Both the position numbers and the translations under genes were made by a program. From Neisseriaceae bacterium (lineage in GTDB: Bacteria > Pseudomonadota > Gammaproteobacteria > Burkholderiales > Chromobacteriaceae), in the NCBI GenBank assembly GCA_027484385.1, contig JAIXTB010000133.1, positions 714-64,713 on the forward strand: a stretch of 64,000 nt of DNA, written 5' to 3'. The notes under the pieces are model-generated. The model worked only from the letters and a program-made list of their open reading frames with translations, had not been told where the DNA came from and made no database searches. Shown piece after piece: positions 1 to 64,000 of the stretch; positions within the stretch are counted from its first letter, which is position 1; every line of letters starts with the position of its first letter.

Positions 1-1196
1 AAACCGCGCCCACTCTCGCCAGCACGCGCAGCCTCGATCGCGGCATTCAGGGCCAGCAAGTTGGTCTGCTCGGCCACCTCGCGAATCACATTCACCACCG
101 ACGCGATATTCTTGCTGCGCTCTACCAGCTGGCTAATCTCGCCAGCGGTATCGCTCACCGTGGTGGCAATACTGCCGATGTCGTTCACCACTTGCTGGAT
201 AGCCAGGCCACCCTGGGTAGCCTGGCTGGCCCCTTCAGCCGACAGGGCGTGGGCTTCACGTGCTCGGTCGGCAACATGGCTCAGGCTGACCGTCATTTCT
301 TCTACCGCGGCCGCCATATGCGACGAGGCACTGCTCTGCTGGCTAGCGCTGGTGGCCACGCTACCGGAGGCTTGCTGCAACTGGCCGGCGGTGCCGGACA
401 CCTGGCTGATGCCAGCCTGAACGGTGTACAGGCTTTGCTGCAAACGCTCCAGCAAGCGGTTAAATGCACTGGCTGCGCTACCGATCTCATCTTGACCACT
501 CAGGCTGACACGGCGGGTAAAGTCCAGGTCGCGGCTAATCCCCTCAATCGCCTGCTGCATGCGGCCCAGGCCACCGGAGATATTGCGACACAGCAGCGTG
601 CCTGCCAAAGCCATCGCAGCCACCACAACTGCTAGCGCCACGGCCAGCTGGATCAGTGCTGTGCGGGCATCATTGCGGTTGGCTTGTTGCAGCTGTTCAG
701 CCAGCTTGCGGTTGTACGCTACGTGCTCATCCAGTGCCGCTACCAGTGCATTACCGCGCCCTTGCAGCGCACGGGCCACCGCTGCCTGCTGCTCGCCGTT
801 ACGCGACAGCGCCAATGTCGGTGCCAGGCCGTCACGATAGACTCGCAGGGACTGGCGGGTTTGTTCCAGCAGGCGCTTGTCTTCGGCATCCACCACCATT
901 GGCTCGTACGCTTTCAGCGATTGCTCCACCTCATCCAGCCGCGTGTTGATGACCTGCTCCGACTTCAGCTTGGCGTCAGCATCCGCGTTAGCCAAATGCT
1001 TCCACACCTCATTACGGGCAGACCAGGTGAGGTTGCCGATTTTGGCCAGCAATTCAACGCTGGGCAGGATGTTGCCGGTAAAAGAATCAAAGCGCTCGTC
1101 AGCCTGGTTCAGCTTGAATACTCCAGCCAGCCCCACCGCAATCACCACACAACAACTACAGACAAACGCCAGGATAAGTTTCGATACGATCTTCAT
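1..1196 (-). CDS. Methyl-accepting chemotaxis protein (4-helix-bundle sensor, HAMP, signalling domain); 3' end runs off the window
   Basis: Manual translation from ATG at 1196: MKIVSKLILAFVCS...[22 protein letters not shown], the MCP signature. Missing from the ORF track because its stop is outside the window. Confidence 0.92.
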   Translation of the reverse strand, partial: MKIVSKLILAFVCSCCVVIAVGLAGVFKLNQADERFDSFTGNILPSVELLAKIGNLTWSARNEVWKHLANADADAKLKSEQVINTRLDEVEQSLKAYEPMVVDAEDKRLLEQTRQSLRVYRDGLAPTLALSRNGEQQAAVARALQGRGNALVAALDEHVAYNRKLAEQLQQANRNDARTALIQLAVALAVVVAAMALAGTLLCRNISGGLGRMQQAIEGISRDLDFTRRVSLSGQDEIGSAASAFNRLLERLQQSLYTVQAGISQVSGTAGQLQQASGSVATSASQQSSASSHMAAAVEEMTVSLSHVADRAREAHALSAEGASQATQGGLAIQQVVNDIGSIATTVSDTAGEISQLVERSKNIASVVNVIREVAEQTNLLALNAAIEAARAGESGRG

Positions 1197-1575
1197 TGCA
1201 GTGCCCTTGAGTAGATACGACAGGTTTGCCTGTTTGCGCCGCCATGTGCCGCTATAGGCTATTGATTCTTATTGCATATCTTATAAGGCGCAAAAAAGCG
1301 TAAGGAATATATCATGTCATGAAGTGTTCATTTATCGAACTAGATGCAGGTGTGGCCAGCGCGCAGAGGTGTGTGAAGAAGCGCCGCAGCACACCCGTCT
1401 GCTTTTACCTTGTTCTTTCAAAGATTTAAGCAGACAGACCGTTGTGGCTTCAACGCACACCACGTCGTAACAACCCAGGCAGGTAGGCGTGAAAAAGCCG
1501 GTGCATGCGCACCGGCCTGATGAGTGGAAAGAGAAACAACCTAGCTGGCCACTCGCCACCAGCCTGCTGCGTACA

Positions 1576-3180
1576 CTACACGCGGTAGCGGTTGGCCTCT
1601 TCGCGCATTTGCACCGCCACCGTGCCCAGCGTGTCGGCCAGGCCTGCGGCCCTGCCCGCCGCCTCGCTATTGCTTTCGGCACCCTGTGCAACGTGCTCTA
1701 CCTGCCTGGCGATACTATTGGTTGCCGCACTTTGCTCCAGGATGGCATTACTGATGTCCGTGACCAGACAGGCACTCTGACGGGCGCCCTCCAGCAGCTG
1801 CAGTATGTTGACGCGTGCCGACACCACCCCCTGTTGGCCGCGTGCGACCTGCGTTACTGCCTGGTCCATCTGTGTCACCACATTACTGCTGACTTGTTGA
1901 ATTGCCTGGATGATCTGGCCGATTTCCTGGGTAGACGCCGCCGTGCGCTCCGCCAGCTTGCGCACCTCATCCGCTACCACGGCAAAGCCGCGACCGCTTT
2001 CGCCCGCGCGGGCAGCCTCGATCGCCGCGTTCAAGGCCAACAGGTTGGTCTGGTCTGCGACATCGCGAATCACGCTGACCACCGAGGCAATATTCTGGCT
2101 GCGTTCGGCCAAGACCGTCATCTGCGTGGCGGTATCGCTCACCGTACTGGCAATGGTGCCGATATCGCTGACCACCTGCTCGATCGCGCGCTCGCCCTCA
2201 CTCGCTTGCTGCGCGCCGGCCGCAGACAAGGCTTGTGCTTCACTGGCCCGGTCTGCCACGTGGCTCAGGCTGACCGTCATTTCCTCTACAGCGGCAGCCA
2301 TCTGCGCCGAGGCGTGGCTTTGCTGGCTGGCGCTACTGGCCACCTGTTGCGAAGCATCTTGCAACTGCTGCGAGGCTGCGGAGACTTGCACAATACCGCT
2401 TTGCAGGCTTTGCAAGCTTTGCTGCAGTCGGGTAGTGAGGCCATCAAAATCACCCGCCGCCAGGCTAACCTCATCGCGACCATCGCAGCCCACACGGCGG
2501 CGGAAATCCAGGTCGCGGCTGATATCACTGATCGCGCTTTGCAAGCGGGCCAAGCCAAGACGAATGGAACGTGACAGCAAACCACCCGCGGTCGCCAGCA
2601 ACACAATCGCCGCCAGCACGATCAAGGCAAATTGCAGCTTTGCACGCTGGGCGGCATCGGCATTGGCATCGTCGGTCTGCTTGCTGAGCTGGTCGTTATA
2701 CGCAATATGTTCTTCCCATACCTTGATCAGGTCATTCCCGTGGCCACCACTGGCAATCTGCACTGCCGCCTGCATGTTGCCAGCACGTGATAAATCCAGC
2801 ATGGGTTTGAGTTCCGCCTTATATACTGCATAAATGGCTTTGCTGCGCTCGAACAGGTTTTTGTCCTGCTCGTCCACCACGTAATTGGCATACTGCGAAA
2901 AGTTTTTATCTATATCACCAAACAGTGCATAAATATCTGATTCATATTGTTTTTTCCTGTTCACATCTGGCTCTGCCAGGTGTTTCCAGAACAATACGCG
3001 TACTTGCCAGATATCATTTTTGGAATCATTAAGAATATGAATGCTGGGCAAGATATTGTCGGTAAAATAATCAAAGCGCTTTTCGGCCTCATTGATTTTC
3101 CAGACACCCAAACTACCCACTAGTGCTAATGCCAGACTACTACTGATAATAATAGCTATTATTTTTGATACGATTTTCAT
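1576..3180 (-). CDS. Methyl-accepting chemotaxis protein, tandem paralog of the gene at 1-1196
   Basis: [35 protein letters not shown] motif and two TM segments. Start placed at MKIVSK (3180) by analogy to the paralog. Confidence 0.93.
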
Positions 3181-3306
3181 GTTTTCTCTCACCGGAATGG
3201 CTATTGCCTGATTTTTATTGTGCAAGCCCTGCCAGAGATACGGTGAAAATGCCCCATGAGCAATGTGGGATTTCCCCAGTACAAGGCGCTGGCCGCACCC
3301 GTCACC

Positions 3307-3335
3307 TTGCCACCCGCTATCCCAGCCCGTAGAAT
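3307..3335 (+). promoter_or_regulatory. Sigma70-type promoter for the ykgJ-like/VF530 pair
   Basis: TTGCCA-N17-TAGAAT, about 60 nt upstream of the start at 3394. Confidence 0.6.
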
Positions 3336-3393
3336 GCGCAGCTTTCGCCAGCTGGCGGATTGTTTTTTGAATTCAATGCTTTAAGGGTGATGT

Positions 3394-3789
3394 GTGTCTG
3401 ATATCGAGCGCCTGGATACCTGGGTGAAATACAAAAACGGGCTGTGCAGCGACTGCATGGCATCCTGTTGCAGCATGCCGGTAGAGGTAAAGCTGCCAGA
3501 CCTGGTGCGCATGGGCATTGTGGACGAGTTCGAGCTGCAAGAGCCGGTGAAGAACATTGCCAAACGTCTGGAAAAGCAGCGCATCATCCAGCATTTCAAC
3601 TTCAAGTACGAAGTATTCACTCTCAGCCGCCGCGCCAACGGCGACTGTATGTACCTGGACCAGAAAACCCGGCTGTGCACCATCTACGAACTGCGCCCCA
3701 ATACCTGCCGTAACCACCCCAAGGTCGGCCCGCGCCCGGGCTACTGCGCCTATACCAAAAACCCCAATCACGGCCGCCGGAGCACCTGA
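3394..3789 (+). CDS. YkgJ-family cysteine-cluster (putative Fe-S/Zn) protein
   Basis: CSDCMASCC ... CMYLD ... [12 protein letters not shown] pattern. Confidence 0.85.
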
Positions 3790-4094
3790 TGAGCGACAAA
3801 CCCGCCCCTAAAGACCCGCTGCAAGGCGTGACCCTGGAAGCGCTGCTGAACGAGCTGGTGGCGCACTATGGTTGGCCGCAGCTGGGCCGGCTGGTGAAGA
3901 TCCGCTGCTTCAACAGCGACCCCAGCATCAAGTCCAGCCTCACCTTTCTGCGCCGCACGCCATGGGCACGGGCCGAAGTCGAGGCGCTGTACATCCAGCT
4001 GAAAACACCCAAACCCGCCCGCCCGCCACGCACACACACCAGCCAGGGCAACGCCCCGCGCGTGCTGTTTGGCCGCAAGCCGGACGCCAGCTAA
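3789..4094 (+). CDS. VF530/DUF2132-family putative DNA-binding protein
   Basis: DPLQGVTLE...YGW..L...[24 protein letters not shown] family signature. Confidence 0.85.
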
Positions 4095-4145
4095 ACCCTG
4101 CCCGGGCGGGCATATTGCCAGCCGATAGCATGACAGCTACACAGC

Positions 4146-4188
4146 CAATACATTACTATTGATAACCGTTATCAATAGTAATGTATTG
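4146..4188. promoter_or_regulatory. Fur-box-centred perfect 21-1-21 inverted repeat upstream of the ECF sigma gene
   Basis: caatacattactattgataac-c-gttatcaatagtaatgtattg. The core TGATAAC-C-GTTATCA resembles the 7-1-7 Fur box, and it lies directly upstream of an iron-uptake operon. Confidence 0.8.
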
Positions 4189-4190
4189 CG

Positions 4191-4715
4191 ATGACTGCTG
4201 CCTTGCTCCCGCCTGCCGCCACGCCACAGCACTGGTTCGGCATAGACCTGCACTGGGCCTACGCCGAGCTGCTGTCGGCACTGCGTCGCCAGTGCGGCTG
4301 CCCGCAGCGCGCCAAAGACGTGTTGCACGACGCCTTGCTGCGCTACGCGCTATTACAGCACCGCAGCCAGGTAGCCGAGCCGCAAGCCTACCTGCGCCGC
4401 GTGGCACAAAGCGTGCTGAGCGACCAGCTGCGGCGCGACCAGCGCTATGTCTTCGAGGCCGCGCCTGATGAGCAGCGGCTGCCCGCCACCCCCGACACCG
4501 CCGACCTGGCCGCGCTACGCCAGCGCCTGGCGCTGCTGCAGCACGTGATCAACACCCTGCCGCCACGCTGCCGCGAGGTGTTCTGGCGCGTGCGGGTAGA
4601 AGGCAGTAGCCAGCCCGAGGTAGCCGCCGCGCTAGGTATCAGCCTCAATATGGTGGAACGCCACCTGATACGCGCCATGCTGGACCTGCGCGCGCTGCAA
4701 GAGCAGGGCGCATGA
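4191..4715 (+). CDS. FecI-like ECF sigma factor
   Basis: Region 2 (AKDVLHDA...AYLRRVA) and region 4 (LPPRCREVF...VAAALGIS.NMVERHL); overlaps the fecR-like gene. Confidence 0.88.
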   Translation: MTAALLPPAATPQHWFGIDLHWAYAELLSALRRQCGCPQRAKDVLHDALLRYALLQHRSQVAEPQAYLRRVAQSVLSDQLRRDQRYVFEAAPDEQRLPATPDTADLAALRQRLALLQHVINTLPPRCREVFWRVRVEGSSQPEVAAALGISLNMVERHLIRAMLDLRALQEQGA

Positions 4716-5638
4716 GCGGGCTACGCGAAGAAGCGGCACGCTGGTTCCTGCGCCTGCAAGCCCGGCCCGACGACGACAGCCTGCGCACCCGTTTTGAGGC
4801 CTGGCTGCTGGCCGACCCGCGCCACGCCCACGAATACCGCCAGTTCGACAGCCTGTGGCACGGGCTGGATCGGCCCGACACGCTGCAACAGCTGGCCCGC
4901 GCCGCCGAAATCCGCCGCCAGCAACGCCGCCAGCTGCTCAAAGGCAGCGCCGCCAGCGTGCTGCTGGGCGTGGCCGGCTGGCGCTTGTGGGCCTGGCGCG
5001 ACGCGCAGCCGCAATGGCAAACCACGCTAGCCAGCCGCCGCGCACCACTAAGGCAAACCCTGCCCGACGGCAGCGTGCTCACCCTGAACGCCGCCAGCCG
5101 CGCCAGCGTGCGCTACCTGGCCGCCATGCGCCACGTGCAGCTGGACGCCGGCCGCGCGCTGTTTGACGTGCAGCGCGATAGCGAGCGGCCGTTTGTGGTT
5201 AGCACCCCGCTGGGCCAGGTCACCGTGCTGGGCACCCATTTTGCCGTACAGCTGGACGGCCAGCAGCTGCATGTGGCGGTGGCCAGCGGTCGGGTAAAGG
5301 TTGGCCGCCACGCCGGTGACAGCCTGGCCGTACTGCAAGCGGGCGACTACCTGACGCTGGGGCCAGCCGGTGCACAGCGTACAGCGGCGCCGGCGGTAGA
5401 CCCTTTCCTGTGGGCGCAGGGTACGCTGGCCTTCCACAACGCCACCCTGCAGCAAGTAGCCGCCACGCTGACGCCGTACCACCACCAAACTATCCGGGTA
5501 GAAGCCAGCCCGCAGCTGCGCCTCACCGCCGTGGTACAGCTGCGCGACCTGTCCACCTTTCTGCAACGCCTGCCGCAAGTGCTGCCGGTCAGCCTGGTAG
5601 ACACCCCCACCGCCACCGTGCTGCGCCAACGCCGTTAA
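4712..5638 (+). CDS. FecR-family anti-sigma/signal transducer
   Basis: N-terminal EAARWF...FEAWL..DPRH, a TM segment, and LPDGS.LTLN / GQVTVLGT.F motifs. Confidence 0.9.
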   Translation: MSGLREEAARWFLRLQARPDDDSLRTRFEAWLLADPRHAHEYRQFDSLWHGLDRPDTLQQLARAAEIRRQQRRQLLKGSAASVLLGVAGWRLWAWRDAQPQWQTTLASRRAPLRQTLPDGSVLTLNAASRASVRYLAAMRHVQLDAGRALFDVQRDSERPFVVSTPLGQVTVLGTHFAVQLDGQQLHVAVASGRVKVGRHAGDSLAVLQAGDYLTLGPAGAQRTAAPAVDPFLWAQGTLAFHNATLQQVAATLTPYHHQTIRVEASPQLRLTAVVQLRDLSTFLQRLPQVLPVSLVDTPTATVLRQRR

Positions 5639-5661
5639 AAAAAGTTGCGGCCAACTCATCA

Positions 5662-5685
5662 GGGAAAACCGTCGGCCAAACGTCA
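5662..5685 (+). promoter_or_regulatory. Possible ECF (FecI-type) promoter for the receptor gene
   Basis: GGGAAAA ... CGTCA arrangement in the fecR-receptor intergenic gap; pattern match only. Confidence 0.3.
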
Positions 5686-5748
5686 GACACAGGACAAGCA
5701 CCCGTAGCCGCCGCCATCAGGTGCCCCCACCCTGAACGGAGCACTCGC

Positions 5749-8064
5749 ATGACACCTCGCCACACCCTGCTGGCGGCCACGCTGGCCGCCGCCTTCGCCA
5801 GCGCCCAGGCAGCAGACCTGCAGCTGGATCAAGCCGGCCAGCCGCTGGCCAGCAGCCTGCAGCAACTGGCCCGCCAGGCCGGCATTACCCTGATCGTGGA
5901 CAGCAGCCTGCTGGCCGGCAAACAAGCCCCGGCGCTGAAAGGCCAGATGAGCTGGCAAGCCGCCCTGCAACAGCTGCTGGCAGGTAGCGGCCTGCAGCTG
6001 CGCGTGGATGGCAATACCGTTACCGTGCTGCCGGCCCCCCGCGCAGCACACGCCACCACCACGCTGCCCACCGTGCAGGTCACCGCCGACACAGCGGCCA
6101 ACCCCGGCCTGCCTGCCAGCTACCACAGCCGCGCCGCGCGCAGCGGCAGCAAGACCCGCACCCCGCTGGCCGAGGTGCCACAGGCAGTCAGCGTGGTGAA
6201 TACGCTACAGCTGCAAGACCAGCGCGCCGCCACCGTGGCCGAGGCGGTGAGCTACACCCCCGGTGTGGCGGTGTACCCCACCGCGCTCACCGACGACGAC
6301 GTCATCCTGCGTGGCTTTGGTGTGTCCAAAGACGGCCTGTACCGCGACGGCCTGCGCCTGTACCACAACGCCTTCATCAGCCGCAGCGAGCCCTACGGCC
6401 TGGAGCGGGTAGAAGTGGTACGCGGCCCGGCCTCGGTGCTGTACGGCCGTGCCACCCCCGGCGGCATGGTGAACATGGTAAGCAAGCAACCCCGCGCCGG
6501 CATGCAGAACGAAATCGTGGTGGAAAGCGGCAGCCACGGCCACCGTCAGCTGGCCGCTGACATCGGCGGCCAGCTGGACGACGCCGGCACGCTGCGCTAC
6601 CGCCTCACCGCGCTGGGCCGCGACAGCGATACGCAGTGGCAATACCTGCCCGACAACCGCCGCTACCTGGCGGCGGCACTGAGCTGGCAGCCCAGCGACG
6701 CCACCAGCCTGCTGCTGCAGGCGCAGTACCAGCACGACGAAAACGGCTGGGCCGTACCCAGCCAGCTAGTCAGCCCCGGCGCCTTGGGCCAGCCGGATGC
6801 CAGCACCAACCTGCAAGGCCCGGACACGCTGCACGACAAAAAGGGCAGCATGCTGGGCTACCAGTTCAGCCACGCCTTCAACCCGGCGCTGACGCTGCGC
6901 CAGAACGTGCGCTACCTGGACGGCGACAACACCCGGCGCGAGGTACGCCCGCTGGCGCTGGCCGCCGACGGCCGCACGCTCAGCCGCCGCGCCTGGTACC
7001 GCCTGAACCAGGAAACCTCGCTGGCCGCCGACACTCAGCTGGAAAGCCGGCTGCAGCACGGCGATATCCAGCACACGCTGCTGGCCGGCGTGGACTGGCG
7101 CCGCAGTACCTTCCGCCACCCCACCTACCGTGGTGCGGCCAACGCGGTAGACATCTTCAACCCGGTGTTCACCGTACCGGCCTGGGAAAATCTGCCGCTG
7201 CTGTGGGACGACAAAGACACCTCGCGCCAGCTGGGCGTCTACCTGCAAGACCAGGTCAAGCTGGGCGAGCGCTGGGCGGTAACCGCCGGCCTGCGCCACG
7301 ACAAAGTGCGTGACAGCAACGAGCAGCTGGTTGCCAAGCTCACCACCACCGACCGCAGCAGCGCCACCACCGGCCGCCTGGGCGTGGTGTACCTGGCCGC
7401 CAACGGCCTAGCGCCGTACCTCAGCTACAGCACCTCGTTCCAGGCCATCAGCGGCAACGACGCCTACGGCCAGCGCATGAAACCGGAGCAAGGCGAGCAG
7501 TGGGAAGCCGGCGTGCGCTACCAGCCGGAAGACAGCGACACCACGCTGGCGGCCAGCGTGTACCAGCTGCTGCGCGACAACGTCACCACCACCGCGCCGG
7601 CCCCGCTGAGCGGCAATGTGCAAACCGGCCAGGTACGCGCCCGCGGCGTGGAGCTGGAAGCCAGCCTGCGCCTGGCGCGGCAGTGGGACCTGCTGGCCGC
7701 ACTAAGCCATACCGACACCGCCATTACCCGCAGCAACAAGGCCAATGAAGTGGGCCGCCGCGTGGAAATGGTGCCCGACTGGCAAGCCGCGCTGTGGGCC
7801 AAGTACCGCTTTGCCGGCGCACTGCAAGGCATCAGCAGCGCCGTTGGCGTGCGCCACGCTGCCACGTCGCAAGGCGGTGGAGCCAGCCACAACGATGCCT
7901 ACACGCTGACCGACGCCATGCTGGCGTGGGAAAACCGCAGCTGGCGTGCCGCGCTGAACGTGAGCAACGTGTTCGACCAGCACTACCTGACGCTGTGCGA
8001 CGGCACCTTCTGCGCGCCGGGCTTTGGCCGCGCCACGAAGGCGTCGCTGGCCTACCGCTGGTAA
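5749..8064 (+). CDS. TonB-dependent siderophore receptor with N-terminal signalling (STN) domain
   Basis: Signal peptide, STN-like LASSLQQLARQAG, plug ERVEVVRGPASVLYG, C-terminal aromatic residue (YRW). Start at 5749 after a GGAG RBS. Confidence 0.93.
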   Translation: MTPRHTLLAATLAAAFASAQAADLQLDQAGQPLASSLQQLARQAGITLIVDSSLLAGKQAPALKGQMSWQAALQQLLAGSGLQLRVDGNTVTVLPAPRAAHATTTLPTVQVTADTAANPGLPASYHSRAARSGSKTRTPLAEVPQAVSVVNTLQLQDQRAATVAEAVSYTPGVAVYPTALTDDDVILRGFGVSKDGLYRDGLRLYHNAFISRSEPYGLERVEVVRGPASVLYGRATPGGMVNMVSKQPRAGMQNEIVVESGSHGHRQLAADIGGQLDDAGTLRYRLTALGRDSDTQWQYLPDNRRYLAAALSWQPSDATSLLLQAQYQHDENGWAVPSQLVSPGALGQPDASTNLQGPDTLHDKKGSMLGYQFSHAFNPALTLRQNVRYLDGDNTRREVRPLALAADGRTLSRRAWYRLNQETSLAADTQLESRLQHGDIQHTLLAGVDWRRSTFRHPTYRGAANAVDIFNPVFTVPAWENLPLLWDDKDTSRQLGVYLQDQVKLGERWAVTAGLRHDKVRDSNEQLVAKLTTTDRSSATTGRLGVVYLAANGLAPYLSYSTSFQAISGNDAYGQRMKPEQGEQWEAGVRYQPEDSDTTLAASVYQLLRDNVTTTAPAPLSGNVQTGQVRARGVELEASLRLARQWDLLAALSHTDTAITRSNKANEVGRRVEMVPDWQAALWAKYRFAGALQGISSAVGVRHAATSQGGGASHNDAYTLTDAMLAWENRSWRAALNVSNVFDQHYLTLCDGTFCAPGFGRATKASLAYRW

Positions 8065-8068
8065 GCGC

Positions 8069-8105
8069 TGCGGCCAACCTGCGCCACCCGGCCAGGTTGG
8101 CCGCA
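8069..8105. repeat. Inverted pair of the TGCGGCCAACCT motif (hairpin)
   Basis: TGCGGCCAACCT-gcgccacccggcc-AGGTTGGCCGCA immediately after the receptor stop codon. Confidence 0.85.
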
Positions 8106-8185
8106 CACCTTGCCACGGCAGCAAAACAGATTGCGCGTTTCGCAAACGCCCCACGCCAGCGGCAGTGAAATACTGCCACTTTGTT

Positions 8186-8199
8186 GCAAATCATTCTCA
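8186..8199 (+). promoter_or_regulatory. Partial Fur-box-like site upstream of the ABC substrate-binding gene
   Basis: GCAAATCATTCTCA resembles the right part of a Fur box. Confidence 0.4.
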
Positions 8200-8209
8200 G
8201 GAACAAGCC

Positions 8210-9325
8210 ATGATTTCCCTCCTGCCGCGCACCGCCCGCCTCGGGCTTTCCCTGCTGGCCGTGCTGGCCAGCCAGCACGCCGCCGCCGTGGTGGTAACCG
8301 ATATCGCCGGCCGCAGCGTCCAGGTGCCGGACAAGGTAGAACGCGTGCTGCTGGGCGAAGGGCGGCTGTTTTATGCGCTATCGCTGCTGGAAGGCAAACA
8401 GCCGCTGGCGCGCATAGCCGGCTGGCAGGGCGACTTCCGCCTGCTGGACCCGCAAGGCTACGCCGAGTACCGCCAGCACTTTCCCGAGATCGACAAGATC
8501 CCGCTGATCGGCAAGACCAACGAAGCCAGCATCAGCCCGGAAAAAGTGCTGACCCTGCGCCCGGACCTGGCCATTTTCAGCACCTCCGGCCATGGCCCCA
8601 GCCTGGACAACCCCATCGTCAAACAGCTGACTCAGGCCGGCGTGGCGGTGATCTTTGTGGATTTCCGCGACAAACCGCTGGAACACACCGTGCCCAGCCT
8701 GCGCCTGATGGGCAAGGCGCTGGGGCGCAGCCAGCAGGCAGAAAGCTTCATCCGCTTCTATGAAGACAAGCGCAACAACATCCAGCGCCGCCTGGCGACG
8801 GTACCGGCTGCGCAGCGCCCACTGGTGTTTGCCGACGTACGCGCTGGCACCATCGAGGAGCTCACCACCGCCGGCAAGGGCAGCTTTGGCGAGCTGATTA
8901 CGCTGGCCGGCGGCCGCAACCTGGGCAGCGCGCTGCTGGATGCGCCGCTGGGCCAGGTGAACCCCGAACACGTACTGGTGCAAAAGCCCACGCATTACTT
9001 TGCCACCGGTGCCGTGGGCCCCAGCGACAAGACCGGGGTGAAATTCGGTGCCGCCGTCAGCCGCGCCGATGCGCTGGCGTCGCTGGCCGCCATGGGCCAG
9101 CGCGAGCAGCTAAAACGGCTGCCTGCCGCCCGCAGCGGCAACACCTTTGCCGGCTGGCACATGTTCTACATCATGCCGCAGCACATTATTCTGGCCGAGG
9201 CGATGGCCAAGTGGCTGCACCCGGCGCACTTTAAAGACGTGGACCCGGCACGCAGCTGGCAGGACATGCACCAGCGCTTTGCCGCCTTCACGCCGGCCGG
9301 CACCTACTGGGTAGGCAGCCGATGA
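8210..9325 (+). CDS. Periplasmic iron-siderophore ABC transporter substrate-binding protein
   Basis: Signal peptide and VTDIAGRSV.VP.KVERV motif; operon context. Confidence 0.88.
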   Translation: MISLLPRTARLGLSLLAVLASQHAAAVVVTDIAGRSVQVPDKVERVLLGEGRLFYALSLLEGKQPLARIAGWQGDFRLLDPQGYAEYRQHFPEIDKIPLIGKTNEASISPEKVLTLRPDLAIFSTSGHGPSLDNPIVKQLTQAGVAVIFVDFRDKPLEHTVPSLRLMGKALGRSQQAESFIRFYEDKRNNIQRRLATVPAAQRPLVFADVRAGTIEELTTAGKGSFGELITLAGGRNLGSALLDAPLGQVNPEHVLVQKPTHYFATGAVGPSDKTGVKFGAAVSRADALASLAAMGQREQLKRLPAARSGNTFAGWHMFYIMPQHIILAEAMAKWLHPAHFKDVDPARSWQDMHQRFAAFTPAGTYWVGSR

Positions 9326-10374
9326 GGGCAGGGCAGGCAAGCCTGGCCGGGCACGCGCCGGCCTACCAGGCGCTGCAGTGGCAGCGCCTGCTGTGGCTGG
9401 CGCTCTGGGCCGGCATCATCGTGCTGTCGCTGCTGGCCGACTTTACGCTGGGGCCGGCCGCGCTGAGCCTGGGCGAGCTGTGGCAGGCGCTGTGGCAGCA
9501 GGGCGACATGACCAACTACATCATCGTGTGGGACATCCGCCTGCCGTACGCGCTGATGGCGGTGCTGGTGGGCATGACGCTGGGCCTGGCCGGCGCCGAA
9601 ACGCAGACCGTGCTGCACAACCCGCTGGCCAGCCCGTTCACGCTGGGGCTGGACCAGGCGGCGGCGCTGGGCGCCTCGCTGGCCATCGTGCTGCAGGCCA
9701 GCCTGCCCGGTGTCAGCGGGCCGTGGATGGTGTCGGCCAACGCCTTTGTGTTTGCCATGGGCAGCGCGCTGCTGCTGGACGCGGTGGCGCGCCGCGCGCG
9801 GCTGTCCGGCAACGGCGTGGTGCTGCTGGGCATTGCCATGCTGTTCAGCTTCAACGCGCTAGTCTCGCTGCTACAGTTCGTGGCCAGCCCGGAGGCGCTA
9901 CAAAGCATGGTGTTCTGGACCATGGGCAGCCTGTCACGCGCCAACTGGCCGGTGCTGGGCCTGGTGGCGGGGGCGCTGCTGCTGGTGCTGCCGCTATCGC
10001 TGCGTAGCGCCTGGCGCCTGACCGCGCTGCGGCTGGGCGAAGACCGGGCGCAAAGTTTCGGCATCGACGTGCGCCGCCTGCGCCTGGCCAGCCTGCTGCG
10101 CGTGAGCCTCCTCACCGGCCTGGCGGTGGCCTTTGCCGGCACTATCGGCTTCATCGGCCTGATTGCCCCGCACATCGCCCGCCGCCTGTTCGGCGAAGAT
10201 CACCGCTTTTACCTGCCAGCTTCCATGCTGATCGGCGGCGCGGTGCTGTCGTGGGCGTCGCTGGCGTCCAAGAACCTGCTGCCTGGCATCATCATTCCGG
10301 TAGGTGTAGTCACTGCGCTGGTCGGCATTCCCTTTTTCGTATCGGTGGTGTTCCGCCACGGAGAACGCGCATGA
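9322..10374 (+). CDS. FecCD-family iron ABC permease
   Basis: IRLPY...NPLASPFTLG and G.IGFIGLIAPHIARRLFG.DHR motifs. Confidence 0.92.
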   Translation: MRAGQASLAGHAPAYQALQWQRLLWLALWAGIIVLSLLADFTLGPAALSLGELWQALWQQGDMTNYIIVWDIRLPYALMAVLVGMTLGLAGAETQTVLHNPLASPFTLGLDQAAALGASLAIVLQASLPGVSGPWMVSANAFVFAMGSALLLDAVARRARLSGNGVVLLGIAMLFSFNALVSLLQFVASPEALQSMVFWTMGSLSRANWPVLGLVAGALLLVLPLSLRSAWRLTALRLGEDRAQSFGIDVRRLRLASLLRVSLLTGLAVAFAGTIGFIGLIAPHIARRLFGEDHRFYLPASMLIGGAVLSWASLASKNLLPGIIIPVGVVTALVGIPFFVSVVFRHGERA

Positions 10375-11150
10375 ACGATGGCTTGTTACTGCAAGGCGTG
10401 GCCGCCAGCTACGGCCGCCGCCAGATCCTGGCCGACATCAGCTGCCCGCCGCTACCACGTGGCGAAGTCACCGCCGTGCTGGGCCCCAATGGCTGCGGCA
10501 AGTCCACGCTGCTGAAAACACTGGCCGGCCTGTTGCCATTGCACGGCAGTGTGACGCTGGATGGCCAGGCGCTGGGCGCGCTACCGCTGGAAGCGCGCGC
10601 CCGCCACGTGGTGTACCTGCCGCAAAGCCTGCCGCCGGCGCTGCACCTGCGGGTGGTAGAGTCGGTGATGGTAGCGGCCAACGCCAGCGGCCTGGGGCTG
10701 GCCAGCCGCCACGCGGCAGCCGACATCGACACCCTGCTGGCGCGGCTGGGCATGGCCGAACTGGGCATGCGCTACCTGGACGAACTGTCTGGCGGCCAGA
10801 AACAGCTGGTGGGCCTGGCGCAGGCGCTGATCCGCCAGCCCGACGTGCTGCTGCTGGATGAACCCTTGTCGGCACTGGACCTCAACCACCAGTGCCACGT
10901 GATGCAGCTGGTGGCCGAGGAAACCCGCCGCCGCCGCATGGTGACGCTAGTGGTACTGCACGACCTCAATATTGCGCTGCATCACTGCCACCGTGCGCTA
11001 TTACTGAAAGACGGCGCCGTGCTGGCCTGCGGCCAACCTGCCGGTGTGATTACCCCGGCTACGCTGGCCAGCGTCTACGGCGTGCAAAGCCGCGTTGAAG
11101 CGTGTTCGCGTGGCCGCCTTAATGTACTGATCGACGGCGTCATCGCCTGA
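10371..11150 (+). CDS. Iron-siderophore ABC ATP-binding protein
   Basis: GPNGCGKST Walker A, LSGGQKQ signature, LLDEP Walker B. Confidence 0.93.
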   Translation: MNDGLLLQGVAASYGRRQILADISCPPLPRGEVTAVLGPNGCGKSTLLKTLAGLLPLHGSVTLDGQALGALPLEARARHVVYLPQSLPPALHLRVVESVMVAANASGLGLASRHAAADIDTLLARLGMAELGMRYLDELSGGQKQLVGLAQALIRQPDVLLLDEPLSALDLNHQCHVMQLVAEETRRRRMVTLVVLHDLNIALHHCHRALLLKDGAVLACGQPAGVITPATLASVYGVQSRVEACSRGRLNVLIDGVIA

Positions 11151-11172
11151 ACCACCCCACCAGGAACCCACC

Positions 11173-11913
11173 ATGAGCCACCCCACCGACCGCCAGTACC
11201 ACTTCGACACCCAGGTGGTACGCATCACCCAGCTCACACCGCGCATGCGCCGCATCACGGTAAACTGCCCGGAACTGGCCGTGTTTCACGTGGAAAACGG
11301 CCCCAACATCAAGCTGTACTTTGCGCTACCCGGCGGTGGCCGTACCTCGCGTACCTACACCGTGCGCCACTTTCGCCGTGATGCGCTGGAGCTGGATGTC
11401 GATTTCCTGCTGCACGAGCCGGACGGTGCGGCCTCGCACTGGGCACGCCACGCCCAGCCCGGCGATACGCTGGCCATCATGGGCCCGCGTGCACCACTAG
11501 ACCTGGCCGGCGAACAGCAGCTACTGCTGCTGGCCGACCTGTGCGCACTGCCTGCGGCCAGCGCGCTGCTGGAAAGCCTGCCCGCCGACACCTGCGGCCA
11601 CGCGCTGCTGGCAGTACCGGCCGAGGACGAGATCATCGCGCTGCAACACCCGGCCGGTATTGCCGTGCAATGGGTAGTGAACCCCGCTGTAGACGCGCTG
11701 CTACCGGCGCTGGCGGCGCTGCCCGCCAGCCAGTGGCAAGATGCCTACCTGTGGGCCGCGGCCGAGTCCGGCGTGGTAAAAGCCATCCGCGCGCACTTCA
11801 TCGCCGCCGGCCGCAGCAGCCGTGCCCGCACGCGGCTGGTGGGCTACTGGAAACAAGGCCTGGCCGAGCACGAATACCACGACCTGCGCCACGTGGAGAT
11901 GGACGAGACTTGA
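11173..11913 (+). CDS. Siderophore-interacting FAD-binding reductase (ViuB/YqjH family)
   Basis: SRTYTVR, LDVDFLLH..G.ASHWA..A.PGD, GYWK motifs. Confidence 0.9.
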   Translation: MSHPTDRQYHFDTQVVRITQLTPRMRRITVNCPELAVFHVENGPNIKLYFALPGGGRTSRTYTVRHFRRDALELDVDFLLHEPDGAASHWARHAQPGDTLAIMGPRAPLDLAGEQQLLLLADLCALPAASALLESLPADTCGHALLAVPAEDEIIALQHPAGIAVQWVVNPAVDALLPALAALPASQWQDAYLWAAAESGVVKAIRAHFIAAGRSSRARTRLVGYWKQGLAEHEYHDLRHVEMDET

Positions 11914-12000
11914 AATCGGCCACTGCCATCACCATGATGGGTTAGTCCATTGCCCGCCCGGTCGGGAGGGCAATACGGCCCCCTTCGTTGAGGATACAAG

Positions 12001-12609
12001 ATGAAACTGTTCTACTCCCCCGGTGCCTGCTCGCTGTCCCCGCACATTGCCCTGGCCGAGAGCGGCCTGCCGTACCAGTTCGAAAAAGTGAACCTGCGCG
12101 CCGAGCCACGCCTCACCGAAAGCGGCGCCGACTTCCGCGCCATCAACAGCAAGGGCTATGTACCGGCACTGCAGCTGGACAACGGCGAGATCCTCACCGA
12201 AGGCCCGGCGCTGGTGCAGTACATTGCCGACCAGGCGCCGGAAAAAAACCTGGCCGCGGCCAACGGCACGCTGGCGCGCTACCGCCTGCAAGAAGCGCTG
12301 AACTTCATTTCCACCGAAGTACATAAAGGCTTCTCCCCGCTGTTCCACAGCCAGGACGAGGCGGTAAAAGAAGCCGCCTGGCAGCGCCTGACCACCCGCT
12401 TTGACGCGCTCAACGCCACGCTGGGCCAGCAAGACTACCTGCTGGGCGACAGCTACACCGTGGCCGACGGCTACCTGTTCGTGTGCCTGTCGTGGACCAA
12501 ATACGTTGGCCGCACCCTGGATGCCTGGCCGGCGCTGCAGGCGTTCAGCGCCCGCATCTTTGCCCGCCCGGCGGTGCAACAAGCGATGAAAGAAGAAGGC
12601 CTGCTGTAA
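12001..12609 (+). CDS. gstA: Glutathione S-transferase (beta class)
   Basis: MKLFYSPGACSLSPHI, N.KGYVPAL..DNGEILTEG. Confidence 0.9.
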   Translation: MKLFYSPGACSLSPHIALAESGLPYQFEKVNLRAEPRLTESGADFRAINSKGYVPALQLDNGEILTEGPALVQYIADQAPEKNLAAANGTLARYRLQEALNFISTEVHKGFSPLFHSQDEAVKEAAWQRLTTRFDALNATLGQQDYLLGDSYTVADGYLFVCLSWTKYVGRTLDAWPALQAFSARIFARPAVQQAMKEEGLL

Positions 12610-12633
12610 GCGGCCAACTTGGCCGACACCACC

Positions 12634-12658
12634 ACGCCCTGCCTGTGCAGGGCGTTTT
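12634..12658 (+). terminator. Intrinsic terminator after gst
   Basis: ACGCCCTGC-ctgt-GCAGGGCGT followed by TTT. Confidence 0.6.
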
Positions 12659-12688
12659 GCCTTGTACCCGCCCCATGAAGGACACCGC

Positions 12689-13033
12689 ATGACCCACCTT
12701 GTGAACGTAGACGGCCTGATCGCCGCCCAGCGCGAGTTTGCCACCGCCCGCCACTGGCAGCCGTTTCACACCCCGCGCAACCTGATGCTGGCGCTGACCG
12801 GCGAAGTCGGCGAGCTGGCCGAGATCTTCCAGTGGAAAACCGACGCCGAGGCCGCCAACCTTGCGGCCAACCCAGCCGACTACACCCACTTGCAGGAAGA
12901 GCTGGCCGATGTGCTGATGTACCTGGTGCGACTGGCCGATGTGACAGGCGTAGACCTGAACGCCGCCGTGGCAGACAAGCTGCAGAAGAACGCCCGCAAG
13001 TACCCGGCCGACGGCAGCCGCGCACTGGGCTAA
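12689..13033 (+). CDS. MazG-like nucleotide pyrophosphohydrolase
   Basis: WQPFHTPRNL..AL.GEVGELAEIFQW, EELADVL.YL. Confidence 0.88.
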   Translation: MTHLVNVDGLIAAQREFATARHWQPFHTPRNLMLALTGEVGELAEIFQWKTDAEAANLAANPADYTHLQEELADVLMYLVRLADVTGVDLNAAVADKLQKNARKYPADGSRALG

Positions 13034-13119
13034 AGCTGCGTTGTCAGGCAGGCGGCACTTATTGCACACTCGCGCCATCAGCCGGCACCCGACCGGCTAC
13101 CAACACGAGTAAGCACACC

Positions 13120-15024
13120 ATGACACGCCAACTGTTTGCCGCCAGCCTGCTGGCCATGGCCGTTAGCACCACCTGGGCCGCCCCGGTGAAGCTGCGCCTG
13201 CTGGAAACCAGCGATATCCACATGAACCTGGTGAACTACGACTACTACCAGGACAAAGCCACCGATGATTTTGGCCTGGCCAAAACCGTCAGCCTGATCA
13301 AGACCGCGCGTAGCGAAGCCAGAAACAGCGTACTGATCGACAACGGCGACCTGCTGCAGGGCAGCCCGATGGGCGACCTGGTGGCCAAGGTCAAACCGCT
13401 GAAAAAGGGTGAAACCCACCCGGCCTACACCGTGATGAACGCGCTGCGCTACGACGCCGGCAATATCGGCAACCACGAATTCAACTTCGGCCTGCCCTTC
13501 CTCAAGCAGGCGCTGAAAGGTGCTGCCTTCCCCTATGTGTCGGCCAACGTCACCGACGCCAAAACCGGCAAGCCGCTGGTGCAGCCCTACACCCTGCTCA
13601 AGCGCAAGGTACAGGACGAAGACGGCAAGACGCACACGCTGACCATCGGCGTGATCGGCTTCGTACCGCCGCAGATCCTGATGTGGGATAAGGCCAACCT
13701 GGAAGGCCGCGTGCAGGCGCAGGACATCCTGGACAGCGCCCGCCGCTACGTGCCGGAAATGAAGAAAAAGGGCGCAGACATCGTGGTAGCGGTGGCGCAC
13801 TCCGGCTTCGAGAAGAGCGAACAGCCGCGTTTTGCCGAAAACTCGGTAGCCGGCCTGGCCGAGGTAGCGGGCATTGACGCCATCCTGTTTGGCCACGCCC
13901 ACGCCGAGTTTCCATCCAAGGCGTTTGCCGACTACCCCAAAGTGAATATCGACAAAGGCACCATCAACGGCGTGGCCGCCACCATGCCCGGCCGCTGGGG
14001 CGACCACCTGGGCGTCATCGACCTCACCCTGGACAAGGTTGGCCGCAGCTGGAAAGTGGTCGACCAGCAAGCCAGCCTGCGCCCCATCTTCGACAAGAAA
14101 GCCAAAAAGCCCACCGTAGACGCCGACCCCATGGTGCGCGAGCTGATTGGCCATGTGCACGACGATACCCTGACCTACGTGCGCGGCCGCGTGGCCGAGA
14201 GCACCGCCCCCATCTACAGCTACTTTGCCCAGGTAGCGGATGACCCGTCGGTACAGATCGTGTCGCAAGCCCAGCTGTGGTATGTGCAAAACGCCGTACG
14301 CGGCACCGAATACGAAAAGCTGCCGCTGCTGTCTGCCGCCGCGCCTTTCAAGGCGGGCGGCCGCCAGGGCTGGGGCTACTACACCGATATTCCGGCCGGC
14401 CCGCTGGCCATCAAGCACCTGGCCGACCTGTACATCTACCCCAACACCCTGAAAGTGGTGAAGGTAAAAGGCAGCGACGTACGCGAATGGCTGGAACGCT
14501 CCGCCGGCCAGTTCAACCGCATCGACCCGCAAGGCCCGGCCACCCAGGCGCTGATCAACCCGGACTTCCGCTCGTACAACTTCGATACCATCGACGGCGT
14601 GAGCTACGACATCGACGTCACCCAGCCCTCGCGCTATGACATGGATGGCAAGCTGGTCGCGGCAGAAGCCCGCCGCATCGTGAACCTGCGCTACAACGGC
14701 CAGCCGCTGGACGACAACCAGACCTTCCTGGTAGCCACCAACAACTACCGCGCCAGCGGCGGTGGCAACTTTGCCGGCCTCAACGGCAAGCAGATCGTCA
14801 TTGATGCCCCGGATGAAAACCGTGAAGCACTGGCGCGCTACCTGGCCAGCAAAGGCACCGTGAACCCCAGCCGCGACAACAACTGGCGCATTTTGCCGGT
14901 AGCCGGTGTCGGCCTGCGCTTTAGCACGGGTGCCGGTGCCCGCGCCGTGCTGGCACGCCACCCGGAACTCACCCTGGCAAGCGATAACGGGGACGGCTCA
15001 CTCAGTATCGAGCTGATCAAATAG
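13120..15024 (+). CDS. cpdB: 2',3'-cyclic-nucleotide 2'-phosphodiesterase/3'-nucleotidase
   Basis: ETSDIH, DNGDLLQGSP, GNHEFN, FGHAH metallophosphoesterase motifs and YTYPNTL-like C-terminal domain. Confidence 0.92.
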   Translation: MTRQLFAASLLAMAVSTTWAAPVKLRLLETSDIHMNLVNYDYYQDKATDDFGLAKTVSLIKTARSEARNSVLIDNGDLLQGSPMGDLVAKVKPLKKGETHPAYTVMNALRYDAGNIGNHEFNFGLPFLKQALKGAAFPYVSANVTDAKTGKPLVQPYTLLKRKVQDEDGKTHTLTIGVIGFVPPQILMWDKANLEGRVQAQDILDSARRYVPEMKKKGADIVVAVAHSGFEKSEQPRFAENSVAGLAEVAGIDAILFGHAHAEFPSKAFADYPKVNIDKGTINGVAATMPGRWGDHLGVIDLTLDKVGRSWKVVDQQASLRPIFDKKAKKPTVDADPMVRELIGHVHDDTLTYVRGRVAESTAPIYSYFAQVADDPSVQIVSQAQLWYVQNAVRGTEYEKLPLLSAAAPFKAGGRQGWGYYTDIPAGPLAIKHLADLYIYPNTLKVVKVKGSDVREWLERSAGQFNRIDPQGPATQALINPDFRSYNFDTIDGVSYDIDVTQPSRYDMDGKLVAAEARRIVNLRYNGQPLDDNQTFLVATNNYRASGGGNFAGLNGKQIVIDAPDENREALARYLASKGTVNPSRDNNWRILPVAGVGLRFSTGAGARAVLARHPELTLASDNGDGSLSIELIK

Positions 15025-15042
15025 CAGTGTTGCATAAATGAC

Positions 15043-15072
15043 AAAAGGCTGGTCTATTGATCAGCCTTTTTT
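15043..15072 (+). terminator. Intrinsic terminator after cpdB
   Basis: AAAAGGCTGGTC-tatt-GATCAGCCTTTTTTT. Confidence 0.75.
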
Positions 15073-15196
15073 ATAAAGGTATGCAGCTATTTTTTACCAA
15101 ATATCCACTAATTGTCATTTAATTTAAAACACAAGTCATGACGATTTCAAGCAACTGTTAACCTATTTCTTTTTGTAGACAGCCACTTGAGCGGAC

Positions 15197-16132
15197 ATGA
15201 CGCTATCTGACCACTCGCTTACCCCGCCAACCGGCCAGCTCCACCCGGACGCAGCACGGCTGCAGCAAATCCTGGATTTACTGCCCCATCCCGTCATGCT
15301 GTTCCGGCCAGACCATACCGTGGAATACGCCAACGCCGAAGCCCGTCGCCAGTATGGCGAGCCAAAACACGGGCCATGCCATCACTATATCCACGGCAGC
15401 AGCCAACCCTGTGACGACGACAAACCCTGCCCGCGCCAGCAGGTAATCGAATGGCGCAAACCTGTCACCACCGAACAAACCTGTACCGACAGCTTTGGCC
15501 AGCAACGCTTTTTTGAGATTACCCTGGCGCCGCTATTCAATGCACAAGGCGAGCTGGATGGCCTGCTGGAAACGCACCACGATGTCACCGCCCGCCGCCA
15601 GGAAGCCCAGCGCCTGCAGCTGCTGCAAGGCCACCTTACCGAGCTGGCCCACCGTGACTCGCTCACCGGGCTGGCCAACCGTCGTTACCTGGAACTGAAG
15701 CTGGACAACCTAGCCAAGGACACCGCATCCCGTCTGTGCGCCTTGCTGTTTCTGGACCTGGATCGTTTCAAGGCCATTAACGATGTGCACGGTCACGTCA
15801 TTGGCGACCGCGTGCTGTCTACCATGGCCGCGCGCCTGCGCGGTGTCGTCCGCACCAGTGACCTGCTGATCCGCGTAGGCGGTGACGAGTTTGCCGTCCT
15901 GCTGGAAAGCACCAATGAGAGCGGTGCCCGCGCCGTCGCCAGCAAGATCATCGCCACGCTGTCCGGCCCGGTAGAGGGGCTAAGCCTGCCCAACAGCGTC
16001 AGCGCCTCGGTGGGCATCACCCTGTTTACCAGCGGCAGTGTCATGCCACGCGATATCCTGACCCAGGCCGATAGCGCCATGTACCGCGCCAAACGCCGTG
16101 GCGGCAACGACCGCGAGCTGGTCAGACTGTAA
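15197..16132 (+). CDS. PAS-GGDEF diguanylate cyclase
   Basis: PAS-like N-terminus, DSLTGLANRR, RxxD I-site (RTSD) and intact GGDEF. Confidence 0.9.
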   Translation: MTLSDHSLTPPTGQLHPDAARLQQILDLLPHPVMLFRPDHTVEYANAEARRQYGEPKHGPCHHYIHGSSQPCDDDKPCPRQQVIEWRKPVTTEQTCTDSFGQQRFFEITLAPLFNAQGELDGLLETHHDVTARRQEAQRLQLLQGHLTELAHRDSLTGLANRRYLELKLDNLAKDTASRLCALLFLDLDRFKAINDVHGHVIGDRVLSTMAARLRGVVRTSDLLIRVGGDEFAVLLESTNESGARAVASKIIATLSGPVEGLSLPNSVSASVGITLFTSGSVMPRDILTQADSAMYRAKRRGGNDRELVRL

Positions 16133-16143
16133 GCCGGCGCGCC

Positions 16144-16193
16144 CCAAGACAATGCGGCCAACCCTGGTAACAAGGTTGGCCGCATTGTCTTGG
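16144..16193. terminator. Bidirectional terminator-like hairpin built from two inverted TGCGGCCAACC motifs
   Basis: 20-bp perfect stem ccaagacaatgcggccaacc / ggttggccgcattgtcttgg between convergent genes. Confidence 0.8.
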
Positions 16194-16210
16194 CAAACGC
16201 TATTGCGCGC

Positions 16211-17425
16211 TTATAAAAAGCGCAGCGGGTTTACCTTCCATTTTGCCGGGTCTTCATGGCTGACAATCTTGTCGCCCCCGCCAAAGCCCAGTGGTTTGGC
16301 CAGATTCACCAGCTCAGGGGTCTGGTACACGCCGCTGCGGGTGCTGAAAAACGTTTTCACCGTCGGCTGCAGCAGGTTGCCTTCGTTCTGCTCTACCACC
16401 ACCCCCAGCTTGCCAGACTCCAGCAACACCAGCGTCCCTACCGGGTAGATCCCCACACAGCGCATGAAAGCCTGCACCAGCTTGGGGTCGAAATGGTATT
16501 TGCTCCACTCGTACAGCTTGCGCAGGCCGTCGGTAGCCGACATACCCTTGTGGTAACAACGATCCGCAGTAATAGCGTCGTATACGTCGACGATGGCGGC
16601 CATCTTGGCCATGGTGGTGATTTGCTCGCCCGGCAGCTTGTGCGGGTAGCCACTGCCATCCACCCGCTCGTGGTGGTGCAGGGTGATATCCAGCGGAATC
16701 TCGCCAATACCTGGTGTCTTCAGCAAAATGGCATGGCCGTCGCCAGGGTGGCGGCGGATGATATCGAACTCTTCGTCGGTGAGCCGGCCGGGCTTGTTCA
16801 GCACCTCGTCCGGTACCAGCGCCTTGCCGGTATCGTGCAGCAGGCCACCCAGGCCTGCCTGGCGGATGGCTTCGCGGTCCATGCCTACCGAGCGGCAAAA
16901 GGCAATCATCAGCGTACCGACACTGACCGAGTGCAAAAAGGTGTAATCGTCTTTGTTCTTGATGCGCAGCAGGGTCGTCAGTGCGCCACCATTGCGCAGT
17001 ACCGATTCGGTAATGGACTCGATCATCGGGTCCACCTGCTCCAGCTCCACCGCCTTGCCCAGGCGCACGTCCTGCATCACTGTTTTGACCAGCGTCTGTG
17101 CCTGTGTCTTGATGCGGGCGGCGCGGCCCATTTCGTCAGCAAAGGACACCTGGATGATGGGCGAGGGCTCTTTGCTGGCGATGTCCAGCATCTCTTGCTG
17201 CAGTGTTTCTTTGACTTCCTGTTCGGTACGGGCGTACCGAACGTCCAGCCCCTTCTGGGTGTCGATATACACCTCATGGATGCCGGCTTCGATAATCTTG
17301 GCTATCTCACTGTCCTGCTTCAGCAAAAAGCTTTTGCGAAAAAACGGGTGAGAAGCCCAGTCGCAGTTCAGGTCATGCACGAACATGCCGACTTTCAGAT
17401 CCGAGACATCTATACACTTAATCAT
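16211..17425 (-). CDS. HD-GYP c-di-GMP phosphodiesterase with DUF3391-type N-terminus
   Basis: LHDTGK, HHERVDGSGYP, IVDVYDAIT motifs. Confidence 0.92.
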   Translation of the reverse strand: MIKCIDVSDLKVGMFVHDLNCDWASHPFFRKSFLLKQDSEIAKIIEAGIHEVYIDTQKGLDVRYARTEQEVKETLQQEMLDIASKEPSPIIQVSFADEMGRAARIKTQAQTLVKTVMQDVRLGKAVELEQVDPMIESITESVLRNGGALTTLLRIKNKDDYTFLHSVSVGTLMIAFCRSVGMDREAIRQAGLGGLLHDTGKALVPDEVLNKPGRLTDEEFDIIRRHPGDGHAILLKTPGIGEIPLDITLHHHERVDGSGYPHKLPGEQITTMAKMAAIVDVYDAITADRCYHKGMSATDGLRKLYEWSKYHFDPKLVQAFMRCVGIYPVGTLVLLESGKLGVVVEQNEGNLLQPTVKTFFSTRSGVYQTPELVNLAKPLGFGGGDKIVSHEDPAKWKVNPLRFL

Positions 17426-17682
17426 TTAATTACTGGCAGCTATAAAAAGAGTGAGGCGGCGCACCAAACGGATCGCCAAGGCTACAGGCATCAAACCGAA
17501 ACAGCTACCTGCATTGCAGTAGTTAATTATCGAAGCCATCGGCACGTAATGCCAAGCTTCATTTAAGACTTTGCGCAGACGAATGCACGGGCAGACCCGA
17601 CAAAGTCTGTTGTATTTCATGTGCATTGTCCACCCGACCCCGCCCGGTGCTGATCATTTTCTATCCAACAGCAACCGTCGGG

Positions 17683-17721
17683 CGTAAGGTATTTCTAAAA
17701 GGATACGTAGAAATACTTACG
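17683..17721. promoter_or_regulatory. AT-rich inverted repeat upstream of the MCP gene (operator or hairpin)
   Basis: cgtaaggtatttcta-N10-tagaaatacttacg (one bulge), about 55 nt before ATG 17778. Confidence 0.45.
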
Positions 17722-17777
17722 GCGGGCTTCTATTCTTTAAACCAAGCACCGCCCTGACTCAGCACAAGGAATGCCAT

Positions 17778-19856
17778 ATGGGAAAAACAGCCAAGTGGGG
17801 ACACCTGGGCAACCGCATTATCCTGGTCGCCGGGGTGGCGATTGCGGTAGGTTTCAGCAGCATGATCGGCCTGATTGCCAAGCAAAGCTACGACTCGGCC
17901 AAGAACCAGGGCTACCAGCTGGCATCCGAACAAGCCGGGCGCTTTGCCGATGCCGTAACGGGGGACCTGAGCCGCGGCTTTGCCACGCCCAAACACCTGG
18001 CAGATGCGGTAGCCGGCATGCAGCGTGCCGGCGTGGTAGACCGCAAAGTCATCGATAACACCATCCTTAGCGTACTGGATGCCGAGCCACAAATCATCGG
18101 CATGTGGATGTTGTATGAACCCAATGCCCTGGATGGCAAAGACGACCAGTTCCGTCTGGATTGGCCACGGCACGACCCGTCCGGGCGCTACAGCCCCTAT
18201 ATGACGCGGGGCGCAGACGGCAAAGCGGCGCAAGACGTGATGATGTCCAAAGACCGGGTCGAGAAGTTTCCGGAATGGAAAGACAAACTCACCGAATACG
18301 TACCGGACTACGACAAGCCGGGCTGGGGTGACTTTTACTATGTGCCGAAAACCCGTGGCCGCGACACCATTACCGAGCCGTTCTTTTACGAAGTACAGGG
18401 CAAACAGGTACTGGAAAGCTCGCTGGCCGTGGTCATCAAGGACGCCAGCGGCAAATTCATTGGCGTCGCCGCGGCCGATCTGGCACTGGATACCCTGCAG
18501 AAAAAGTATGGCAGCGTGAAGCTGTACGACACCGGCTATGTACGCATGGTGTCCGAAGGTGGCCTGTACGTGGTGAACCCCGATGCCGCGCTGGTAGGCA
18601 AACCGCTGGCCAAGGAAGACCCGCTGGCGGCCAACGCAGATAAGATCAAGAAAGGCGAAAGCTTCGTCTATGAAGATAGCGGCTTCACCCACTTCTTTTA
18701 CCCGATCAAGGTAGGCGAAACCGGCCAGTACTGGGCAGCGGGCGTATCCATCCCCACCGCAGCCATTACCGAATCGGCCGTGAGCCAGCGCAATATGGCC
18801 ATCGTCATCGGCATCGTGGCGCTGATCATCATCCTGCTGGTACTGGCCGCCGTGGTGCGCGCACTGACCCGCCCGCTGAACACCCTGGCCAACACCATGG
18901 AGCAGCTGGCCAGCGGCAAAGGCGACCTGACTGTACGCATCCATGTCAGCAACCGTGATGAAATCGGCCACACCGCCGACGCCTTCAACCGTTTCATCGA
19001 CAGCCTGCGCGAGATGTTCATCGACGTGCGCGAGCAGAGCCTGGCCGTGAGCCGTAGCGCCGGGCAGCTGGCCGACAGTGCCATCAAGGTAGAACAGGCC
19101 TCGGCGCAGCAGTCCGACGCGGCCAGCGCCACCGCCGCCGGTGTGGAAGAGGTCACCGTCAGCGTGCAGCACATTGCCAACTCGGCCAGCGACGCCGAAA
19201 GCATCGTGCGCGAAACCGGCCAGCTTACCGAGAAGAGCGTGGCCACCGTGGGCCAGGTCACCGACGAAATCCAGCGCATGACCAGCAGCATGCAAGCACT
19301 GGCCGACCGTATGGGCGCGCTCGGAGAGCGCTCGCAAGAGGTCAACACCATCGTCAACGTGATCAAGGACATTGCCGACCAGACCAACCTGCTGGCGCTG
19401 AACGCCGCCATCGAAGCCGCCCGGGCCGGCGAGCAGGGCAGGGGCTTTGCCGTGGTAGCCGACGAGGTACGCAACCTGGCAGGGCGCACTGCCGAAGCCA
19501 CCGTGCAGATCAGCCGCATCGTCAACGCCATCGGCAGCGAAACCAGCGATGCGGTGGCCGACGTGAAACACAGCCGCGACCTGGTAGCGGTGAGCGTGGA
19601 CATTGCCCATGCGGCCAACCAGGCCATGCAAACGGTGCAGGAAAAGAGCCACACGCTGGTGATGTCGATTGGCGACATTGCCTCGTCCACCCGCGAGCAG
19701 TCCAGCGCCACCACCGAGATCGCGCAGAACGTGGAGCGCATCAGCAATATGGCGCACACCAACAGCGACATCGCACGCGAGGTGCGCAGCGAGGTAGAGC
19801 AGCTGCGCGAGCTGTCCGGCAACCTGGAGCGGCTGGTGAGCAATTTCCGGCTATAA
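17778..19856 (+). CDS. Methyl-accepting chemotaxis protein with dCache-type periplasmic sensor
   Basis: Two TM segments, Cache-like ITEPFFY...[14 protein letters not shown] signature [23 protein letters not shown]. Confidence 0.93.
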
Positions 19857-19881
19857 GACAAGCAGCAGAATCTAGCCCCCA

Positions 19882-19914
19882 GCAAAAGCCACCCGGTAAC
19901 GGGTGGCTTTTTGC
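19882..19914 (+). terminator. Intrinsic terminator after the MCP gene
   Basis: GCAAAAGCCACCCG-gtaa-CGGGTGGCTTTTTGC. Confidence 0.85.
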
Positions 19915-19963
19915 ATGACACCCTATTGATTTACCATGTGGCATCCCCCGCAAGAAAGCCGCC

Positions 19964-20524
19964 ATGGACTGGCCCGCCTACCTGTTTGCCTGCGCTACGC
20001 TAATCCTGACACCAGGTGCCGGCACCCTGTCGGTACTGGGCGCCCGCGCTCACGGCGGTAAACGCGCCGGCCTCATCGCCATCGCCGGCCTGGCGTGTGG
20101 TGACCTGATACTGGTCGTTGCGGTATCCGCCGGCCTGGCCGGCGTACTACAGCAATGGCCCGCAACGCAGCTGCTACTACGCTGGGCAGGTGCCCTGTAT
20201 CTACTATGGTTGGCCGCAACACTGTGGCGCCCACCGACAGCAGTCAGCACAAGGGCAGGACATCATGCCTTCCGCCACAGCCTGCTGCTTACCTTGCTGA
20301 ACCCGAAAGCCATTCTGTTTTTTGCCGTGTTCTTCCCGCCATTTGCCCCACCCGGTAGTGGTATCAGCGGCCTGCTGCTGCCGGGTTTACTGTTCTGCCT
20401 GCTCAATAGCCTGTGGCTGCTGCTCTTGCTGCAGGGGGCACCCGCCCAGCTAATGGGCCCACGCTGGCGGCCATGGTTGGCCGCAGGCTTCGTACTGTTG
20501 GCCGCACGGCTGATCGCCAGCTAA
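19964..20524 (+). CDS. LysE/RhtB-family amino-acid exporter
   Basis: LTPGAG, G..CGD, GALYLLWLA, LLNPKAILFF motifs. Confidence 0.85.
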   Translation: MDWPAYLFACATLILTPGAGTLSVLGARAHGGKRAGLIAIAGLACGDLILVVAVSAGLAGVLQQWPATQLLLRWAGALYLLWLAATLWRPPTAVSTRAGHHAFRHSLLLTLLNPKAILFFAVFFPPFAPPGSGISGLLLPGLLFCLLNSLWLLLLLQGAPAQLMGPRWRPWLAAGFVLLAARLIAS

Positions 20525-20584
20525 CCCCTACCCACACCGCGGTGGATTTCGTATAATCCCGCAGTTTTGTTCGCGAGCCGCATC

Positions 20585-20701
20585 ATGATTCCTTCCCGCC
20601 CACGCACTGCCGCTTTTGTCGCCCTGGCGCGAGGCGTTGCCGTTGCCGGCCGTGATCGACATGCTGCCGGGCCCGACCGTTTTTGTAAAAAAAGCTCCTG
20701 A
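20585..20701 (+). CDS. Candidate pyrBI leader peptide (38 aa, PyrL-like role)
   Basis: ATG at 20585 downstream of TATAAT (20552-20557). Reads [38 protein letters not shown] and stops inside the attenuator stem. Confidence 0.5.
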
Positions 20702-20723
20702 TTGCTCAGGGGCTTTTTTTACA
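20685..20723 (+). terminator. pyrBI leader attenuator terminator
   Basis: AAAAAAAGCTCCTGA-ttgc-TCAGGGGCTTTTTTT located about 35 nt upstream of pyrB. Confidence 0.8.
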
Positions 20724-20757
20724 GCCTTGTTTTTGTCATCTGCCGGAGCGACCCGCC

Positions 20758-21678
20758 ATGCCCAACCCGCTTTATCGCAAGCACATTATCTCCATCCCGG
20801 ACTTCAGCCGGGCTGAAATGGAGCTGGTGGTAGAAACCGCCGCGCGCCTGAAAGCCAACCCGCGCGCCGACCTGCTGCAGGGCCGTCTGATCGCCACCTG
20901 CTTTTTCGAGCCGTCTACCCGCACCCGCCTGTCGTTCGAAACCGCCGTGCAGCGCCTGGGCGGCACCGTGATCGGCTTCTCCGACGCCGCCAGCACTTCC
21001 ACCAAAAAAGGTGAAACCCTGGCCGACACCGTGCGCATCATCAGCAGCTACACCGATGCCATCGTGATGCGCCACCCGAAAGAGGGCGCTGCCCGCGTGG
21101 CCAGCGAATTCTCCGCCGTGCCCATCATCAACGGCGGCGACGGCGCCAACCAGCACCCGTCGCAAACCCTGCTGGACCTGTTCACCCTGCGCGAAACCCA
21201 GGGCCGGCTGGATAACCTGACCGTGGCCTTTGTCGGCGACCTGAAATACGGCCGCACCGTGCACTCGCTGGCGCAGGCGCTGTCGCTGTTCGGCGCCAAG
21301 TTCTACTTTGTCGGCCCCGAGGCGCTGGCCATGCCGGACTACCTGTGCGAAGAGCTGGACGAGCGCGGCATCAGCTACACCATTGCCAGCACCATCGAAG
21401 AAGTGATCCCGCACATCGATATCCTGTACATGACCCGTGTACAGCGCGAGCGCTTTGACGAGGCGGAATACCAGAAGATACAGGGCCAGTTCGTGCTGCG
21501 CGCCGACATGCTGCGCAACGCGCGCCCCAATATGAAGATCCTGCACCCGCTGCCGCGCGTGGATGAAATCGCCACCGATGTGGACGCCACCCCGCACGCC
21601 TACTATTTCGAGCAGGCGAAAAACGGCGTATACGCCCGACAGGCGCTGCTGTCGCTGGTACTGAACGAAACGGTGTGA
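20758..21678 (+). CDS. pyrB: Aspartate carbamoyltransferase catalytic subunit
   Basis: [37 protein letters not shown]. Confidence 0.97.
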
Positions 21679-21689
21679 AAGGAAAAACC

Positions 21690-22157
21690 ATGAGCGAAAA
21701 AGTCTACGCCCGTAATGTCGAGGCGCTGAAAAACGGCACCGTGATCGACCATATCCCTGCCGGCCTGGGCCTGCGCATTCTGGACCTGTTCGAGCTGACC
21801 AGCTACGGCGAGCGCGTGACCGTGGGCCTGAACCTGTCCAGCGGCCACATGGGCAACAAGGACCTGATCAAGGTGGAAAACCTGGTGCTCACCGAAGGCC
21901 AGGCCAACGAGCTGGCGCTGCTGGCGCCCAAGTGCACCGTCAGCGTGATCGAAAACTTCGAGGTAGTGCGCAAGCAGAAGCTGGCGATACCGGCCGAAGT
22001 GACCGACCTGTTTGCCTGCCCCAACTCCAACTGCGTGTCGCACGTGGAGCCGGTACAGAGCCATTTCAGCGTGCGCGTCACCGAACACGACACCAAAATG
22101 AAGTGCAAGTATTGCGAAAAGGTGTTCAGCAAGGATATTGTTGTTGCCGTGCGCTAA
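21690..22157 (+). CDS. pyrI: Aspartate carbamoyltransferase regulatory subunit
   Basis: NGTVIDHIPAG, KDLIKVE, CPNSNC...CKYCEK zinc site. Confidence 0.96.
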   Translation: MSEKVYARNVEALKNGTVIDHIPAGLGLRILDLFELTSYGERVTVGLNLSSGHMGNKDLIKVENLVLTEGQANELALLAPKCTVSVIENFEVVRKQKLAIPAEVTDLFACPNSNCVSHVEPVQSHFSVRVTEHDTKMKCKYCEKVFSKDIVVAVR

Positions 22158-22220
22158 GTCGTACAGAGGGAAATAGATAGCCAGCTACCGCCACGATGCG
22201 ATAGCGGTGACAACATGACG

Positions 22221-22248
22221 AACGCCACTGCCGGCCGGCAGTGGCGTT
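22221..22248. terminator. Perfect 28-bp palindrome between convergent pyrI and GGDEF-EAL genes
   Basis: AACGCCACTGCCGG|CCGGCAGTGGCGTT followed by TTGTTTT. Confidence 0.65.
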
Positions 22249-22279
22249 TTGTTTTGCGGCCAACCCCGCCAGATAGCGG

Positions 22280-25200
22280 CTAGCCTTGCAACATGGCGTG
22301 GCATTCTGCCGATGCCGGCCAGGCCGCCACCCAGCCCGGCAGCAGCTCGGCGGGCATGGGCCGGGCGATACCATAACCCTGGCCCAGCTGGCAGCCCAGC
22401 TTGCGCAGCGCGTGCGCGTGGGCGGTGGTTTCCACCCCTTCGGCAATCACATCGCGGCCAAAGGCACGCGCCAGGCTGATCACCCCGGCCACGATGGCGC
22501 GGTCTTCGCTGTTCTCCAGCATATCGCGCACAAACGACTGGTCGATTTTCAACAGCGATGCCGGCAAGCGTTTGCAGTAGGTCAGCGAGGAATAGCCGGT
22601 ACCAAAGTCATCCAGCGCAAAACTGACGCCCAATGCCTGGCAGGCCTGCATCACGTCCGATACCTGGCCCATATCGTGCAGGGCAGCACTTTCCAGAATC
22701 TCCAGCTCCAGATACTGCGGTGACAGGGTCGGGTAGCGCGCCAGGCTCTGCGCCAGCTGGCTGACAAAGTCGGGCTGCTGCAGCTGGCGGGCTGCCACAT
22801 TCACGCTCACCGTCAGCTGCAGGCCGTCGCGCTGCCATACGGCCAGCTGGGCCAATGCGGTGTCGATCACCCATTGCCCGACCCGGCTAATGAGCGGGCT
22901 GTCTTCGATCAGGGGCAAGAACGCGCCGGGCAACAGCAGGCCCAGCTCAGGGTGCTGCCAGCGCAGCAGCGCCTCGGCCCCCTCCAGACGGCCATCCTGC
23001 ATGTTTACCTTGGGCTGGTAGTACAGGCATAGCTCGCCAGCGGCCAACGCATCGCCCACACGGGCTTGCTGCTCGCTGTGGTCGCGCTGCTGGCGTGCCT
23101 GCTGGCTGTCGAATAGCTGGTAACGCTGCCGGCCGTCTTGCTTGGCCTGGTACATGGCCTGGTCGGCGTGGCGTAGCAGGGTATCGGCGTCGCAATCGTC
23201 GTAGGGAAACAGCGTGGCGCCGATGCTGGCGGTGAGTTGCAGCTGCAGCTCGCCCAGCTGTAGCGGGCGGGCAATTTCGTGCAGCAGGCTTTGCAGTGCG
23301 TGCTCGCATTGCGCCGGGCTGGCCAGCTCGGTCAGCAGGATCACGAACTCATCACCACCCAGCCGCGCGACGGTATCACCGCCGCGCACCAGCTGGCGCA
23401 AACGGTCGGCCAGCGCCACCAGCACCTGGTCGCCCGTCTGGTGGCCGTAGCGGTCGTTGACCGGCTTGAAACCATCCAGATCCAGGTAGCACACGCCCAG
23501 CAGGCGCTGGCTGCGCCGGGTGTGCGCCAGTGCCTGCTGCATGCGGTCGGCCAGCAGTACGCGGTTGGGCAGCTCGGTGAGGGCGTCGTAGTAGGCCATT
23601 TTTTGCAGGCGGGCTTCTTGCTGTTTCAGCAAGGAAATATCGGAAAACACGCCCAGGTAATGGCTGAGTTGGCCACTGCTGTCATAGACGGTGGAAATGG
23701 TCAGCATCTCGGGGTAGCAGGTACCATCGCGGCGGCGGTTCCAGATTTCGCCTTGCCACAAGCCCTGCTGGCGCAGGGCCTGCCACATGTCCTGGTAAAA
23801 GCCGGCCTCTTGGCGGCCGGATGACAGCATGCTGGGGTTATGGCCCAGCACTTCTTCCCGCGGGTAGCCGGTAATGCGTGAAAACGCCGGGTTCACTTCC
23901 ACGATCAGCCCTTGCGGCGTGGTGAGCATGATGCCCTCGCTGGAGTGGCTGAATACGCTGGCGGCCAACTGCAGGTGTGTCACGGCTTGCTTGCGCTCGA
24001 TGGCCAGTGCCACCAGGTGCTGCACACTGTGCAACAAGTGCTCGTCGTGAGGGTCCAGCGGCTCGTCTGCCTGGCCCTCGATATACAACTCGGCCAGCAC
24101 ATGGCCATCCAGCGCGGGGACAGGCAGACATAAACAGCCTGCCGGTGGCGGGGCGGTATCGTCCGGCAGACGGAAGGTGCAACGGCGCTGCAGCAGGGTG
24201 TGCAGATAGCTGGCCACCCGCTGCAGGCCCTGCACCAGCGGCGGGTCGCTGTTCATGCATTCCAGCAAAAAGGCACGGGCATCTTCCAGCCGCCGGCTGC
24301 GCACCTGCTCCTCTTGCATGGCGATGCGGTCCAGCGCATAGCCGATATCGCTGGCCATTTCGCTGAACAGGTCTACCAGCTGCTGGTCAAACTCGAAATC
24401 GGCACCGTAGTACACCGCCAGCACCAGCTGCGCATCGCCAGCGTGGCGGATAGGAAAGGCCGCGGTAGCGCCCCAGCCAAAGCGCGCGATGCGCTGTACC
24501 CACTGTTCGGCCAGTGCCGGCTGCCCGGCCAGCACTTGGCGCGCCAGCTCGCGAAAGCTGGGAATCACCACCGGCCGCTGCTCGATCACCGCGCGCGAGG
24601 CCGCGCCGTGGCTTTCGGTTTTGTCCGGCCGCGTCCAGACGGTGATTTCTTCCAGATAGCCGGCACCACTGCCGTGTACCGCCAGCGGCTGCAGATATTG
24701 CCCGTCGGCATCGTGCCGGCCTATCCACGCCATGCGCTGGCCGCCGTGCTGCACGGCAATCTCGCAGATACGCTCGAACAAGCGCTGCGGGTCTTGCTCG
24801 CGCACGATGGTCTGGTTGGTAAACGATAGTGCCGCGTAGGCCTGATTCAAGCGGTGTATCTGCTGGGTGGCGGCTTTCTGGGCGCGGATATTCTTGAAGG
24901 TGGTCACCACACCGGTTTGCCGGCCGTCCTCGCACAGCGCCGTTACCGTGAGCCAGACCGGCAGAAAGCTGCCATCCTTGCAGATCAGGTACTCGTCGCA
25001 CGAGCGCGGCTGGCCGTCTCGCAGGGTGTGCGTCACCGGGCAGTCGGCCAGCGGATAGGGGCGGCCGTCCGGATAATGGTGGTGCACCAGCTCGTGGGCG
25101 GTACGCAGTGCCAGCTCCTGGCGGGTATAACCCAGCATGGCCAGCGCGGCATCGTTCACAAAGATGCAGCGCCCGTCCATATCCGAGCCCCATACGCCCT

Positions 25201-25435
25201 CACCCAGGCTTTGCAGCAAGGTAGCCTGCTGGTTTTGCATGCGCCGATGCTGTGCTTGCAGGGCCTGGGCATGGCGGTGGCGGCGCCATGCCAGCCACAG
25301 CAATCCCCCCGCCAATAGCGCCAGTACGGCGCTAAGCAGCCATGGGCCCTGCAACGGCGCGCCCGCCTCTGCCGCCAGGCCGGGGCGAGCCAGCAAGGGC
25401 AGGGTGGCAAGCAGGTATCGTGGGCGCAAGGGCAT
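22280..25435 (-). CDS. Membrane PAS-GAF-PAS-GGDEF-EAL protein
   Basis: N-terminal TM segment, two PAS domains, GAF, RGGD I-site plus GGDEF, EALLRW and DDFGTGYSS. Confidence 0.92.
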   Translation of the reverse strand: MPLRPRYLLATLPLLARPGLAAEAGAPLQGPWLLSAVLALLAGGLLWLAWRRHRHAQALQAQHRRMQNQQATLLQSLGEGVWGSDMDGRCIFVNDAALAMLGYTRQELALRTAHELVHHHYPDGRPYPLADCPVTHTLRDGQPRSCDEYLICKDGSFLPVWLTVTALCEDGRQTGVVTTFKNIRAQKAATQQIHRLNQAYAALSFTNQTIVREQDPQRLFERICEIAVQHGGQRMAWIGRHDADGQYLQPLAVHGSGAGYLEEITVWTRPDKTESHGAASRAVIEQRPVVIPSFRELARQVLAGQPALAEQWVQRIARFGWGATAAFPIRHAGDAQLVLAVYYGADFEFDQQLVDLFSEMASDIGYALDRIAMQEEQVRSRRLEDARAFLLECMNSDPPLVQGLQRVASYLHTLLQRRCTFRLPDDTAPPPAGCLCLPVPALDGHVLAELYIEGQADEPLDPHDEHLLHSVQHLVALAIERKQAVTHLQLAASVFSHSSEGIMLTTPQGLIVEVNPAFSRITGYPREEVLGHNPSMLSSGRQEAGFYQDMWQALRQQGLWQGEIWNRRRDGTCYPEMLTISTVYDSSGQLSHYLGVFSDISLLKQQEARLQKMAYYDALTELPNRVLLADRMQQALAHTRRSQRLLGVCYLDLDGFKPVNDRYGHQTGDQVLVALADRLRQLVRGGDTVARLGGDEFVILLTELASPAQCEHALQSLLHEIARPLQLGELQLQLTASIGATLFPYDDCDADTLLRHADQAMYQAKQDGRQRYQLFDSQQARQQRDHSEQQARVGDALAAGELCLYYQPKVNMQDGRLEGAEALLRWQHPELGLLLPGAFLPLIEDSPLISRVGQWVIDTALAQLAVWQRDGLQLTVSVNVAARQLQQPDFVSQLAQSLARYPTLSPQYLELEILESAALHDMGQVSDVMQACQALGVSFALDDFGTGYSSLTYCKRLPASLLKIDQSFVRDMLENSEDRAIVAGVISLARAFGRDVIAEGVETTAHAHALRKLGCQLGQGYGIARPMPAELLPGWVAAWPASAECHAMLQG

Positions 25436-25456
25436 GGTGTAAAGGTGTTCCGTGAG

Positions 25457-26866
25457 TCAATGCAGCCCCGAGTGTAACGCGTCGCCCGCTAGTGGCGGCG
25501 GCTGGCGTGGCAAGGTAATGACGATGCGCAAACCGCCAACGCTGCCAGACTCCAGCGTGATGCGCCCGGCATGGCCGCGCACGATCTCCCGCACGATGGC
25601 CAGGCCCAGTCCGCAGCCATCGCCACCGGCCTGCTGGCCACGGTAAAAGCGCTCGAACACCAGCGATTGTTCTTCTGGCGGGATACCCGGGCCACTGTCG
25701 CAGATCACCAGCTCGACCTCGCTACCGCGCTGCCAGGCCGATACCGTGATTTCGCCGCCAGCCGGGGTGTAGCGCACGGCGTTATCGATCAGGTTGGACA
25801 GCATTTCGCGCAGCAACAAAGGTTGGCCGCACAGCAGGGCGCTGTCGTCGCCCTCGTAACCCAGGTCCAGCGCCTTATCCAGCGCCACCATGACAAAGTC
25901 CATGGTCACTTCGCGCGCCAGCTCGGCCACATCCAGCTCGCGCGTTTCGTGCTGCGCCGGGCCGGGCTCGGCACGCGACAGCGCCAGCAGCTGGTTAGCC
26001 AGGCGAATCACCTGGTCGGTAGAGTGCACCAGCGCGGCCAGGCCGGCTTGCTGTTCGGCCGGGTCGGGCTGGCGCTGGGTGTATTCGGCCTGGGTTTTCA
26101 GCAAGGTAAGCGGCGTGCGCAACTGGTGGGCCGCATCGGCAATAAAGCGCTGGCGGATGGACAGCTGGTTTTCCAGCTCGGACAGCGCCGTGTTCAGCGC
26201 CATCACCAAGGGCTGCAGCTCTTTTTGCACGCTGCCGACATCCAGCTGTAGCGAGGGGTCGCCGGCGCGGGCTTTCAGCGTGCTGCGCAAGCGGCCCAGC
26301 GGGCGCAGGGCGCGGTTGATGCCTATGGCCACCAACAGCGCCGCCACGGCGCCGATCAGCCATTGCTGCGCCAGCGATTCGGTAAATAGCCGCCGTGCCA
26401 GCGAGGCGCGCGACAGCGTGGTTTCGCCTACCTGCACCAGCAGCAAGCGCTGGCTGCCGGCGTAGTACAGCGGTACCGCCAGCGCCACGCTGCGGATGGC
26501 TTCGTCGCGAAAGCTGGCATCGTAAAAACGCAGCTCGCCGGCGCCGGGCAGGGTGGCGGGCAGCGGCAGGTCGGCGTCGCCGGTAATGGTGGAGCCGCCA
26601 GCAAAGCCGATGCGGTAAAACACGCGGTCCTGGAAATGCGGGTCGAACATTTCCAGCGCGGCCACCGGGATATCCACCACCAGCTCGCCGTCCTGCACCA
26701 CGATGCGCTCGGCAATGCTGCGCGCCGAGGCTTGCAAGGTGCGGTCGAAGGCAGCGTTGGCCGCCTCGCGCGCGTTGTCCTGCGCCAGCCAGGCGGTGGC
26801 GGCCGCCAGCGGGATCAGCGGGATCACCACCCATTGCACCAGCTGGCGCCGCAGCGAGAGTGTCAT
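25457..26866 (-). CDS. tctE: TctE-like sensor histidine kinase
   Basis: FDRTL...A.SIAERI sensor domain, ADAAHQLRTPL H-box, G.GLGLAIV G-box; next to tctCBA. Confidence 0.8.
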   Translation of the reverse strand: MTLSLRRQLVQWVVIPLIPLAAATAWLAQDNAREAANAAFDRTLQASARSIAERIVVQDGELVVDIPVAALEMFDPHFQDRVFYRIGFAGGSTITGDADLPLPATLPGAGELRFYDASFRDEAIRSVALAVPLYYAGSQRLLLVQVGETTLSRASLARRLFTESLAQQWLIGAVAALLVAIGINRALRPLGRLRSTLKARAGDPSLQLDVGSVQKELQPLVMALNTALSELENQLSIRQRFIADAAHQLRTPLTLLKTQAEYTQRQPDPAEQQAGLAALVHSTDQVIRLANQLLALSRAEPGPAQHETRELDVAELAREVTMDFVMVALDKALDLGYEGDDSALLCGQPLLLREMLSNLIDNAVRYTPAGGEITVSAWQRGSEVELVICDSGPGIPPEEQSLVFERFYRGQQAGGDGCGLGLAIVREIVRGHAGRITLESGSVGGLRIVITLPRQPPPLAGDALHSGLH

Positions 26867-27531
26867 TTGGCCACGTCCAGCATATAACCCAGCCCGCGCA
26901 GGGTCAGGATGGCCACGCCGCTACCGGCCAGCTTCTTGCGCAGGCGGTGCACGTAGATTTCCATGGCGTCCGGGCTCAGGTCCTGGTCCAGCCGCACGAT
27001 CTGGTCGGCCAGCACCTCTTTGCTCACCGGCTTGCCCTGGCGGTATAGCAGCACCTCCAGCACGGCCATCTCGCGCGGCGTAAGGGCCAAAGCTTGGCCG
27101 CAGACGGTAAAACGCTTGTGCGCCGGCTCGAAGGCCAGCTCGCCACACTGCAGCACGCCGCCTTCGCTGCCTTGGGCGCGGCGCAGCAGGGCACGCACGC
27201 GCGCTTCCAGCTCGGCCAGCTCGAACGGCTTGCCCAGGTAGTCGTCGGCACCCAGGTCCAGGCCGTGGACGCGGGCGTCGATGCCGGACTGCGCGGTGAG
27301 CACCAGCACCGGCACGCGGTTGCCACGGCGGCGCAGGCGCTTGAGCACCTCGAAGCCGTCCATGCGCGGCAGGCCGATGTCCAGAATCACCAGCGAATAG
27401 GGCTCGTAGGCCAGCAGCTGGTCGGCCTGTACGCCATCCGGCGCAATATCCACCGCGTGGCCGGCAGCGCTCAGCGCCTTTTGCAGCCAGGTGGCAATGT
27501 CGTGGTTATCTTCTACTAGCAGCAGTCTCAT
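26863..27531 (-). CDS. tctD: TctD-like OmpR-family response regulator
   Basis: MRLLLVED, LDIGLPRMDG, GADDYLGKPF, EIYVHRLRKKL. Confidence 0.82.
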   Translation of the reverse strand: MRLLLVEDNHDIATWLQKALSAAGHAVDIAPDGVQADQLLAYEPYSLVILDIGLPRMDGFEVLKRLRRRGNRVPVLVLTAQSGIDARVHGLDLGADDYLGKPFELAELEARVRALLRRAQGSEGGVLQCGELAFEPAHKRFTVCGQALALTPREMAVLEVLLYRQGKPVSKEVLADQIVRLDQDLSPDAMEIYVHRLRKKLAGSGVAILTLRGLGYMLDVAK

Positions 27532-27699
27532 CGTGCTCTCTGTCTGTGGGCTGTGGCCCTGCCGGCGGTGCCGGGCCGGGGTTGGCCGCATGTATTGCTG
27601 TGTTGTCTTTTCATCGTATCACCCGATAGCGGCCTGCCAAGCACCTGTCAGGGGCAGATTGCGGCTTTCTTGCACCACTGCTGCCCGGCTGTCAGACAG

Positions 27700-27716
27700 T
27701 GAAAGGGAAATGAAAG
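27700..27716 (+). promoter_or_regulatory. Direct repeat TGAAAG-N5-TGAAAG, candidate TctD site
   Basis: 11-nt-period direct repeat typical of OmpR-family sites, in the tctD/SBP divergent gap. Confidence 0.4.
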
Positions 27717-27757
27717 CTAGCGCTGCCTAGACTTGGTGCAACTGTAAGGAGTTGTGA

Positions 27758-28819
27758 ATGCGCCGTTTTCTGCTCACCTGGCTTTGCCTGGCCGCCAGCC
27801 CGCTGTTGCTGGCAGGCAATGGCATGCAAAGCGGGCTCACCGAAGCGGCGCGACACGAGGGCACTTTGCTGGTGCACGCCACCATCGACCGCGAACAAGT
27901 GGCCCCGCTGTTACAAGCCTTTCAGCAGCGTTACCCGTTTATCCGCGTCCAGTACCAGGAGCTGAACAGCGCCGACATCTACCGTCGCGCACTGGGCAAT
28001 AACGCCGCCAGCGGCGACATCCTGTGGAGCTCGGCCATGGACCTGCAGATCAAGCTGGTGAACGACGGCTACGCCCTGCGTTACCGCTCGCCGCAAAAAG
28101 ACGCGCTGCCGGACTGGGCCTCGTGGCGGGATGAGGTGTACGGCACCACTTTCGAGCCGGTGGTATTTGCCTACCACAGCCAGCGGGTAGCCCAGATGCC
28201 ACACACGCATGCCGACCTGCGGCGCATGCTGCGGGCACAGCCCAGCCAGCTGCGGGTAGCCACGTACGACGTGGAAGCCTCTGGCGCGGGCTACCTGTTT
28301 TTCAGCCAGGACTCGCGGCATAACGCCGAGTTCTGGGACCTGGCCGCCGCCCTGGGCCGCAGCGTGCGCTTTCAGGAAGGCAACAGCCTGACCCTGCTGC
28401 GCCGGCTGTCGCAAGGCGAGGCGGATATTGCCTATAACGTGCTGGGGCCGTACGCGGTGAGTTTTACCCGCCACCAGCCCCGGGTGCGCTGGGTATTGCC
28501 ACAAGACTACGCGCTGGTGGTGACCCGGCTGATGCTGATACACAAGGCCGCCCGCCACACGGCAGCGGCCAAGCTATGGACGGATTTTGTGCTGTCGCGC
28601 GACGGCCAGCAGGTGCTGTCCCAAGGCAGCGGGCTACCGCCCATACGGGAAGACCTGCCACGGCAGCTGGGCCATATCGACCTGAAACGCAATGCGGCCA
28701 ACCTTCGGCCGATTCAGGTGGGTAGCGGGCTGCTGGTGTATCTGGATACGGCCAAAAAGAGCCTGTTCCTGAAACGCTGGCGCGAGCAGCTGCCGGCGGC
28801 AACGCGCCCGACACACTGA
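27758..28819 (+). CDS. Orphan ABC-type (Fe3+/thiamine-like fold) periplasmic substrate-binding protein
   Basis: Signal peptide, DILWSSAMDLQIKLVNDG, TTFEPVVFAY; no cognate permease or ATPase adjacent. Confidence 0.8.
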   Translation: MRRFLLTWLCLAASPLLLAGNGMQSGLTEAARHEGTLLVHATIDREQVAPLLQAFQQRYPFIRVQYQELNSADIYRRALGNNAASGDILWSSAMDLQIKLVNDGYALRYRSPQKDALPDWASWRDEVYGTTFEPVVFAYHSQRVAQMPHTHADLRRMLRAQPSQLRVATYDVEASGAGYLFFSQDSRHNAEFWDLAAALGRSVRFQEGNSLTLLRRLSQGEADIAYNVLGPYAVSFTRHQPRVRWVLPQDYALVVTRLMLIHKAARHTAAAKLWTDFVLSRDGQQVLSQGSGLPPIREDLPRQLGHIDLKRNAANLRPIQVGSGLLVYLDTAKKSLFLKRWREQLPAATRPTH

Positions 28820-28886
28820 ATAAGCTTTAAACATCGTCCCGCCCCGAGGACGTATTACTCGCTGTACCACAACACTGGAGAGACTC

Positions 28887-29840
28887 ATGAAATTGAAAAC
28901 CCTGCTGGTTTCCTGCCTGGTAGCCCTGGCACCGATGGCCGCACAGGCCCAAGTTGAACAATTCAAGATCATGGCCCCGGCCAACCCGGGCGGCGGCTTT
29001 GACACCATCGCCCGTACCCTGGGCGAAGCGCTGCAAGCGTCTGGCCAGGTTAAAAGCGTGGTCGTAGAAAACAAGGCCGGTGCCGGTGGTGCTATCGGCA
29101 TGGCGCAGTTCGTGAACAACGAAAAGGGCAACCCTAACGCCCTGCTGGTAGCCGGTGCCGTGACTGTGGGCGCGCTAGAAACCAACAAATCGCCGGTGAA
29201 CTTCGGCATGGTGACGCCGATTTCCCGCCTGATGGGCGAGTTCAACGTGATCGTGGTACCGACCGCCTCGCCGTACAAATCCATCAAGGACCTGATGACC
29301 GCCTACAAGGCCAACCCGGGTGCCGTGAGCATCGGTGGCGGCTCGGCCGGTGGTATTGACCACATCATGGCCAGCCTGATGTCGGAAAAAGCCGGCGTTG
29401 ACCCGGACAAGCTGAACTACATCCCGTTTGCCGGTGGTGGCGAGGGCAAGGCTGCCGTGCTGGGTAACCAGATTACCGCTTACATCAGCGGCTACGGCGA
29501 GCTGGCCGACCTGATCAAGGCAGGCAAGGTGCGTGCGCTGGGCATTTCCGCCGCCACCCGTAACCCGGACATTCCGGTGCCGACTATCCGCGAGCAGGGT
29601 ACCGACGTGGTGGTCTACAACTGGCGTGGCGTGTTTGCTGCCCCCGGCATCAATGCCGCGCAAAAAGCCCAGCTGATCAAGATGGTGGAAACCGCGGTGA
29701 AGTCGCCTACCTGGAAAGCCAAAGCCGAGAAAATGGAATGGCTGGACATGCTGCAAAGCGGCGACACCTTCCAGACCTTCCTGAACGAAGACATCAAGCG
29801 CACCGCCGTGACTGTCAAGAAACTGAAGCTGGGTAACTAA
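28887..29840 (+). CDS. tctC: Tripartite tricarboxylate transporter substrate-binding protein
   Basis: PANPGGGFDTIAR, ENKAGAGG.IG, GGSAGGIDH, YNWRGVFAAPG. Confidence 0.92.
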   Translation: MKLKTLLVSCLVALAPMAAQAQVEQFKIMAPANPGGGFDTIARTLGEALQASGQVKSVVVENKAGAGGAIGMAQFVNNEKGNPNALLVAGAVTVGALETNKSPVNFGMVTPISRLMGEFNVIVVPTASPYKSIKDLMTAYKANPGAVSIGGGSAGGIDHIMASLMSEKAGVDPDKLNYIPFAGGGEGKAAVLGNQITAYISGYGELADLIKAGKVRALGISAATRNPDIPVPTIREQGTDVVVYNWRGVFAAPGINAAQKAQLIKMVETAVKSPTWKAKAEKMEWLDMLQSGDTFQTFLNEDIKRTAVTVKKLKLGN

Positions 29841-29843
29841 GTC

Positions 29844-30359
29844 ATGATCAAGCGCGTATCCGGCGAGCAGTGGCTCGCCTTCGGGATCATCCTGCTGGGC
29901 CTGTTCATGGCCTGGCAGCTGCAGGACATCCCGAACGATGCCGGCTATGCCGGCATCGGGCCGCGCTTCTTTCCTTCGCTGGTGGTAACCGGTCTGATCG
30001 TTGCCGGTGGCGCGTTGCTGATGCAGCGTCGCCACAGTAACGGGCCGGATACCATTCTCAGCGACGGCGAGAACGACGCGGCAGAAGTAGAAGCCGAAGA
30101 CGAATTTGCCCGTGGCGACGCCGACTGGCGCATGTTCGCCATCGCCAGTGGCAGCCTCATTGCGCATATGGCACTGATTGGCCTGGTGGGTTTCACCCTG
30201 GCTGGCACCCTGCTGTGCTTCGGTATTTGTCGTGCACTGGAGACACGCCGCCCCACACTGGACCTGGTGCTGTCTTTTGTTTTGGCCCTGGGCCTGTTTC
30301 ACCTGTTCAAGACGCTGGGCCTTAACCTGCCGGCGCTGATGCCGGGGGGAGTACTGTAA
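29844..30359 (+). CDS. tctB: Tripartite tricarboxylate transporter small membrane subunit
   Basis: GPRFFP motif, four TM segments, position between tctC and tctA. Confidence 0.85.
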
Positions 30360-31864
30360 TGGAATCGTTGAATGCCCTGTTCAGTCTGGGCTTTGCTACC
30401 GCACTGACCCCGGCCAACCTGCTATGGGCGCTGCTGGGCTGTACCCTGGGTACGGCAATTGGCGTGCTGCCCGGCGTAGGCCCGGCCGTGACCGTGGCCC
30501 TGCTGCTGCCGGTAACGCAAAGCGTAGACCCAACCGGCGCGCTGATCATGCTGGCCGGCGTGTACTACGGCGCCATGTTTGGCGGCTCTACCACCTCCAT
30601 CCTGCTGAATACCCCGGGCGAAGCCGGCTCCATCGTGTCGGCGCTGGAAGGCAACAAGATGGCCAAAGCCGGCCGCGCCGGCCCGGCGCTGTCTACCGCC
30701 GCCATCGGTTCGTTTGTGGCCGGCAGCATTGCCACCGTGCTGCTCACCCTGCTGGCCCCGGTGATTGCCGGCTTTGCCCTGCAACTGGGCCCGGTAGAAA
30801 CCTTTGCCCTGATGATGCTCACCTTCGCTGCCGTGTCGGCTGTGCTGGGTAACTCGCCGCTGAAAGGCTTTATCGCCTTGCTACTGGGCTTGTCCATGGG
30901 CCTGATCGGTATCGAGTCGCAGTCTGGCCAGAGCCGCTTTACCTTTGGCCTGATGCCGCTGATCGACGGTATCGACATCGTGGTGGTGGCCATGGGCCTG
31001 TTTGCCATTGGCGAAACGCTGTACACCGCCACTTACGAAAACAAGATCGCCGGCCGTATCGAGTCGCTCAAAGGCAGTTTCTGGATGAGCAAGGAAGACT
31101 GGAAACGTTCGTGGAAACCATGGCTGCGCGGTACCGCCATCGGCTTCCCGTTTGGCACCCTGCCGGCAGGCGGCACCGAAATGCCGACCTTCCTGTCGTA
31201 CTCGGCCGAGCGCAAGCTGGCGAGCCCGGAGGCACAGAAAGAGTTTGGCAAAGGCGCCATCGAAGGCGTAGCCGGCCCGGAAGCGGCCAACAATGCCGCC
31301 GTCACCGGCACCCTGGTGCCACTGCTGACACTGGGTATCCCCACCTCGGCCACCGCAGCCATCATGCTGTCTGCCTTCCAGCAGTACAACATCGTGCCCG
31401 GCCCGCTGCTGTTCGATACCAACCCCGAGCTGGTGTGGGGCCTGATCGCCTCGCTGTACATCGGCAACGTGATGCTGCTGGTGCTGAACCTGCCGCTGGT
31501 CGGCCTGTGGGTACAGTTCCTGAAAGTACCGCGCCCGCTGCTGTACGGTGGCATTGTGGTACTGGCCACCATGGGTGCCTACGCGCTGCGCCAGAGCTGG
31601 TTCGACCTGATGCTGCTGTACATCATTGGTGTACTGGGCTTCATGATGCGCCGCTTCGACTTCCCGGTGGTGCCACTGGTCGTCGGCCTGATCGTGGGGC
31701 CGATGGCAGAAAAACACTTCCGCCGCGCCATGTCCATCCACCAGGGCGACCTGACCGTATTCCTGACGCACCCGATCTCGCTGGCCATCCTGGTGGTGAC
31801 CGCCGCCATCCTGATCGTGCCGCCGCTGATGAAGCGCCGCCAGAAAATGCTGCAAGCAGCCTGA
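30359..31864 (+). CDS. tctA: Tripartite tricarboxylate transporter large membrane subunit
   Basis: [43 protein letters not shown]. Confidence 0.95.
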
Positions 31865-31924
31865 CCCGCCTGTTGATGGCCGCCGTCAGAAGCGGCCGCT
31901 CACCCCGTACTCCCGGTACAAGCG

Positions 31925-32956
31925 ATGTTGTACTTCTCACACGCCAGTGGACTCGTCATCAGTCTAGCTGGCGTTTTTTTTTGGCACGCCGCCGGTGGCC
32001 CGCTGCCCTGGCTGCTGGGGCCGCTACTGGCCATGCTGTGCGGCCGCCTGCTGGGCCTGCCGCTGGCCAGCATCCGCCATAGCCGCGAGCTGGGCCAGGC
32101 CATTGTCGGCCTGGCGCTGGGCCTGACCTTCAGCCACACCGCACTACTGCGCACCGTCGCACTGGCACCGTGGATAGCCATAGCCGTGGTGTTTGCCTTC
32201 TTGCTGGCGTGGCTGGCCATGCAGCTGCTACGGCGGCTATGCCCCGGGCTGGACCCGCTAACCGCCTGGCTGGTATCGCTGCCTGGCGGCGCGTCGGAAA
32301 TGACCGCCATCGGCAGCCGGCGCGGGGCAAAAAGCGAATGGATCGTGCTGGGCCAAAGCCTGCGCGTGCTGATTGTGGTGCTGCTGTACCCCGGTGCTTT
32401 TGCCCTGTTCGGGCACAGCGCTGCACCGTTTGCCACCACGCTTGCACCACTGGGCAGCAGTGCCTTGCCGTGGCTGCTGCCTGCGCTGGCACTGGGTGCA
32501 CTACTGCAATGGCGGCGCATACCCAACCCGTGGTTTATCGGCCCGCTCACCATCAGCCTGCTGCTGGCCAGCAGCGGTACGCTGAGCGGCAGCCTGCCGG
32601 CTGGCTGGGTAGAGCTGGCACAGCTACTGATCGGCATTGCATTGGGCGTGCGCTTCGACCGGCAGCAGATGTTGGCCGCACCGCGCTTTCTTGTCGCCTT
32701 TCTGGCTAGCCTGGCGCTCTTGCTGCTGCTGGCGGTAGCCGGCGCCTGCCTGTTGTCTATGGTGGCGGGTTTGCCGCCAGCACTGGCCGTGCTGGCCATG
32801 GCACCGGGTGGCATTACCGAAATGTGCCTGACCGCGCGCGCCATGGGGCTGGACGTGCCCACCATCATCGCTTTCCAGCTATGCCGGCTGGTGATGGTGC
32901 TGCTGCTGGCCGAGCCATTGTCGCGCTGGCTGGTAGCGCAGCCCGCAAAATGCTGA
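31925..32956 (+). CDS. AbrB-family membrane protein
   Basis: PLPWLLGP, PGGASEM / APGGITEM duplicated motifs; start uncertain. Confidence 0.8.
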   Translation: MLYFSHASGLVISLAGVFFWHAAGGPLPWLLGPLLAMLCGRLLGLPLASIRHSRELGQAIVGLALGLTFSHTALLRTVALAPWIAIAVVFAFLLAWLAMQLLRRLCPGLDPLTAWLVSLPGGASEMTAIGSRRGAKSEWIVLGQSLRVLIVVLLYPGAFALFGHSAAPFATTLAPLGSSALPWLLPALALGALLQWRRIPNPWFIGPLTISLLLASSGTLSGSLPAGWVELAQLLIGIALGVRFDRQQMLAAPRFLVAFLASLALLLLLAVAGACLLSMVAGLPPALAVLAMAPGGITEMCLTARAMGLDVPTIIAFQLCRLVMVLLLAEPLSRWLVAQPAKC

Positions 32957-33009
32957 AGCTGGCATGGCATTTGCAAACAGAACCGGGCGACCCTATTACG
33001 GACACCACC

Positions 33010-33249
33010 ATGCGTACCCTGTTTACCAAACCTGCCGCCCCTGTCACCAGCGACGCCGTTATCTTCAACTACCAGCAGCCCGCCCGCGCGCGCCTGGTGG
33101 CACTGGGCACCGGCAAAAAGCTGTGGCTGGTAGAAACCTTCGACCCCTTGCACAAGGTGTGGGTGTGGCAACAGGAAACCAGCGATATGGAACAGGCCGT
33201 GGACGACGCACGGCGGCTCAGCCTGTTTCCTGGCGTACGCGTGGCCTGA
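33010..33249 (+). CDS. Small hypothetical protein (79 aa)
   Basis: ATG at 33010 with typical codon usage; no recognised family. Confidence 0.6.
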   Translation: MRTLFTKPAAPVTSDAVIFNYQQPARARLVALGTGKKLWLVETFDPLHKVWVWQQETSDMEQAVDDARRLSLFPGVRVA

Positions 33250-33345
33250 TTGGTATCAAGCTGGTTTGGTGTGTGTCAGCGCCATGGCCACAAGTTGGCC
33301 GCATCCGCGTGATGCCAGCCACAGGGTACACGCCACGGCTGGCGC

Positions 33346-33810
33346 TCAGCACTTATCAACAGGCTGTGGATAAAAACCGGGGTGGCTATCGGGTATCAGC
33401 ATGGCGGGCAGCTGGCTCAGGTAAAAGTCTATCGGCCCTGCACTACCGATCATGGCGTAAGCGTAACCACGCTGGTGTAGCGCATGCAGGCTGGCCAGCA
33501 GCAAAATACGGCCAAATCCTTGACCTTGATGGCTTTTCTTTACCCCTGTCGGCCCGAAAAATCCCCGCGCTGTCACGTCATAGCAGGCAAAACCCAGTAG
33601 CTCGCCACCCCGCTGCAATACCCAGGCGGTAGGCGGCATACTGCGAAATGCCGTATCGAATTCATCGGCCCAGCCATCAGAAAACTCACGGCTTATCCAC
33701 ATGCGCATGGCGCTACGCTCGTGTGGCAGAGGGTGGCGCAATACGACGCCGTCGGGTACGGCAGGGCAGGGTGGCAGCTCATAAAGCTTGACCAGAATAT
33801 CGGCAGGCAT
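33346..33810 (-). CDS. GNAT-family N-acetyltransferase
   Basis: GFACYD...FFGPTGV..SHQGQGFGR.LL acetyl-CoA motif. Confidence 0.85.
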   Translation of the reverse strand: MPADILVKLYELPPCPAVPDGVVLRHPLPHERSAMRMWISREFSDGWADEFDTAFRSMPPTAWVLQRGGELLGFACYDVTARGFFGPTGVKKSHQGQGFGRILLLASLHALHQRGYAYAMIGSAGPIDFYLSQLPAMLIPDSHPGFYPQPVDKC

Positions 33811-33850
33811 GGCGGCTCGCTGTGGCTAGGGCAAACCTTATTAATACCAC

Positions 33851-35470
33851 TTAGCCCCCACGAACGGTACCCTGCTGCCAGCGCAGCTGGGCGGCAAAGG
33901 CCTCTGCAAACGCGTCAATGGGCAGAGGGCGGGCAAACAGGTAACCCTGGCCGTACTCTACCCCCATGCTGGCCAGCTGCTCGGCTTGCAGCTCGTTTTC
34001 TATGCCCTCGGCCACCAGGCTGGAGCCGATGGCGCGGGCAATGCTGACGATTTCCGGTATCAGGCTGGAACGCAGCGACAGGTCTTCCATTTCGAACACA
34101 AAAGAGCGGTCTATCTTCAGTACGTCCGGCGCCATGCGCTTGACGCGGCCCAGGTTGGAGTAACCGGTACCAAAGTCGTCTACCGAGACCTGGTAGCCCG
34201 CCTGGCGCAGGGCGGCGATCTCGTGCACTACGGTGTCGTCGTAGCTTTGTTCGACGATTTCCAGCCCCAGCTGCAGGTCGGGCCGGTGCAGCATGGCCTG
34301 TAGCGGGGAAATCAGCGCGTCCAGGCGGCGGAACTGGATATTGTCGGGAAACAGGTTCACCGCCACCTTGAAACCATCGGTAGGCGGCAGCGCCTGGGCC
34401 AGCTCGCGCAGGCTTTGCTGCAGCACAAAGCTATCCAGCACCCAGCCCAGGCCCTGCTTTTCGATTTCCGGCAGCGCCAGCTGCGGGGAGATCTGCTCGT
34501 TGCCATCGCGGATACGCATCAGCACCTCGCAGCCCACCCAGCGCCGCGTGCCCAGCGCGACAATCGGCTGGTAGTAACATTGCACGCAGCCTTCTTCCAG
34601 CAGGTTGCGGATACGGGCGCCAATACGCTTTTGCCTGGCCAGGATGGGGGTGACAAAACCGGTAACCAGCAAGCCGATCAGCGAGGCCGCCACCGCTACC
34701 AGCAGCAGGATCAGGCCCTGGCGCTGCAGGATCTCCGGCAGGGTCAGGTAGGACTGCACTACCCACGGCGTGCCCGGAATGTAGTCGGTACGCACCAGGG
34801 CGTGCACTGTCCAGTCAAAGCCTTTCAGTGGCCGTTTCAGCGCGGTCTGTTCGTCAAAGTAGCGCGACCAGTACGGGGTGAGCCTGCCGCTGACAAAGAC
34901 ACGGCCCGGTAGCGCATCGGCCAGCTGCAGCCCCAGGACGTCCACATCGCGCAACAAGGCCGACAAGCTGTCCTGGTTCACCACCACGTTGAAACGGCCC
35001 TGCTGCATGACCATGGCGCGGTAGCGCCACTGCCCCAGCAGAATGGGCGCATTGAACCAGATGGACTGATCTACCCCGTTGCGGATTTCGCGCAGGGCAG
35101 GGGTAAGCGGTAGTAGCGGGGACGCCAGCAGGCCTTCGCTGCTGGTACACACCAGCCGGTTTTGCTGGTCGAAAATGCCGACATCGCGGATATGGCGGCT
35201 GGCAAAGATCCGGGTGCGCAGCCGCACCAGGGTAGCGTCGTCACATACCGGCATCACCAGGCGGTTGAGGCCGGCCAGCATGTCTTCCTGCTCGCGGGTG
35301 ATGCCGCTGATCTGGGTGGCCAGCCGCTGGTGGGTGGCGTACAGCTTGCGGCTTTCTACCACCACAAACAGCAGCATGGCCAGCAACAGGCACAGCAAGG
35401 CTGCCAGCACGCCGCTGGCGATACCGTAGCTGGTGGCAAACACACCTATATGCTTTCTGACACGGTTCAT
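33851..35470 (-). CDS. CSS-motif/EAL c-di-GMP phosphodiesterase
   Basis: Two TM segments, periplasmic Cys pair (PVCD...LVCTSS), EVL variant, DDFGTGYSNL. Confidence 0.85.
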   Translation of the reverse strand: MNRVRKHIGVFATSYGIASGVLAALLCLLLAMLLFVVVESRKLYATHQRLATQISGITREQEDMLAGLNRLVMPVCDDATLVRLRTRIFASRHIRDVGIFDQQNRLVCTSSEGLLASPLLPLTPALREIRNGVDQSIWFNAPILLGQWRYRAMVMQQGRFNVVVNQDSLSALLRDVDVLGLQLADALPGRVFVSGRLTPYWSRYFDEQTALKRPLKGFDWTVHALVRTDYIPGTPWVVQSYLTLPEILQRQGLILLLVAVAASLIGLLVTGFVTPILARQKRIGARIRNLLEEGCVQCYYQPIVALGTRRWVGCEVLMRIRDGNEQISPQLALPEIEKQGLGWVLDSFVLQQSLRELAQALPPTDGFKVAVNLFPDNIQFRRLDALISPLQAMLHRPDLQLGLEIVEQSYDDTVVHEIAALRQAGYQVSVDDFGTGYSNLGRVKRMAPDVLKIDRSFVFEMEDLSLRSSLIPEIVSIARAIGSSLVAEGIENELQAEQLASMGVEYGQGYLFARPLPIDAFAEAFAAQLRWQQGTVRGG

Positions 35471-35601
35471 CGGCTGGCCACGCCTGTATTTCTGGAATGA
35501 CTTATTAATGTCTCATTTTTTCATTAATTCTTTCTTTCAGCTTACAAACAGCACAACAGCATTGATGTCGGCTGATACGCCCCACCGCGTGGGCCAGGCA
35601 T

Positions 35602-35626
35602 AAAAAAACGGGCCTTGCGGCCCGTT
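35602..35626 (-). terminator. Intrinsic terminator after the oxidoreductase gene
   Basis: AACGGGCC-gcaa-GGCCCGTTTTTTT on the minus strand. Confidence 0.75.
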
Positions 35627-35648
35627 AAACACCCTCAAACAATGCCCG

Positions 35649-38600
35649 TTACGCCGCCGCGCCTTTGTGGGCAGGCGGTGTGTCGAACGCTTTGCGCAGC
35701 TCGGCCAGTCTGGCTTGTGCGGCCTGGTGGCCGGCTTCCTTCACATGGCCAAAGCCGCGAATCCCCTCGTACACTTTCACCATCTCGGTAGCGGTGCCCA
35801 GGTTGGCCGCAGACAGCGCGCCCAGCAGCTGGACTACCAGCGTCTCGAACTCGACTATCATGGCGCGCTCCAGCCGGCGGTCGGCCTGCCAGCCAAACGG
35901 GTCCAGCGCGCTGCCACGCAGGCCCTTGAAGCGGGCAATCACGCCCAGCGCCTTCAGCGCCCACGCACCCAGGTTCACCTTTTTCGGCTGGTGGCCGGTC
36001 ATCCAGCTGGCGCCAAAATGGAAGGTGAGCTTGAGGTCACCGTCGAACTGCTCGTGCAGCGCGCGCTGGAACTCGCCATCGCTATACAAGCGCGCCACTT
36101 CGTACTCGTCCTTGTAAGCCAGCACGTGGTAGTAGGCGCGGGCTACTGCCAGCGTCAGCGCGCTGCTGCCCGGTTTTACGCGCTCTTCGGCGGCTTTTAC
36201 CTGCTCTACCAGCGCCTTGTAGCGGGCGGCCAACTTGTCGTCCTGGTAGGCCACCAGCTCTTTGCTACGGTGGTGCAGCACCCCTTCTACCGTGTCACGC
36301 GGTACAAACTGCACCACGGCCGACGGGCTGACCAGGGTCTCGATGCGCGCCGGGTCGTGTGCGGCGTGGCGGCCCCAGACAAAAGCCTGCTGGTTGAACT
36401 TCACCGCAGCGCCGTTCAGCTCTACTGCTTTCATGATGGCTTCCAGCGATACCGGCACCAGGCCCTTTTGCCAGGCGTAGCCCAGCATGAACATGTTGGC
36501 CGCAATAGCATCGCCCATAAGCGCGGTGGCAATGCGCGTAGCGTTGACCTCGGCAAAGCGGCTGCTGCCTACCGACTCGATAATGGCTTCCTTCATGGCC
36601 TTGGCCGGGAAGCGCACGTCCGGGTTTTTCAGGAAGGCACTGGTCGGCGATTCGTAGTTGTTCACCACCACGTGGCTGAAGCCTTCGCGCATCTTGGCCA
36701 GTGCTTCCTCGGCGGCGGTGACCACCAGGTCGCAGCCCAGCACCAGGTTGGCATCGCCAGCGGCAATGCGCACCGCGTGCAGTTTTTCCTGGCTATCGGC
36801 AATGCGCACGTGAGACCACACCGAGCCGCCTTTTTGCGCCAGGCCGGCCATGTCCAGTACGGTCACGCCCTTGTTATCCAGGTGCGCGGCCATGGCCAGC
36901 ACCTGGCCGATGGTGACCACGCCGGTGCCGCCCACGCCAGTGACCATGATGCCGAACGGCTCGTGCAGGCCGGGCAGCTGCGGCTGCGGCAGGGCGCCCA
37001 TGCTGTCCAGGCTGGCAGCGGCACCGCCCGGTTTTTTCACGCTGGCGCCGGCCACCGAGACAAAGCTGGGGCAGAAGCCTTCCACACAGGAAAAGTCCTT
37101 GTTGCAGCTGCTCTGGTCGATCTTGCGCTTGCGGCCCAGCGGGGTTTCCACCGGCAGCACCGACAGGCAGCCGGATTTCTTGCCGCAATCGCCACAGCCC
37201 TCGCACACGCGCTCGTTGATGAAGGCGCGGCGGTCCGGGTCGGGGAATTCCTTGCGTTTGCGGCGGCGGCGTTTTTCGGCGGCACAGGTCTGGTCGTGAA
37301 TCAGGATGGTGACGCCAGGCAGCTCGCGCAGCTCTTTTTGCAGGCGGTCCAGCTCGCGGCGGTGGAACACTTCCACCCCCGGTGCCAGGCCTTCTTTCAG
37401 GCCGTGCGCGGTACGGTATTTGTCCGGGTCGTCGCTGGTAATCACGATGCGGCCAACCCCTTCGGCGTGCACCTGGCGGGTAATCATCGGCACGTCCAGG
37501 TAGCCGTCCACGTTCTGGCCACCGGTCATCGCGACCGCGTCGTTGTACAGAATCTTGTAGGTGATGTTCACCTTGCCGGCCACGGCGGCGCGGATAGCCA
37601 GCAGACCGGAGTGGAAGTAGGTACCGTCACCTAGGTTGGTGAAGATGTGCTGGGTGCTGGTAAACGGCGCCTGGCCCAGCCAGGTAATGCCTTCGCCGCC
37701 CATCTGGGTAAAGGTCTTGGTGCTGTCGCCTTCGATCCAGTGCGCCATGTAGTGGCAACCGATGCCGGCCACGGCGCGGCTGCCTTCCGGCACCTTGGTG
37801 CTGGTGTTGTGCGGGCAGCCACTGCAGTAGTGCGGAATGCGCGCGATGGCTTCGCGCGGTTTTACCAGCTGGGCTTCCTTGTCGTCGTAGAACTTCAGGC
37901 GATCGTGGATCACCGGGCTGTCGTACAGGTTGGCCAGGCGCTTGGCGATGGCGCGGGCGATCATGGCCGGAGTCAGCTCGCCGGCGGCCGGCAGCAGCCA
38001 GTCGCCGTGCGGCAACGCCCATTCGCCTTTTTCGGCAAACTTGCCCACCACGCGCGGGCGCACGTCGTCGCGCCAGTTGTACAGCTGCTCTTTGAGCTGG
38101 TATTCGATGATCTGGCGTTTTTCCTCGATCACCATGATCTCTTCCAGGCCTTGGGCAAACTCGCGCACGCCTTCCGGCTCCAGCGGCCACACCATGCCCA
38201 CCTTGAAGATGCGCAGGCCGATGTCGGCGGCCAGCTGCTCGTCGATGCCCAGGTCATCCAGCGCCTGCATCACGTCCAGGTAGCTCTTGCCACAGGTGAT
38301 GATGCCCAGCCGCGCCTTGGGTGAATCCAGCGTCACGTGGTTCAGCTTGTTCACACGGGCGTAGGCCAGCGCCGCGTACAGGCGGTGGTGCAGCACACGC
38401 TTTTCCTGCGCCAGCGGGGTGTCCGGCCAGCGGATGGACAGGCCATCGGGCGGCAGCGGAAAGTCTTCGGGGATCAGCGTTTGCACGCGCTCGGGGCTGA
38501 TATCCACCACGGCGGCGCTTTCGATGGTGTCGGAGATGGCCTTGATCGACACCCAGCAGCCGGAATAGCGGCTCATGGCCCAGGCGTGCAGGCCGTAGTC

Positions 38601-39140
38601 GATGACCTCTTGCACGCCGGATGGGCTGAGCACCGGAATCATGCTGGCGGCCAGGATGTGGTCGGACTGGTGGGGGAAGGTGGACGACTTGGCGGCGTGG
38701 TCGTCGCCGCAAATCAGCAGCACGCCGCCGAACTTGCTGGTGCCGGCTACGTTGCCGTGCTTGATCACATCACCGGAGCGGTCGACACCCGGGCCCTTGC
38801 CGTACCACATGGAGTACACACCATCGTACTTGGCCCCCTCGAACAGGTTGACCTGCTGCGTGCCCCACACGGCGGTGGCGGCCAGGTCTTCGTTCAGGCC
38901 GGGGTGGAATACCACATTGTTGGCCGCCAGGTGTTTGCTGGCTTTTTGCATGACCTGGTCCACATTACCCAGCGGCGAGCCGCGGTAGCCGGTAACGTAG
39001 CCGGCGGTATTCAGCCCGGCAGCGCGGTCGCGCGCCTGTTGCATCATGGGCAGGCGCACCAGCGCCTGGATGCCGTTCAGCAGTACCTGGCCGGTAGGTG
39101 CCGTGTATTTGTCTTCCAGTTCGACGTGGCGAATCGACAT
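35649..39140 (-). CDS. Fused indolepyruvate/2-oxoacid:ferredoxin oxidoreductase (IorAB-type single polypeptide)
   Basis: GYRGSPLG, NEDLAATA.WG, CSGCPHN, GDGTYFHSG TPP motif, CEGCGDC ferredoxin motif, YKDEYEVARL. Confidence 0.93.
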   Translation of the reverse strand: MSIRHVELEDKYTAPTGQVLLNGIQALVRLPMMQQARDRAAGLNTAGYVTGYRGSPLGNVDQVMQKASKHLAANNVVFHPGLNEDLAATAVWGTQQVNLFEGAKYDGVYSMWYGKGPGVDRSGDVIKHGNVAGTSKFGGVLLICGDDHAAKSSTFPHQSDHILAASMIPVLSPSGVQEVIDYGLHAWAMSRYSGCWVSIKAISDTIESAAVVDISPERVQTLIPEDFPLPPDGLSIRWPDTPLAQEKRVLHHRLYAALAYARVNKLNHVTLDSPKARLGIITCGKSYLDVMQALDDLGIDEQLAADIGLRIFKVGMVWPLEPEGVREFAQGLEEIMVIEEKRQIIEYQLKEQLYNWRDDVRPRVVGKFAEKGEWALPHGDWLLPAAGELTPAMIARAIAKRLANLYDSPVIHDRLKFYDDKEAQLVKPREAIARIPHYCSGCPHNTSTKVPEGSRAVAGIGCHYMAHWIEGDSTKTFTQMGGEGITWLGQAPFTSTQHIFTNLGDGTYFHSGLLAIRAAVAGKVNITYKILYNDAVAMTGGQNVDGYLDVPMITRQVHAEGVGRIVITSDDPDKYRTAHGLKEGLAPGVEVFHRRELDRLQKELRELPGVTILIHDQTCAAEKRRRRKRKEFPDPDRRAFINERVCEGCGDCGKKSGCLSVLPVETPLGRKRKIDQSSCNKDFSCVEGFCPSFVSVAGASVKKPGGAAASLDSMGALPQPQLPGLHEPFGIMVTGVGGTGVVTIGQVLAMAAHLDNKGVTVLDMAGLAQKGGSVWSHVRIADSQEKLHAVRIAAGDANLVLGCDLVVTAAEEALAKMREGFSHVVVNNYESPTSAFLKNPDVRFPAKAMKEAIIESVGSSRFAEVNATRIATALMGDAIAANMFMLGYAWQKGLVPVSLEAIMKAVELNGAAVKFNQQAFVWGRHAAHDPARIETLVSPSAVVQFVPRDTVEGVLHHRSKELVAYQDDKLAARYKALVEQVKAAEERVKPGSSALTLAVARAYYHVLAYKDEYEVARLYSDGEFQRALHEQFDGDLKLTFHFGASWMTGHQPKKVNLGAWALKALGVIARFKGLRGSALDPFGWQADRRLERAMIVEFETLVVQLLGALSAANLGTATEMVKVYEGIRGFGHVKEAGHQAAQARLAELRKAFDTPPAHKGAAA

Positions 39141-39299
39141 GGTGTCTCCTCCATCTGTGTGCTTGTCGCAGCGGGTCGGGTGAAGCCTTGTGGGCTATCC
39201 CGTCCTGGTGATGTGGCCCGGCGGCGGTAGGCAGCAGGGCGTTGTCTCTGTCTCTTTATAGTGTGTCGGCAGCTGTGCTACCGCTTTGTGCGAACACTA

Positions 39300-39322
39300 G
39301 TTGACGTAAACGTAAACGTCAA
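39300..39322. promoter_or_regulatory. LiuR-type (MerR-family) operator candidate upstream of the oxidoreductase
   Basis: gTTGACGTaaACGTAAAc, with the outer palindrome TTGACGT-N8-ACGTCAA. Confidence 0.6.
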
Positions 39323-39524
39323 AAGCTTTGTCGTTTTTTTCTGCTTCGCGCGCGGGCGAGTGCGGCAAATGTGCCAGTGCAGCAAAAGCGCCCCTGCGCC
39401 AGACAAAACACTGCGTTCTGTTAGCGTGGTTGAGCGCGCCGTCACCGCACCGCTACAGTGCAGCCTTGAGCCATTGTCGCCACCGGCTACCCGCCGGCCT
39501 GCGGCCCACCTTCGAGACGTATCC

Positions 39525-40433
39525 ATGTCATCTGCACCCAACGAAACCGGCAAAGGCGTGCTGTACGCCACCGGCGCGTTCTTTATCTGGGGCCTGTTCC
39601 CGCTGTACTGGAAACCGCTGCACGCGGTACCGGCGCTGCAAATTTTGTGTCACCGCATTGTGTGGTCGGCGCTGTTCGTGGCGATCTTGCTGCTGGTACA
39701 GCGCAACTGGCGCTGGCTGGGCGACAGCCTGCGCGACGGCGCGCGCCTGCGCGTGTTTGCATTGTCGTCGCTGCTGCTGTCGTTCAACTGGCTGATCTAC
39801 ATCTGGGCGGTCAATGAAAACCGCGTGGTGGAAGCCAGCCTGGGTTACTTCATCAACCCGCTGGTGAACGTGCTGCTGGGGCGCCTGTTTCTGGGCGAAC
39901 GCCTGACGCGCACGCAGGGCATTGCCATCGGCCTGGCCACGCTGGGCGTGGCGTGGCTCACGCTGTCGGTAGGTACGCTGCCGTGGGTGGCGCTGAGCCT
40001 GGCGGCGACCTTTGGCGTGTACGGCCTGCTGCGCAAAAAAGCGCCGCTGCCGTCGCTGGAAGGGCTGGCGCTGGAAACCTTCCTGATGCTGCCGCTGGCG
40101 CTGGCAGCGCTGCTGTGGTTTGCCGTGCGCGGCGATGGCGCCTTTGGCCAGCTGGGCCTGGCCACCGACGCGCTGCTGATGGGTGCCGGCGTGGTCACCG
40201 CCATCCCGCTGTTGCTGTTTGCCAGCGGTGCACGCCGGCTGAAGCTGGCCACGGTAGGGCTGATCCAGTATCTGGGCCCCACCATCCAGCTGCTACTGGG
40301 CGTATGGCTGTACCACGAGCCGTTCGACAGCAGCCGCGCCATCGGCTTTGGCCTGATCTGGGCGGCGCTGGCGCTGTACTCCGGCCACGGCCTGCTGGGC
40401 TACCTGAAAGCACGGCGCGCCGCTGCCGCCTAG
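39525..40433 (+). CDS. rarD: RarD-type EamA transporter
   Basis: WGLFPLYWK, EASLGYFINPLVNVLLG, G..QYLGPT. Confidence 0.9.
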   Translation: MSSAPNETGKGVLYATGAFFIWGLFPLYWKPLHAVPALQILCHRIVWSALFVAILLLVQRNWRWLGDSLRDGARLRVFALSSLLLSFNWLIYIWAVNENRVVEASLGYFINPLVNVLLGRLFLGERLTRTQGIAIGLATLGVAWLTLSVGTLPWVALSLAATFGVYGLLRKKAPLPSLEGLALETFLMLPLALAALLWFAVRGDGAFGQLGLATDALLMGAGVVTAIPLLLFASGARRLKLATVGLIQYLGPTIQLLLGVWLYHEPFDSSRAIGFGLIWAALALYSGHGLLGYLKARRAAAA

Positions 40434-40546
40434 GGCCAGACGTTGGCCGCAACACCGCCAGGGCAAGCCATACGGCTTGCCCTGCTTTTTTATGCCACAG
40501 CGGTGGCAAACAAACGGCACACACCCGCGATCTGGCCGTTTGGCCA

Positions 40547-40575
40547 TTGACGCCGCCACGCCACATCACCACAAT
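40547..40575 (+). promoter_or_regulatory. Sigma70-type promoter for the small-ORF/GNAT operon
   Basis: TTGACG-N17-CACAAT. Confidence 0.5.
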
Positions 40576-40675
40576 GCCGCTGTCCTCCGCCACGCGGATG
40601 GCATTTGCTCTTTACCCATACCGGCCCACACCGTGCTACTTGCACCGGGCCACGCTCTTTCAAGGAAACGCCATC

Positions 40676-40882
40676 ATGGCATCGCTCTTTATCCTGTCGC
40701 GCCATCTCGCGCGCGACGTGCTCGCCGACGAGCTCCCCCCGCAACACCACCATAGCCTGTGGCACACCCTGTGCAGCCAGGCTTCCAGCTTGATGCAGCC
40801 CAGCCACCGCCCCGCGCTACCCGACTCGCACCAGCACGATGTTCAACGCTGGCTACTGGAGAAAGGCCCACACCGATGCTGA
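40676..40882 (+). CDS. Small His-rich hypothetical protein (68 aa)
   Basis: AAGGAAA RBS; stop overlaps the next start (ATGCTGA). Confidence 0.55.
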   Translation: MASLFILSRHLARDVLADELPPQHHHSLWHTLCSQASSLMQPSHRPALPDSHQHDVQRWLLEKGPHRC

Positions 40883-42168
40883 CCCTGCCACTTGTGACAC
40901 CACGCCTGCGCCTGCGCGACTTTTGCGCCAACGATGCCAGCGCCTACTGCCAGCTGCGCAGCAGCGCGGCCTTCGGCCAGCACTACGCCGCGCACGAGCT
41001 CACGCCCACGTTCGGCGCTGCGCTGCTACAGCAGTTCATCGCCCAGCAGCAGGCCACGCCACGGCGCGCCTGGCAGCTGGCCATTACCCTGGCCGAAAGC
41101 GATACGCTCATCGGCTCGGTTGGCTTGCGCCAGACCAGCCTGGCCGGCGAGGCACAGTTCGGCATCGAGCTGGCCCCGGCCTATTGGGGCCAAGGCTACG
41201 CCCGTGAAGCCGGCGCGGCGCTGCTGCACGCCGGCTTCAACCCGCTGGGCCTGCACCGCGTAGAGGCCGACACCCATGCGGCCAACCTGCCGGCACAACG
41301 CCTGGCTGCCAGCCTGGGCTTCGTGCCCAGCCGGCAGGCAGGCGAGCGCCACATCCTGGCGCTGGCACTGAACCTGCCCGGCGTACTGAGCGAGCGCATG
41401 TTGCTGGGGCCACTGGCACAACTAAGCCGCCACCCCGGCTACTGGCAGCTGGCCACCCCCGCGCAGCCGGATTTTTTCTTTGGCAACCTGCTGCTGGCCG
41501 ATCAGGCCCCGCTGGACCGCGCCGCGTGGGAAGCGCGCTTCGATAGCGCCTTTGCCGGCCACGCCGGCGTGCAGCACCGCACTCTGGTATGGGCAATGGA
41601 CGAAGACGACTGCGCCGCACGCTACGCCCACTGGCAGGCTGCCGGCTACGAATACCAGGAAGCCAGCGCACTCTTGCTCACCCGCGACACCCTGCAACCG
41701 GTTGCCCTGCCAGCCAGCTACACCCTGCGCCCGCTGGCCAGCACCGACGACTGGCAGCAATGGGCCGAGCTGATGACCGCCAGCCGCGACCCGGCCTTCG
41801 ACGAAGCCGGCTACCGCCGCTTTCTGGCCGGCAGCCAGCGCCGCTACCAGGCCCTGGAACACGCTGGCCACGGCCATACGTGGGGCGTCTTTGCCGGCGT
41901 ACAACTACAAGCCTGCGCCGGGCTGTACACCTGGCAGACACTGGGGCGCTACCAGCAAGTAGCCACCGCCCCGCAGGCACGCCGCCTGGGTTTGGCCAGC
42001 GGCCTGGTCAGCGCGCTGGCCGACTGGGGGCTGGCGCGCGTACCACGCCTGGTCATCGTGGCCGATGCCCACTACCACGCCATCGATCTGTATCGTAAGC
42101 TGGGTTTCGTTAGCGCCAGCCGCGAAGCCTCGCTGTGCTGGTGGCCGCGCCACAAGGAGCCTGCATGA
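40876..42168 (+). CDS. Double-GNAT fusion (RimJ/RimL-like domain plus second GNAT)
   Basis: TPRLRLR...GIELAPAYWGQGYA..A, then VATAPQARRLGLAS..V. Confidence 0.82.
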   Translation: MLTLPLVTPRLRLRDFCANDASAYCQLRSSAAFGQHYAAHELTPTFGAALLQQFIAQQQATPRRAWQLAITLAESDTLIGSVGLRQTSLAGEAQFGIELAPAYWGQGYAREAGAALLHAGFNPLGLHRVEADTHAANLPAQRLAASLGFVPSRQAGERHILALALNLPGVLSERMLLGPLAQLSRHPGYWQLATPAQPDFFFGNLLLADQAPLDRAAWEARFDSAFAGHAGVQHRTLVWAMDEDDCAARYAHWQAAGYEYQEASALLLTRDTLQPVALPASYTLRPLASTDDWQQWAELMTASRDPAFDEAGYRRFLAGSQRRYQALEHAGHGHTWGVFAGVQLQACAGLYTWQTLGRYQQVATAPQARRLGLASGLVSALADWGLARVPRLVIVADAHYHAIDLYRKLGFVSASREASLCWWPRHKEPA

Positions 42169-43043
42169 CCATCCTGCCTTACGTCCCACACCAGCACGCC
42201 GCGCTGGCGCAGCTCTACCTGGACACGCGCCGCAGCAGCTTTCCCTGGCTGGATAGCCACGCCATGCAGCTGGCCGACTTTGCCCGCGACACCGCCGACG
42301 AAAGCCTGCTGGTCGCGCAAGACGCCCACGGCCAGGTGCTGGGCTTTGCCAGCGTGTACGAAAAAGAAAACTTCCTGCACCACCTGTACGTGGCACCCGC
42401 AGCACAAGGGCAGGGCATAGGCCAGGCCCTGCTGCAGGCCGCCACGCTGCGTTTTACCGCGGTGCCATCGCTGAAATGCTTTGCGGCCAACCCGCGCGCG
42501 CTGGCGTTTTACCGCCAGCAAGGCTGGCAACCAACCGGCGAGGGCGTGGATGCCGCCGGCCACCGCTGGCTACGCCTGCAGGGGCCACAGCCAGGTATCG
42601 TCTTCAGCACCGACTGCGCCCGGCTGGACCGCGAGCTGGTGTACCACTACCTCAGCCGCGAGTCGTATTGGGCTGCCGGCCTGCCACGCGACCTCTTCGA
42701 AGCCTCGCTACAGGGCTCGCTGGTGATCGGCGGCTACCACGCCGACGGCCAGCAGCTGGCCTTTGCCCGCGTGATTACCGACTACGCCACCTTCGGCTAC
42801 CTGGCCGACGTGTTCGTGGTAGATAGCGCGCGCGGTCAGGGCACGGGCAAGGCGCTGATGCGCTACCTACAGCTGCACCCGCGGCTGCAAAACCTGCGCC
42901 GCTTCATGCTGGCCACCGCCGACGCCCACGGCCTGTACGCGCAGTTCGGCTTTGGCGCGCTGGGCAAGCCGGAACGCATCATGGAAAAAGTGGAACCGGC
43001 CATTTACCAACGGTTGGCCGCAGAGCGGGGGCATTTGTCATAA
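42165..43043 (+). CDS. Second double-GNAT fusion
   Basis: LHHLYVAPAAQGQGIG and FGYLADVFV...RGQGTGKAL motifs. Confidence 0.85.
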   Translation: MTILPYVPHQHAALAQLYLDTRRSSFPWLDSHAMQLADFARDTADESLLVAQDAHGQVLGFASVYEKENFLHHLYVAPAAQGQGIGQALLQAATLRFTAVPSLKCFAANPRALAFYRQQGWQPTGEGVDAAGHRWLRLQGPQPGIVFSTDCARLDRELVYHYLSRESYWAAGLPRDLFEASLQGSLVIGGYHADGQQLAFARVITDYATFGYLADVFVVDSARGQGTGKALMRYLQLHPRLQNLRRFMLATADAHGLYAQFGFGALGKPERIMEKVEPAIYQRLAAERGHLS

Positions 43044-43079
43044 ACTGGCAGTATCTGCCAACAAAAACAGAGACATGCC

Positions 43080-43523
43080 ATGTACAAGCTGATATTCGCC
43101 TTACTGCTTCCTACAGCCGCCATAGCCGGCGAACTTACCTGTGAGGTACGCCAGGTTCATGCAGTCGATACCCTCAGCTGCCACGTTGCCGGTCAAGCAC
43201 CCAGATTAGCCAAATTGGCCGCCATCAAGGCATTCGACCCCGCCACGCCAGTCGGCCTGATGGGCCGCACGTATCTGGAAAAACGGCTGCTGGGCAAAAC
43301 CGTGGTACTACGCCAGGATCCACATCGCCCCATGCCCGAACGAGTCTGGCTGCTACTGGATGGCAAAGAGATAAACCTTGAGCTGCTCAATCAAGGCATG
43401 GCGCGTGTCCACCCGGAAGTCAGCGAGGCTGAATACTATATGCAGCAAAACCTTGCCATTCGCGCCGGCCTGGGGCTATGGCACCCGCGCTACGACGCTG
43501 AAACTGGCTCACTCGCCAGGTAA
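43080..43523 (+). CDS. Secreted SNase/thermonuclease-fold protein, catalytic motifs degenerate
   Basis: Signal peptide, VDTL, INLELLNQGMA, AIRAGLGLW C-terminal signature. Confidence 0.65.
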   Translation: MYKLIFALLLPTAAIAGELTCEVRQVHAVDTLSCHVAGQAPRLAKLAAIKAFDPATPVGLMGRTYLEKRLLGKTVVLRQDPHRPMPERVWLLLDGKEINLELLNQGMARVHPEVSEAEYYMQQNLAIRAGLGLWHPRYDAETGSLAR

Positions 43524-43533
43524 GGCAAAAAAG

Positions 43534-44187
43534 ATGACCCGCAAGGTATTCTGGGACGACCCCTATCTGTGCACGCTGGACACCACGGTGGCCACCGTGG
43601 CGGGCGATGAGGTCACGCTGGCCGCCACCATCCTGTACGCCGAAAGCGGCGGGCAGGAAAGCGACCACGGCAGCATAGCCGGCTGGCCGGTGCTGGCAGC
43701 GCGCAAGCAGGAGCAGGACATCGTCTATACCCTACCGCCGCAACATAGCCTGCAGCCCGGCGCGGCCGTGACGCTGCAGCTGGACTGGCCACGGCGCTAC
43801 CGGCTGATGCGGCTGCATTTTGCCGCCGAGCTGATGCTGGAAACGATTTACCAGACCCTGCCGGACGTGGAAAAGATCGGCGCCCACATTGCCGAGCACA
43901 AGGCGCGCATCGACTTTGCGCTGCCGCAAGCCATCACCCCGCACCTGCCTGCCTTGCAGGCCCGCATCGACGCACTGATTGCGGCCAACCTGGCCATCAC
44001 CAGCGCCTTTTCCGACGCGGCCAGCGGCCGCCGCTACTGGGCGCTACCCGGTATCGCCCACGTGCCCTGTGGCGGCACCCACCTGCGCCACAGCGGCGAG
44101 GTTGGCCGCATTGCGCTGAAACGCAAGAACGTGGGCCGTGGCAAGGAGCGGGTGGAAATCACCCTGCTGGACGACGCTCCAACATGA
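43534..44187 (+). CDS. AlaX-type free-standing alanyl-tRNA editing protein
   Basis: ATILYAESGGQESD.G, MRLHFAAE, CGGTH. Confidence 0.88.
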   Translation: MTRKVFWDDPYLCTLDTTVATVAGDEVTLAATILYAESGGQESDHGSIAGWPVLAARKQEQDIVYTLPPQHSLQPGAAVTLQLDWPRRYRLMRLHFAAELMLETIYQTLPDVEKIGAHIAEHKARIDFALPQAITPHLPALQARIDALIAANLAITSAFSDAASGRRYWALPGIAHVPCGGTHLRHSGEVGRIALKRKNVGRGKERVEITLLDDAPT

Positions 44188-44210
44188 CTACACCGCTTAA
44201 AGAAAACACC

Positions 44211-44615
44211 ATGACCGCAGCGCTGCAAGGCAGCTGCCTGTGCGGCGGCGTGCGCTACCAGGTCCAGCAGCTGGACATGCCCATCGTGCATTGCCATTGC
44301 CACACCTGCCGCAAGGCACACGCCGCGCCCTACACCAGCACCGCGGGCGTACTTCGCCAGCACTTTCGCTGGCTGGACGGTGAACACCTGCTGCGCAGCT
44401 TCGAATCGTCGCCCGGCAAGCTGCGCCACTTTTGCAGTGTGTGCGGCAGCCACATCGTGGCCGAACGCCCTGGCCAGCCGCATGTGATCCTGCGTGTGGC
44501 CACGCTGGACGATAGCCCCGACAGCCTGCCGGTGGCGCATATCTGGACCAGCCACCACCTACACTGGCTGGCGCACGACGGCGTGCCGCAGTTTGCCGGC
44601 TGGGCAAAACCATAA
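44211..44615 (+). CDS. GFA/CENP-V family protein
   Basis: GSCLCG, HCHC..CRK, FCSVCGSH; alternative start at 44184. Confidence 0.88.
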   Translation: MTAALQGSCLCGGVRYQVQQLDMPIVHCHCHTCRKAHAAPYTSTAGVLRQHFRWLDGEHLLRSFESSPGKLRHFCSVCGSHIVAERPGQPHVILRVATLDDSPDSLPVAHIWTSHHLHWLAHDGVPQFAGWAKP

Positions 44616-44685
44616 AACCTGCTGACAGCAGGCTGGCAGCAGGGGGCGCATAAGCTGGCGTTTTACCCCACCAGCGGAGCCCGCC

Positions 44686-45054
44686 ATGCCACATTCCATC
44701 GTTGCCAACCTGCAGCTGATCTACGTCAGCGATATCGCCCGTTCCACCGCCTTTTACCAGCAGCTGTTTGCCGCCGCGCCGGTATTCGTCAGCCCACAGT
44801 ACGTGGCCTTTGCCGGCAGCGGCGACGCGCTGTTTGCGCTATGGTCCGGCACGGCACCCGATACTGCCGCCGCACCGCGTGGCGAGATCGGCATCATGCT
44901 GCCAGATGGCAGCACCGTGGCGGCGCTGTATGCGCGCTGGCAGCAGGATGGGCGCCTGAACATCATCAGCCCGCTACGCGAAGAACCCTACGGCCAGACA
45001 TTTGTCCTGGCCGACCCGGACGGGCACCTCATCCGCGTGTGCCAGCGGGATTGA
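44686..45054 (+). CDS. VOC/glyoxalase-bleomycin-resistance family protein
   Basis: IYVSDIARS.AFY, EPYGQTF...DPDGH.I. Confidence 0.85.
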   Translation: MPHSIVANLQLIYVSDIARSTAFYQQLFAAAPVFVSPQYVAFAGSGDALFALWSGTAPDTAAAPRGEIGIMLPDGSTVAALYARWQQDGRLNIISPLREEPYGQTFVLADPDGHLIRVCQRD

Positions 45055-45085
45055 TACGGCTAAGCCGGCGTGCGCGCCGGGCGCC

Positions 45086-45161
45086 GGCTGCTGGCCAGCT
45101 GCACACACAGCACGCTCAGCAGTGGCTGCTGGCCAGCTGCACACACAGCACGCTCAGCAGT
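45086..45161. repeat. Perfect 38-bp tandem duplication in the 3' end of pecM
   Basis: ggctgctggccagctgcacacacagcacgctcagcagt present twice (45086-45123 and 45124-45161). Confidence 0.95.
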
Positions 45162-45979
45162 ACGGTAGCCATACCGGCCAGCGTCCAGCCGTGCAGGCTT
45201 TGCCCCAGCGCTACCCAGCCCAGGATGACCGCCGCCACCGGGCTGAGCAGGCCCAGCGCCGACACCGCCACCGGCGGCAGCAGGCGCAGGCCGCGAAACC
45301 ACAAACCGTAGGCCAGCAGCGCGCCCACCAGCGACAGGTAGGCATAGCCCGCCACGTTGGCCGCAGACAGCGCCGGCATCGGCGGGTCCAGCCACAGTGC
45401 TGCCGGTAGCAGCATCAGCCCGCCCAGCGTTAGCTGCCAGCCGGTTAGCGCCAGCAAGGGCAGGCTGCTGCCCCAGCGCCGCGCCAGATACATGCCCAGC
45501 GCCATCACGATGGCGCCGCCCGCTGCCGCCAGCACACCCAGCGTGTCCCACTGCGCATTGCCCGCATTCAGCAGCACCGCCATGCCGGCCAGGCCCGTGC
45601 ACGCCGCCAGCAACACCAGCGGCCGGGGCGTTTGCTGCTCCAGCAGCCACAGCAAGCCCATCATCAACAGCGGCTGAATCGCCCCCAGTACGGCGGCGAT
45701 ACCACCAGGCAAGCGGTAGGCCGCCATGAACAATAGCGCCTGGAAGGCACCGATATTCAGCAGCGACAGCAGCAGCAAGCGCGGCCACTCCTGCCGTTGC
45801 GGCAGGTGGCGCGTCCACAGCAGCAGGAGCAAGCCGGCCGGCAGTACACGCAATACGCCGGCGCTAAACGGCAGGCCGGGCGGCAACCATTGCGTGGTCA
45901 CCAGGTAAGTGGAGCCCCAGATCAGCGGCACCACGGCAGTTAACAAGGTATCGCGCCACAGGCGGGAAGCGGTCGTCAC
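45116..45979 (-). CDS. pecM: PecM-like EamA/DMT exporter
   Basis: IWGSTYLVTT..LPP...R.LPAGLLLL; divergent from a PecS-type MarR gene. Confidence 0.78.
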   Translation of the reverse strand: MTTASRLWRDTLLTAVVPLIWGSTYLVTTQWLPPGLPFSAGVLRVLPAGLLLLLWTRHLPQRQEWPRLLLLSLLNIGAFQALLFMAAYRLPGGIAAVLGAIQPLLMMGLLWLLEQQTPRPLVLLAACTGLAGMAVLLNAGNAQWDTLGVLAAAGGAIVMALGMYLARRWGSSLPLLALTGWQLTLGGLMLLPAALWLDPPMPALSAANVAGYAYLSLVGALLAYGLWFRGLRLLPPVAVSALGLLSPVAAVILGWVALGQSLHGWTLAGMATVLLSVLCVQLASSHC

Positions 45980-45984
45980 AGTGA

Positions 45985-46060
45985 TATCTCCAATTCAAGA
46001 TATAATCAGCGTATCGATAATTTATCTTTAACTCAAGATATTTATCTTGAACACGAGCTA
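45985..46060. promoter_or_regulatory. Three 18-bp TATCTT-N6-AAGATA-type palindromes (PecS operator candidates)
   Basis: 45985-46002 TATCTCCAATTCAAGATA; 46023-46040 TATCTTTAACTCAAGATA; 46043-46060 TATCTTGAACACGAGCTA. Confidence 0.75.
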
Positions 46061-46072
46061 TCTGGAGCCGGC

Positions 46073-46594
46073 ATGGATACCCCGAACACCCCCGACGCCG
46101 TGGACGCCATCCGCGCACAGTGGCAGCGCGAACGCCCCGACCTGGACACCCGCCACATGGCCATCATCGGCCGCCTGGGCCGCTGCAGCATCCAGCTGCA
46201 AAAACGGTTGAATGACACCTTTGGCCAGTACGGCATCAGCAACTGGGAATTCGACGTGCTGGCCACGCTGCGCCGCAGCGGCACGCCGTATTGCCTGGCA
46301 CCCACCGCGCTGTTTTCCAGCCTGATGCTGTCGTCCGGCACCATGACGCGCCAGCTGCAGCTGCTGGCCGAGCGCGGCCTGGTGTGCCGTCTGCCCAACC
46401 CCGACGACGCGCGCAGCCTGCTGGTGCAGCTCACCCCGCAGGGGCTGGATCTGGTGAACGAGGTAGTGGGCGCGCATGTGGATAACATGGCGCGCATCCT
46501 GGCACCGCTGGACGCCGCACAGCTGGATGCGCTGGACGCGTCGATGAGCGCGCTGCTGGCCACGCTGGAACCCGCCGCGAAAGCGGGGCGCTGA
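46073..46594 (+). CDS. pecS: PecS/UrtR-type MarR regulator
   Basis: VD.I..QW..ERPDLD and EFDVLATLRRSG.P motifs of the urate-responsive MarR subfamily. Confidence 0.8.
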   Translation: MDTPNTPDAVDAIRAQWQRERPDLDTRHMAIIGRLGRCSIQLQKRLNDTFGQYGISNWEFDVLATLRRSGTPYCLAPTALFSSLMLSSGTMTRQLQLLAERGLVCRLPNPDDARSLLVQLTPQGLDLVNEVVGAHVDNMARILAPLDAAQLDALDASMSALLATLEPAAKAGR

Positions 46595-47484
46595 TGCTGC
46601 TGTACGACCTGGCCGCCGTGGGCGCGGCCACCTGCTGGGCCGCTGGCGGCCTGATCGGTGCCACCCCGGCGCGGCACTTCGGCCCGTTTGCCTTCAGCCG
46701 GCTGCGGCTGAGCTTTCTGACCGTGCTACTGGGCGCTGCCAGCCTGGCGCTGGGGGGCTGGGCCACGCTGCACAGCACCGCGCTGCTGCCGCTCGCGCTA
46801 TCGGCGCTGTTCGGCATTTTTCTGGGCGATGCGCTGATGTTCGCCGCCATGAACCGCCTGGGCCCGCGCCGCACCGGCCTGCTGTTTGCCACCCATTCGG
46901 TGTTTTCGGTGGCGCTGGGCGTGCTGCTGCTGGGCGAAGCACTCAGCCTGCAGGCGCTGGCCGGTAGCGTGCTGGTGTTTGGCGGCGTGCTGGTGGCCGT
47001 GGCCTTTGGCCGCCGCGATGGCAGCACCCACCACTGGGAACAAAGCCACGGTGTGAAAGCCGGCGTGGCACTGGGCCTGGCCGCTGCGCTGTGCCAGGCA
47101 TGCGGTACCTTTTTTGCCAAACCGGCCATGGCCAGCGGGCTAGACCCGCTCACCGCCAGCGCGCTGCGCATGGCGATAGGCTGTGCGGCCAACTGGCTGC
47201 TGTGGGCCAGCGGCAGCCGCCTAGCACGCATGGCCAACCCGCCCACGCCGCGCATCCTGGGCCAGCTGGCGCTGAACGGCGTGGTCGCGCTGGGCCTGGG
47301 CATGACGCTGATCATGGTGGCACTGCAAGGCGGCAACGTGGCTACCGTGGGCATGCTGTCGGCGCTAAGCCCGGTGCTGATCCTGCCCATGCTGTGGGCG
47401 GTCACGCGCCAGGCCCCGCCGCTGCTGGGCTGGCTGGGCGCCGCCATCAGCGTAGCCGGCACCGTGCTGCTACTGGGGCGTTAG
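46594..47484 (+). CDS. DMT/EamA-family transporter
   Basis: Ten TM segments, GIFLGD..MF.A...LGP motif; coupled to pecS. Confidence 0.85.
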   Translation: MLLYDLAAVGAATCWAAGGLIGATPARHFGPFAFSRLRLSFLTVLLGAASLALGGWATLHSTALLPLALSALFGIFLGDALMFAAMNRLGPRRTGLLFATHSVFSVALGVLLLGEALSLQALAGSVLVFGGVLVAVAFGRRDGSTHHWEQSHGVKAGVALGLAAALCQACGTFFAKPAMASGLDPLTASALRMAIGCAANWLLWASGSRLARMANPPTPRILGQLALNGVVALGLGMTLIMVALQGGNVATVGMLSALSPVLILPMLWAVTRQAPPLLGWLGAAISVAGTVLLLGR

Positions 47485-47600
47485 GCTCGGCATACCCGCT
47501 ACTGATTATTTCCCTGCGGTAGCGAATCATTTTCTGGATCGCGGGTTTATTGCCAGCCAGTGCAGGGCCACAATGGCACCATCGTTCCCGGAGCCCTGCC

Positions 47601-48278
47601 ATGTCCGAACCCCTGCTTTCCGCGCTGCACACCGACCCGGCCAGTGGCCTGACTTACCGTACCCAGGCGCGGCCACCAGCGCAGGCCAGCCGGCTGCTGG
47701 TATTGCTGCACGGCGTGGGTGGCCACGAACAGCAGCTGGCCGGCCTGCTGCCGCTGCTACCCCCAAACTGGCTGATAGTACTGGTACGTGGCCCACTGCA
47801 GTTCGGGCCGCAGCAGTTTGCCTGGTTCGAGGTACAGTTCGGCAGCGATGGCCCGCGCATCAATGCGCCACAAGCCGAGCACAGTCGGCAGCTATTGCTC
47901 TTGCTGCTGGCCAGCCTGCAATACCAGTTTGGCGTGGTACCGGAACACTGCACCGTGGCTGGCTTCAGCCAGGGCGGCATCATGAGCGCTAGTGTCGCAC
48001 TGACCTCGCCCGGCAGCCTGGGCCACTTTGCCGTGCTGTGCGGGCGCATCCTGCCGGACATTGCGCCCATCCTCGCCGAAAAATCGTCATTGGCGCTGCT
48101 GAACGGCTATCTGTGTCACGGCGAACACGATGACAAACTGCCCTTCAGCTGGGCCGAACGTGCTACCGCCTGGCTGACCGAACTGGGTGTGCCGCACACG
48201 CTGCAGCGCTACCCGGCCGGGCACCAGCTCACCACCGCCATGGCGCAGGACTTCGCCAGCTGGCTAGCCCGCCGCTAA
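47601..48278 (+). CDS. Phospholipase/carboxylesterase alpha/beta hydrolase
   Basis: LLHGVG, GFSQGG nucleophile elbow, HGEHDD, GHQL. Confidence 0.88.
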   Translation: MSEPLLSALHTDPASGLTYRTQARPPAQASRLLVLLHGVGGHEQQLAGLLPLLPPNWLIVLVRGPLQFGPQQFAWFEVQFGSDGPRINAPQAEHSRQLLLLLLASLQYQFGVVPEHCTVAGFSQGGIMSASVALTSPGSLGHFAVLCGRILPDIAPILAEKSSLALLNGYLCHGEHDDKLPFSWAERATAWLTELGVPHTLQRYPAGHQLTTAMAQDFASWLARR

Positions 48279-48289
48279 GCCCGCCACCA

Positions 48290-48331
48290 AAACAATGCGG
48301 CCAACCTTGCCCAAGGTTGGCCGCATTGTTT
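48290..48331. terminator. Bidirectional terminator-like hairpin built from two inverted TGCGGCCAACCT motifs
   Basis: aaacaatgcggccaacctt-gccc-aaggttggccgcattgttt between convergent genes. Confidence 0.8.
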
Positions 48332-48357
48332 ATTAAAAACCTATTAAAAACAGCTGC

Positions 48358-49149
48358 TTACTGGTTGGCGCGCACCCATTTGTGCCACTGTGCAAACAGC
48401 TCGGGGTTCAGCGCGGCGATGGCGGAGCGCTTCCAGATGGTATCGGCCCAGTAGTCGTCGGTGTTCAGGCTGGCGATGCGCCCGCCGGCTTCTTCCAGGA
48501 TCACCGCGCCGGCGGCGTAGTCCCACAGACGCTGGCCGCCGTGCAGGTAAATGTCGTAGCGGCCTGCGGCCAGGAAGCACCAGTCCAGCGTGCTGGAACC
48601 CATGCTGCGCTGGCTGCCAAACGGCGCCACGCTGCCCATGCGTGCGGCCAGCTTGCCGGAGCGCAGGTATTTGATTTCCACGGCGGCGATGGCGTCGCCC
48701 ATACTGTTGGACACGGTTTTCAGCGGCAAGCGCTGGCCGTTCAGGTAGGCACCGCCGCCACGGCGGGCGTAGAACATTTCGTCGGATACCGGGTTGTAGA
48801 TCACGCCCAGCTCGCTCACGCCGTTCACCATCAGCGCCACCGACACGGCAAAGTAGGGCAGGCCGTTAACAAAGTTGGTGGTGCCGTCGATGGGGTCGAC
48901 CACCCACAGGCCGGCCTGGTTGGCCGCCCACAGGGCGTCCTGCTCGGCCATGGTCATTTCTTCGCCCAGCACCGGGTAGGGCAGGATGGCGGGCAGGCGC
49001 TGCTGCAACACCTGCTGGCAGGCCAGATCGGCTTCGGTAAACAGCGAGCCGTCCTCTTTGCGCGTCTTGCCCACGCGCAAAAAGCGCGGCATGACCTCGT
49101 AGCGGGCCACGTCGCGTACGACCTGTATTACCTGATCGACCACTTGCAT
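48358..49149 (-). CDS. Inositol monophosphatase (SuhB-like) family protein
   Basis: TEADL, LGEE, WVVDPIDGTTNF, WDYAAG. Confidence 0.9.
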   Translation of the reverse strand: MQVVDQVIQVVRDVARYEVMPRFLRVGKTRKEDGSLFTEADLACQQVLQQRLPAILPYPVLGEEMTMAEQDALWAANQAGLWVVDPIDGTTNFVNGLPYFAVSVALMVNGVSELGVIYNPVSDEMFYARRGGGAYLNGQRLPLKTVSNSMGDAIAAVEIKYLRSGKLAARMGSVAPFGSQRSMGSSTLDWCFLAAGRYDIYLHGGQRLWDYAAGAVILEEAGGRIASLNTDDYWADTIWKRSAIAALNPELFAQWHKWVRANQ

Positions 49150-49264
49150 CCATCTCTCCTCTCGCGCTGCGGGCAGGCCCGCTTACCACCGTGTAATGTT
49201 TATGTTGTTGCACGTGCAGCAAACCAAGCAAAATACCGTTATCAACACGAACGATCAACACACC

Positions 49265-49993
49265 ATGCCAAGGTTTTTTATAGATATTGCCCTTGCTGCC
49301 GGGCAAACCCTGGCACTGCCGGATACGGTAGTGCGCCATGTGCAGGTGTTGCGCCTGCGCGCCGGTGACGGCATCACGCTGTTTAACGGCCGTGGCGGCG
49401 AGTACCAGGCAACGCTGACCGATATCGCCAAACGCGACGTTAGCTGCACGATCACGGCATTTGACGACACCAGCCGCGAATCACCGGTATGGCTGGGGCT
49501 GGCGCAGGCCATTTCCAGCGGCGACCGCATGGAGTTCACCCTGCAAAAAGGCGTGGAAATGGGCGTCAGCGCCTTTCAACCGCTGGCCACCGAACGCAGC
49601 ATCGTGAAGCTGGTCGGCGACCGCGCCGACAAACGCGTGCAGCGCTGGCAGGAGATCGTGATCGCCGCGTGCGAGCAAAGCGGGCGCAACACCGTGCCCG
49701 AGGTGCGCCCCATCCTGACGCTGAAACAGTGGCTGGCCAGCCTGCCCGCGGCCGATGCCCACCTGCTGCTGTCGCCGCTGGGTACGCAAAAGCTGGTGGA
49801 TATCGCCCGCGCGCCGCAACAGGCGTGGCTGATGGCTGGGCCGGAAGGCGGGCTGTCTGGCGCGGAAGAGCAGCAGGCCATTAACGCAGGCTGGACGCCA
49901 CTGAAACTGGGGCCGCGCATCCTGCGCACCGAAACGGCGGCACTGGCGGCGGTAGGCGCCATCCAGACGGTGTGGGGCGACTACAGCGTGTAG
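49265..49993 (+). CDS. rsmE: 16S rRNA m3U1498 methyltransferase
   Basis: H..VLRL, LQKGVEMG, EQSGR, GPEGG, LGPRILRTETA. Confidence 0.95.
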   Translation: MPRFFIDIALAAGQTLALPDTVVRHVQVLRLRAGDGITLFNGRGGEYQATLTDIAKRDVSCTITAFDDTSRESPVWLGLAQAISSGDRMEFTLQKGVEMGVSAFQPLATERSIVKLVGDRADKRVQRWQEIVIAACEQSGRNTVPEVRPILTLKQWLASLPAADAHLLLSPLGTQKLVDIARAPQQAWLMAGPEGGLSGAEEQQAINAGWTPLKLGPRILRTETAALAAVGAIQTVWGDYSV

Positions 49994-50009
49994 CCACACC
50001 CTGAAACAC

Positions 50010-50045
50010 AAAGCGGCCGGGCATCTCTGCCTGGCCGCTTTTTTG
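50010..50045. terminator. Terminator between convergent rsmE and GNAT genes
   Basis: AAAGCGGCCGGGCA-tctc-TGCCTGGCCGCTTTTTT. Confidence 0.8.
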
Positions 50046-50056
50046 TTTGCTGCGTA

Positions 50057-50560
50057 TTACAGCCGCCGCCCGCATACCGCGGTACGGCGGCTGCCGCTAG
50101 GGCGGCGCGCCGGGTCGTCGTACACGCCCAGCTGTTGCAGGCCGGCTTTGCGCATCATGCCGGCGGACGGGCCGTTTTCTTCGTGGCGGTCGGCCACCAC
50201 CCAGGCCTGGCCCTGGCCAGCCAGCTTCTGGCACACGCTGTTCAGCAACCGGGCGCCAATGCCCTGGCCGGCGTAGTCGCGGTGCACCACGGCTTCCACG
50301 ATATAGCTGCACTGCAGCGGGGCAATATCGTCGGGGCGCAGGCTGGGGTAGGGGTCGGCCTGGCGGTACAGTACCGCCCCCACCAGCGTACTGCCATCTT
50401 CGGCCAGTACGCCGCCAGCCAAGCCGGCGACCAGCTGCTGGATGGTACGCGCCACGCCTTCGGGCGGTAGCCAGTTCCACATATTGGGGCCATGGTCGAA
50501 TAGCAGGCTTTGTACGCTATCGGCGTCGAATGCACTGGCATCACGCAGCAAAATCGCCAT
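50057..50560 (-). CDS. GNAT-family N-acetyltransferase
   Basis: EAVVHRDYAGQGIGARLL motif. Confidence 0.82.
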   Translation of the reverse strand: MAILLRDASAFDADSVQSLLFDHGPNMWNWLPPEGVARTIQQLVAGLAGGVLAEDGSTLVGAVLYRQADPYPSLRPDDIAPLQCSYIVEAVVHRDYAGQGIGARLLNSVCQKLAGQGQAWVVADRHEENGPSAGMMRKAGLQQLGVYDDPARRPSGSRRTAVCGRRL

Positions 50561-51000
50561 CACTGCTCTCCTTCATTTTCTGGTGCAAAGCTGGCCGGCT
50601 CGGGGCGGCTGGCCAGCTGGTCGCGGGTATTTTTCTGTACTGCCACGGCAGCAAACAGGCTCAGCAGGTAGGCCATGGCGTAAAAGCCTTTTTCGCTACC
50701 CAGCAGGGTGGCATTCCACAAGCCAACCGCCAGCAATAACAGGCTGATGCCCACCGACAGCCAGCACAAGCCGTAGTAAATACCGCTGACGGCAATGCCT
50801 TCCAGCCGGTCGCGCACACTTTTTTGCAAGGAGACGGCAGCAAACAGGCCGTATAGCAGCACGGTGAAGTAATAGCCCTTTTCGTTCAGCGGCATGGTGG
50901 CATTCCACAGACCGATAAGGTAGGTGAGCATACCGGCAAACAAGGCGACCCAGGACACGCCGACAAAGGCGGCAGAGGGCGGGGCGATGCGGGGCTTCAT
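50560..51000 (-). CDS. yiaA: Inner membrane protein YiaA
   Basis: [31 protein letters not shown] duplicated repeat. Confidence 0.88.
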
Positions 51001-52013
51001 GGGGTATCTCCTGCGGTGGTAGCGGGGTGGTAGTGCTGTTCCAGGGTGGCGTGGCCATGCGCTACATGCAGCGTGGCCCAGGCGCCGTTCATCAGGGTCC
51101 ATTGCGGTGGTACATGGCCGATGTCGGCATCCAGTACCAGCGGGCAGGGCAGGCCGTCCAGCGCTTGCATGACGGCTTCTTCGTACTGCAGGTCGCCCGG
51201 CTGCGCGGCCTCGGGGCCGCTGCTGCGCCCCAGTATCAGCCCGGCCAGGCTATCGAACGCCCCGGCCAGGCGCATGGCGGTCAGGGCGCGGGCGAGCTCG
51301 CACGGGGCCAGCTCGCAGTTTTCCAGGTACAGCAGCACGGGTTGGCCGCGCCAGGCTTGCAGGTCGAAGTATGGCGTGGTGGCCAGGCGCGACAGCGTAT
51401 CCAGGCAGCCACCGATCAACCGGCCGGCCATGCTGGCCTGTGCAGCCCCTGCCACACGCACGCGGCTGTTTTTAGTTACACCGGGGTCGCCAAACGGCCA
51501 AAAGTGCGTGAAGGCCTGCTGGCGAGGCGGCAAACCGTGCTGCCAGCTGTGCCACAGCGGCTGCATTTCGCTTTGGCGGGCCGGGTGGCTGATATCAAAC
51601 ACGTTCGGGCTGTGCAGCGTGGCCCAGCCGGCGCGCAGGGTAAACGGTACCGCCAGCGTGGACACATCAGAAAAGCCGCACAGCCATTTGGGCGGCAATG
51701 CGGCCAACCTTGGCCAGTCCAGCCCGGCCAGCAGCTGCATGGCCAGCTCGCCACCCCAGGGCGGCAAAATAGCCTTGATCTCCGGGTCGTACAGAAAACC
51801 GTTGAGCTCTGCCAGCCGGGTAGCGGCACTGGCACTGGCGTTTTTTTCTTGCCGGCGCAGGGTGTCGCCCTCCACCACCTGGTAGCCGGCCGCACGCAGG
51901 GCGGCAATAGAAGCGTCCAGGCGGGCGTGCATCACCTCGGGGACACCGGAGGACACCGCGCACAGCGCCAGCGTGTCACCGGGCTGCAATGGGGCAGGAA
52001 AGCGCAAGTTCAT
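50997..52013 (-). CDS. S66-family LD-carboxypeptidase (MccF-like)
   Basis: GFSDVS (Ser), LYLENCE (Glu), DIGH (His) triad; PPWGGE. Confidence 0.85.
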
Positions 52014-52158
52014 GGCAGGGGCAGCGGGTTAGGGCCCCCCATTACAGCAGCAATTCTCATTCATGACAAAAGCTTGGCGTGCCGTGCTTATCGAAATCTG
52101 ACAGCTAAAACACCAGCCCGGCGAATGTCGTGCCAGCCAGGCTGCTGGTCTGGCCAGT

Positions 52159-52331
52159 TGTGGATAAACCGGGCCTGGTTGTTTATGGCGCTGAAATCTT
52201 GTTTAAAAACAGCAGCTTGGTTGGCCAAATCTGTTTACCCACAGGCATGGCCTCATAGCGCCAAGCTTGCCACCTGCTGCTTTTACACACGCGCTATGGC
52301 AAAAAACGGCTGCTTTAGCCGTTTATCCACA
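52159..52331. promoter_or_regulatory. DnaA-box group left of the glycosyltransferase gene
   Basis: Perfect TTATCCACA at 52159-52167 (minus) and 52323-52331 (plus); one-mismatch TTACCCACA at 52235. Confidence 0.65.
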
Positions 52332-52344
52332 GCCAACAGCTCAT

Positions 52345-53103
52345 CTAGCGGGTTTTCCCCAGGCGGTGCAGCTCGATCAGCTTGGCGTATTTGATATAGC
52401 TGTTAAAGCAGCCAATGCTGATGTGCACCAGCCCCGGCAAACCATCGCGAAAGCCCTGTCGCACCAGGTAAAACTTGATAAATCGCGTCAGCGGGCTGAA
52501 CACCAGCTTGGCCACACCACACTTTTTGCCACGCTGGTACAGCGCATCGGCCTGCAAGCTGGTGTAGCGGTTCTGTTTTGTCAGGTAGAGCGCAATGTCT
52601 TCGCCAGACTCGTGCATCAGGTCGCCTGCCAGCGTGCCAACCTGGCCATCGGTCTGTACATACTCGTGTACCACGTCATCCGACCAGCGGGCGTGCTGGC
52701 GGTGAAACAGGCGCAGGCTGTAATCCGGGTAGCCTTCGCCAAATTTCAGAAAACGCCCCATGAACTTGTTGCTACGGGCAAAACGCCAGGCATAGCCGCG
52801 TGGTTTTTTAAGCAAGTTCATGATTTCATGGCGTAATTTTTCAGATAGCCATTCGTCGGCATCCAGACATAACACCCAGTCGTGGCTGGCCTGTGCCACG
52901 GCAAACTGCTTCTGCGGGCCAAAACCCAGCCAGTCCTGGTGGATAACTTTTGCCTTATAGGCAGAAGCTATTGCCAATGTCCTGTCCGTACTTCCCGAAT
53001 CCACCACCACGATCTCGTCGGCAAAAGCACAGCTTTGCAGACATTTTTCCAGCTGGTTTTCTGCATTTTTGGTGATAAGCACCACGCTTAGCGCTTCAGA
53101 CAT
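52345..53103 (-). CDS. GT2 LPS core glycosyltransferase (KdtX/WaaE-like)
   Basis: VVDSGSTD.T, W.GFG.QKQFA, LDADE, H..V.E motifs. Confidence 0.88.
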   Translation of the reverse strand: MSEALSVVLITKNAENQLEKCLQSCAFADEIVVVDSGSTDRTLAIASAYKAKVIHQDWLGFGPQKQFAVAQASHDWVLCLDADEWLSEKLRHEIMNLLKKPRGYAWRFARSNKFMGRFLKFGEGYPDYSLRLFHRQHARWSDDVVHEYVQTDGQVGTLAGDLMHESGEDIALYLTKQNRYTSLQADALYQRGKKCGVAKLVFSPLTRFIKFYLVRQGFRDGLPGLVHISIGCFNSYIKYAKLIELHRLGKTR

Positions 53104-53109
53104 ACTTTC

Positions 53110-53689
53110 TAGACTGTCCAGTAATTAAATTGATAAGGGCTGATGAAGGACATCATCGGCTGTGGATAAGCCTGTTTTCCTGTTTTTTTTCAAACGCTTG
53201 CGCTACATGAACAGCTGTGCTTGTCTGGCCTGTTTTGTGGTGCAAGCTTTGTGGATAAATTGGCGCTTATGTGATTAACCCGGTTTGTCCACACGCCTAA
53301 GCCTGCTTTTACCTGCTGCCTGTGCATCAAGTGTGCCATGACGGCTGGTCTGCAGCGAAGCGTATTGCGTGAGCCACCCGGTTTTGACTTTCTGCAGACC
53401 GCTGTTTTTTGTTGCCGCATTGGCTAGCCGTTTCGCACCTCACGCTTTCATTGTTTTCACATTAGTTATTTGAAGACAATGATATACAAGACCATTTGCT
53501 GTGGATAAGTATAAAAAACAACTTTCTTTCAAGGTGTTAACATGTGTGTGGCTACCCTATTAACCCCGTCTGCGTTGACGGGAGCCTTTGTGGATAACTA
53601 TGACCTTTCTTATCCACAGCGCTTTATCCACATTCGGGTCGCCGCGATTTTACTTGGTTAACCACAGGGGCAGCCGTAAAATTCCGCGC
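53110..53689. other. Candidate replication origin (oriC): DnaA-box cluster and AT-rich tract
   Basis: Perfect DnaA boxes at 53161, 53250, 53500, 53589 (minus) and 53610, 53624 (plus); near matches at 53285 and 53658; 53461-53520 is about 27% GC. Confidence 0.7.
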
Positions 53690-54649
53690 ATGAAAAATGT
53701 CCTCCTGCTGCGCACATCATCGATGGGCGACCTTATCCACACCTGGCCGGCACTCACCGACCTGGCACGACACCAGCCCGATACCCGCATCACCTGGCTG
53801 GCCGAAGAAGCCTTTGTGGATATCCCCGGCCTGCACCCGCAAGTACAGGCCACGCTGCCCATTGCCTGGCGCCGCTGGCGCAAGCATTTGCTCGCGCGCG
53901 ATACCTGGCAGCAGATGGCGGCACTGAAAGCATCATTACAAAGCACGCGCTGGGATCTGGTGCTGGACGCACAAGGCCTGTTGAAAAGTGCGCTGCCGGG
54001 CTGGCTGGCCAACGGCCCGCTGGCCGGCTACGACGCCGCCAGCATCCGTGAACCGTTGGCCGCACGTTTTTATCAGCGCCACTACACCGTCAGCCGCCAG
54101 CTGTCAGCCATCGAGCGCAACCGCCGCCTGTTTGCCGCAGCTTTCGGCTATGAAGTAAGCGGCGCGCCGGTGTTTGGCATCCGCGCCGGTGCCCGCCCGG
54201 GCTGGCTGCCCGCCGGGCACTACGCCGTGTTGCTGCACGCCACCAGTCGCGACAGCAAGCTGTGGCCCGAGCCGCACTGGCTGGCACTGGCGGCCGAGCT
54301 GGCCGCACAAGGGCTGTATGCAGTACTGCCGTGGGGCAATGCGGTGGAGCAAGCGCGGGCAGAGCGCTTGGCCGCCGCCATGCCGGGTGCGCTGGTGGCA
54401 CCGCGCATGCCGCTGCGCGATGCAGCAGCGCTGCTGGGCCACGCCGCTGCCGTGGTGGGGGTGGATACCGGCCTGACCCATCTGGCCAACGCGCTGGATG
54501 TGCCATTGGTGGCGATCTATACCGATACCGACCCGGCGCTCACCGGCGTAATAGAAACCACGCGTGCGGCCAACATTGGCCAGGCTGGGCAGGTACCGCC
54601 GGTAGGCGCGGTGCTGGCGCTGCTGGCCCGCGTGCGGGGGGCGGCCTGA
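53690..54649 (+). CDS. waaC: Lipopolysaccharide heptosyltransferase I
   Basis: RTSSMGDLIH, DAQGLLKSA, VGVDTGLTHLA. Confidence 0.9.
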   Translation: MKNVLLLRTSSMGDLIHTWPALTDLARHQPDTRITWLAEEAFVDIPGLHPQVQATLPIAWRRWRKHLLARDTWQQMAALKASLQSTRWDLVLDAQGLLKSALPGWLANGPLAGYDAASIREPLAARFYQRHYTVSRQLSAIERNRRLFAAAFGYEVSGAPVFGIRAGARPGWLPAGHYAVLLHATSRDSKLWPEPHWLALAAELAAQGLYAVLPWGNAVEQARAERLAAAMPGALVAPRMPLRDAAALLGHAAAVVGVDTGLTHLANALDVPLVAIYTDTDPALTGVIETTRAANIGQAGQVPPVGAVLALLARVRGAA

Positions 54650-55896
54650 TGCTGCTGCAGCTGTATTCCGCCCTGTGGCCGCTGCTCACCCCATTGATCA
54701 AGCGTTACCTGAAAAAGCGCGCCCGCCAGGCACCGGCTTATCTTGAACACTGGGACGAGCGCTTCGGCCGCAGCCTGCCGCAGCCACGCGGGCAGCAGAT
54801 CTGGCTGCACGCCGTGTCGGTGGGCGAAACCCGCGCTGCGCTGCCGCTTGTGAAAGCCTTGCGCGCACGTTATCCCCAGGCCAGCCTGCTGATTACCCAG
54901 ATGACGCCCACCGGCCGGGCCACCGCGCAAGAGCTGTACCCAGACGCCCAGGTGCATTACCTGCCGTACGACAATCTGCGCTGGATGCGCCGTTTCGTTG
55001 CCGCCGCGCAGCCTGCCTGCCTGTTGCTGATGGAAACCGAAATCTGGCCGGCCATGATCCACGCCTGCCGCGACGCCAACGTGCCGGTACTGCTGGTGAA
55101 CGCGCGGCTGTCGGAAAAATCCGCCCGCGGTTACCAGCGCATACGCCGCCTGGTACGCCCGGCCCTGCAGCGCCTGAACGCCGTGGCCGCGCAAAGCCCC
55201 GACGACGCCGCCAGGTTGGCCGCATTAGGCACGCCGCCACCGCTGGTGTGCGGCAGCACCAAGTACGATTTCACCCCACCCGCCGACAAGCTGGCGCTGG
55301 GCGAGGCCTTCCGTGCCCGCATCGGTGCGCGCCCGGTGTGGGTGTGCGCCAGCACGCGGGATGGCGAAGAAGCGCTGATTCTGGATGCCTGGCGCGCCGC
55401 CGGCCCGCAGCAGGCCTTGCTGGTGCTGGTGCCGCGCCACCCCGAGCGCTTTGCCGAGGCGGCACAGTTGGCCGCCGCGCGGGGTTTTGCCGTACAGCGC
55501 CGTAGCGACCAGGCCGCGGTGGCCGCCGACACCCAAGTGTGGGTGGGCGACAGCATGGGCGAGCTGTTTGCCTATTACGCCGCCGCCGATGTGGCCTTTG
55601 TTGGCGGCTCGCTGCTGGATTTTGGCGCGCAGAACCTGATCGAGCCGGCGAGCGCAGGCATTCCTGTACTCCTGGGGCCCTCCACCTATAATTTTGCCGA
55701 GGCCAGCGCGCTGGCCCTGCAGGCGGGCGCAGCGCGCCAGGTGCACGACGCAAGCCAGCTGGTCGCCACGGCATTGCAGCTGCTGGCCGACACCGATGCC
55801 CGCCAGCGTATGCGCCAGGCTGGCCTGGCCTTTACCGCCGCCCACCGTGGCGCCAGTGAGCGTATTGCCAGCCTGATCGCAGAAACACTGGGCTAA
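54649..55896 (+). CDS. waaA: Kdo transferase
   Basis: WLHAVSVGE, LPYD, METEIWP, NARLSEKS, VPRHPERF, DSMGEL, AFVGGSL. Confidence 0.95.
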   Translation: MLLQLYSALWPLLTPLIKRYLKKRARQAPAYLEHWDERFGRSLPQPRGQQIWLHAVSVGETRAALPLVKALRARYPQASLLITQMTPTGRATAQELYPDAQVHYLPYDNLRWMRRFVAAAQPACLLLMETEIWPAMIHACRDANVPVLLVNARLSEKSARGYQRIRRLVRPALQRLNAVAAQSPDDAARLAALGTPPPLVCGSTKYDFTPPADKLALGEAFRARIGARPVWVCASTRDGEEALILDAWRAAGPQQALLVLVPRHPERFAEAAQLAAARGFAVQRRSDQAAVAADTQVWVGDSMGELFAYYAAADVAFVGGSLLDFGAQNLIEPASAGIPVLLGPSTYNFAEASALALQAGAARQVHDASQLVATALQLLADTDARQRMRQAGLAFTAAHRGASERIASLIAETLG

Positions 55897-55970
55897 GCCC
55901 GCGCGGCGCGCTGTCGCAGGCAGGCTTTCACGCCGCGGCATGCGCGGCGATACCGTTTATCGGAGGTGGC

Positions 55971-56501
55971 ATGCCGGATTACCCCTTAGCCGACCCCTTG
56001 CTGGACGGGGTCTATACCAGCCGCTTGCGCCTGGCTGCCCCGCAGCCGGGCGACGGCGCGGCATTGCAGGCCGCCATCGAGGCCAGCCTGCCGCTGCTGC
56101 GTTGTTTTCCCGACAGCCTGCCGTGGGCGCAGCCGCCACAGCACGCCGAGGCCTGCGAAGCCTGGTGTCGCAAGGTGGCGCTGGTGTGGCCGCAAGGGCA
56201 GGACAAGATTGCCCTGCTTTGGCTGGGGGGCGAGATAGTGGGCTGTTGCGAGTTGCACCTGCGCAGCGCGCAGTGCTGGGAGCTGGGTTTTTGGGGCCAC
56301 CCGGACTGGCTGGGGCTGGGTTTGTATACCGAAGCCACCGACAGCATGTTATCGCTGGCGTTTGGCCCCTACGGCGCGCAGGAGGTGTACGCCTGTACCG
56401 CTGCGGCCAACCATGCCGCACGGCGCCTGTGCCAGCGCCTGGGCATGGTGGAGAGCTGGCAGGATGACAGCAGCTGCCACTACCGAATACGGCTGAATTA
56501 G
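55971..56501 (+). CDS. RimJ/RimL-family GNAT acetyltransferase
   Basis: TSRLRL, ELGFW...G.G..TEA, N.AARRL..RLG. Confidence 0.78.
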   Translation: MPDYPLADPLLDGVYTSRLRLAAPQPGDGAALQAAIEASLPLLRCFPDSLPWAQPPQHAEACEAWCRKVALVWPQGQDKIALLWLGGEIVGCCELHLRSAQCWELGFWGHPDWLGLGLYTEATDSMLSLAFGPYGAQEVYACTAAANHAARRLCQRLGMVESWQDDSSCHYRIRLN

Positions 56502-56579
56502 CCCCTGTTAACACCGTGTCTGATGCGGCATTGTCGGCCGGCCTGCCGACACGCTGGAGCTGTTTGTGTACCGGCAGAG

Positions 56580-56612
56580 AAAAAACCCCGCCAGCAAGCT
56601 GACGGGGTTTTT
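56580..56612. terminator. Bidirectional terminator
   Basis: AAAAAACCCCGCCAGC-aa-GCTGACGGGGTTTTT between convergent genes. Confidence 0.8.
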
Positions 56613-56630
56613 GTAGGCTGCCTGGCCGTA

Positions 56631-57212
56631 TCAGGCCGGGCGGTAGATCAGGCGGTTTTCAAACAGCACTTCCTGTTCGGCCAGCTGAAAGCTGCCACCT
56701 GGCGGTACCGCCCGTTCGTATACCAGGCGCTGGCCGTTGTTCATGATCCAGGCGTGAATGGGCTGGCCCATGAAGTTGCCCAGGATTTCTTCCGACTTCT
56801 GCATCATGGCGCTGTCTGCCAGCTGGGTACCACGCGGCGCGGCCGGCTCGGTGGTGTGGGCCTCCACCTCTTGTTGGGCCATGCGCCAGTCGCTTTGCTG
56901 GCGGAACGTCTGCACGTGTTTGCGCGCCCCCCACTGCAGCATCATGCGGTACAGGAATACCGGCAGGCCCACGGCGTGTACCTGCTTGTATTCGTCGATC
57001 ACGCACTTCACCACAAAGCTGTGCTGGCAGTGCGGGCAGTGGCCGTCGGCCAGCACGAATACCTTGTCTTTCAGCAGCAGGGCCATGCCTTCCATTGCCG
57101 AGGCTTTCACCAGCTGCTTGCAGTGCGGGCAATGCTTGGCAAAACGGCTTACCGTAGTGCCATTGGGGTAGGTAATGGGAAAGAAACGGTCCAGGCGGTC
57201 GGGTTGGATCAT
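56631..57212 (-). CDS. Hypothetical protein with two CPHC zinc-ribbon motifs
   Basis: HCPHCKQ and HCPHCQH; typical codon usage. Confidence 0.65.
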   Translation of the reverse strand: MIQPDRLDRFFPITYPNGTTVSRFAKHCPHCKQLVKASAMEGMALLLKDKVFVLADGHCPHCQHSFVVKCVIDEYKQVHAVGLPVFLYRMMLQWGARKHVQTFRQQSDWRMAQQEVEAHTTEPAAPRGTQLADSAMMQKSEEILGNFMGQPIHAWIMNNGQRLVYERAVPPGGSFQLAEQEVLFENRLIYRPA

Positions 57213-57251
57213 GCTGTTACTCGTGGTATGCGGCGGTGAGGCAAACGCTGA

Positions 57252-58118
57252 TTATACCCCCGCCACGCGCAAATGCTGGCCTAGTGTATGGCTGTCACCC
57301 GGGGCAATCTGGCGGCTGTCCGCCCCGGCATTAGCAGCTTCTACGCATACAAAGTGCTGCCAGCCATCGTCCGGCAGGTCGGCCAGCGCGGCAGCGCCTG
57401 CGGCCCACGGGGTCCACACCACGGTGCTGGCCGAGCCACTGGGCTTGATGCTGACCGTGCGCTGCCAGGCGGCATCGTGCAGTAGCGTGGCGGCACCGCT
57501 GGCGACCACGGCGTCGGTCGGGCCCTCAAAGCGCCACGGGCTGGCGGGCAGGGTGCCGTGGCTGTCGGTCAGCTTGTCGTGGAGTGGGGCGTTTTCCAGG
57601 CCGGCCAGGCTGATCTGGCGGATATCGCCCACGGCGATATAGCTGTGCAGCGCTGCGCTGACGGTGGCCACGGTTTTGCCGTGGTTACGCGTGGTCAGCG
57701 CCATATCCACGCTGTCGCCCAGTACCAGGCTCAGGCTGGACGACAGCTCGCCGTGGCGCGGGCCGTTCAGTTTCACGTGAAACCCCAGCTCGCTGCGGGC
57801 GATGGCGTTGACTGTCCACAGCGCGGTGCGTGCCACGCCGTGCTGCGGCTGGCCAGCGTCGCTGCCATGTTTGCCAAACCACGGCCAGCACAGCGGTACG
57901 CCGCCACGTATGGCCTTGCCCGGCTGCAGTAGCGCCGTAGGGGACAGGTAAAACAAAGGTTGGCCGCCGTGTGGGGTATAGCCCAGCAACTGGCCACCAT
58001 ACAGGCTGAGGGTGGCGGTAAAGGCGGGGTGGGTAAATGCCAGGCCGGGTACGCCAGGGGCCAGCTCGATGGCGCGTACGCCAGCGGGTAACAGATCGGG
58101 GTGTACGGGGTGACTCAT
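57252..58118 (-). CDS. D-hexose-6-phosphate mutarotase (aldose-1-epimerase family)
   Basis: KAIRGGVPLCWPWFG, HG.AR, ALHSY, VVWTPW, FVCVE. Confidence 0.9.
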   Translation of the reverse strand: MSHPVHPDLLPAGVRAIELAPGVPGLAFTHPAFTATLSLYGGQLLGYTPHGGQPLFYLSPTALLQPGKAIRGGVPLCWPWFGKHGSDAGQPQHGVARTALWTVNAIARSELGFHVKLNGPRHGELSSSLSLVLGDSVDMALTTRNHGKTVATVSAALHSYIAVGDIRQISLAGLENAPLHDKLTDSHGTLPASPWRFEGPTDAVVASGAATLLHDAAWQRTVSIKPSGSASTVVWTPWAAGAAALADLPDDGWQHFVCVEAANAGADSRQIAPGDSHTLGQHLRVAGV

Positions 58119-58251
58119 GGCAATTCCATCTGCAAAGGTGGGCGTGGGCCAGGGCAGGCAGGAAGCACCGTGCCGCTGTGCATGCTTTGTCATGCAGCAT
58201 TAAGCTAACTGCTGGCAAGCGCTTTGACCAGTGCCGCGTTACAATCGCGGC

Positions 58252-58977
58252 ATGAGCACGCCCAAACCCGCCGCCAAACCCCATTTCCTGCGCATCCGCG
58301 ATTACATCCTCGACGGCATCAAGCAGCGCACTTTTGCGCCCGGCGCCAAGATTCCGCCCGAGGTAGAGCTGGCGCGCCAGTTTGGCGTGTCGCGCATGAC
58401 AGTGAACAAGGCCATCCGCGACCTGGCCGAAGCGGGTGTGCTGCTGCGTTACGCCGGCGACGGCACCTATGTGGCCGAGCGCAAGGCCGAGTCGCCGCTG
58501 CTGGACGTGAACAATATTGCCGAGGAAATCGCCCTGCGCGGCCACGCCTATCGCGCGCAGGTGCTGTTTGCCCGCGCCGAGCCGGCCAGCGAAGAAGTGG
58601 CCCTGCGCCTGGGCATGGCCGCCGGTGCGGCGGTGTTCCATTCGCTGATCGTGCATCACGAAGACGACAGCCCCATCCAGATCGAAGACCGCTACGTGAA
58701 CCCGCAGTGGGCGCCCGACTACCCGGCGCAGGCCTTCGAGCAGGAAACCCCCAACGCCTACCTGATGCGCACCTGCCCGCTGACCGACGTGGAACACACG
58801 GTCGAGGCGGTGCTACCCGGCAGCGACGAACAGCAGCTGCTGGCGCTCGCGCTACCGGAGCCCTGCCTGCGCGTACTGCGCCGTACCTGGTCCGGCAAGC
58901 ACCTGGTGAGCTTTGCCCGCCTGCTGCACCCCGGCAGCAAGTACAAGCTGCGCTCGCAGACGCGGGTACGCAAGTAG
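58252..58977 (+). CDS. hutC: Histidine utilization repressor (GntR/UTRA)
   Basis: E.ELARQFGVSRMTVNKA, G.GTYV, EDRYVNP, R.TWS, HPGSKY. Confidence 0.9.
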   Translation: MSTPKPAAKPHFLRIRDYILDGIKQRTFAPGAKIPPEVELARQFGVSRMTVNKAIRDLAEAGVLLRYAGDGTYVAERKAESPLLDVNNIAEEIALRGHAYRAQVLFARAEPASEEVALRLGMAAGAAVFHSLIVHHEDDSPIQIEDRYVNPQWAPDYPAQAFEQETPNAYLMRTCPLTDVEHTVEAVLPGSDEQQLLALALPEPCLRVLRRTWSGKHLVSFARLLHPGSKYKLRSQTRVRK

Positions 58978-59022
58978 GCCTGGCCGGCGCGCTGAGTGCT
59001 GCCAGGTCTAGTGTTGCCATGT

Positions 59023-60033
59023 TTAGTGCTGCAAGGTCACCTTGCCGCTATGGCCGCCCGACATCAGCCGCTCAAACGCCTGGGCGTGGTCATCCAGCGA
59101 GAAATCCTGGTCCAGCACCGGGTGCAGGCCATGCTGGCTGATGGCCGCATTCATGCGCTCGAACTCCAGCCGGCTGCCCATATTGATGCGGCGCACCACG
59201 GCCCCGCTCATGAATAGCTGCATGAAATCCACCTGCGGCTGGCCGGGTGCCACAAAGCCCACCAGCGCGATTTCTCCCTCGTTGGCCACCGCCTGCAGTG
59301 ACTGCGCCAGGGTGCCGGGGCCACCAATCTCCACAACGCGGTTTACCCCCACGCCGCCTGTGAGCTCGCGTGCGGCCAAGCCCCAGTCTGGCGTGCTGCG
59401 GTAATTGATCACGTGCGTGGCCCCCAGCTGGTGCAGCAGTGCGGCCTTGGCGTCGCCCGAGGTGGTGGCAATCACGCTGGCACCCAGCATGCGGGCAAAC
59501 TGCAGCGCAAACAGGGCGACCCCGCCGGTGCCCTGGGTCAGCACCACATCGCCGGGGCCTACCGGGTAACCGCCATGCAGCGCGTTCCAGGCCGTGAGCG
59601 CGGCACAGGGCAGGGTAGCGCCTTCACGGTAACTCAGGTGTGCGGGCAGGCGTACCAGGTCTTCCGCGCGGACTGTCTTGTACTGGCACATCCAGCCATC
59701 CAGCTGGGTGCCGTATTGCCGGCTGGCACTGCTGGCCGGAAAGCTGCCGCCAAACCAGCCGGGGAAAAAGGTACTGCACACGCGGTCGCCAGTAACAAAG
59801 CGGCTCACTTCACTGCCGGTTTCCAGTACTTCTGCCGCGGCGTCGGTCAGCTGGATCAAGCCATCCTGTCGTGGCAGCGGGTACCAGCCCTGCAGCAGGG
59901 CCACATCACGGAAGTTCAGCGCGCTGGCGTGCACCCTCAGCAGCACTTCGTCGTGGCGCGGCGGGCGCGGCACGTCATCTTCGCGGGTAAACCGGCCATC
60001 CTGGCCACTGCCCAGCAAACGGTATGCAGTCAT
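59023..60033 (-). CDS. NAD(P)-dependent MDR/zinc-type alcohol dehydrogenase family protein
   Basis: SALNFRD, TLPCAALTAW, QGTGGVALFALQ, KVTL. Confidence 0.88.
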   Translation of the reverse strand: MTAYRLLGSGQDGRFTREDDVPRPPRHDEVLLRVHASALNFRDVALLQGWYPLPRQDGLIQLTDAAAEVLETGSEVSRFVTGDRVCSTFFPGWFGGSFPASSASRQYGTQLDGWMCQYKTVRAEDLVRLPAHLSYREGATLPCAALTAWNALHGGYPVGPGDVVLTQGTGGVALFALQFARMLGASVIATTSGDAKAALLHQLGATHVINYRSTPDWGLAARELTGGVGVNRVVEIGGPGTLAQSLQAVANEGEIALVGFVAPGQPQVDFMQLFMSGAVVRRINMGSRLEFERMNAAISQHGLHPVLDQDFSLDDHAQAFERLMSGGHSGKVTLQH

Positions 60034-60138
60034 CTTGTGCTCCTTGGCAAATTGAGCCCCCACCTTAAGCCGGGCAGGCAATACAATGAATGACTATCTG
60101 GCCTGATTTCATCACCATTCGTCCCGAAAGTACGCCCT

Positions 60139-61062
60139 ATGAGCCCGCTAGACCACCTGCTGGACAGCATGAAACTGCAAAGCGCGCTGTATGCGCACTT
60201 GCACGCCGGCGCCCCCTGGGGCATCCATTTTCATCACGATCACCACAGCCGTTTTGTGCTGCTGGCGCAAGGCAGTGCCTGGCTGTCCTCGCCAGCGCTG
60301 GGCGCGCCGGTGTGCCTGCAGGCCGGCGACAGCTTTCTGGTGCGTGAAGGGGTGCCATTCGTACTGCAGGATGCGCTGGACACCCCCTGCCAGCGCTGCA
60401 GCGAGCTGTTTGGCGAAGGCCATAAGCACAATGTGGTACTGGGCGGCAGCGGCGCGCAGTCGCTGGTGCTGGCCGGGCGTTTCGTGTTCGAGCAGCCGTC
60501 GGTGGCGCATCTGCTCGCCGAGCTGCCCGGCTTGATGCTGCTGCCACACGATGCAGAGCGCGCGCCACTGTTGGCCGCCACCTTGCAGCTGATGATGCTG
60601 GAAAGCCGCCAGCCGCGCCCCGGTGCCTGGCAGGTCATCAGCCGGCTGGCCGATGTGCTGTTCATCCAGGCGGTACGCCGCTACTGCGAAGACAGCCACC
60701 ACCGCCCCGGCTGGCTGGCCGCGCTGTCGGACGCCCGCCTGTCCCCCCTGCTGCACGCCATCCAGCAAGCCCCAGCCAGGCGCTGGCTGCTGGCCGACAT
60801 GGCCAGCCTGGCGGGCATGTCGCGCTCGCGTTTTGCCCTGTATTTTCGCCAGGTTGTCGGCGATAGCCCGGCCAGCTACCTGACGCGCTGGCGTATGTAC
60901 CAGGCCGCCTGCCTGCTGCGCGACAGCCCGCTGCCGCTGGTACGCATTGCCGAGCAAACCGGCTACGACAGCGAAGTGGCGTTCAGCCGCGCCTTCAAGC
61001 GCACCACCGGCTACAGCCCCGGCCAGTATCGTCGACAGCAGGGCAGCGCCATGATGGCGTAA
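60139..61062 (+). CDS. AraC-family regulator with cupin domain
   Basis: Cupin_6-like N-terminus; GMSRS.F...F, GY.SE.AFSRAFKR..G.SP. Confidence 0.9.
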   Translation: MSPLDHLLDSMKLQSALYAHLHAGAPWGIHFHHDHHSRFVLLAQGSAWLSSPALGAPVCLQAGDSFLVREGVPFVLQDALDTPCQRCSELFGEGHKHNVVLGGSGAQSLVLAGRFVFEQPSVAHLLAELPGLMLLPHDAERAPLLAATLQLMMLESRQPRPGAWQVISRLADVLFIQAVRRYCEDSHHRPGWLAALSDARLSPLLHAIQQAPARRWLLADMASLAGMSRSRFALYFRQVVGDSPASYLTRWRMYQAACLLRDSPLPLVRIAEQTGYDSEVAFSRAFKRTTGYSPGQYRRQQGSAMMA

Positions 61063-61076
61063 ATGTATATACATTT
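61061..61076. promoter_or_regulatory. HutC operator candidate 1
   Basis: Palindrome AAATGTATATACATTT containing TGTA-N2-TACA. Confidence 0.65.
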
Positions 61077-61206
61077 ATAAGGTACCCGCGAGCAGGCCAT
61101 GTTCACGCATGACCTGCTGTTTTTTATGGGTTTTTTCCTGTTTATCTTACGCAGCATGCTGCGGTGCAGGATAAAACACTGCTTGACGATTGGCTGCATA
61201 TGGTCT

Positions 61207-61220
61207 AAATGTATATACAA
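61207..61220. promoter_or_regulatory. HutC operator candidate 2
   Basis: AAATGTATATACAA, 25 nt upstream of the hutI start. Confidence 0.75.
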
Positions 61221-61244
61221 TTAATCAGCCAAGCGGACCCAGCC

Positions 61245-62480
61245 ATGCATCAGCCCTGCCACACCCTGTGGATCAACGCCCGACTCGCCACCTGCGATGC
61301 GGCCAACCCTGCGCCCTATGGTGCGCTGGAAGGCCACGCGCTGTGGCTGCAGGATGGTCGCATCCACGCCGTGCTGCCGCAGGCCGAGGCACTGCAGGCG
61401 TTTGCTGGCGCTGGCGAGGTAATCGACGCGCAAGGCCGCTGGATCACGCCGGGCTTTATCGATTGCCACACCCACCTGGTGTACGGCGGCAACCGCGCCG
61501 CGGAATGGGAAAAACGCCTAACCGGCGTGCCCTACCAGCAAATCGCAGCCGAAGGCGGCGGCATTATCTCCACCGTGCGCGCCACCCGCAGCCTGGACGA
61601 AGACGAGCTGGCGCTGGCCAGCCTGCCACGCCTGAAAGCGCTGATGAAAGAAGGCGTCACCACGGTAGAGATCAAGTCCGGTTACGGCCTGACACTGGCC
61701 GACGAGCTGAAACAGCTGCGCGCCGCCCGCCGCTTGGCTGCTGCGCTGCCGGTGGAAGTGGCCACCACGCTGCTGTCGGCGCACGCGCTGCCGCCGGAAT
61801 ACGCCGGCCAGGCCGACGCCTATATCGATTACGTGTGCCACACCATCGTGCCGGCTGCCGCCGCCGAAGGCCTGGCCGAAGCGGTGGACGTGTTTTGCGA
61901 AGGGGTGGGCTTTTCGCCTGCGCAAACCCGCCGCGTGTTCGACGCCGCCCGCGCCCACGGCCTGCAGCTGAAAGGCCACGTGGAGCAGCTGTCCAACCTG
62001 CACGGCGCCGCGCTGGTGGCCGAGTTTGGCGGCCTGTCGGCAGACCACATCGAATACCTGGACGACGCCGGCGTAGCCGCCATGGCGCAGGCCGGCACCG
62101 TGGCCGTGCTGCTGCCCGGTGCGTACTACTTTTTGCGCGAAACGCAAAAGCCGCCGGTGGACAAGCTGCGCGCCGCTGGCGTGGCCATGGCGGTGTCCAC
62201 CGACCTGAACCCCGGCACCAGCCCGTTTGCCTCCATCCGCCTGGCCATGAACCAGGCCTGCGTGCTGTTCGGCCTGACGCCGGAAGAAGCCGTGCTGGGC
62301 ACCACCCGCCACGCCGCGCAGGCGCTGGGCCGCGCGGCCAGCCATGGCAAGTTGGCCGCAGGCTACGTGGCCGACCTGTTGCTGTGGGATATCGAGCACC
62401 CGGCGGAAATCGTGTACGGCCTGGGCACCAACCCGCTGAAACAGCGCGTGTTCCGTGGCGTGGCGCAGCAGATTGATTGA
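61245..62480 (+). CDS. hutI: Imidazolonepropionase
   Basis: PGFIDCHTHL, GVTTVEIKSGYG, VDVFCE, STDLNPGTSP. Confidence 0.96.
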   Translation: MHQPCHTLWINARLATCDAANPAPYGALEGHALWLQDGRIHAVLPQAEALQAFAGAGEVIDAQGRWITPGFIDCHTHLVYGGNRAAEWEKRLTGVPYQQIAAEGGGIISTVRATRSLDEDELALASLPRLKALMKEGVTTVEIKSGYGLTLADELKQLRAARRLAAALPVEVATTLLSAHALPPEYAGQADAYIDYVCHTIVPAAAAEGLAEAVDVFCEGVGFSPAQTRRVFDAARAHGLQLKGHVEQLSNLHGAALVAEFGGLSADHIEYLDDAGVAAMAQAGTVAVLLPGAYYFLRETQKPPVDKLRAAGVAMAVSTDLNPGTSPFASIRLAMNQACVLFGLTPEEAVLGTTRHAAQALGRAASHGKLAAGYVADLLLWDIEHPAEIVYGLGTNPLKQRVFRGVAQQID

Positions 62481-62512
62481 TCTGTCTGCCTTGAATACAG
62501 AAAACATTTTTA

Positions 62513-62604
62513 GCCACGGAATACACGGAAGACACAGAAAAAAGAAGCCGGCTTCAATGGCATAGGGTTTGGTTTTTTTCCGTGCTTTCTGTGTATTCCG
62601 TGGC
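62513..62604. repeat. Intergenic inverted-repeat element with three 9-nt-periodic CAC(G/A)GAA units per arm
   Basis: gccacggaatacacggaagacacagaaa ... tttccgtgctttctgtgtattccgtggc. Confidence 0.85.
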
Positions 62605-62679
62605 AAAAAAGAAATGCAGTTTTTAAGTGCCGTGGCAAACCACCAGGCGTGCCTGATGACCGGCAAAAAGGATTTTCAA

Positions 62680-63612
62680 ATGACGATAGACATGAGCATG
62701 TGGACCGGCCGCGTCGACGCCGCCGAAGGCGACGCCGCCCGTCGCTGGCACCAGGCCGTACAGCCGCTGGCCGCGGGTGCTGTGCCCGGCATTGCCATCC
62801 TCGGCTTTGCCTGCGACGAAGGCGTGCGCCGTAACCAGGGCCGTACCGGCGCGGTGGATGGCCCGCTGGCGCTGCGCCGTGCGCTGGCCAACCTGGCCTG
62901 GCACCCCACGCTGCCGCTGTACGACGCCGGCACCGTGCGCTGTGACGACGGCGACCTGGACGCCGCGCACGAAAGGTTGGCCGCAGCCGTTACCGCCATT
63001 GTGCAAGCCGGCCACCTGCCGCTGGTACTGGGTGGCGGCCACGAAACCGCCTACGGCCACTGGCTGGGCCTGGCCCGTGCCCACGCCGGCAAGCGCATCG
63101 GCATCGTCAATTTCGACGCCCATTTCGACCTGCGCCAGGCCGACACCGCCACCAGCGGCACGCCGTTTGCGCAGATCGCCGCCGCCTGCAGCACGCTGGG
63201 CCAGCCGTTCCGCTACCTGTGCCTGGGTGTGGCGGAAACCGCCAACACCCGTGCGCTGTTCGATACCGCAGCCCGGCTGGGCGCCGAATGGCGGCTGGAT
63301 AGCGATATGGCCCCGTGGCAGCTGGCCGAAGCGCGCCAGCAGCTGGCCGAGTTTATCGACAGCGTAGACGCCGTGTACCTGACCATCGACCTGGACGTAC
63401 TGCCCGCCGCGCAAATGCCGGCGGTGTCGGCACCGGCAGGTTATGGCGTGGATATCGCCGTGGTGGATGCGCTGGTGGCCAAGCTGGCCCGCAGCGGCAA
63501 GCTGATTGGCGCCGACCTGGTGGAATTCAACCCCGCTTTCGACCAGGACAGCCACGGCGCCAAAGCCGCCGCCCGCCTGGCCTGGGGCATTACCCGCCAG
63601 CTACGCCGTTGA
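62680..63612 (+). CDS. hutG: Formimidoylglutamase (arginase family)
   Basis: GFACDEGVRRNQGR, GGGHETAY, NFDAHFDLR, TIDLDVLP..PAVSAP. Confidence 0.93.
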   Translation: MTIDMSMWTGRVDAAEGDAARRWHQAVQPLAAGAVPGIAILGFACDEGVRRNQGRTGAVDGPLALRRALANLAWHPTLPLYDAGTVRCDDGDLDAAHERLAAAVTAIVQAGHLPLVLGGGHETAYGHWLGLARAHAGKRIGIVNFDAHFDLRQADTATSGTPFAQIAAACSTLGQPFRYLCLGVAETANTRALFDTAARLGAEWRLDSDMAPWQLAEARQQLAEFIDSVDAVYLTIDLDVLPAAQMPAVSAPAGYGVDIAVVDALVAKLARSGKLIGADLVEFNPAFDQDSHGAKAAARLAWGITRQLRR

Positions 63613-63646
63613 TTTGATTTTCAGCCACGAAAACAGTTAACAGCCA

Positions 63647-63760
63647 TTGGCCACGAAAACCACGAAACAACACGAAACCTGATGAGAAAACCTTGTACGA
63701 ATCCAAATCAGCGGCGGCTATTAAAAAAATTCCGTGCTTTTCGTGTGCTTTCGTGGCCAA
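63647..63760. repeat. Second intergenic inverted-repeat element with three CACGAAA units per arm
   Basis: ttggccacgaaaaccacgaaacaacacgaaa ... ttccgtgcttttcgtgtgctttcgtggccaa; extra half-units at about 63623 and 63776. Confidence 0.85.
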
Positions 63761-63816
63761 AAAAAGCCTTTACCCTGCTTTCGCGGCCAACACAGATTTT
63801 TAGAGGAGAGACTCCC

Positions 63817-64000
63817 ATGAACGACCCGCGTTTTGATGCTTCCCGTGTTATCCGCGCCCCGCACGGCAGCGACCTGCATTGCAAAAACTGGATCGCCGAA
63901 GCGGCCTTCCGCATGGTGCAAAACAACCTGGACCCGGACGTGGCGGAAAACCCGCAAGGTCTGGTGGTGTACGGCGGTATCGGCCGTGCGGCGCGTAACT
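63817..64000 (+). CDS. hutU: Urocanate hydratase, 5' part (runs off the window)
   Basis: Manual translation MNDPRF...IRAPHG...[33 protein letters not shown]; GAGGAG RBS. Confidence 0.95.

Follow-up and report, generated by a model that had tools for sequence, protein, structure and literature searches.

The stretch of DNA analysed here, the window of 64 kb, carries one short word again and again, on both strands and within as well as between genes, which raises the question whether this word marks the organism's own DNA for uptake, as the first-pass annotation had suggested. The host genome is that of a Vogesella sp. (3.47 Mb, 61.5% GC). Within the window the 10-mer TGCGGCCAAC is present in 42 exact copies, 19 on the plus and 23 on the minus strand, whereas dinucleotide shuffles contain 0.90 copies on average and three at most. 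The high abundance noted earlier thus stands, the exact total (41) and the plus-strand count (18) being one too low, while the minus-strand count (23) and the span from the first site at 3871 to the end of the last at 62985 are correct. Likewise, 29 rather than 28 copies extend by C to an 11-mer, 16, as reported, extend by CT to a 12-mer, and 19 instead of about 18 match only the 9-mer GCGGCCAAC, which has 61 copies in the window. By crude gene calls, 33 copies fall within CDSs and 9 are intergenic. However, the pair at 8069/8096 lies 5 nt past a stop codon and is probably intergenic, and once it is moved the split of about 31 to 11 agrees with the earlier estimate of about 30 to 11. The exact copies of TGCGGCCAAC are listed below, with CDS or intergenic status according to the crude gene calls; each line is a single motif copy unless stated otherwise.

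3871-3880, minus: antisense in a predicted CDS, frame xGT-TGG-CCG-CAx
5646-5655, plus: sense, Ala-Ala-Asn frame, TonB-dependent receptor gene 5410-8064
7134-7143, plus: sense, Ala-Ala-Asn frame, same receptor gene 5410-8064
8069-8105, inverted pair (8069-8078 plus, 8096-8105 minus): 5 nt past the TonB-dependent receptor stop, hairpin -46.4 kcal/mol, z -5.7
11028-11037, plus: intergenic by the crude calls
12505-12514, minus: antisense, coding strand GTT-GGC-CGC (Val-Gly-Arg)
12862-12871, plus: sense, TGC-GGC-CAA frame, start of a 5'-nucleotidase-like ORF
14038-14047, minus: antisense, Val-Gly-Arg frame
16153-16184, inverted pair: between convergent genes 15197-16132 (plus) and 16211-17425 (minus), hairpin -42 to -46 kcal/mol on either strand, z -8.8
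19610-19619, plus: sense, Ala-Ala-Asn frame, chemoreceptor gene 17778-19856
20209-20218, minus: antisense, TTG-GCC-GCA (Leu-Ala-Ala) frame
20476-20485 and 20497-20506, minus: two direct copies in one gene, both in Leu-Ala-Ala frame
22255-22264, plus: intergenic, with convergent genes on either side
25822-25831, minus: sense, TGC-GGC-CAA frame, sensor kinase gene 25457-26866 (minus)
27581-27590, minus: extreme start of gene 26863-27591 (minus), xTG-CGG-CCA frame
28693-28702, plus: sense, Ala-Ala-Asn frame
32671-32680, minus: antisense, Leu-Ala-Ala frame
33294-33303, minus: intergenic by the crude calls
35802-35811, minus: sense, Ala-Ala-Asn frame, gene 35649-39140 (minus) for a 1163-aa oxidoreductase (POR and DUF6537 domains)
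36495-36504, minus: sense, Ala-Ala-Asn frame, oxidoreductase gene 35649-39140 (minus)
37448-37457, plus: antisense, Val-Gly-Arg frame, oxidoreductase gene 35649-39140 (minus)
40442-40451, minus: intergenic, 9 nt past the end of gene 39261-40433
41277-41286, plus: sense, Ala-Ala-Asn frame
42482-42491, plus: sense, Ala-Ala-Asn frame
43013-43022, minus: antisense, Leu-Ala-Ala frame
43980-43989, plus: sense, Ala-Ala-Asn frame
44101-44110, minus: antisense, Val-Gly-Arg frame
45356-45365, minus: sense, Ala-Ala-Asn frame
47184-47193, plus: sense, Ala-Ala-Asn frame
48296-48325, inverted pair: between convergent genes 47550-48278 (plus) and 48358-49149 (minus), hairpin -32.7 kcal/mol, z -7.8, followed by TTGTTTATT
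51699-51708, plus: antisense, Leu-Ala-Ala frame
54055-54064, minus: intergenic
54565-54574, plus: sense, TGC-GGC-CAA frame, Kdo transferase gene
55215-55224, minus: antisense, Leu-Ala-Ala frame
56402-56411, plus: sense, Ala-Ala-Asn frame
61298-61307, plus: sense, Ala-Ala-Asn frame
62351-62360, minus: antisense, Leu-Ala-Ala frame
62976-62985, minus: antisense, Leu-Ala-Ala frame

The word is not confined to the window. With 2,144 copies TGCGGCCAAC ranks first among all 10-mers of the genome, and the 9-mer GCGGCCAAC reaches 2,998 copies. This enrichment holds under all null models tried, which together give 14-110 copies: Markov models of order 1-5 predict 23-110 genome copies, a codon permutation yields 14.5, and a synonymous shuffle, which keeps each protein sequence, hence each dipeptide, as well as the codon usage of each gene, leaves 61 ± 6 copies in CDSs compared to 1,525 observed. 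The Vogesella word, T-GCGGCCAAC-CT, comprises 9-12 letters and occurs about once per 1.2-1.6 kb in this genome and throughout the genus. As is typical for uptake-sequence words, it is therefore hyper-abundant, non-palindromic, present about once per kb and far above composition-aware expectations. Its core, the 9-mer, is sharp, as single substitutions of the 12-mer have 0-29 copies each compared to 757 copies of the unaltered 12-mer. The flanks are soft, with an information content of about zero beyond positions -1 and +12, and no longer repeat was seen around the genome copies.

Several properties indicate that the word is maintained at the level of the DNA. Inside CDSs, which hold 70% of the copies, it occurs singly, in sense and antisense direction almost equally (765 and 756) and in all six reading frames, the commonest of which encode Ala-Ala-Asn (AAN) and Leu-Ala-Ala (LAA). 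Codon preference is overridden: 85% of the Ala-Ala-Asn tripeptides are spelled GCGGCCAAC, compared to 10% expected, and recruitment of the rare codons TTG, GCA, and GTT is 21-29 times above expectation. Moreover, the word is twice as dense between genes (1.04 per kb) as in CDSs (0.52 per kb). Close pairs within 60 nt are inverted in 178 cases and direct in 16, and they lie mostly downstream of genes, often with T runs. About 12% of the 9-mer copies belong to such inverted pairs, and those of the window fold at -33 to -46 kcal/mol with hairpin z scores of -5.7 to -8.9. Gene-end inverted pairs with a putative role as terminators are a further feature of uptake-sequence words. Both orientations are about equally frequent, the strand ratio relative to GC skew being 46:54 over 170 contigs, which shows no replication polarity, and two samples from the replichores of a complete congener genome showed no reversal (20:13 and 11:9). 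Copies are spaced more evenly than a Poisson process would give. The motif-free stretches of greatest length (6-14 kb) are low-GC islands with 43-60% GC, mostly 43-55%, compared to the genome mean of 61.5%; lower GC by itself reduces the chance occurrence of the word and accounts for part of its low density there.

Among relatives the word is conserved across the genus, since all 17 Vogesella genomes carry it with 1,885-2,903 copies each. Between two species with 78% nucleotide identity, 46% of the aligned motif sites are kept, compared to 17% of all 9-mers. In other genera of the family the Vogesella spelling has only 8-58 copies. Sister genera instead carry 1,000-2,400 copies of TTCGGCCAAC (TT-CGGCCAAC) or GCTCGGCCAACCT (GCT-CGGCCAAC), and in some other genera of the family no enriched word was found. 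The conserved core across these Chromobacteriaceae dialects is therefore CGGCCAAC, and the 5' dinucleotide is the variable part: TG in Vogesella and the lineage f53, TT in Pseudogulbenkiania and others, and GCT in the genus g5. A genome of another family, G119 (1.9 Mb, 44-48% GC), contains tTGCGGCCAACCTTTt 1,841 times and the reversed-word control four times. As a control, counting by the identical method singles out those Neisseriaceae that bear the canonical DUS. In an RpoB tree the word-bearing host clade is sister to the Neisseriaceae. Hence, clade-wide conservation goes along with dialects in related lineages, as in known uptake sequences.

A search for the machinery of natural transformation found pilQ, three pilT/U genes, dprA, a comEA-like gene, and comM in the Vogesella genome. 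The gene comEC was not found in the present assembly. The sequences that should flank it lie at the ends of contigs C290 and C87, which makes an assembly gap the probable reason, and 15 of 16 congeners have an intact comEC. It is universal in the family and therefore does not separate word-bearing from word-free genomes. A ComP-like receptor, which the first-pass annotation had considered, has a candidate counterpart in a comP-like minor pilin gene (G000:C190:11676-12089), whose start is overlapped by a gene for a GspH/FimT-like pilin (PF12019) in Vogesella as well as in G119. The best PDB sequence matches of the ComP homolog are the three ComP structures 2m3k, 5hz7, and 2nba (E 1e-10 to 4e-8), it scores 33 bits against PF16732 (cut-off 27.3), and in a DUS-bearing genome of the Neisseriaceae it matches comP best. 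In Foldseek its AlphaFold model (pLDDT 85) hits ComP first (5hz7_A, E 1e-5, TM 0.63, and 2m3k), the next pilin following at E 0.47. The Vogesella pilin can thus be regarded as homologous to Neisseria ComP in sequence and predicted fold. However, the DD region of Neisseria ComP, which makes most DNA contacts, is held by two disulfides between four conserved cysteines (C76-C125, C118-C139; PMC4906244), whereas the homologs examined, which come from Vogesella, other Chromobacteriaceae and f53, all have just two cysteines, both C-terminal and 8-10 residues apart, and therefore lack the two-disulfide DD region that defines ComP. The alignment of the Vogesella homolog to ComP ends at about residue 112. 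Furthermore, identity among the ComP homologs within Vogesella drops to 44% although the word is identical, and full-length homologs are also present in taxa without an enriched word (g7, most of g6, G018, G082). The suggested receptor is therefore present as a homolog, but one that lacks the DD region and is shared with word-free relatives.

Taken together, we assign a probability of about 0.65 to the reading that Vogesella spells a DUS-type self-DNA tag as T-GCGGCCAAC-CT, with a core of its own, CGGCCAAC, and its own dialects. Density, strand neutrality, the use of all frames, the intergenic excess, the terminator-like inverted pairs, maintenance at the DNA level, conservation across the genus, and the dialects of sister genera all speak for an uptake signal as proposed in the first-pass annotation, with the ComP-like pilin as a candidate receptor. 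No report on uptake, transformation or binding was found in the literature for any species of Vogesella or the Chromobacteriaceae. For binding, biased uptake and drive we infer the following course. A type IV pilus component would bind double-stranded DNA more readily if it carries the word. The foremost candidate for this component is the ComP-like minor pilin, possibly together with the FimT/GspH-like pilin of the overlapping gene. PilT-driven retraction would then draw the DNA through the PilQ secretin, and ComEA, ComEC, DprA, ComM, and RecA would complete transformation. Since fragments with the word would enter and recombine more often than others, it would build up on both strands throughout the core genome; its copies inside genes would override preferred codons and even the choice of amino acids. 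In recently acquired DNA the word would stay rare. Intergenic inverted pairs may double as terminator hairpins. If the bias is lost the word should decay, and a shift in receptor specificity could replace one dialect by another (TG, TT, GCT).

Alternatively, the word could be a genome-wide site of an intracellular protein that has nothing to do with DNA uptake, for example the site of a nucleoid organiser, a recombination or repair signal, or a target linked to a site-specific nuclease or methylation, which would be kept up by selection at each site or by biased repair. The first-pass annotation had allowed for another DNA-binding function of this kind, and we retain it as an unlikely explanation that still deserves attention. 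A highly specific, evenly spaced word would fit such a protein, and no gene with the same distribution as the word is known so far, because ComP-like pilins also exist in word-free relatives. However, Chi and KOPS are strongly strand-polar words with a leading-strand bias that reverses at origin and terminus, whereas the Vogesella word stands at 46:54 and does not reverse between the replichore samples, so that a polar word of this type is rejected. Restriction targets are usually avoided in genomes, whereas this word is enriched. Moreover, a non-palindromic 9-12-mer at about one per kb, running through codons in six frames and forming lineage dialects, is so far documented for uptake sequences only (PMC3630211; 10.1101/2025.10.24.684340). 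That the word is mainly a terminator or REP-like hairpin unit, with genic copies as by-products of hairpin spread, is very improbable. The 178 inverted pairs lie mostly just past genes and often next to T runs, and the hairpins of the window pairs are very stable, but only about 12% of the 9-mers are paired, whereas 70% of copies lie singly in CDSs in all frames. The flanks are unconserved, and therefore there is no mobile REP or MITE unit; on these grounds REP, BIME, and MITE repeats are rejected. Any G+C-rich arm could terminate, so that the exact 9-mer across a genus and in a genome of 44-48% GC needs another cause. Finally, an origin of the enrichment in base composition, codon usage or common peptides, as a GC-rich, Ala- and Leu-rich genome with AAN and LAA as the commonest frames might suggest, is already refuted by the shuffle (61 of 1,525 copies left), the doubled intergenic density, the recruitment of rare codons, the 8-58 copies in equally GC-rich sister genera, and the 1,841 core copies at 44-48% GC in G119.

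An uptake-sequence reading of the Vogesella word can be set against known systems. FimT of Legionella pneumophila, a GspH-family minor pilin, is said by Braus et al. (2022) to be a DNA receptor for natural transformation and reportedly binds DNA without sequence preference; similarly, a GspH/FimT-like pilin gene with a putative receptor role adjoins the comP-like gene in Vogesella. The Neisseriaceae DUS is AT-GCCGTCTGAA with its dialects, and its receptor is the minor pilin ComP (Frye et al., 2013, PMC3630211; Berry et al., 2016, PMC4906244; Helsem et al., 2025, bioRxiv 10.1101/2025.10.24.684340). Both words are non-palindromic, 10-12 nt long, present about once per kb on both strands in genic and intergenic DNA, form terminator-like inverted pairs at gene ends, and have lineage dialects around a conserved core. 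Like the DUS hosts, the Vogesella clade has a ComP homolog with a predicted ComP-like fold, and GCGGCC, the 5' half of the word, is shared with the 5' half of the Vitreoscilla massiliensis dialect AGCGGCCTGTAA. However, Neisseriaceae dialects share a conserved CTG at +6 to +8 and an A at +10 (Frye et al., 2013, PMC3630211), whereas the Vogesella word, aligned as GCGGCCAACC, has CAA at 6-8 and C at 10. Because the CTG core common to all Neisseriaceae DUS is missing, the earlier designation as a new DUS dialect is rejected. Unlike in DUS, the Chromobacteriaceae dialects keep CGGCCAAC and vary in the 5' dinucleotide, and unlike Neisseria ComP the homolog has one disulfide and no DD region and recurs in word-free relatives. 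The Pasteurellaceae USS has a 9-nt core, AAGTGCGGT in the Hin-type and ACAAGCGGT in the Apl-type, and resembles the Vogesella word in density, use of both orientations, spacing more even than random, and coding as well as intergenic copies. The pentamer TGCGG pointed out earlier is indeed common to both, but a 5-mer is no evidence of relatedness. Neither the 9-nt core nor the AT-rich, helically phased flanks of a USS are present, and the word is thus rejected as a USS; the hosts belong to a different phylogenetic class, and the predicted USS receptor is ComN (bioRxiv 10.1101/2025.06.16.659825), compared to the ComP-like candidate in Vogesella. The earlier statement that no DUS is described for the Chromobacteriaceae is correct in that none has been called. 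Yet GTTGGCCGAA is already tabulated as the top, most over-represented 10-mer of Lutiella nitroferrum 2002 (1,104) and Pseudogulbenkiania sp. NH8B (1,153) (Frye et al., 2013, Table S1D, PMC3630211). The text of the same study describes these genomes as having no abundant repeat that is an obvious DUS and does not interpret GTTGGCCGAA as one (PMC3630211). Read on the other strand it is TTCGGCCAAC, the TT dialect, for which our count in the genome G081 is exactly 1,104. Thus, a family earlier reported to have none carries an uptake-sequence-like word, to which the present analysis adds Vogesella, the TG and GCT dialects, the common core, and the ComP-like pilin.

The 10-mer TGCGGCCAAC is present in 42 exact copies in the window (19 on the plus and 23 on the minus strand), whereas dinucleotide-preserving shuffles yield 0.9 on average and never more than 3, and the 11-mer, the 12-mer and the 9-mer core GCGGCCAAC are found 29, 16 and 61 times, respectively. 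The hand counts of the first-pass annotation (41, 28, 16 and about 18 additional 9-mers) were nearly exact, and its division into about 30 coding and 11 intergenic copies is reproduced by crude gene calls, which give about 31 and 11 when the pair at 8069/8096 is taken as intergenic. Within the whole Vogesella assembly from which the window is taken (G000; 3.47 Mb, 61.5% GC, 334 contigs), TGCGGCCAAC is the top 10-mer, its 2,144 copies amounting to one in every 1.6 kb; the runner-up among unrelated 10-mers has 643 copies, and the 9-mer occurs 2,998 times. Markov models of orders 1-5 predict 23-110 copies of the 10-mer. The predicted CDSs hold 1,525 copies, compared with 61 +/- 6 after synonymous-codon shuffling of each gene, which preserves all protein sequences and per-gene codon usage, and 14.5 after codon permutation. 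A loss of the enrichment under a dipeptide-preserving shuffle and a restriction of the motif to the window had been named beforehand as findings that would speak against an uptake sequence; since the enrichment survives the shuffle and the motif is genome-wide, neither of these two objections holds.

The core is a sharp 9-mer, as variants of the 12-mer with one substitution at positions 2-10 are seen 0-29 times, compared with 757 copies of the 12-mer itself. The flanks are soft, with T at position -1 (71%) and C (53%), T (52%) and then T or G after the core, and outside of them the information content is zero, which shows that the word is not embedded in a longer repeat. All six reading frames are occupied (624 copies as xxT-GCG-GCC-AAC, 477 as TTG-GCC-GCA, 214 as GTT-GGC-CGC and 65-76 in each of the remaining three), the ratio of sense to antisense copies in CDSs is 765:756, and the density is 0.52 per kb in CDSs versus 1.04 per kb outside. 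Ala-Ala-Asn is written as GCGGCCAAC in 942 of 1,109 tripeptides (85%), whereas codon usage predicts 10%. TTG-GCC-GCA is the commonest spelling of Leu-Ala-Ala, 29 times above expectation, although TTG and GCA are rare codons, and GTT-GGC-CGC accounts for 66% of the Val-Gly-Arg spellings, 21 times above expectation, with GTT making up 7% of the Val codons. Moreover, Ala-Ala-Asn is 2.6 times commoner than amino-acid frequencies predict, but the reverse tripeptide Asn-Ala-Ala is not. From the codon, tripeptide and frame results it follows that it is the DNA word which is maintained and that protein sequences have been shaped by it.

Counts in 5-kb intervals show under-dispersion (variance 3.6 at a mean of 4.3), and the longest word-free stretches span 6-14 kb with a GC content of 43-60%, mostly 43-55%. 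Neighboring copies at most 60 nt apart form 178 inverted pairs versus 16 direct ones, the inverted pairs being mostly located 3' of a gene or between two convergent ones and often flanked by A/T runs, as in AAAAGGTTGGCCGC...GCGGCCAACCTTTT. The three inverted pairs of the window are predicted to form hairpins, with energies within -33 to -46 kcal/mol and z-scores of -5.7 to -8.9:

8069-8105, inverted pair, predicted hairpin
16153-16184, inverted pair, predicted hairpin
48296-48325, inverted pair, predicted hairpin

A perfect 18-bp palindrome, GCGGCCAACGTTGGCCGC, in which two 9-mer cores abut head to head, is found 30 times in the genome (for example in G000 at C4:5797-5814 and C48:10729-10746), and several of its copies lie within predicted CDSs and read Ala-Ala-Asn-Val-Gly-Arg. 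The window itself is ordinary chromosomal content and no island; it encodes two c-di-GMP turnover proteins, PAS-GAF-GGDEF-EAL and CSS-EAL (22280-25435 and 33851-35470), and, besides these, a TonB-dependent receptor with STN domain, a chemoreceptor, TctA and a Kdo transferase.

Followed through the order, the word proved to be genus-wide in Vogesella, with other dialects in sister genera. All 16 other species-level Vogesella genomes contain 1,885-2,903 copies with balanced strands, whereas counts of the Vogesella word are 8-58 in eight other Chromobacteriaceae genera and stay at background level in 16 other families of the order. Two Vogesella species at 78% nucleotide identity share 11 of 24 aligned sites exactly, compared with 17% of all 9-mers, and several sites are common to the four Vogesella loci with the closest ComP relatives (V. 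mureinivorans, V. aquatica and related records). K-mers counted de novo in 80-kb samples, together with pattern counts on whole genomes, revealed further dialects of the core CGGCCAAC, which we name by the 5' letters ahead of it: TG (Vogesella word TGCGGCCAACCT), TT and GCT.

Words and copy numbers in other genera of the Chromobacteriaceae (g-numbers) and their genomes (G-numbers)
g2: TTCGGCCAAC; 1,245
g4: TTCGGCCAAC; 2,169 and 581
g26: TTCGGCCAAC; 1,851
g3: TTCGGCCAAC; 1,104 and 893 in two species (G081/G083), 148 and 185 in the other two (G018/G082)
g6: TTCGGCCAAC; 1,389 in G021, about 25 per species in the other nine
g5: GCTCGGCCAACCT; core totals of 2,078 and 2,432
g7, g8, g9: no word; near background

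The word load thus differs sharply within g3 (G081/G083 versus G018/G082) and within g6 (G021 versus the nine others), and the ComP-like and comEC genes are intact in all of these genomes. Outside the Chromobacteriaceae, the genome G119 of the family f53 (1.9 Mb, 44-48% GC) is the sole outlier for CGGCCAAC among 150 sampled genomes of the order, with 1,841 copies versus 4 of the reversed-word control. Its spelling is that of Vogesella, extended to tTGCGGCCAACCTTTt (loci L144-L148 and L152-L155). The canonical DNA uptake sequence (DUS) of the Neisseriaceae, GCCGTCTGAA, was used as a positive control and picks out only the family f52 (1,863 and 298 copies), which is therefore the Neisseriaceae. 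A quick single-gene RpoB tree places the Neisseriaceae as sister to f53 plus Chromobacteriaceae and interleaves lineages with and without the word; the pattern is compatible both with an old word that was lost repeatedly and with repeated gains, and the single-gene tree favors neither. The antisense frame of rpoB is stop-free across all 4.1 kb in seven genomes (L104, L111, L113, L114, L118, L120, L121), which is an artefact of high GC content.

With respect to a possible receptor, the strongest PF16732 match in G000 (contig C27, 81 bits) was rejected, as it is a Pseudomonas PilE-type minor pilin with 4noa as best PDB match and is clustered with PilW- and PilX-like genes. The ComP homolog is instead a 138-aa prepilin with a weaker PF16732 match (G000:C190:11676-12089), which among PDB sequences matches the three ComP structures best (E 1e-10) and, when compared with a DUS-bearing Neisseriaceae genome, matches comP best. 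For a cluster representative with 96% identity, the AlphaFold model (pLDDT 85) matches ComP 5hz7 (E 1e-5, TM 0.63) and 2m3k, with no other pilin better than E 0.47. ComP is defined by the DD region with two disulfides, which carries most of the DNA contacts (Berry et al., 2016, PMC4906244). The homolog has two cysteines only and therefore lacks this two-disulfide region, as do all homologs examined in the Chromobacteriaceae and G119. Full-length ComP homologs are present in every genus but g9, word-free genera included, and their identity drops to 44% inside Vogesella. Directly upstream, with its stop codon overlapping the comP-like start, lies a gene for a GspH/FimT-like pilin (PF12019; G000:C190:~11095-11676), and the pair adjoins aroB about 2 kb from pilQ. 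The same gene pair is found in G119, the other TG-dialect lineage, where the FimT-like protein is 27% identical to that of Vogesella (E 2e-20) and has an NLDIQGC motif in common with it. Within 1.2 kb upstream of comP in the non-Vogesella genera, tblastn found no fimT-like gene, and a pilin-motif scan added only G119. The search for competence genes that had been suggested yielded pilQ, three pilT/U genes, dprA, a comEA-like gene and comM. No comEC was found in the G000 assembly; since by synteny with a complete congener it falls exactly between two contig ends, C290 (~12737-12812) and C87 (2583), a gap in the assembly is the probable reason, rather than loss of the gene, and comEC is intact in 15 of 16 congeners and universal in the Chromobacteriaceae. 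Gene profiling showed that ComP homologs and comEC occur in word-bearing and word-free genomes alike, and therefore neither explains the patchy distribution of the word.

In density, strand balance, use of all frames, intergenic excess, inverted pairs at gene ends and clade-wide dialects the word behaves as an uptake sequence does, and the organism has pilus and competence genes. Judged from sequence, we give a probability of about 0.65 to pilus-based preferential binding and uptake of word-bearing DNA: a type IV pilus component would bind such DNA preferentially, the bound DNA would then be taken up and recombined, and this bias would spread the word across the core genome. The figure is kept at this level because the receptor candidate lacks the DNA-binding region of ComP and no gene was found that tracks the word. 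The best surviving alternative, an intracellular binding or repair signal, is unlikely. A polar word of the Chi or KOPS type was rejected, as copies are oriented 46:54 relative to GC skew on 170 contigs, and 20:13 and 11:9 in samples of either replichore in a complete congener genome. Around a putative origin at about 53.4 kb in the window the orientation is 25:25 to the left and 4:7 to the right, which carries little weight as the GC skew sign is constant as well; at the DnaA-box cluster there (53110-53689) the skew goes from -0.042 on the left to -0.015 on the right without changing sign. Biases driven by methylation or VSP repair are weak and target short palindromes, not an asymmetric 9-mer, and were rejected for this reason. 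That the word is a building block of terminators or REP elements, as its inverted pairs 3' of genes could suggest, is very improbable, and a REP or MITE unit was rejected on the zero information content past the flanks. An artefact of composition is practically refuted by the low counts in other genera, the synonymous shuffle, the abundance in the GC-poorer G119 and the recruitment of rare codons at 21-29 times expectation, and a codon or peptide artefact was likewise rejected on the shuffles and the excess of codon spellings.

Beyond preferential uptake as such, we tentatively propose, at slightly less than even odds, that the Chromobacteriaceae and the reduced-genome family f53 have an ancient uptake language of their own, with the core CGGCCAAC, at least three dialects and a ComP-type reader without DD region, joined in the TG lineages by the FimT-like pilin. 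If this is true, pilin-mediated self-DNA recognition would be older than the split between Neisseriaceae and Chromobacteriaceae, its target word would have changed wholly at least once, and recognition would have been lost repeatedly (Chromobacterium-like g7, g8, g9 and most of g6). To our knowledge, sequence-specific DNA uptake has been demonstrated experimentally in two bacterial families only. The words described here form a third, internally consistent uptake-like set, in which one core is conserved across three dialects and presence or absence varies repeatedly within genera, and hosts such as Vogesella and Pseudogulbenkiania are free-living, cultivable and for the most part harmless. The system bears on the co-evolution of receptor specificity and genomic words, on whether the ComP fold reads DNA without the DD region, on word decay after loss of the bias and on the age of self-DNA recognition. 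Natural experiments are offered by the contrast of TG with TT dialects and by those within genera, G081/G083 against G018/G082 and G021 against its nine congeners, the within-genus ones being suited to finding the gene that sets the bias, and the word could serve as a tag that raises transformation efficiency in these organisms.

The set is found among the Chromobacterium-group relatives of Neisseria, for which the literature denies any DUS: Laribacter, Lutiella, Pseudogulbenkiania and two Chromobacterium genomes were described as lacking any abundant repeat with the obvious character of a DUS, and the DUS system as having arisen after the split from those genera (Frye et al., 2013, PMC3630211). 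However, Table S1D of the same study lists GTTGGCCGAA, the reverse complement of the TT word TTCGGCCAAC, as top 10-mer of Lutiella nitroferrum 2002 (1,104) and Pseudogulbenkiania sp. NH8B (1,153). The Lutiella figure is exactly our count for G081, which points to g3 being Pseudogulbenkiania. Vogesella is absent from that study, and full-text literature searches gave no paper that ties these words, Vogesella or the Chromobacteriaceae to an uptake sequence; matches to the words were primers and unrelated items, with the TT word only in the 2013 supplement.

The Vogesella word behaves similarly to the DUS of the Neisseriaceae and the uptake signal sequence (USS) of the Pasteurellaceae, but it has no CTG core and has only a pentamer in common with the USS. 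Thus, of the new DUS dialect that the first-pass annotation had proposed, the DUS- and USS-like behavior stands, whereas the word belongs to neither word family. Among the Neisseriaceae dialects added by a 2025 preprint (bioRxiv 10.1101/2025.10.24.684340), that of Vitreoscilla massiliensis, AGCGGCCTGTAA, shares GCGGCC with the Vogesella word, yet it retains the CTG core. Homology to the Neisseriaceae words on the basis of GCGGCC and 7 of 12 positions (AGGTTGGCCGAA versus ATGCCGTCTGAA) was rejected as too weak, as strand and offset were freely chosen. The word is therefore best assigned to a word family apart from these two, which has a core and dialects of its own and is found in the lineage sister to the Neisseriaceae.

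Follow-up and report, generated by a model that had tools for sequence, protein, structure and literature searches.

A genus-specific DNA word in Vogesella is written into codons and amino acids and resembles a DNA uptake sequence

HIP1 (GCGATCGC) of cyanobacteria is a hyper-abundant short word, a palindrome tied to methylation, which within genes falls in several frames and in any peptide. Chi and KOPS are over-represented 8-mers that are tolerated within genes and strongly skewed to the leading strand about the origin. Closer to the case described here are DNA uptake sequences, whose proteome imprint has been documented for the USS of H. influenzae and A. pleuropneumoniae and the DUS of N. 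meningitidis (Findlay and Redfield 2009, PMC2817400). That imprint consists of a strong frame bias and a roughly two-fold enrichment of the encodable tripeptides, with flat reverse-order controls; the copies lie in less conserved segments, and the force opposing them is comparable to codon selection (PMC2817400). Every DUS dialect described has a CTG core at positions 6-8 (Frye 2013, PMC3630211; bioRxiv 10.1101/2025.10.24.684340), and no DUS was found in Chromobacterium, Laribacter or Pseudogulbenkiania (PMC3630211).

The word GTTGGCCGCA is new, and it occurs in a group for which no uptake sequence has been described so far. The window, by which we mean the whole 64,000-nucleotide stretch analysed, holds 42 exact copies where 0.65 are expected and where no more than 4 appear in any of 100 shuffles, and the genome holds 2,144 (0.62 per kb). 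GTTGGCCGCA, which reads TGCGGCCAAC in the other orientation, is the commonest 10-mer of the genome; its core is GTTGGCCGC, and its extended form, AGGTTGGCCGCA, is the commonest 12-mer. Each of the 16 other Vogesella species has 1,900-2,900 copies, at positions largely common to different species, and eight sister genera have 8-58, a background level. GTTGGCCGCA is thus specific to the genus Vogesella.

The copies show no strand skew across the genome (1,105 forward, 1,039 reverse), and in the window their orientations are mixed on either side of the putative origin proposed in the initial annotation. They are spaced more evenly than a Poisson process would give, and the long gaps that lack the word are low-GC islands. 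Close inverted pairs (within 50 bp) number 124 genome-wide, and three intergenic ones lie in the window (Table 1). These pairs share the terminator-like arrangement of DUS pairs.

Table 1. Copies of the word in the window, with their setting, spelling and orthologous sites
Copy (strand)	Setting (gene strand)	Spelling or arrangement	Orthologous sites
3871..3880 (+)	VF530 DNA-binding protein gene 3789-4094 (+)	GGT-TGG-CCG-CAG (G-W-P-Q)	Sister genus G021 GGT-TGG-CCG-GAG, one base off
5646..5655 (-)	Intergenic		
7134..7143 (-)	TonB-dependent receptor gene 5749-8064 (+)	GGT-GCG-GCC-AAC (xAAN)	
8069..8078 (-)	Intergenic	Inverted pair with 8096, left arm	
8096..8105 (+)	Intergenic	Inverted pair with 8069, right arm	
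11028..11037 (-)	ABC ATPase gene 10371-11150 (+)	TGC-GGC-CAA-CCT (C-G-Q-P)	
12505..12514 (+)	Glutathione S-transferase gene 12001-12609 (+)	GTT-GGC-CGC-ACC (V-G-R-T)	Outgroups HKL, VKR, VKL
12862..12871 (-)	MazG-like gene 12662-13033 (+)	CTT-GCG-GCC-AAC (L-A-A-N)	Outgroups AED, RED, PVD, ADD
14038..14047 (+)	5'-nucleotidase gene 13120-15024 (+)	GTT-GGC-CGC-AGC (V-G-R-S)	
16153..16162 (-)	Intergenic	Inverted pair with 16175	
16175..16184 (+)	Intergenic	Inverted pair with 16153	
19610..19619 (-)	Chemoreceptor gene 17778-19856 (+)	CAT-GCG-GCC-AAC (H-A-A-N)	
20209..20218 (+)	LysE-family gene 19964-20524 (+)	TGG-TTG-GCC-GCA (W-L-A-A)	
20476..20485 (+)	LysE-family gene 19964-20524 (+)	TGG-TTG-GCC-GCA	
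20497..20506 (+)	LysE-family gene 19964-20524 (+)	CTG-TTG-GCC-GCA; 21 bp past the 20476 copy	
22255..22264 (-)	Intergenic		
25822..25831 (+)	tctE-like sensor kinase gene 25457-26866 (-)	TGC-GGC-CAA-CCT-TTG (C-G-Q-P-L)	Outgroups GTC/AGC-GGC-CAG-CCG
27581..27590 (+)	Intergenic	Upstream of response-regulator gene, whose protein begins MRLLLVEDN at 27531	
28693..28702 (-)	Solute-binding protein gene 27758-28819 (+)	AAT-GCG-GCC-AAC-CTT (N-A-A-N-L)	
32671..32680 (+)	AbrB-family gene 31925-32956 (+)	ATG-TTG-GCC-GCA (M-L-A-A)	V. urethralis CTG-GCC-GCT, same peptide in different codons
33294..33303 (+)	Uncalled ORF 32964-33632, without Pfam match; counted as intergenic		
35802..35811 (+)	POR/DUF6537 oxidoreductase gene 35649-39140 (-)	TCT-GCG-GCC-AAC (S-A-A-N)	Five outgroups ADN (3), RDK, ANN
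36495..36504 (+)	POR/DUF6537 oxidoreductase gene 35649-39140 (-)	ATT-GCG-GCC-AAC (I-A-A-N)	A-S-N (AGC) in 5/5 outgroups vs A-A-N in Vogesella
37448..37457 (-)	POR/DUF6537 oxidoreductase gene 35649-39140 (-)	GTT-GGC-CGC-ATC (V-G-R-I)	Outgroups GTC/GTG; K, Q or A in place of Vogesella Gly
40442..40451 (+)	Intergenic		
41277..41286 (-)	GNAT gene 40876-42168 (+)	CAT-GCG-GCC-AAC	
42482..42491 (-)	GNAT gene 42135-43043 (+)	TTT-GCG-GCC-AAC-CCG	V. urethralis TAC-GCC-GCC-AAC-GCG
43013..43022 (+)	GNAT gene 42135-43043 (+)	CGG-TTG-GCC-GCA	
43980..43989 (-)	AlaX-like gene 43453-44187 (+)	ATT-GCG-GCC-AAC	
44101..44110 (+)	AlaX-like gene 43453-44187 (+)	GTT-GGC-CGC-ATT	G021 and V. urethralis GTG-GGG-CGC-ATC, same peptide, so differences all synonymous
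45356..45365 (+)	EamA gene 45116-45979 (-)	TCT-GCG-GCC-AAC	
47184..47193 (-)	EamA gene 46594-47484 (+)	TGT-GCG-GCC-AAC	
48296..48305 (-)	Intergenic	Inverted pair with 48316	
48316..48325 (+)	Intergenic	Inverted pair with 48296	
51699..51708 (-)	S66 LD-carboxypeptidase gene 50997-52013 (-)	AGG-TTG-GCC-GCA-TTG (R-L-A-A-L)	G019 CAA-CTG-GCA-ACA
54055..54064 (+)	Heptosyltransferase (GT9) gene 53654-54649 (+)	CCG-TTG-GCC-GCA	Five outgroups L-A-S or L-A-C; Leu CTG/CTC in 4, TTG in G024
54565..54574 (-)	Heptosyltransferase (GT9) gene 53654-54649 (+)	CGT-GCG-GCC-AAC	
55215..55224 (+)	waaA gene 54649-55896 (+)	AGG-TTG-GCC-GCA-TTA (R-L-A-A-L)	Five outgroups retain R-L (CGT/CGG/CGA/CGC, mostly CTG); following two residues variable
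56402..56411 (-)	GNAT gene 55971-56501 (+)	GCT-GCG-GCC-AAC	
61298..61307 (-)	Amidohydrolase (hutI-like) gene 61209-62480 (+)	GAT-GCG-GCC-AAC-CCT	
62351..62360 (+)	Amidohydrolase (hutI-like) gene 61209-62480 (+)	AAG-TTG-GCC-GCA	Outgroups CGC/CGT/CGA-CTG-GCC-GAA/GAG/GTC
62976..62985 (+)	Arginase-family (hutG-like) gene 62569-63612 (+)	AGG-TTG-GCC-GCA	G021 CGG-CTG-GCA-GAT

Classed by our own gene calls, checked by Pfam, 31 of the window copies lie inside genes and 11 between them. The initial annotation had counted 30 coding copies, with three in the VGR frame (GTT-GGC-CGC) where we find four (12505, 14038, 37448 and 44101); its other frame counts stand, at 14 for nnT-GCG-GCC-AAC (xAAN), 10 for nnG-TTG-GCC-GCA (xLAA), 2 for TGC-GGC-CAA (CGQ) and 1 for GGT-TGG-CCG (GWP). 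The five examples it singled out read as written (waaA at 55213, the S66 peptidase at 51696, hutG at 62974, the tctE-like kinase at 25820 and the solute-binding protein at 28691). Its figure of five frames is right for the window and too low for the genome, where the word uses six, the sixth being nTG-CGG-CCA-ACn with 57 copies; 610 further copies are intergenic.

That these frames draw on disfavoured codons, as had been proposed, is true of TTG, GCA, GTT, AGG, CCT, CTT, CAA, CGG and CCA, but not of the commonest frame, xAAN, whose codons are ordinary (GCG 25%, GCC 55%, AAC 75%). Genome-wide, TTG accounts for 8.6% of Leu, GCA for 11% of Ala, GTT for 6.4% of Val, AGG for 1.5% of Arg, CCT for 8.6% of Pro, CTT for 2.3% of Leu and CAA for 23% of Gln. 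Comparing codon strings with this usage, a check put forward along with the proposal, bore it out: spellings at the word's peptides are 5- to 32-fold off background across the genome. TTG-GCC-GCA encodes 527 of 3,048 L-A-A against 16 expected (32 times), GTT-GGC-CGC 323 of 482 V-G-R against 15 (22 times) and GCG-GCC-AAC 973 of 1,150 A-A-N against 118 (8 times), while CGG-CCA and TGC-GGC-CAA exceed expectation 8 and 5 times. Within the window the corresponding fractions are 11/65 for TTG-GCC-GCA (0.35 expected), 22/25 for GCG-GCC-AAC, 5/7 for GTT-GGC-CGC and, for TGC-GGC-CAA among C-G-Q, 3/3. The bias extends to the codons on either side that make up the rest of the 12-mer: AGG is the codon before TTG-GCC-GCA in 23.5% of cases (~235 times background), and after GCG-GCC-AAC the codons CCT and CTT reach 21 and 12 times background.

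Frame use tracks the supply of near matches in the genes of motif-free outgroup relatives (r = 0.96). xLAA, which ranks second in use, requires two rare codons. Among the 5% of genes with the strongest codon bias, xLAA density drops from ~0.19 to 0.068 per kb, and xAAN density stays near 0.2 per kb.

Orthologues from motif-poor sister genera carry neither the word nor its codons at the Vogesella sites, an outcome that agrees with the expectation of the initial annotation. In the window, the word was present at 0/23 sites in orthologues from up to five sister genera; genome-wide, two sister genera had it at the same place in 1/336 and 3/277 sites. Even where the peptide is the same, orthologous sites genome-wide had TTG-GCC-GCA in 0/55 cases and GTT-GGC-CGC in 0/21.

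GTTGGCCGCA alters amino acids as well as codons. Across 646 orthologue pairs between the Vogesella genome and an outgroup, A-A-N numbered 215 vs 93 (2.3 times; range 2.3-2.5), C-G-Q 14 vs 6 (about 2.5 times), L-A-A 566 vs 454 and V-G-R 88 vs 68 (each 1.3-1.4 times), and the reversed-order controls were flat (N-A-A 69 vs 61, A-A-L 389 vs 386, R-G-V 68 vs 58). When only positions at which two outgroups agree are counted, Vogesella departs from them at 19.6% of word codons and at 10.9% of the remainder (odds ratio 2.0, p = 8e-6). Flank identity to the outgroup is 0.61-0.72 against a background of 0.757, which places the copies in less conserved segments; the outgroups agree with each other at 57% of word codons, 66.5% of flanks and 75.4% elsewhere. 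Off-background codons, word-free orthologues and amino acid changes together indicate that a DNA word is favoured and not a peptide, as the initial annotation had held, and the six frames and the intergenic copies point the same way.

We put the probability that GTTGGCCGCA is a Vogesella-specific DNA-level signal behaving like a DNA uptake sequence at about 0.68. We infer uptake bias as its driver: competent cells would take up word-bearing fragments more readily, and alleles gaining the word by point mutation would spread via recombination (molecular drive). Within genes, the word would arise at sites that already differed from it by one or two bases and that can bear the codon or residue change it brings. 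Selection presumably pushes back, leaving the Cys-encoding frame underused and xLAA thinned in strongly codon-biased genes.

As to machinery that would favour the uptake reading, dprA is present in the genome and comEC in 15 of 16 congeners. A search of this assembly found no comEC, which counts against that reading, although the expected place of the gene falls between two contig ends (an assembly gap). A minor pilin (G000:C190:11676-12089) has meningococcal ComP 2M3K as its best solved-structure match (E = 1.4e-10), with the ComP entries 5HZ7 and 2NBA also among its best; it has two Cys only, and the ComP match leaves its C-terminal region uncovered. Its identity among several Vogesella species with the same word is only 44-54%, which weighs against the uptake reading. 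The stronger PF16732 match in the genome is PilE-like (4NOA).

A rather unlikely alternative is that some DNA-level process other than uptake is at work, for example an abundant sequence-specific DNA-binding protein that organises the chromosome, or a recombination or repair signal, with selection or biased repair spreading the word. Such a process would accord with the lack of a CTG core, with a literature search that found nothing on Vogesella competence and no paper linking Vogesella with a DNA uptake sequence, and with the occurrence in motif-poor sister genera of pilins of the ComP family, among them full-length homologues of the ComP-like pilin. Polar signals of the Chi or KOPS type, however, show a strand skew around the origin that this word lacks, and the lineage is sister to the Neisseriaceae that bear DUS. 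The even spacing, the intergenic inverted pairs, the absence from low-GC islands and the roughly two-fold tripeptide imprint all fit uptake sequences (PMC2817400). We also find it unlikely that the word is no uptake signal but the trace of some process, as yet undescribed, that acts across the genome to write or preserve a specific 10-12-mer, for instance a system of sequence-directed repair, recombination or chromosome organisation.

GGCC, a common cytosine-methylation site, is contained in the word, which might suggest that a mutation or repair bias, such as very-short-patch repair tied to GGCC methylation, creates it passively. This is very unlikely, given a specificity that spans 9-12 bases, with every single-base variant of the core being rarer than the word itself by a factor of 20 to 1,000, an enrichment of over 1,000-fold, far above known repair-bias effects, and flank preferences such as AGG that are unconnected to a 4-base site. 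An origin as remnants of a small REP- or MITE-type mobile repeat would explain the high copy number and the intergenic inverted pairs, but is scarcely credible; it is contradicted by the flank logo, which has no conserved sequence beyond weakly preferred letters in the three bases directly 5', and by orthologue alignments, which are gap-free around the ~70% of copies that lie in frame within conserved genes. Least tenable of all is selection on A-A-N, L-A-A and V-G-R as peptides with codons following, for although these are enriched in the proteome, the codon-string test refutes it: synonymous spellings are unenriched (GCC-GCC-AAC occurs 36 times; CTG-GCC-GCC 536 vs 737 expected), flanking partial codons follow the word, and six unrelated peptides and the 610 non-coding copies have only the DNA word in common.

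Set against known systems, GTTGGCCGCA is, like HIP1, abundant in several coding frames, but it is asymmetric and longer; like Chi and KOPS, it is tolerated in genes, but without their strand skew. With the Neisseriaceae DUS it shares the form of a clade-specific 10-12-mer, found on both strands at a density of about 0.6 per kb and often in intergenic inverted pairs, and its setting is a neighbouring lineage that has a ComP-like minor pilin and genes for type IV pili. The DUS dialects conserve a CTG core at positions 6-8 and an A at position 10; this word lacks the core, the core positions of GTTGGCCGCA/TGCGGCCAAC reading CCG or CAA, and it sits in the Chromobacterium group, where any uptake role and receptor are putative. 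In frame bias, tripeptide enrichment, flat controls, location in less conserved segments and an opposing force comparable to codon selection, it resembles the USS and DUS imprints (PMC2817400). It departs from them as a new word in a new genus whose frame use follows near-match supply and, unlike that in the cases of Findlay and Redfield, where it correlates with preferred codons, bears no relation to their codon score (r = 0.03). A codon cost is still visible in the thinning of xLAA. The imprint in Vogesella is thus of the same kind as DNA uptake sequences leave in Neisseria and Haemophilus, written with a different word.

The 10-mer GTTGGCCGCA, which we show here to be favoured at the DNA level, has 42 copies in the 64-kb window, where 0.65 were expected and none of 100 shuffles gave more than 4. 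Across the assembly (3.47 Mb in 334 contigs, 61.5% GC) it has 2,144 copies, or 0.62 per kb, and is the top-ranking 10-mer by count, just as its 12-mer form, AGGTTGGCCGCA (757 copies), is the top-ranking 12-mer. The strict core of the word is the 9-mer GTTGGCCGC (2,998 copies), versions of which with one base changed are 20- to 1,000-fold rarer; base 10 is A in 71% of copies, and the three positions 5' of the word show a preference for (A/C)-A-G. Because window proteins are 93-96% identical to those of V. mureinivorans and V. aquatica, the source organism is, judged by protein identity, a Vogesella species. The word has 1,900-2,900 copies in each of 16 of 16 other Vogesella species, and 8-58 in eight other genera of the family (reversed-word control, 2-17), which served as motif-free controls. 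A literature search for the word matched only unrelated primer strings, and found no paper linking Vogesella with a DNA uptake sequence.

Genes were called with a codon-usage model (3,076 genes, 86% coding), and motif-bearing genes in the window were checked by Pfam. The window holds 31 coding and 11 intergenic copies. By frame, named for the encoded peptide, the coding copies comprise 14 nnT-GCG-GCC-AAC (xAAN), 10 nnG-TTG-GCC-GCA (xLAA), 4 GTT-GGC-CGC (VGR), 2 TGC-GGC-CAA (CGQ) and 1 GGT-TGG-CCG; the initial annotation had listed these frames correctly except for one overlooked V-G-R copy, giving 30. Its count of five frames describes the window; genome-wide, all six are in use, with 646 copies in xAAN, 496 in xLAA, 205 in VGR, 59 in xWP(H/Q), 57 in xRPT and 49 in CGQ, besides 610 intergenic copies. 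Frame use in Vogesella is predicted by the supply of near-matches (10-mers with at most two mismatches from the word) in outgroup coding DNA (427, 348, 189, 53, 61 and 167 per frame; r = 0.96), with clear underuse of the CGQ frame, which encodes Cys. A Findlay-Redfield codon score did not reproduce frame use (r = 0.03).

Two window copies were ruled out as coding candidates. The copy at 27581 is not a sixth-frame copy over an ATG start (ATG-CGG-CCA-AC), as the response regulator begins at 27531 with its conserved N-terminal MRLLLVEDN; the copy at 33294 lies in an ORF of 222 aa with no Pfam match, in a region that is poorly conserved within the genus. Three copies, all in one frame, fall in a LysE-family gene, the last two close to its 3' end and separated by 21 bp. 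The gene has a low coding score (21), and its Pfam match spans only profile positions 2-153 of 193; its C-terminus may be decaying or remodelled.

With background codon usage computed after masking word codons, the codon strings of the word, whose comparison with genome usage the initial annotation had proposed, proved to be far off background genome-wide. TTG-GCC-GCA encodes 527 of 3,048 L-A-A tripeptides (16.4 expected, 32-fold) and GTT-GGC-CGC 323 of 482 V-G-R (14.8 expected, 22-fold), while GCG-GCC-AAC accounts for 973 of 1,150 A-A-N (118 expected), TGC-GGC-CAA for 54 of 79 C-G-Q (10.5 expected) and CGG-CCA for 194 of 2,574 R-P (25 expected). AGG, 0.1% of codons in the background, directly precedes TTG-GCC-GCA in 124 of 527 cases, and 12% of the genome's AGG codons stand in this position. 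After GCG-GCC-AAC, CCT is enriched 21-fold and CTT 12-fold, so the 12-mer is completed by flanking codons. TTG, GCA, GTT, CGG and CCA each make up 6-11% of their codon families, and AGG 1.5% of Arg codons. The claim that the word is written in disfavoured codons therefore holds for the xLAA, VGR and xRPT frames, for the CAA codon of CGQ and for the flanks, but not for the commonest frame, xAAN, which needs no rare codon. The codon cost of the word is visible as a thinning of xLAA copies in strongly codon-biased genes: where bias is weak there are 0.18-0.20 per kb, but only 0.116 in the most biased quartile of genes and 0.068 in the most biased 5%. The density of xAAN is about 0.2 per kb whatever the codon bias of the gene.

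For orthologue comparison we used 1.34 Mb of G018 (65% GC) and 1.27 Mb of G023 (61% GC), both from motif-poor sister genera, and, for five sister genera, the stretches in synteny with the window. A search with a GNAT gene of the window matched only Vogesella and unrelated phyla; its matches helped to identify the genus and to compare species within it, and were not used as outgroups. None of the outgroups (up to five sister genera) carries the word at the 23 window sites for which an orthologue could be aligned, and the fully encoded residues are identical in any outgroup at only 2 of the 23; examples are given in the table. Genome-wide, the word is at the same place in G018 at 1 of 336 sites and in G023 at 3 of 277. 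Among outgroup sites that encode the same peptide, none of 55 is spelled TTG-GCC-GCA and none of 21 GTT-GGC-CGC. Orthologues in motif-poor relatives, the other comparison proposed at the outset, thus agree with the word having been written at the DNA level. Within the genus, most window sites are common to five Vogesella genomes, and those that differ often do so synonymously (e.g., CTG-GCC-GCT at 32671 in V. urethralis).

Coordinates of word sites, genes and core-free stretches (window positions unless a contig, C, or locus, L, is named)
Feature	Location	Outgroups	Vogesella	Remarks
Word site	36495	A-S-N (AGC) in five genera	A-A-N	
Word site, waaA	55215	CGx-CTG (TTG in G018), then two variable residues	AGG-TTG-GCC-GCA	
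Word site, tctE-like kinase	25822	GTC or AGC-GGC-CAG-CCG in two closest	TGC-GGC-CAA-CCT	
Word site	44101	GTG-GGG-CGC-ATC in G021	GTT-GGC-CGC-ATT	differences all synonymous
LysE-family gene	19964-20524			close pair at 20476, 20497
ORF without Pfam match	32964-33632			
GNAT gene	42135-43043			
ComP-like minor pilin	C190:11676-12089 (L139:1177-1593)			138 aa
FimT/GspH-like pilin	L139:596-1177			
PilE-like minor pilin	C27:12942-13223 (L005:1432-1905)			minus strand
Contig ends at expected comEC place	C290, about 12805; C87, 2583			
Core-free gap	C265:0-12974			43% GC
Core-free gap	C295:6797-20848			54% GC
Core-free gap	C61:2568-15729			51% GC
Core-free gap	C180:1417-10712			45% GC

The proteome is changed by the word, not codons alone. 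Across 646 pairs of reciprocal-best orthologues, together 201.5 thousand residues, Vogesella exceeded the outgroup in A-A-N (215 vs 93), L-A-A (566 vs 454), V-G-R (88 vs 68) and C-G-Q (14 vs 6), while reverse-order controls were equal (N-A-A, 69 vs 61; A-A-L, 389 vs 386; R-G-V, 68 vs 58). Measured against the outgroup, A-A-N is enriched about 2.3-2.5-fold. This baseline was preferred to one from non-word A-A-N of the same genome (about 6-fold), since recoding into the word has also affected ancestral A-A-N sites. Protein identity between Vogesella and the outgroup averages 0.757, compared with 0.61-0.72 at codons around the word and 0.40 at its last codon. This low conservation proves word-driven replacement only in part: in a two-outgroup test (457 genes, 203 sites), agreement between the outgroups was 57% at codons of the word, 66.5% in the flanks and 75.4% elsewhere, which shows that the places occupied by words are variable in themselves. 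At codons where both outgroups concur, Vogesella departs from them in 19.6% of cases within the word, 14.6% in the flanks and 10.9% in the remainder (word codons vs rest, odds ratio 2.0, p = 8e-6), and this two-fold excess marks lineage-specific replacement added at word codons.

Forward and reverse copies are equal in number genome-wide. Around the putative origin at about 53.3 kb of the window there are 19 forward and 16 reverse copies to the left, and 4 forward and 3 reverse to the right. We also observed that window 25457-55896 has its syntenic counterpart at 4.21-4.28 Mb in G018, a sister genome complete in one contig (C1, 4.34 Mb). The counterpart lies 60-130 kb from the contig's end, a position that fits an origin-proximal location. 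The 9-mer core is spaced more evenly than Poisson (mean 8.7, variance 6.7 per 10 kb), and 124 inverted pairs lie at most 50 bp apart. The only four gaps of more than 9 kb in the core are low in GC (43-54%) and are probably recently acquired islands.

Uptake bias would drive the spread of the word by molecular drive, as the initial annotation proposed; its DNA-level favouring stood up, and the uptake step is inferred from a pattern like that of USS and DUS (PMC2817400; bioRxiv 10.1101/2025.10.24.684340), the known uptake sequences of Pasteurellaceae and Neisseriaceae. We give uptake drive a probability of about 0.68 as the cause of the word. That another DNA-level process maintains it seems rather unlikely to us; this alternative would accord with the word lacking the CTG core found in all described DUS dialects, and with a literature search that gave no Vogesella competence data. 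Competence genes point toward uptake: dprA is present, as is comEC in 15 of 16 congeners. We found no match to comEC (PF03772) in this assembly, but this is not evidence of loss, because two congeners carry the gene precisely between stretches that match two contig ends of this assembly; its place here is probably a gap between contigs. Many Vogesella assemblies break about 9.3 kb from comEC.

One minor pilin with only two Cys has its best solved-structure matches in Neisseria ComP (2M3K, 5HZ7, 2NBA), the meningococcal DUS-binding pilin, and lies directly downstream of a FimT/GspH-like pilin gene. Present in 16 of 16 congeners, it is the obvious candidate receptor for the word. Against uptake drive, ComP-like homologues occur in motif-poor sister genera too, and the pilin falls to 44-54% identity within Vogesella (range, 44-91%). 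PF16732 (ComP_DUS) was rejected as a marker of the system, such pilins being found in nearly every genome of the order; its name is misleading by itself, since the top-scoring protein is a minor pilin that resembles PilE (4NOA as best match in PDB) and is encoded in a pilV/W/X-type minor pilin cluster.

Of the evidence from sequence alone, the imprint on codons and amino acids is the strongest for DNA-level maintenance of the Vogesella word, and it makes of a simple excess of copies a measured system of drive against selection: the word forces the rare codons TTG, GCA, GTT and AGG into genes hundreds of times and more than doubles one tripeptide, and a cost appears in strongly codon-biased genes. 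For annotation, most A-A-N tripeptides here, like the AGG codons preceding TTG-GCC-GCA, are by-products of the word, not functional protein motifs. If uptake function were confirmed, uptake sequences would reach beyond Neisseriaceae sensu stricto and Pasteurellaceae, because the word comes from the Chromobacterium group and has no CTG core; Frye et al. (PMC3630211) reported no DUS in Chromobacterium, Laribacter or Pseudogulbenkiania, Vogesella being outside their set. Vogesella would then offer a free-living, culturable genus for studying change in uptake specificity and receptor. The type of imprint is already known: as with USS and DUS (PMC2817400), copies show frame bias and lie in the less conserved parts of proteins, the encoded tripeptides are roughly doubled, and codon selection acts as a counterweight. 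What is new here is the word, the genus, the lineage and the missing CTG core, which sets the word apart from all described DUS dialects.

Follow-up and report, generated by a model that had tools for sequence, protein, structure and literature searches.

Does the chromosome of this bacterium start its replication beside waaC, in a non-coding gap between two divergently transcribed genes and far from dnaA? The question arises from a stretch of 64,000 nucleotides (hereafter the window), in which a sequence-only reading had pointed out a group of DnaA boxes and proposed a chromosomal origin. The window belongs to contig C310 in a draft assembly of 334 contigs (3.47 Mb, 98.7% complete). The host genome belongs to Vogesella: its WaaC protein shares 97% identity with the one of Vogesella mureinivorans strain 389 and 98% with the one encoded by a MAG from a pond. 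The present analysis indicates that the gap 53104-53689 is very probably the DnaA-dependent oriC of this Vogesella genome, and the layout of this predicted origin is conserved across Chromobacteriaceae-like genera. The genes and boxes of the locus are the following:

52159-52331: auxiliary boxes past the glycosyltransferase gene, two perfect (52159, minus strand; 52323, plus strand) and one with one mismatch (TTACCCACA, 52235, plus strand)
52345-53103, minus strand: family-2 glycosyltransferase gene (PF00535, 75.2 bits), divergent from waaC, conserved left neighbour of the putative origin
53104-53689, no strand: putative oriC core, a non-coding gap of 586 bp that carries six perfect DnaA boxes and two with one mismatch
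53285-53293, plus strand: one-mismatch box TTGTCCACA
53658-53666, plus strand: one-mismatch box TTAACCACA
53690-54649, plus strand: waaC, LPS heptosyltransferase I (TIGR02193, 377.6 bits compared to a cut-off of 185.3)
53733-53741: seventh perfect box, inside the 5' end of waaC, followed by a one-mismatch box at 53815-53823 that likewise lies in the first 45 codons
54649-55896, plus strand: waaA/kdtA, Kdo transferase (NF004386, 581.8 bits compared to a cut-off of 524), whose start overlaps the stop of waaC (TGATG)

The six perfect TTATCCACA boxes and the two one-mismatch boxes initially reported in the gap are all present and span positions 53161-53666. The perfect ones begin at 53161, 53250, 53500 and 53589 on the minus strand and at 53610 and 53624 on the plus strand. 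It had also been estimated that well under one box would occur by chance in 64 kb, and this holds: 0.22 perfect boxes are expected in the window compared to 12 found, a number that none of 100 shuffles of the window reached. Boxes with at most one mismatch are likewise in excess (23 compared to 5.0 expected). The whole assembly carries 39 perfect boxes, including the 12 located on the contig of the window. When the assembly was scanned by sliding segments of 600 bp (two points for a perfect box, one for a one-mismatch box), the waaC gap scored 16 and the runner-up anywhere in the 3.47-Mb draft scored 5. This gap is the only dense cluster of the assembly, all other places having at most two perfect boxes per 600 bp.

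As previously noticed, dnaA, gidA and parB are absent from the window; dnaA was found on contigs C49 and C122, and gidA and parB on contig C57. The rpmH-dnaA gap carries a single perfect box and contig C57 carries none, so that the classical origin neighbourhoods are empty. DnaA itself is encoded by the genome (TIGR00362, 378.6 bits), its gene being split over the ends of two contigs (C49:1-696 and C122:12879-13598), with the proline/alanine-rich low-complexity linker of DnaA near the break. The genome also encodes Hda, which is its third match to the DnaA family, and IHF alpha.

Besides the waaC gap, several other groups of boxes were observed in this genome and in others of the order. A GNAT acetyltransferase gene (33346-33810), about 20 kb to the left of the putative origin, contains two perfect boxes in opposite orientation (33365 and 33693) and a near-box (33353). 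This pair is kept in Vogesella G003 (2,658,205 and 2,658,533) and could be either a datA/DARS-like accessory site or a coincidence. A lone perfect box at 46477-46485, 7 kb to the left of the putative origin, has an equivalent in G003 at 2,647,648. The genome of Chromobacterium sp. CV08 (G031) carries pairs of perfect boxes exactly 29 bp apart at 109,440/109,469 and 186,314/186,343, with further perfect boxes at 265,461-265,656 (a double pair, 27 kb from oriC) and at -117,579/-117,477; these pairs could represent either a repeat element or sites of the DARS/datA type. Other genomes of the order have extreme arrays of boxes: a locus with 32% GC (L212, G095:C6:53130-56261) has 13 perfect boxes, mostly in 11-bp tandem repeats, and a locus with 44% GC that carries the waaC-linked origin (L197, G128:C77:2376-5508) has 14.

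The boxes of the gap are arranged, together with AT-rich tracts and IHF-like sites, in two units:

53098-53293, plus strand: module A, with an AT-rich tract, a purine tract, three boxes and an IHF-like site
53300-53400, no strand: insert of about 85-100 bp separating the two modules, specific to the V. mureinivorans/urethralis group
53441-53499, plus strand: preferred candidate for the DNA-unwinding element, where the DNA of the gap is least stable
53500-53666, plus strand: module B, with box 53500-53508, the IHF-like site TTTCAAGGTGTTA (53527-53539) and box 53589-53597

Module A consists successively of an AT-rich tract (53098-53137), a purine tract GAT GAA (53141-53146), box 53161-53169, the IHF-like site TTTCAAACGCTTG (53188-53200), box 53250-53258 and the one-mismatch box 53285-53293 in opposite orientation. 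Module B is preceded by its own AT-rich tract (53441-53499) and continues, after box 53589-53597, with two boxes in opposite orientation (53610-53618 and 53624-53632) and the one-mismatch box 53658-53666; boxes 53610 and 53658 have no counterpart in module A. Counted from the first box, the IHF-like site (+27) and the following boxes (+89 and +124) have the same offsets in both modules. Furthermore, modules A and B were both found in all 14 genomes of a cross-genus alignment (alignment A1, about ten genera). After masking of the boxes, their likeness still exceeds that of shuffled sequences in 10 of these 14 genomes (z from 3 to 6), the genome of the window having a z of 1.7. Judged by these comparisons, the gap is made of two homologous modules. 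Their spacing is 339 bp in the window genome compared to 244-260 bp in eleven genomes outside the V. mureinivorans/urethralis clade, and columns 330-400 of alignment A1, which correspond to the insert, are gaps in 11 of the 14 genomes. The insert therefore stretches the distance between the modules from about 250 to 339 bp, which implies that this distance is only loosely constrained.

The tract of about 27% GC previously pointed out at 53461-53520 is confirmed (16 G or C in 60 positions, i.e., 26.7%, for a window average of about 64%), and the slightly wider segment 53450-53549 has 29% GC. Among the 40-mers of the gap, stability is lowest for 53447-53486 (-43.6 kcal/mol), 53504-53543 and 53098-53137 (-44.7 kcal/mol). 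Since 40-mers of the window have a mean stability of -62.0 kcal/mol (sd 4.4), these AT-rich tracts are about 4 sd less stable than the average. The two modules have similar stabilities, and neither is consistently the less stable across genera. Four A-centred triplets (GAA GAC AAT GAT) occupy positions 53472-53483, with 16 nt between the last one and box 53500, and this block of purine triplets is conserved across genera in alignment A1. Both modules carry TTTCAAnnnnTTR at 27 bp from their first box, a motif that differs at one position from the IHF core consensus WATCARnnnnTTR and whose TCA...TT(G/A) core is conserved in alignment A1. We infer the unwinding elements, the IHF sites and the trios at the level of motifs.

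The tandem layout of two modules with a constant geometry adds a modest descriptive novelty. How it arose can be proposed with reserve. A complete unit (AT-rich tract, box, IHF site, box and inverted box, with the 0/+27/+89/+124 geometry) might have been duplicated in tandem long ago in Chromobacteriaceae and the sister family, giving an origin with two potential unwinding elements plus accessory boxes across the glycosyltransferase gene; we consider this scenario rather unlikely. If it is true, both modules might open or load the helicase, or one might regulate the other, and this would be a two-DUE architecture, undescribed for model origins.

The comparison with related genomes revealed that the boxes are much better conserved than the gap that carries them. 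The full gap is 82-89% identical in five Vogesella genomes and 70% identical in a sixth one, and in eleven further matching relatives it can be aligned only in part, mostly over the approximately 100 bp proximal to waaC. Perfect boxes upstream of waaC were counted in 80 loci from relatives. Every locus of Vogesella, Crenobacter, Pseudogulbenkiania, Aquitalea, Gulbenkiania, Chromobacterium, Paludibacterium, Rivihabitans, Craterilacuibacter and Laribacter carries three to nine of them. Their offsets from waaC recur at about -440, -360, -190, -101, -66 and +43 and are conserved in 48 loci; the +43 box, which is inside waaC, is kept in most genera. Of the 31 waaC loci belonging to Methylophilaceae, Rhodocyclaceae, Cupriavidus and other groups, 29 lack perfect boxes over the scanned region, and the two remaining ones have one each, inside the start of waaC. 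The mean column identity of alignment A1 is 57% and its boxes are invariant. Apart from the boxes, the invariant or nearly invariant parts comprise a pair of purine-rich blocks, a pair of TCA...TT(G/A) blocks and the promoter region of waaC, the spacers being scrambled. As read from this alignment, the pattern of conservation is that of a protein-binding array under selection and not that of a gene or an RNA. An Rfam scan of 51500-54200 gave zero matches, so no structured RNA accounts for the conservation.

A signature of three boxes was also searched, with at most two mismatches, in 301 genomes of the order. It matched 19 genomes, and the reversed pattern used as a control matched none of the 301. 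The signature occurs twice per genome and always beside waaC in the six sampled members of the family and in most of one sister family; four other families have it in a few genomes, as a single copy away from waaC. A glycosyltransferase gene adjoins the modules in 10 of 12 loci (f1/f59).

The auxiliary boxes beyond this gene raise the possibility that the origin extends further to the left. Helicobacter pylori and Bacillus subtilis have split origins, in which the clusters of boxes are separated by dnaA. Likewise, the boxes at 52159-52331 could be a required second sub-origin, the whole unit then measuring about 1.6 kb and including a gene. Two perfect boxes and a near-box are indeed grouped in the next gap leftward (52014-52344, 331 bp), and in most genera the interval from about -1.3 to -1.8 kb contains at least one perfect box, generally one or two. 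However, Aquitalea and Gulbenkiania have no perfect box at this auxiliary position, and Crenobacter, JH1-16 and the Laribacter MAG keep both modules while the alignment reveals no glycosyltransferase-like sequence to the left of their origin. Moreover, the segment 52014-52344 has no AT-rich element comparable to that of the core, the intervening gene encodes a glycosyltransferase and not DnaA, and the core gap already contains two complete modules. We therefore regard a bipartite origin as unlikely, the core gap being the preferred origin.

The strand composition bears more directly on the site where replication starts. Since the genome of the window is a 334-contig draft, the skew of the homologous locus was read in four complete relatives that carry the cluster. 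In Chromobacterium sp. CV08 (NZ_CP150453.1), which offers the best resolution of the four, the cumulative curve reaches its minimum at 237,940, with the cluster at 238,041-238,532 and dnaA at 22-1398, so that the minimum is about 100 bp away from the cluster and 238 kb away from dnaA. Over a 600-kb span of this genome, the skew is negative from -200 kb through dnaA to 238 kb and then becomes positive, the best step change-point being at 238-240 kb. Vogesella G003 has its minimum at 2,625,454, its cluster at 2,636,710-2,638,284 and dnaA at 2,556,045; in Vogesella G001, these positions are 1,134,881, 1,148,015-1,149,370 and 1,072,199, respectively. In both Vogesella genomes, the minimum is located 12-13 kb from the cluster, on the side of waaA, and 60-80 kb from dnaA. 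For G018, which belongs to a different genus, these two distances are 25 kb and 143 kb, respectively. The expectation that the skew minimum would be found near the cluster and not near dnaA is thus borne out in the four complete relatives, with distances of about 100 bp to 25 kb to the homologous cluster compared to 60-238 kb to dnaA. The minima of Vogesella and G018 do not coincide with the cluster because a few genes beside waaA blur the curve, and the same blur corresponds to the near-zero skew at 54-64 kb of the window. In the window itself, the skew is negative to the left of the cluster and about zero or slightly negative over the 10 kb to its right; the earlier caution that spot counts of base composition were not decisive was therefore right.

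Gene orientation adds a further indication. Ribosomal RNA operons are almost always co-directional with replication. In G003, an rRNA operon is located between dnaA and the cluster (2.600-2.602 Mb, minus strand) and is co-directional only if the origin is at the cluster, which speaks against an origin at dnaA. The dnaA gene is head-on to a fork coming from the cluster in G003 and co-directional with it in G001 and G018; this difference in orientation implies that local inversions occurred. The bias of genes between strands, estimated from crude GC3-filtered ORFs in the four relatives, was weak and inconsistent and was discarded.

The right end of the gap also carries signals for the expression of waaC:

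53654-53682, plus strand: putative waaC promoter read from the sequence (TTGGTT, 17 nt, TAAAAT), overlapping box 53658

The ATG of waaC follows the -10 element of this promoter after 7 nt, which suggests that the waaC mRNA may be leaderless. The promoter block (TTGGTTAACCACAG...TACAAT) is nearly invariant in alignment A1, its conserved form being TTGGTT-17-TA(A/C)AAT, and its spacer is itself the DnaA box TTAACCACA. A scan for consensus promoters and terminators found nothing above shuffle expectation and did not call this putative promoter. The occupancy by DnaA and the transcription of waaC are probably coupled.

Such an overlap is also what could be found at a site that binds DnaA for another purpose. 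The cluster could be a datA/DARS-like titration or reactivation site or a DnaA-controlled promoter region of waaC and the glycosyltransferase gene, replication starting elsewhere, e.g., in the rpmH-dnaA region. In Escherichia coli, datA likewise combines several DnaA boxes with an IHF site, and datA/DARS are clusters with an IHF site located away from dnaA. Besides box 53658 in the putative promoter, box 53733 is inside waaC, the skew minima of Vogesella are displaced from the cluster, and a second cluster could be hidden in the gaps of the 334-contig draft. However, no other locus of the 98.7%-complete assembly has more than two perfect boxes in 600 bp, dnaA having one and gidA/parB none. The skew of CV08 flips about 100 bp from the cluster and stays negative through dnaA, 238 kb away, and the orientation of the rRNA operon of G003 contradicts an origin at dnaA. 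Furthermore, the tracts adjoining the cluster are AT-rich, with a stability about 4 sd below the average of the window. The datA/DARS sites of E. coli lie off the minimum of the skew, are devoid of an unwinding element and occur in addition to a stronger cluster at oriC, whereas the Vogesella gap is the sole strong cluster and is at or near the switch of the skew. Every sequence-based test that was run favours oriC over a datA/DARS-like site, and we consider the latter quite improbable. Finally, the probability that the boxes are a product of chance or of a dispersed repeat and are unrelated to DnaA is negligible and this explanation was ruled out, since 0 of 100 shuffles reach the observed count, the boxes are conserved columns amid diverged spacers in alignment A1, the reversed pattern matches 0 of 301 genomes compared to 19 for the true one, and Rfam is empty.

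An origin beside waaC, as initially proposed, is therefore upheld by the uniqueness of the cluster, the footprinted boxes and the skew of the relatives. A cluster of boxes above chance at a single locus, an AT-rich element, a skew minimum in relatives, conserved boxes and an encoded DnaA are all found for this gap. Our search of the literature on oriC in Chromobacterium, Neisseria and Betaproteobacteria found no experimental mapping of an origin.

A mechanism of initiation can be proposed from this anatomy. DnaA-ATP would fill the oppositely oriented boxes of the two tandem modules, and IHF would bend the DNA at TTTCAAnnnnTTR, 27 bp past a module's first box. The oligomer of DnaA would then open the adjacent AT-rich tract with its A-centred triplets, most likely 53441-53499 or alternatively 53098-53137, and DnaB would be loaded, leading to bidirectional replication. 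The divergent transcription of the glycosyltransferase gene and waaC would probably couple the activity of the origin and its occupancy by DnaA to both genes. Control would be exerted by an Hda-type inactivation and not by Dam/SeqA sequestration. No GATC was found in 53015-53953 (940 bp around the putative origin); about 2.5 would be expected there at the rate of the window, so that this absence alone is not significant. Over the whole window, GATC is in excess (171 compared to 100 expected, a count reached by 0 of 100 shuffles). A search of the 98.7%-complete genome for SeqA (PF03925) gave no match. The absence of both GATC at the origin and SeqA argues that there is no Dam/SeqA sequestration.

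The oriC of E. coli, located between gidA and mioC, is also unlinked from dnaA; it carries in order a DUE, the R1 box and an IHF site and is flanked by outward transcription. The predicted Vogesella origin shares with it the absence of linkage to dnaA, an AT-rich element followed by a box oriented as TGTGGATAA (like R1), a candidate IHF-type site just past this box, then boxes in opposite orientation, and outward transcription of the flanking genes. It differs from it by the absence of GATC and of GATC-containing 13-mers, by SeqA not being found, by its neighbours (a glycosyltransferase gene and waaC instead of gidA and mioC, gidA being on contig C57) and by the presence of the putative DUE-box-IHF-box-box unit twice in tandem. 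By its motifs, the predicted Vogesella origin is of the standard DnaA-box/DUE type, outside the Dam/SeqA-controlled enterobacterial type.

In contrast, the likeness to the basal unwinding system, which consists of a DnaA box and DnaA-trios (PMC8287927, PMC6669920), is partial. The published search pattern (a consensus box separated by no more than 16 bp from three or more A-centred triplets; PMC8287927) formally matches to the left of box 53500 (four triplets, 16 nt), with a degenerate motif of atypical sequence and polarity. The triplets of Vogesella read 5'-GA(A/T)-3' compared to the preferred 3'-GAT-5', the assignment of strand and polarity being a reconstruction. Unlike in this system, neither a tandem pair of boxes nor a GC cluster is found beside the Vogesella triplets.

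Several observations in other genera point in the same direction. Base 1 of the genome of Neisseria meningitidis MC58 is said to lie in the origin. In this strain, rfaC (NMB2156) and kdtA (NMB0014) are numbered on either side of base 1 (PMC5383966, PMC5910500), and in strain 8013 base 1 is 'within the putative origin' (PMC2784325). The sequence-only reading had tentatively placed the meningococcal origin near kdtA/waaA. This placement is only partly corroborated by the papers: the numbering of rfaC and kdtA in MC58 and the position of base 1 in 8013 agree with it, waaA being about 14 genes from waaC in Neisseria whereas the two genes overlap in Vogesella. The published gene numbering suggests the same linkage of the origin to waaC in this sister family. 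For Laribacter hongkongensis, Ori-Finder predicted an 'oriC containing eight 9-bp DnaA boxes' (PMC3135505), and the waaC locus of the Laribacter MAG (L108) carries eight perfect boxes and both modules. This predicted oriC is probably of the same type as the waaC-linked site, the locus being matched by box count alone since the paper gives neither coordinates nor neighbours.

Overall, the start of replication of Vogesella and of its family would be fixed beside waaC, where it would be overlooked by the usual annotation practice of rotating chromosomes to dnaA; in CV08, the predicted origin and dnaA are 238 kb apart. Ori-Finder-type tools are expected to predict the waaC-linked origin in complete genomes. 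The comparative set gathered here, with its invariant boxes, fixed spacing, two modules and lack of Dam/SeqA, could be used to test which features of DnaA-dependent origins are essential. The location of the origin also bears on the analyses of skew, replichores and growth rate (peak-to-trough) of these common freshwater bacteria.
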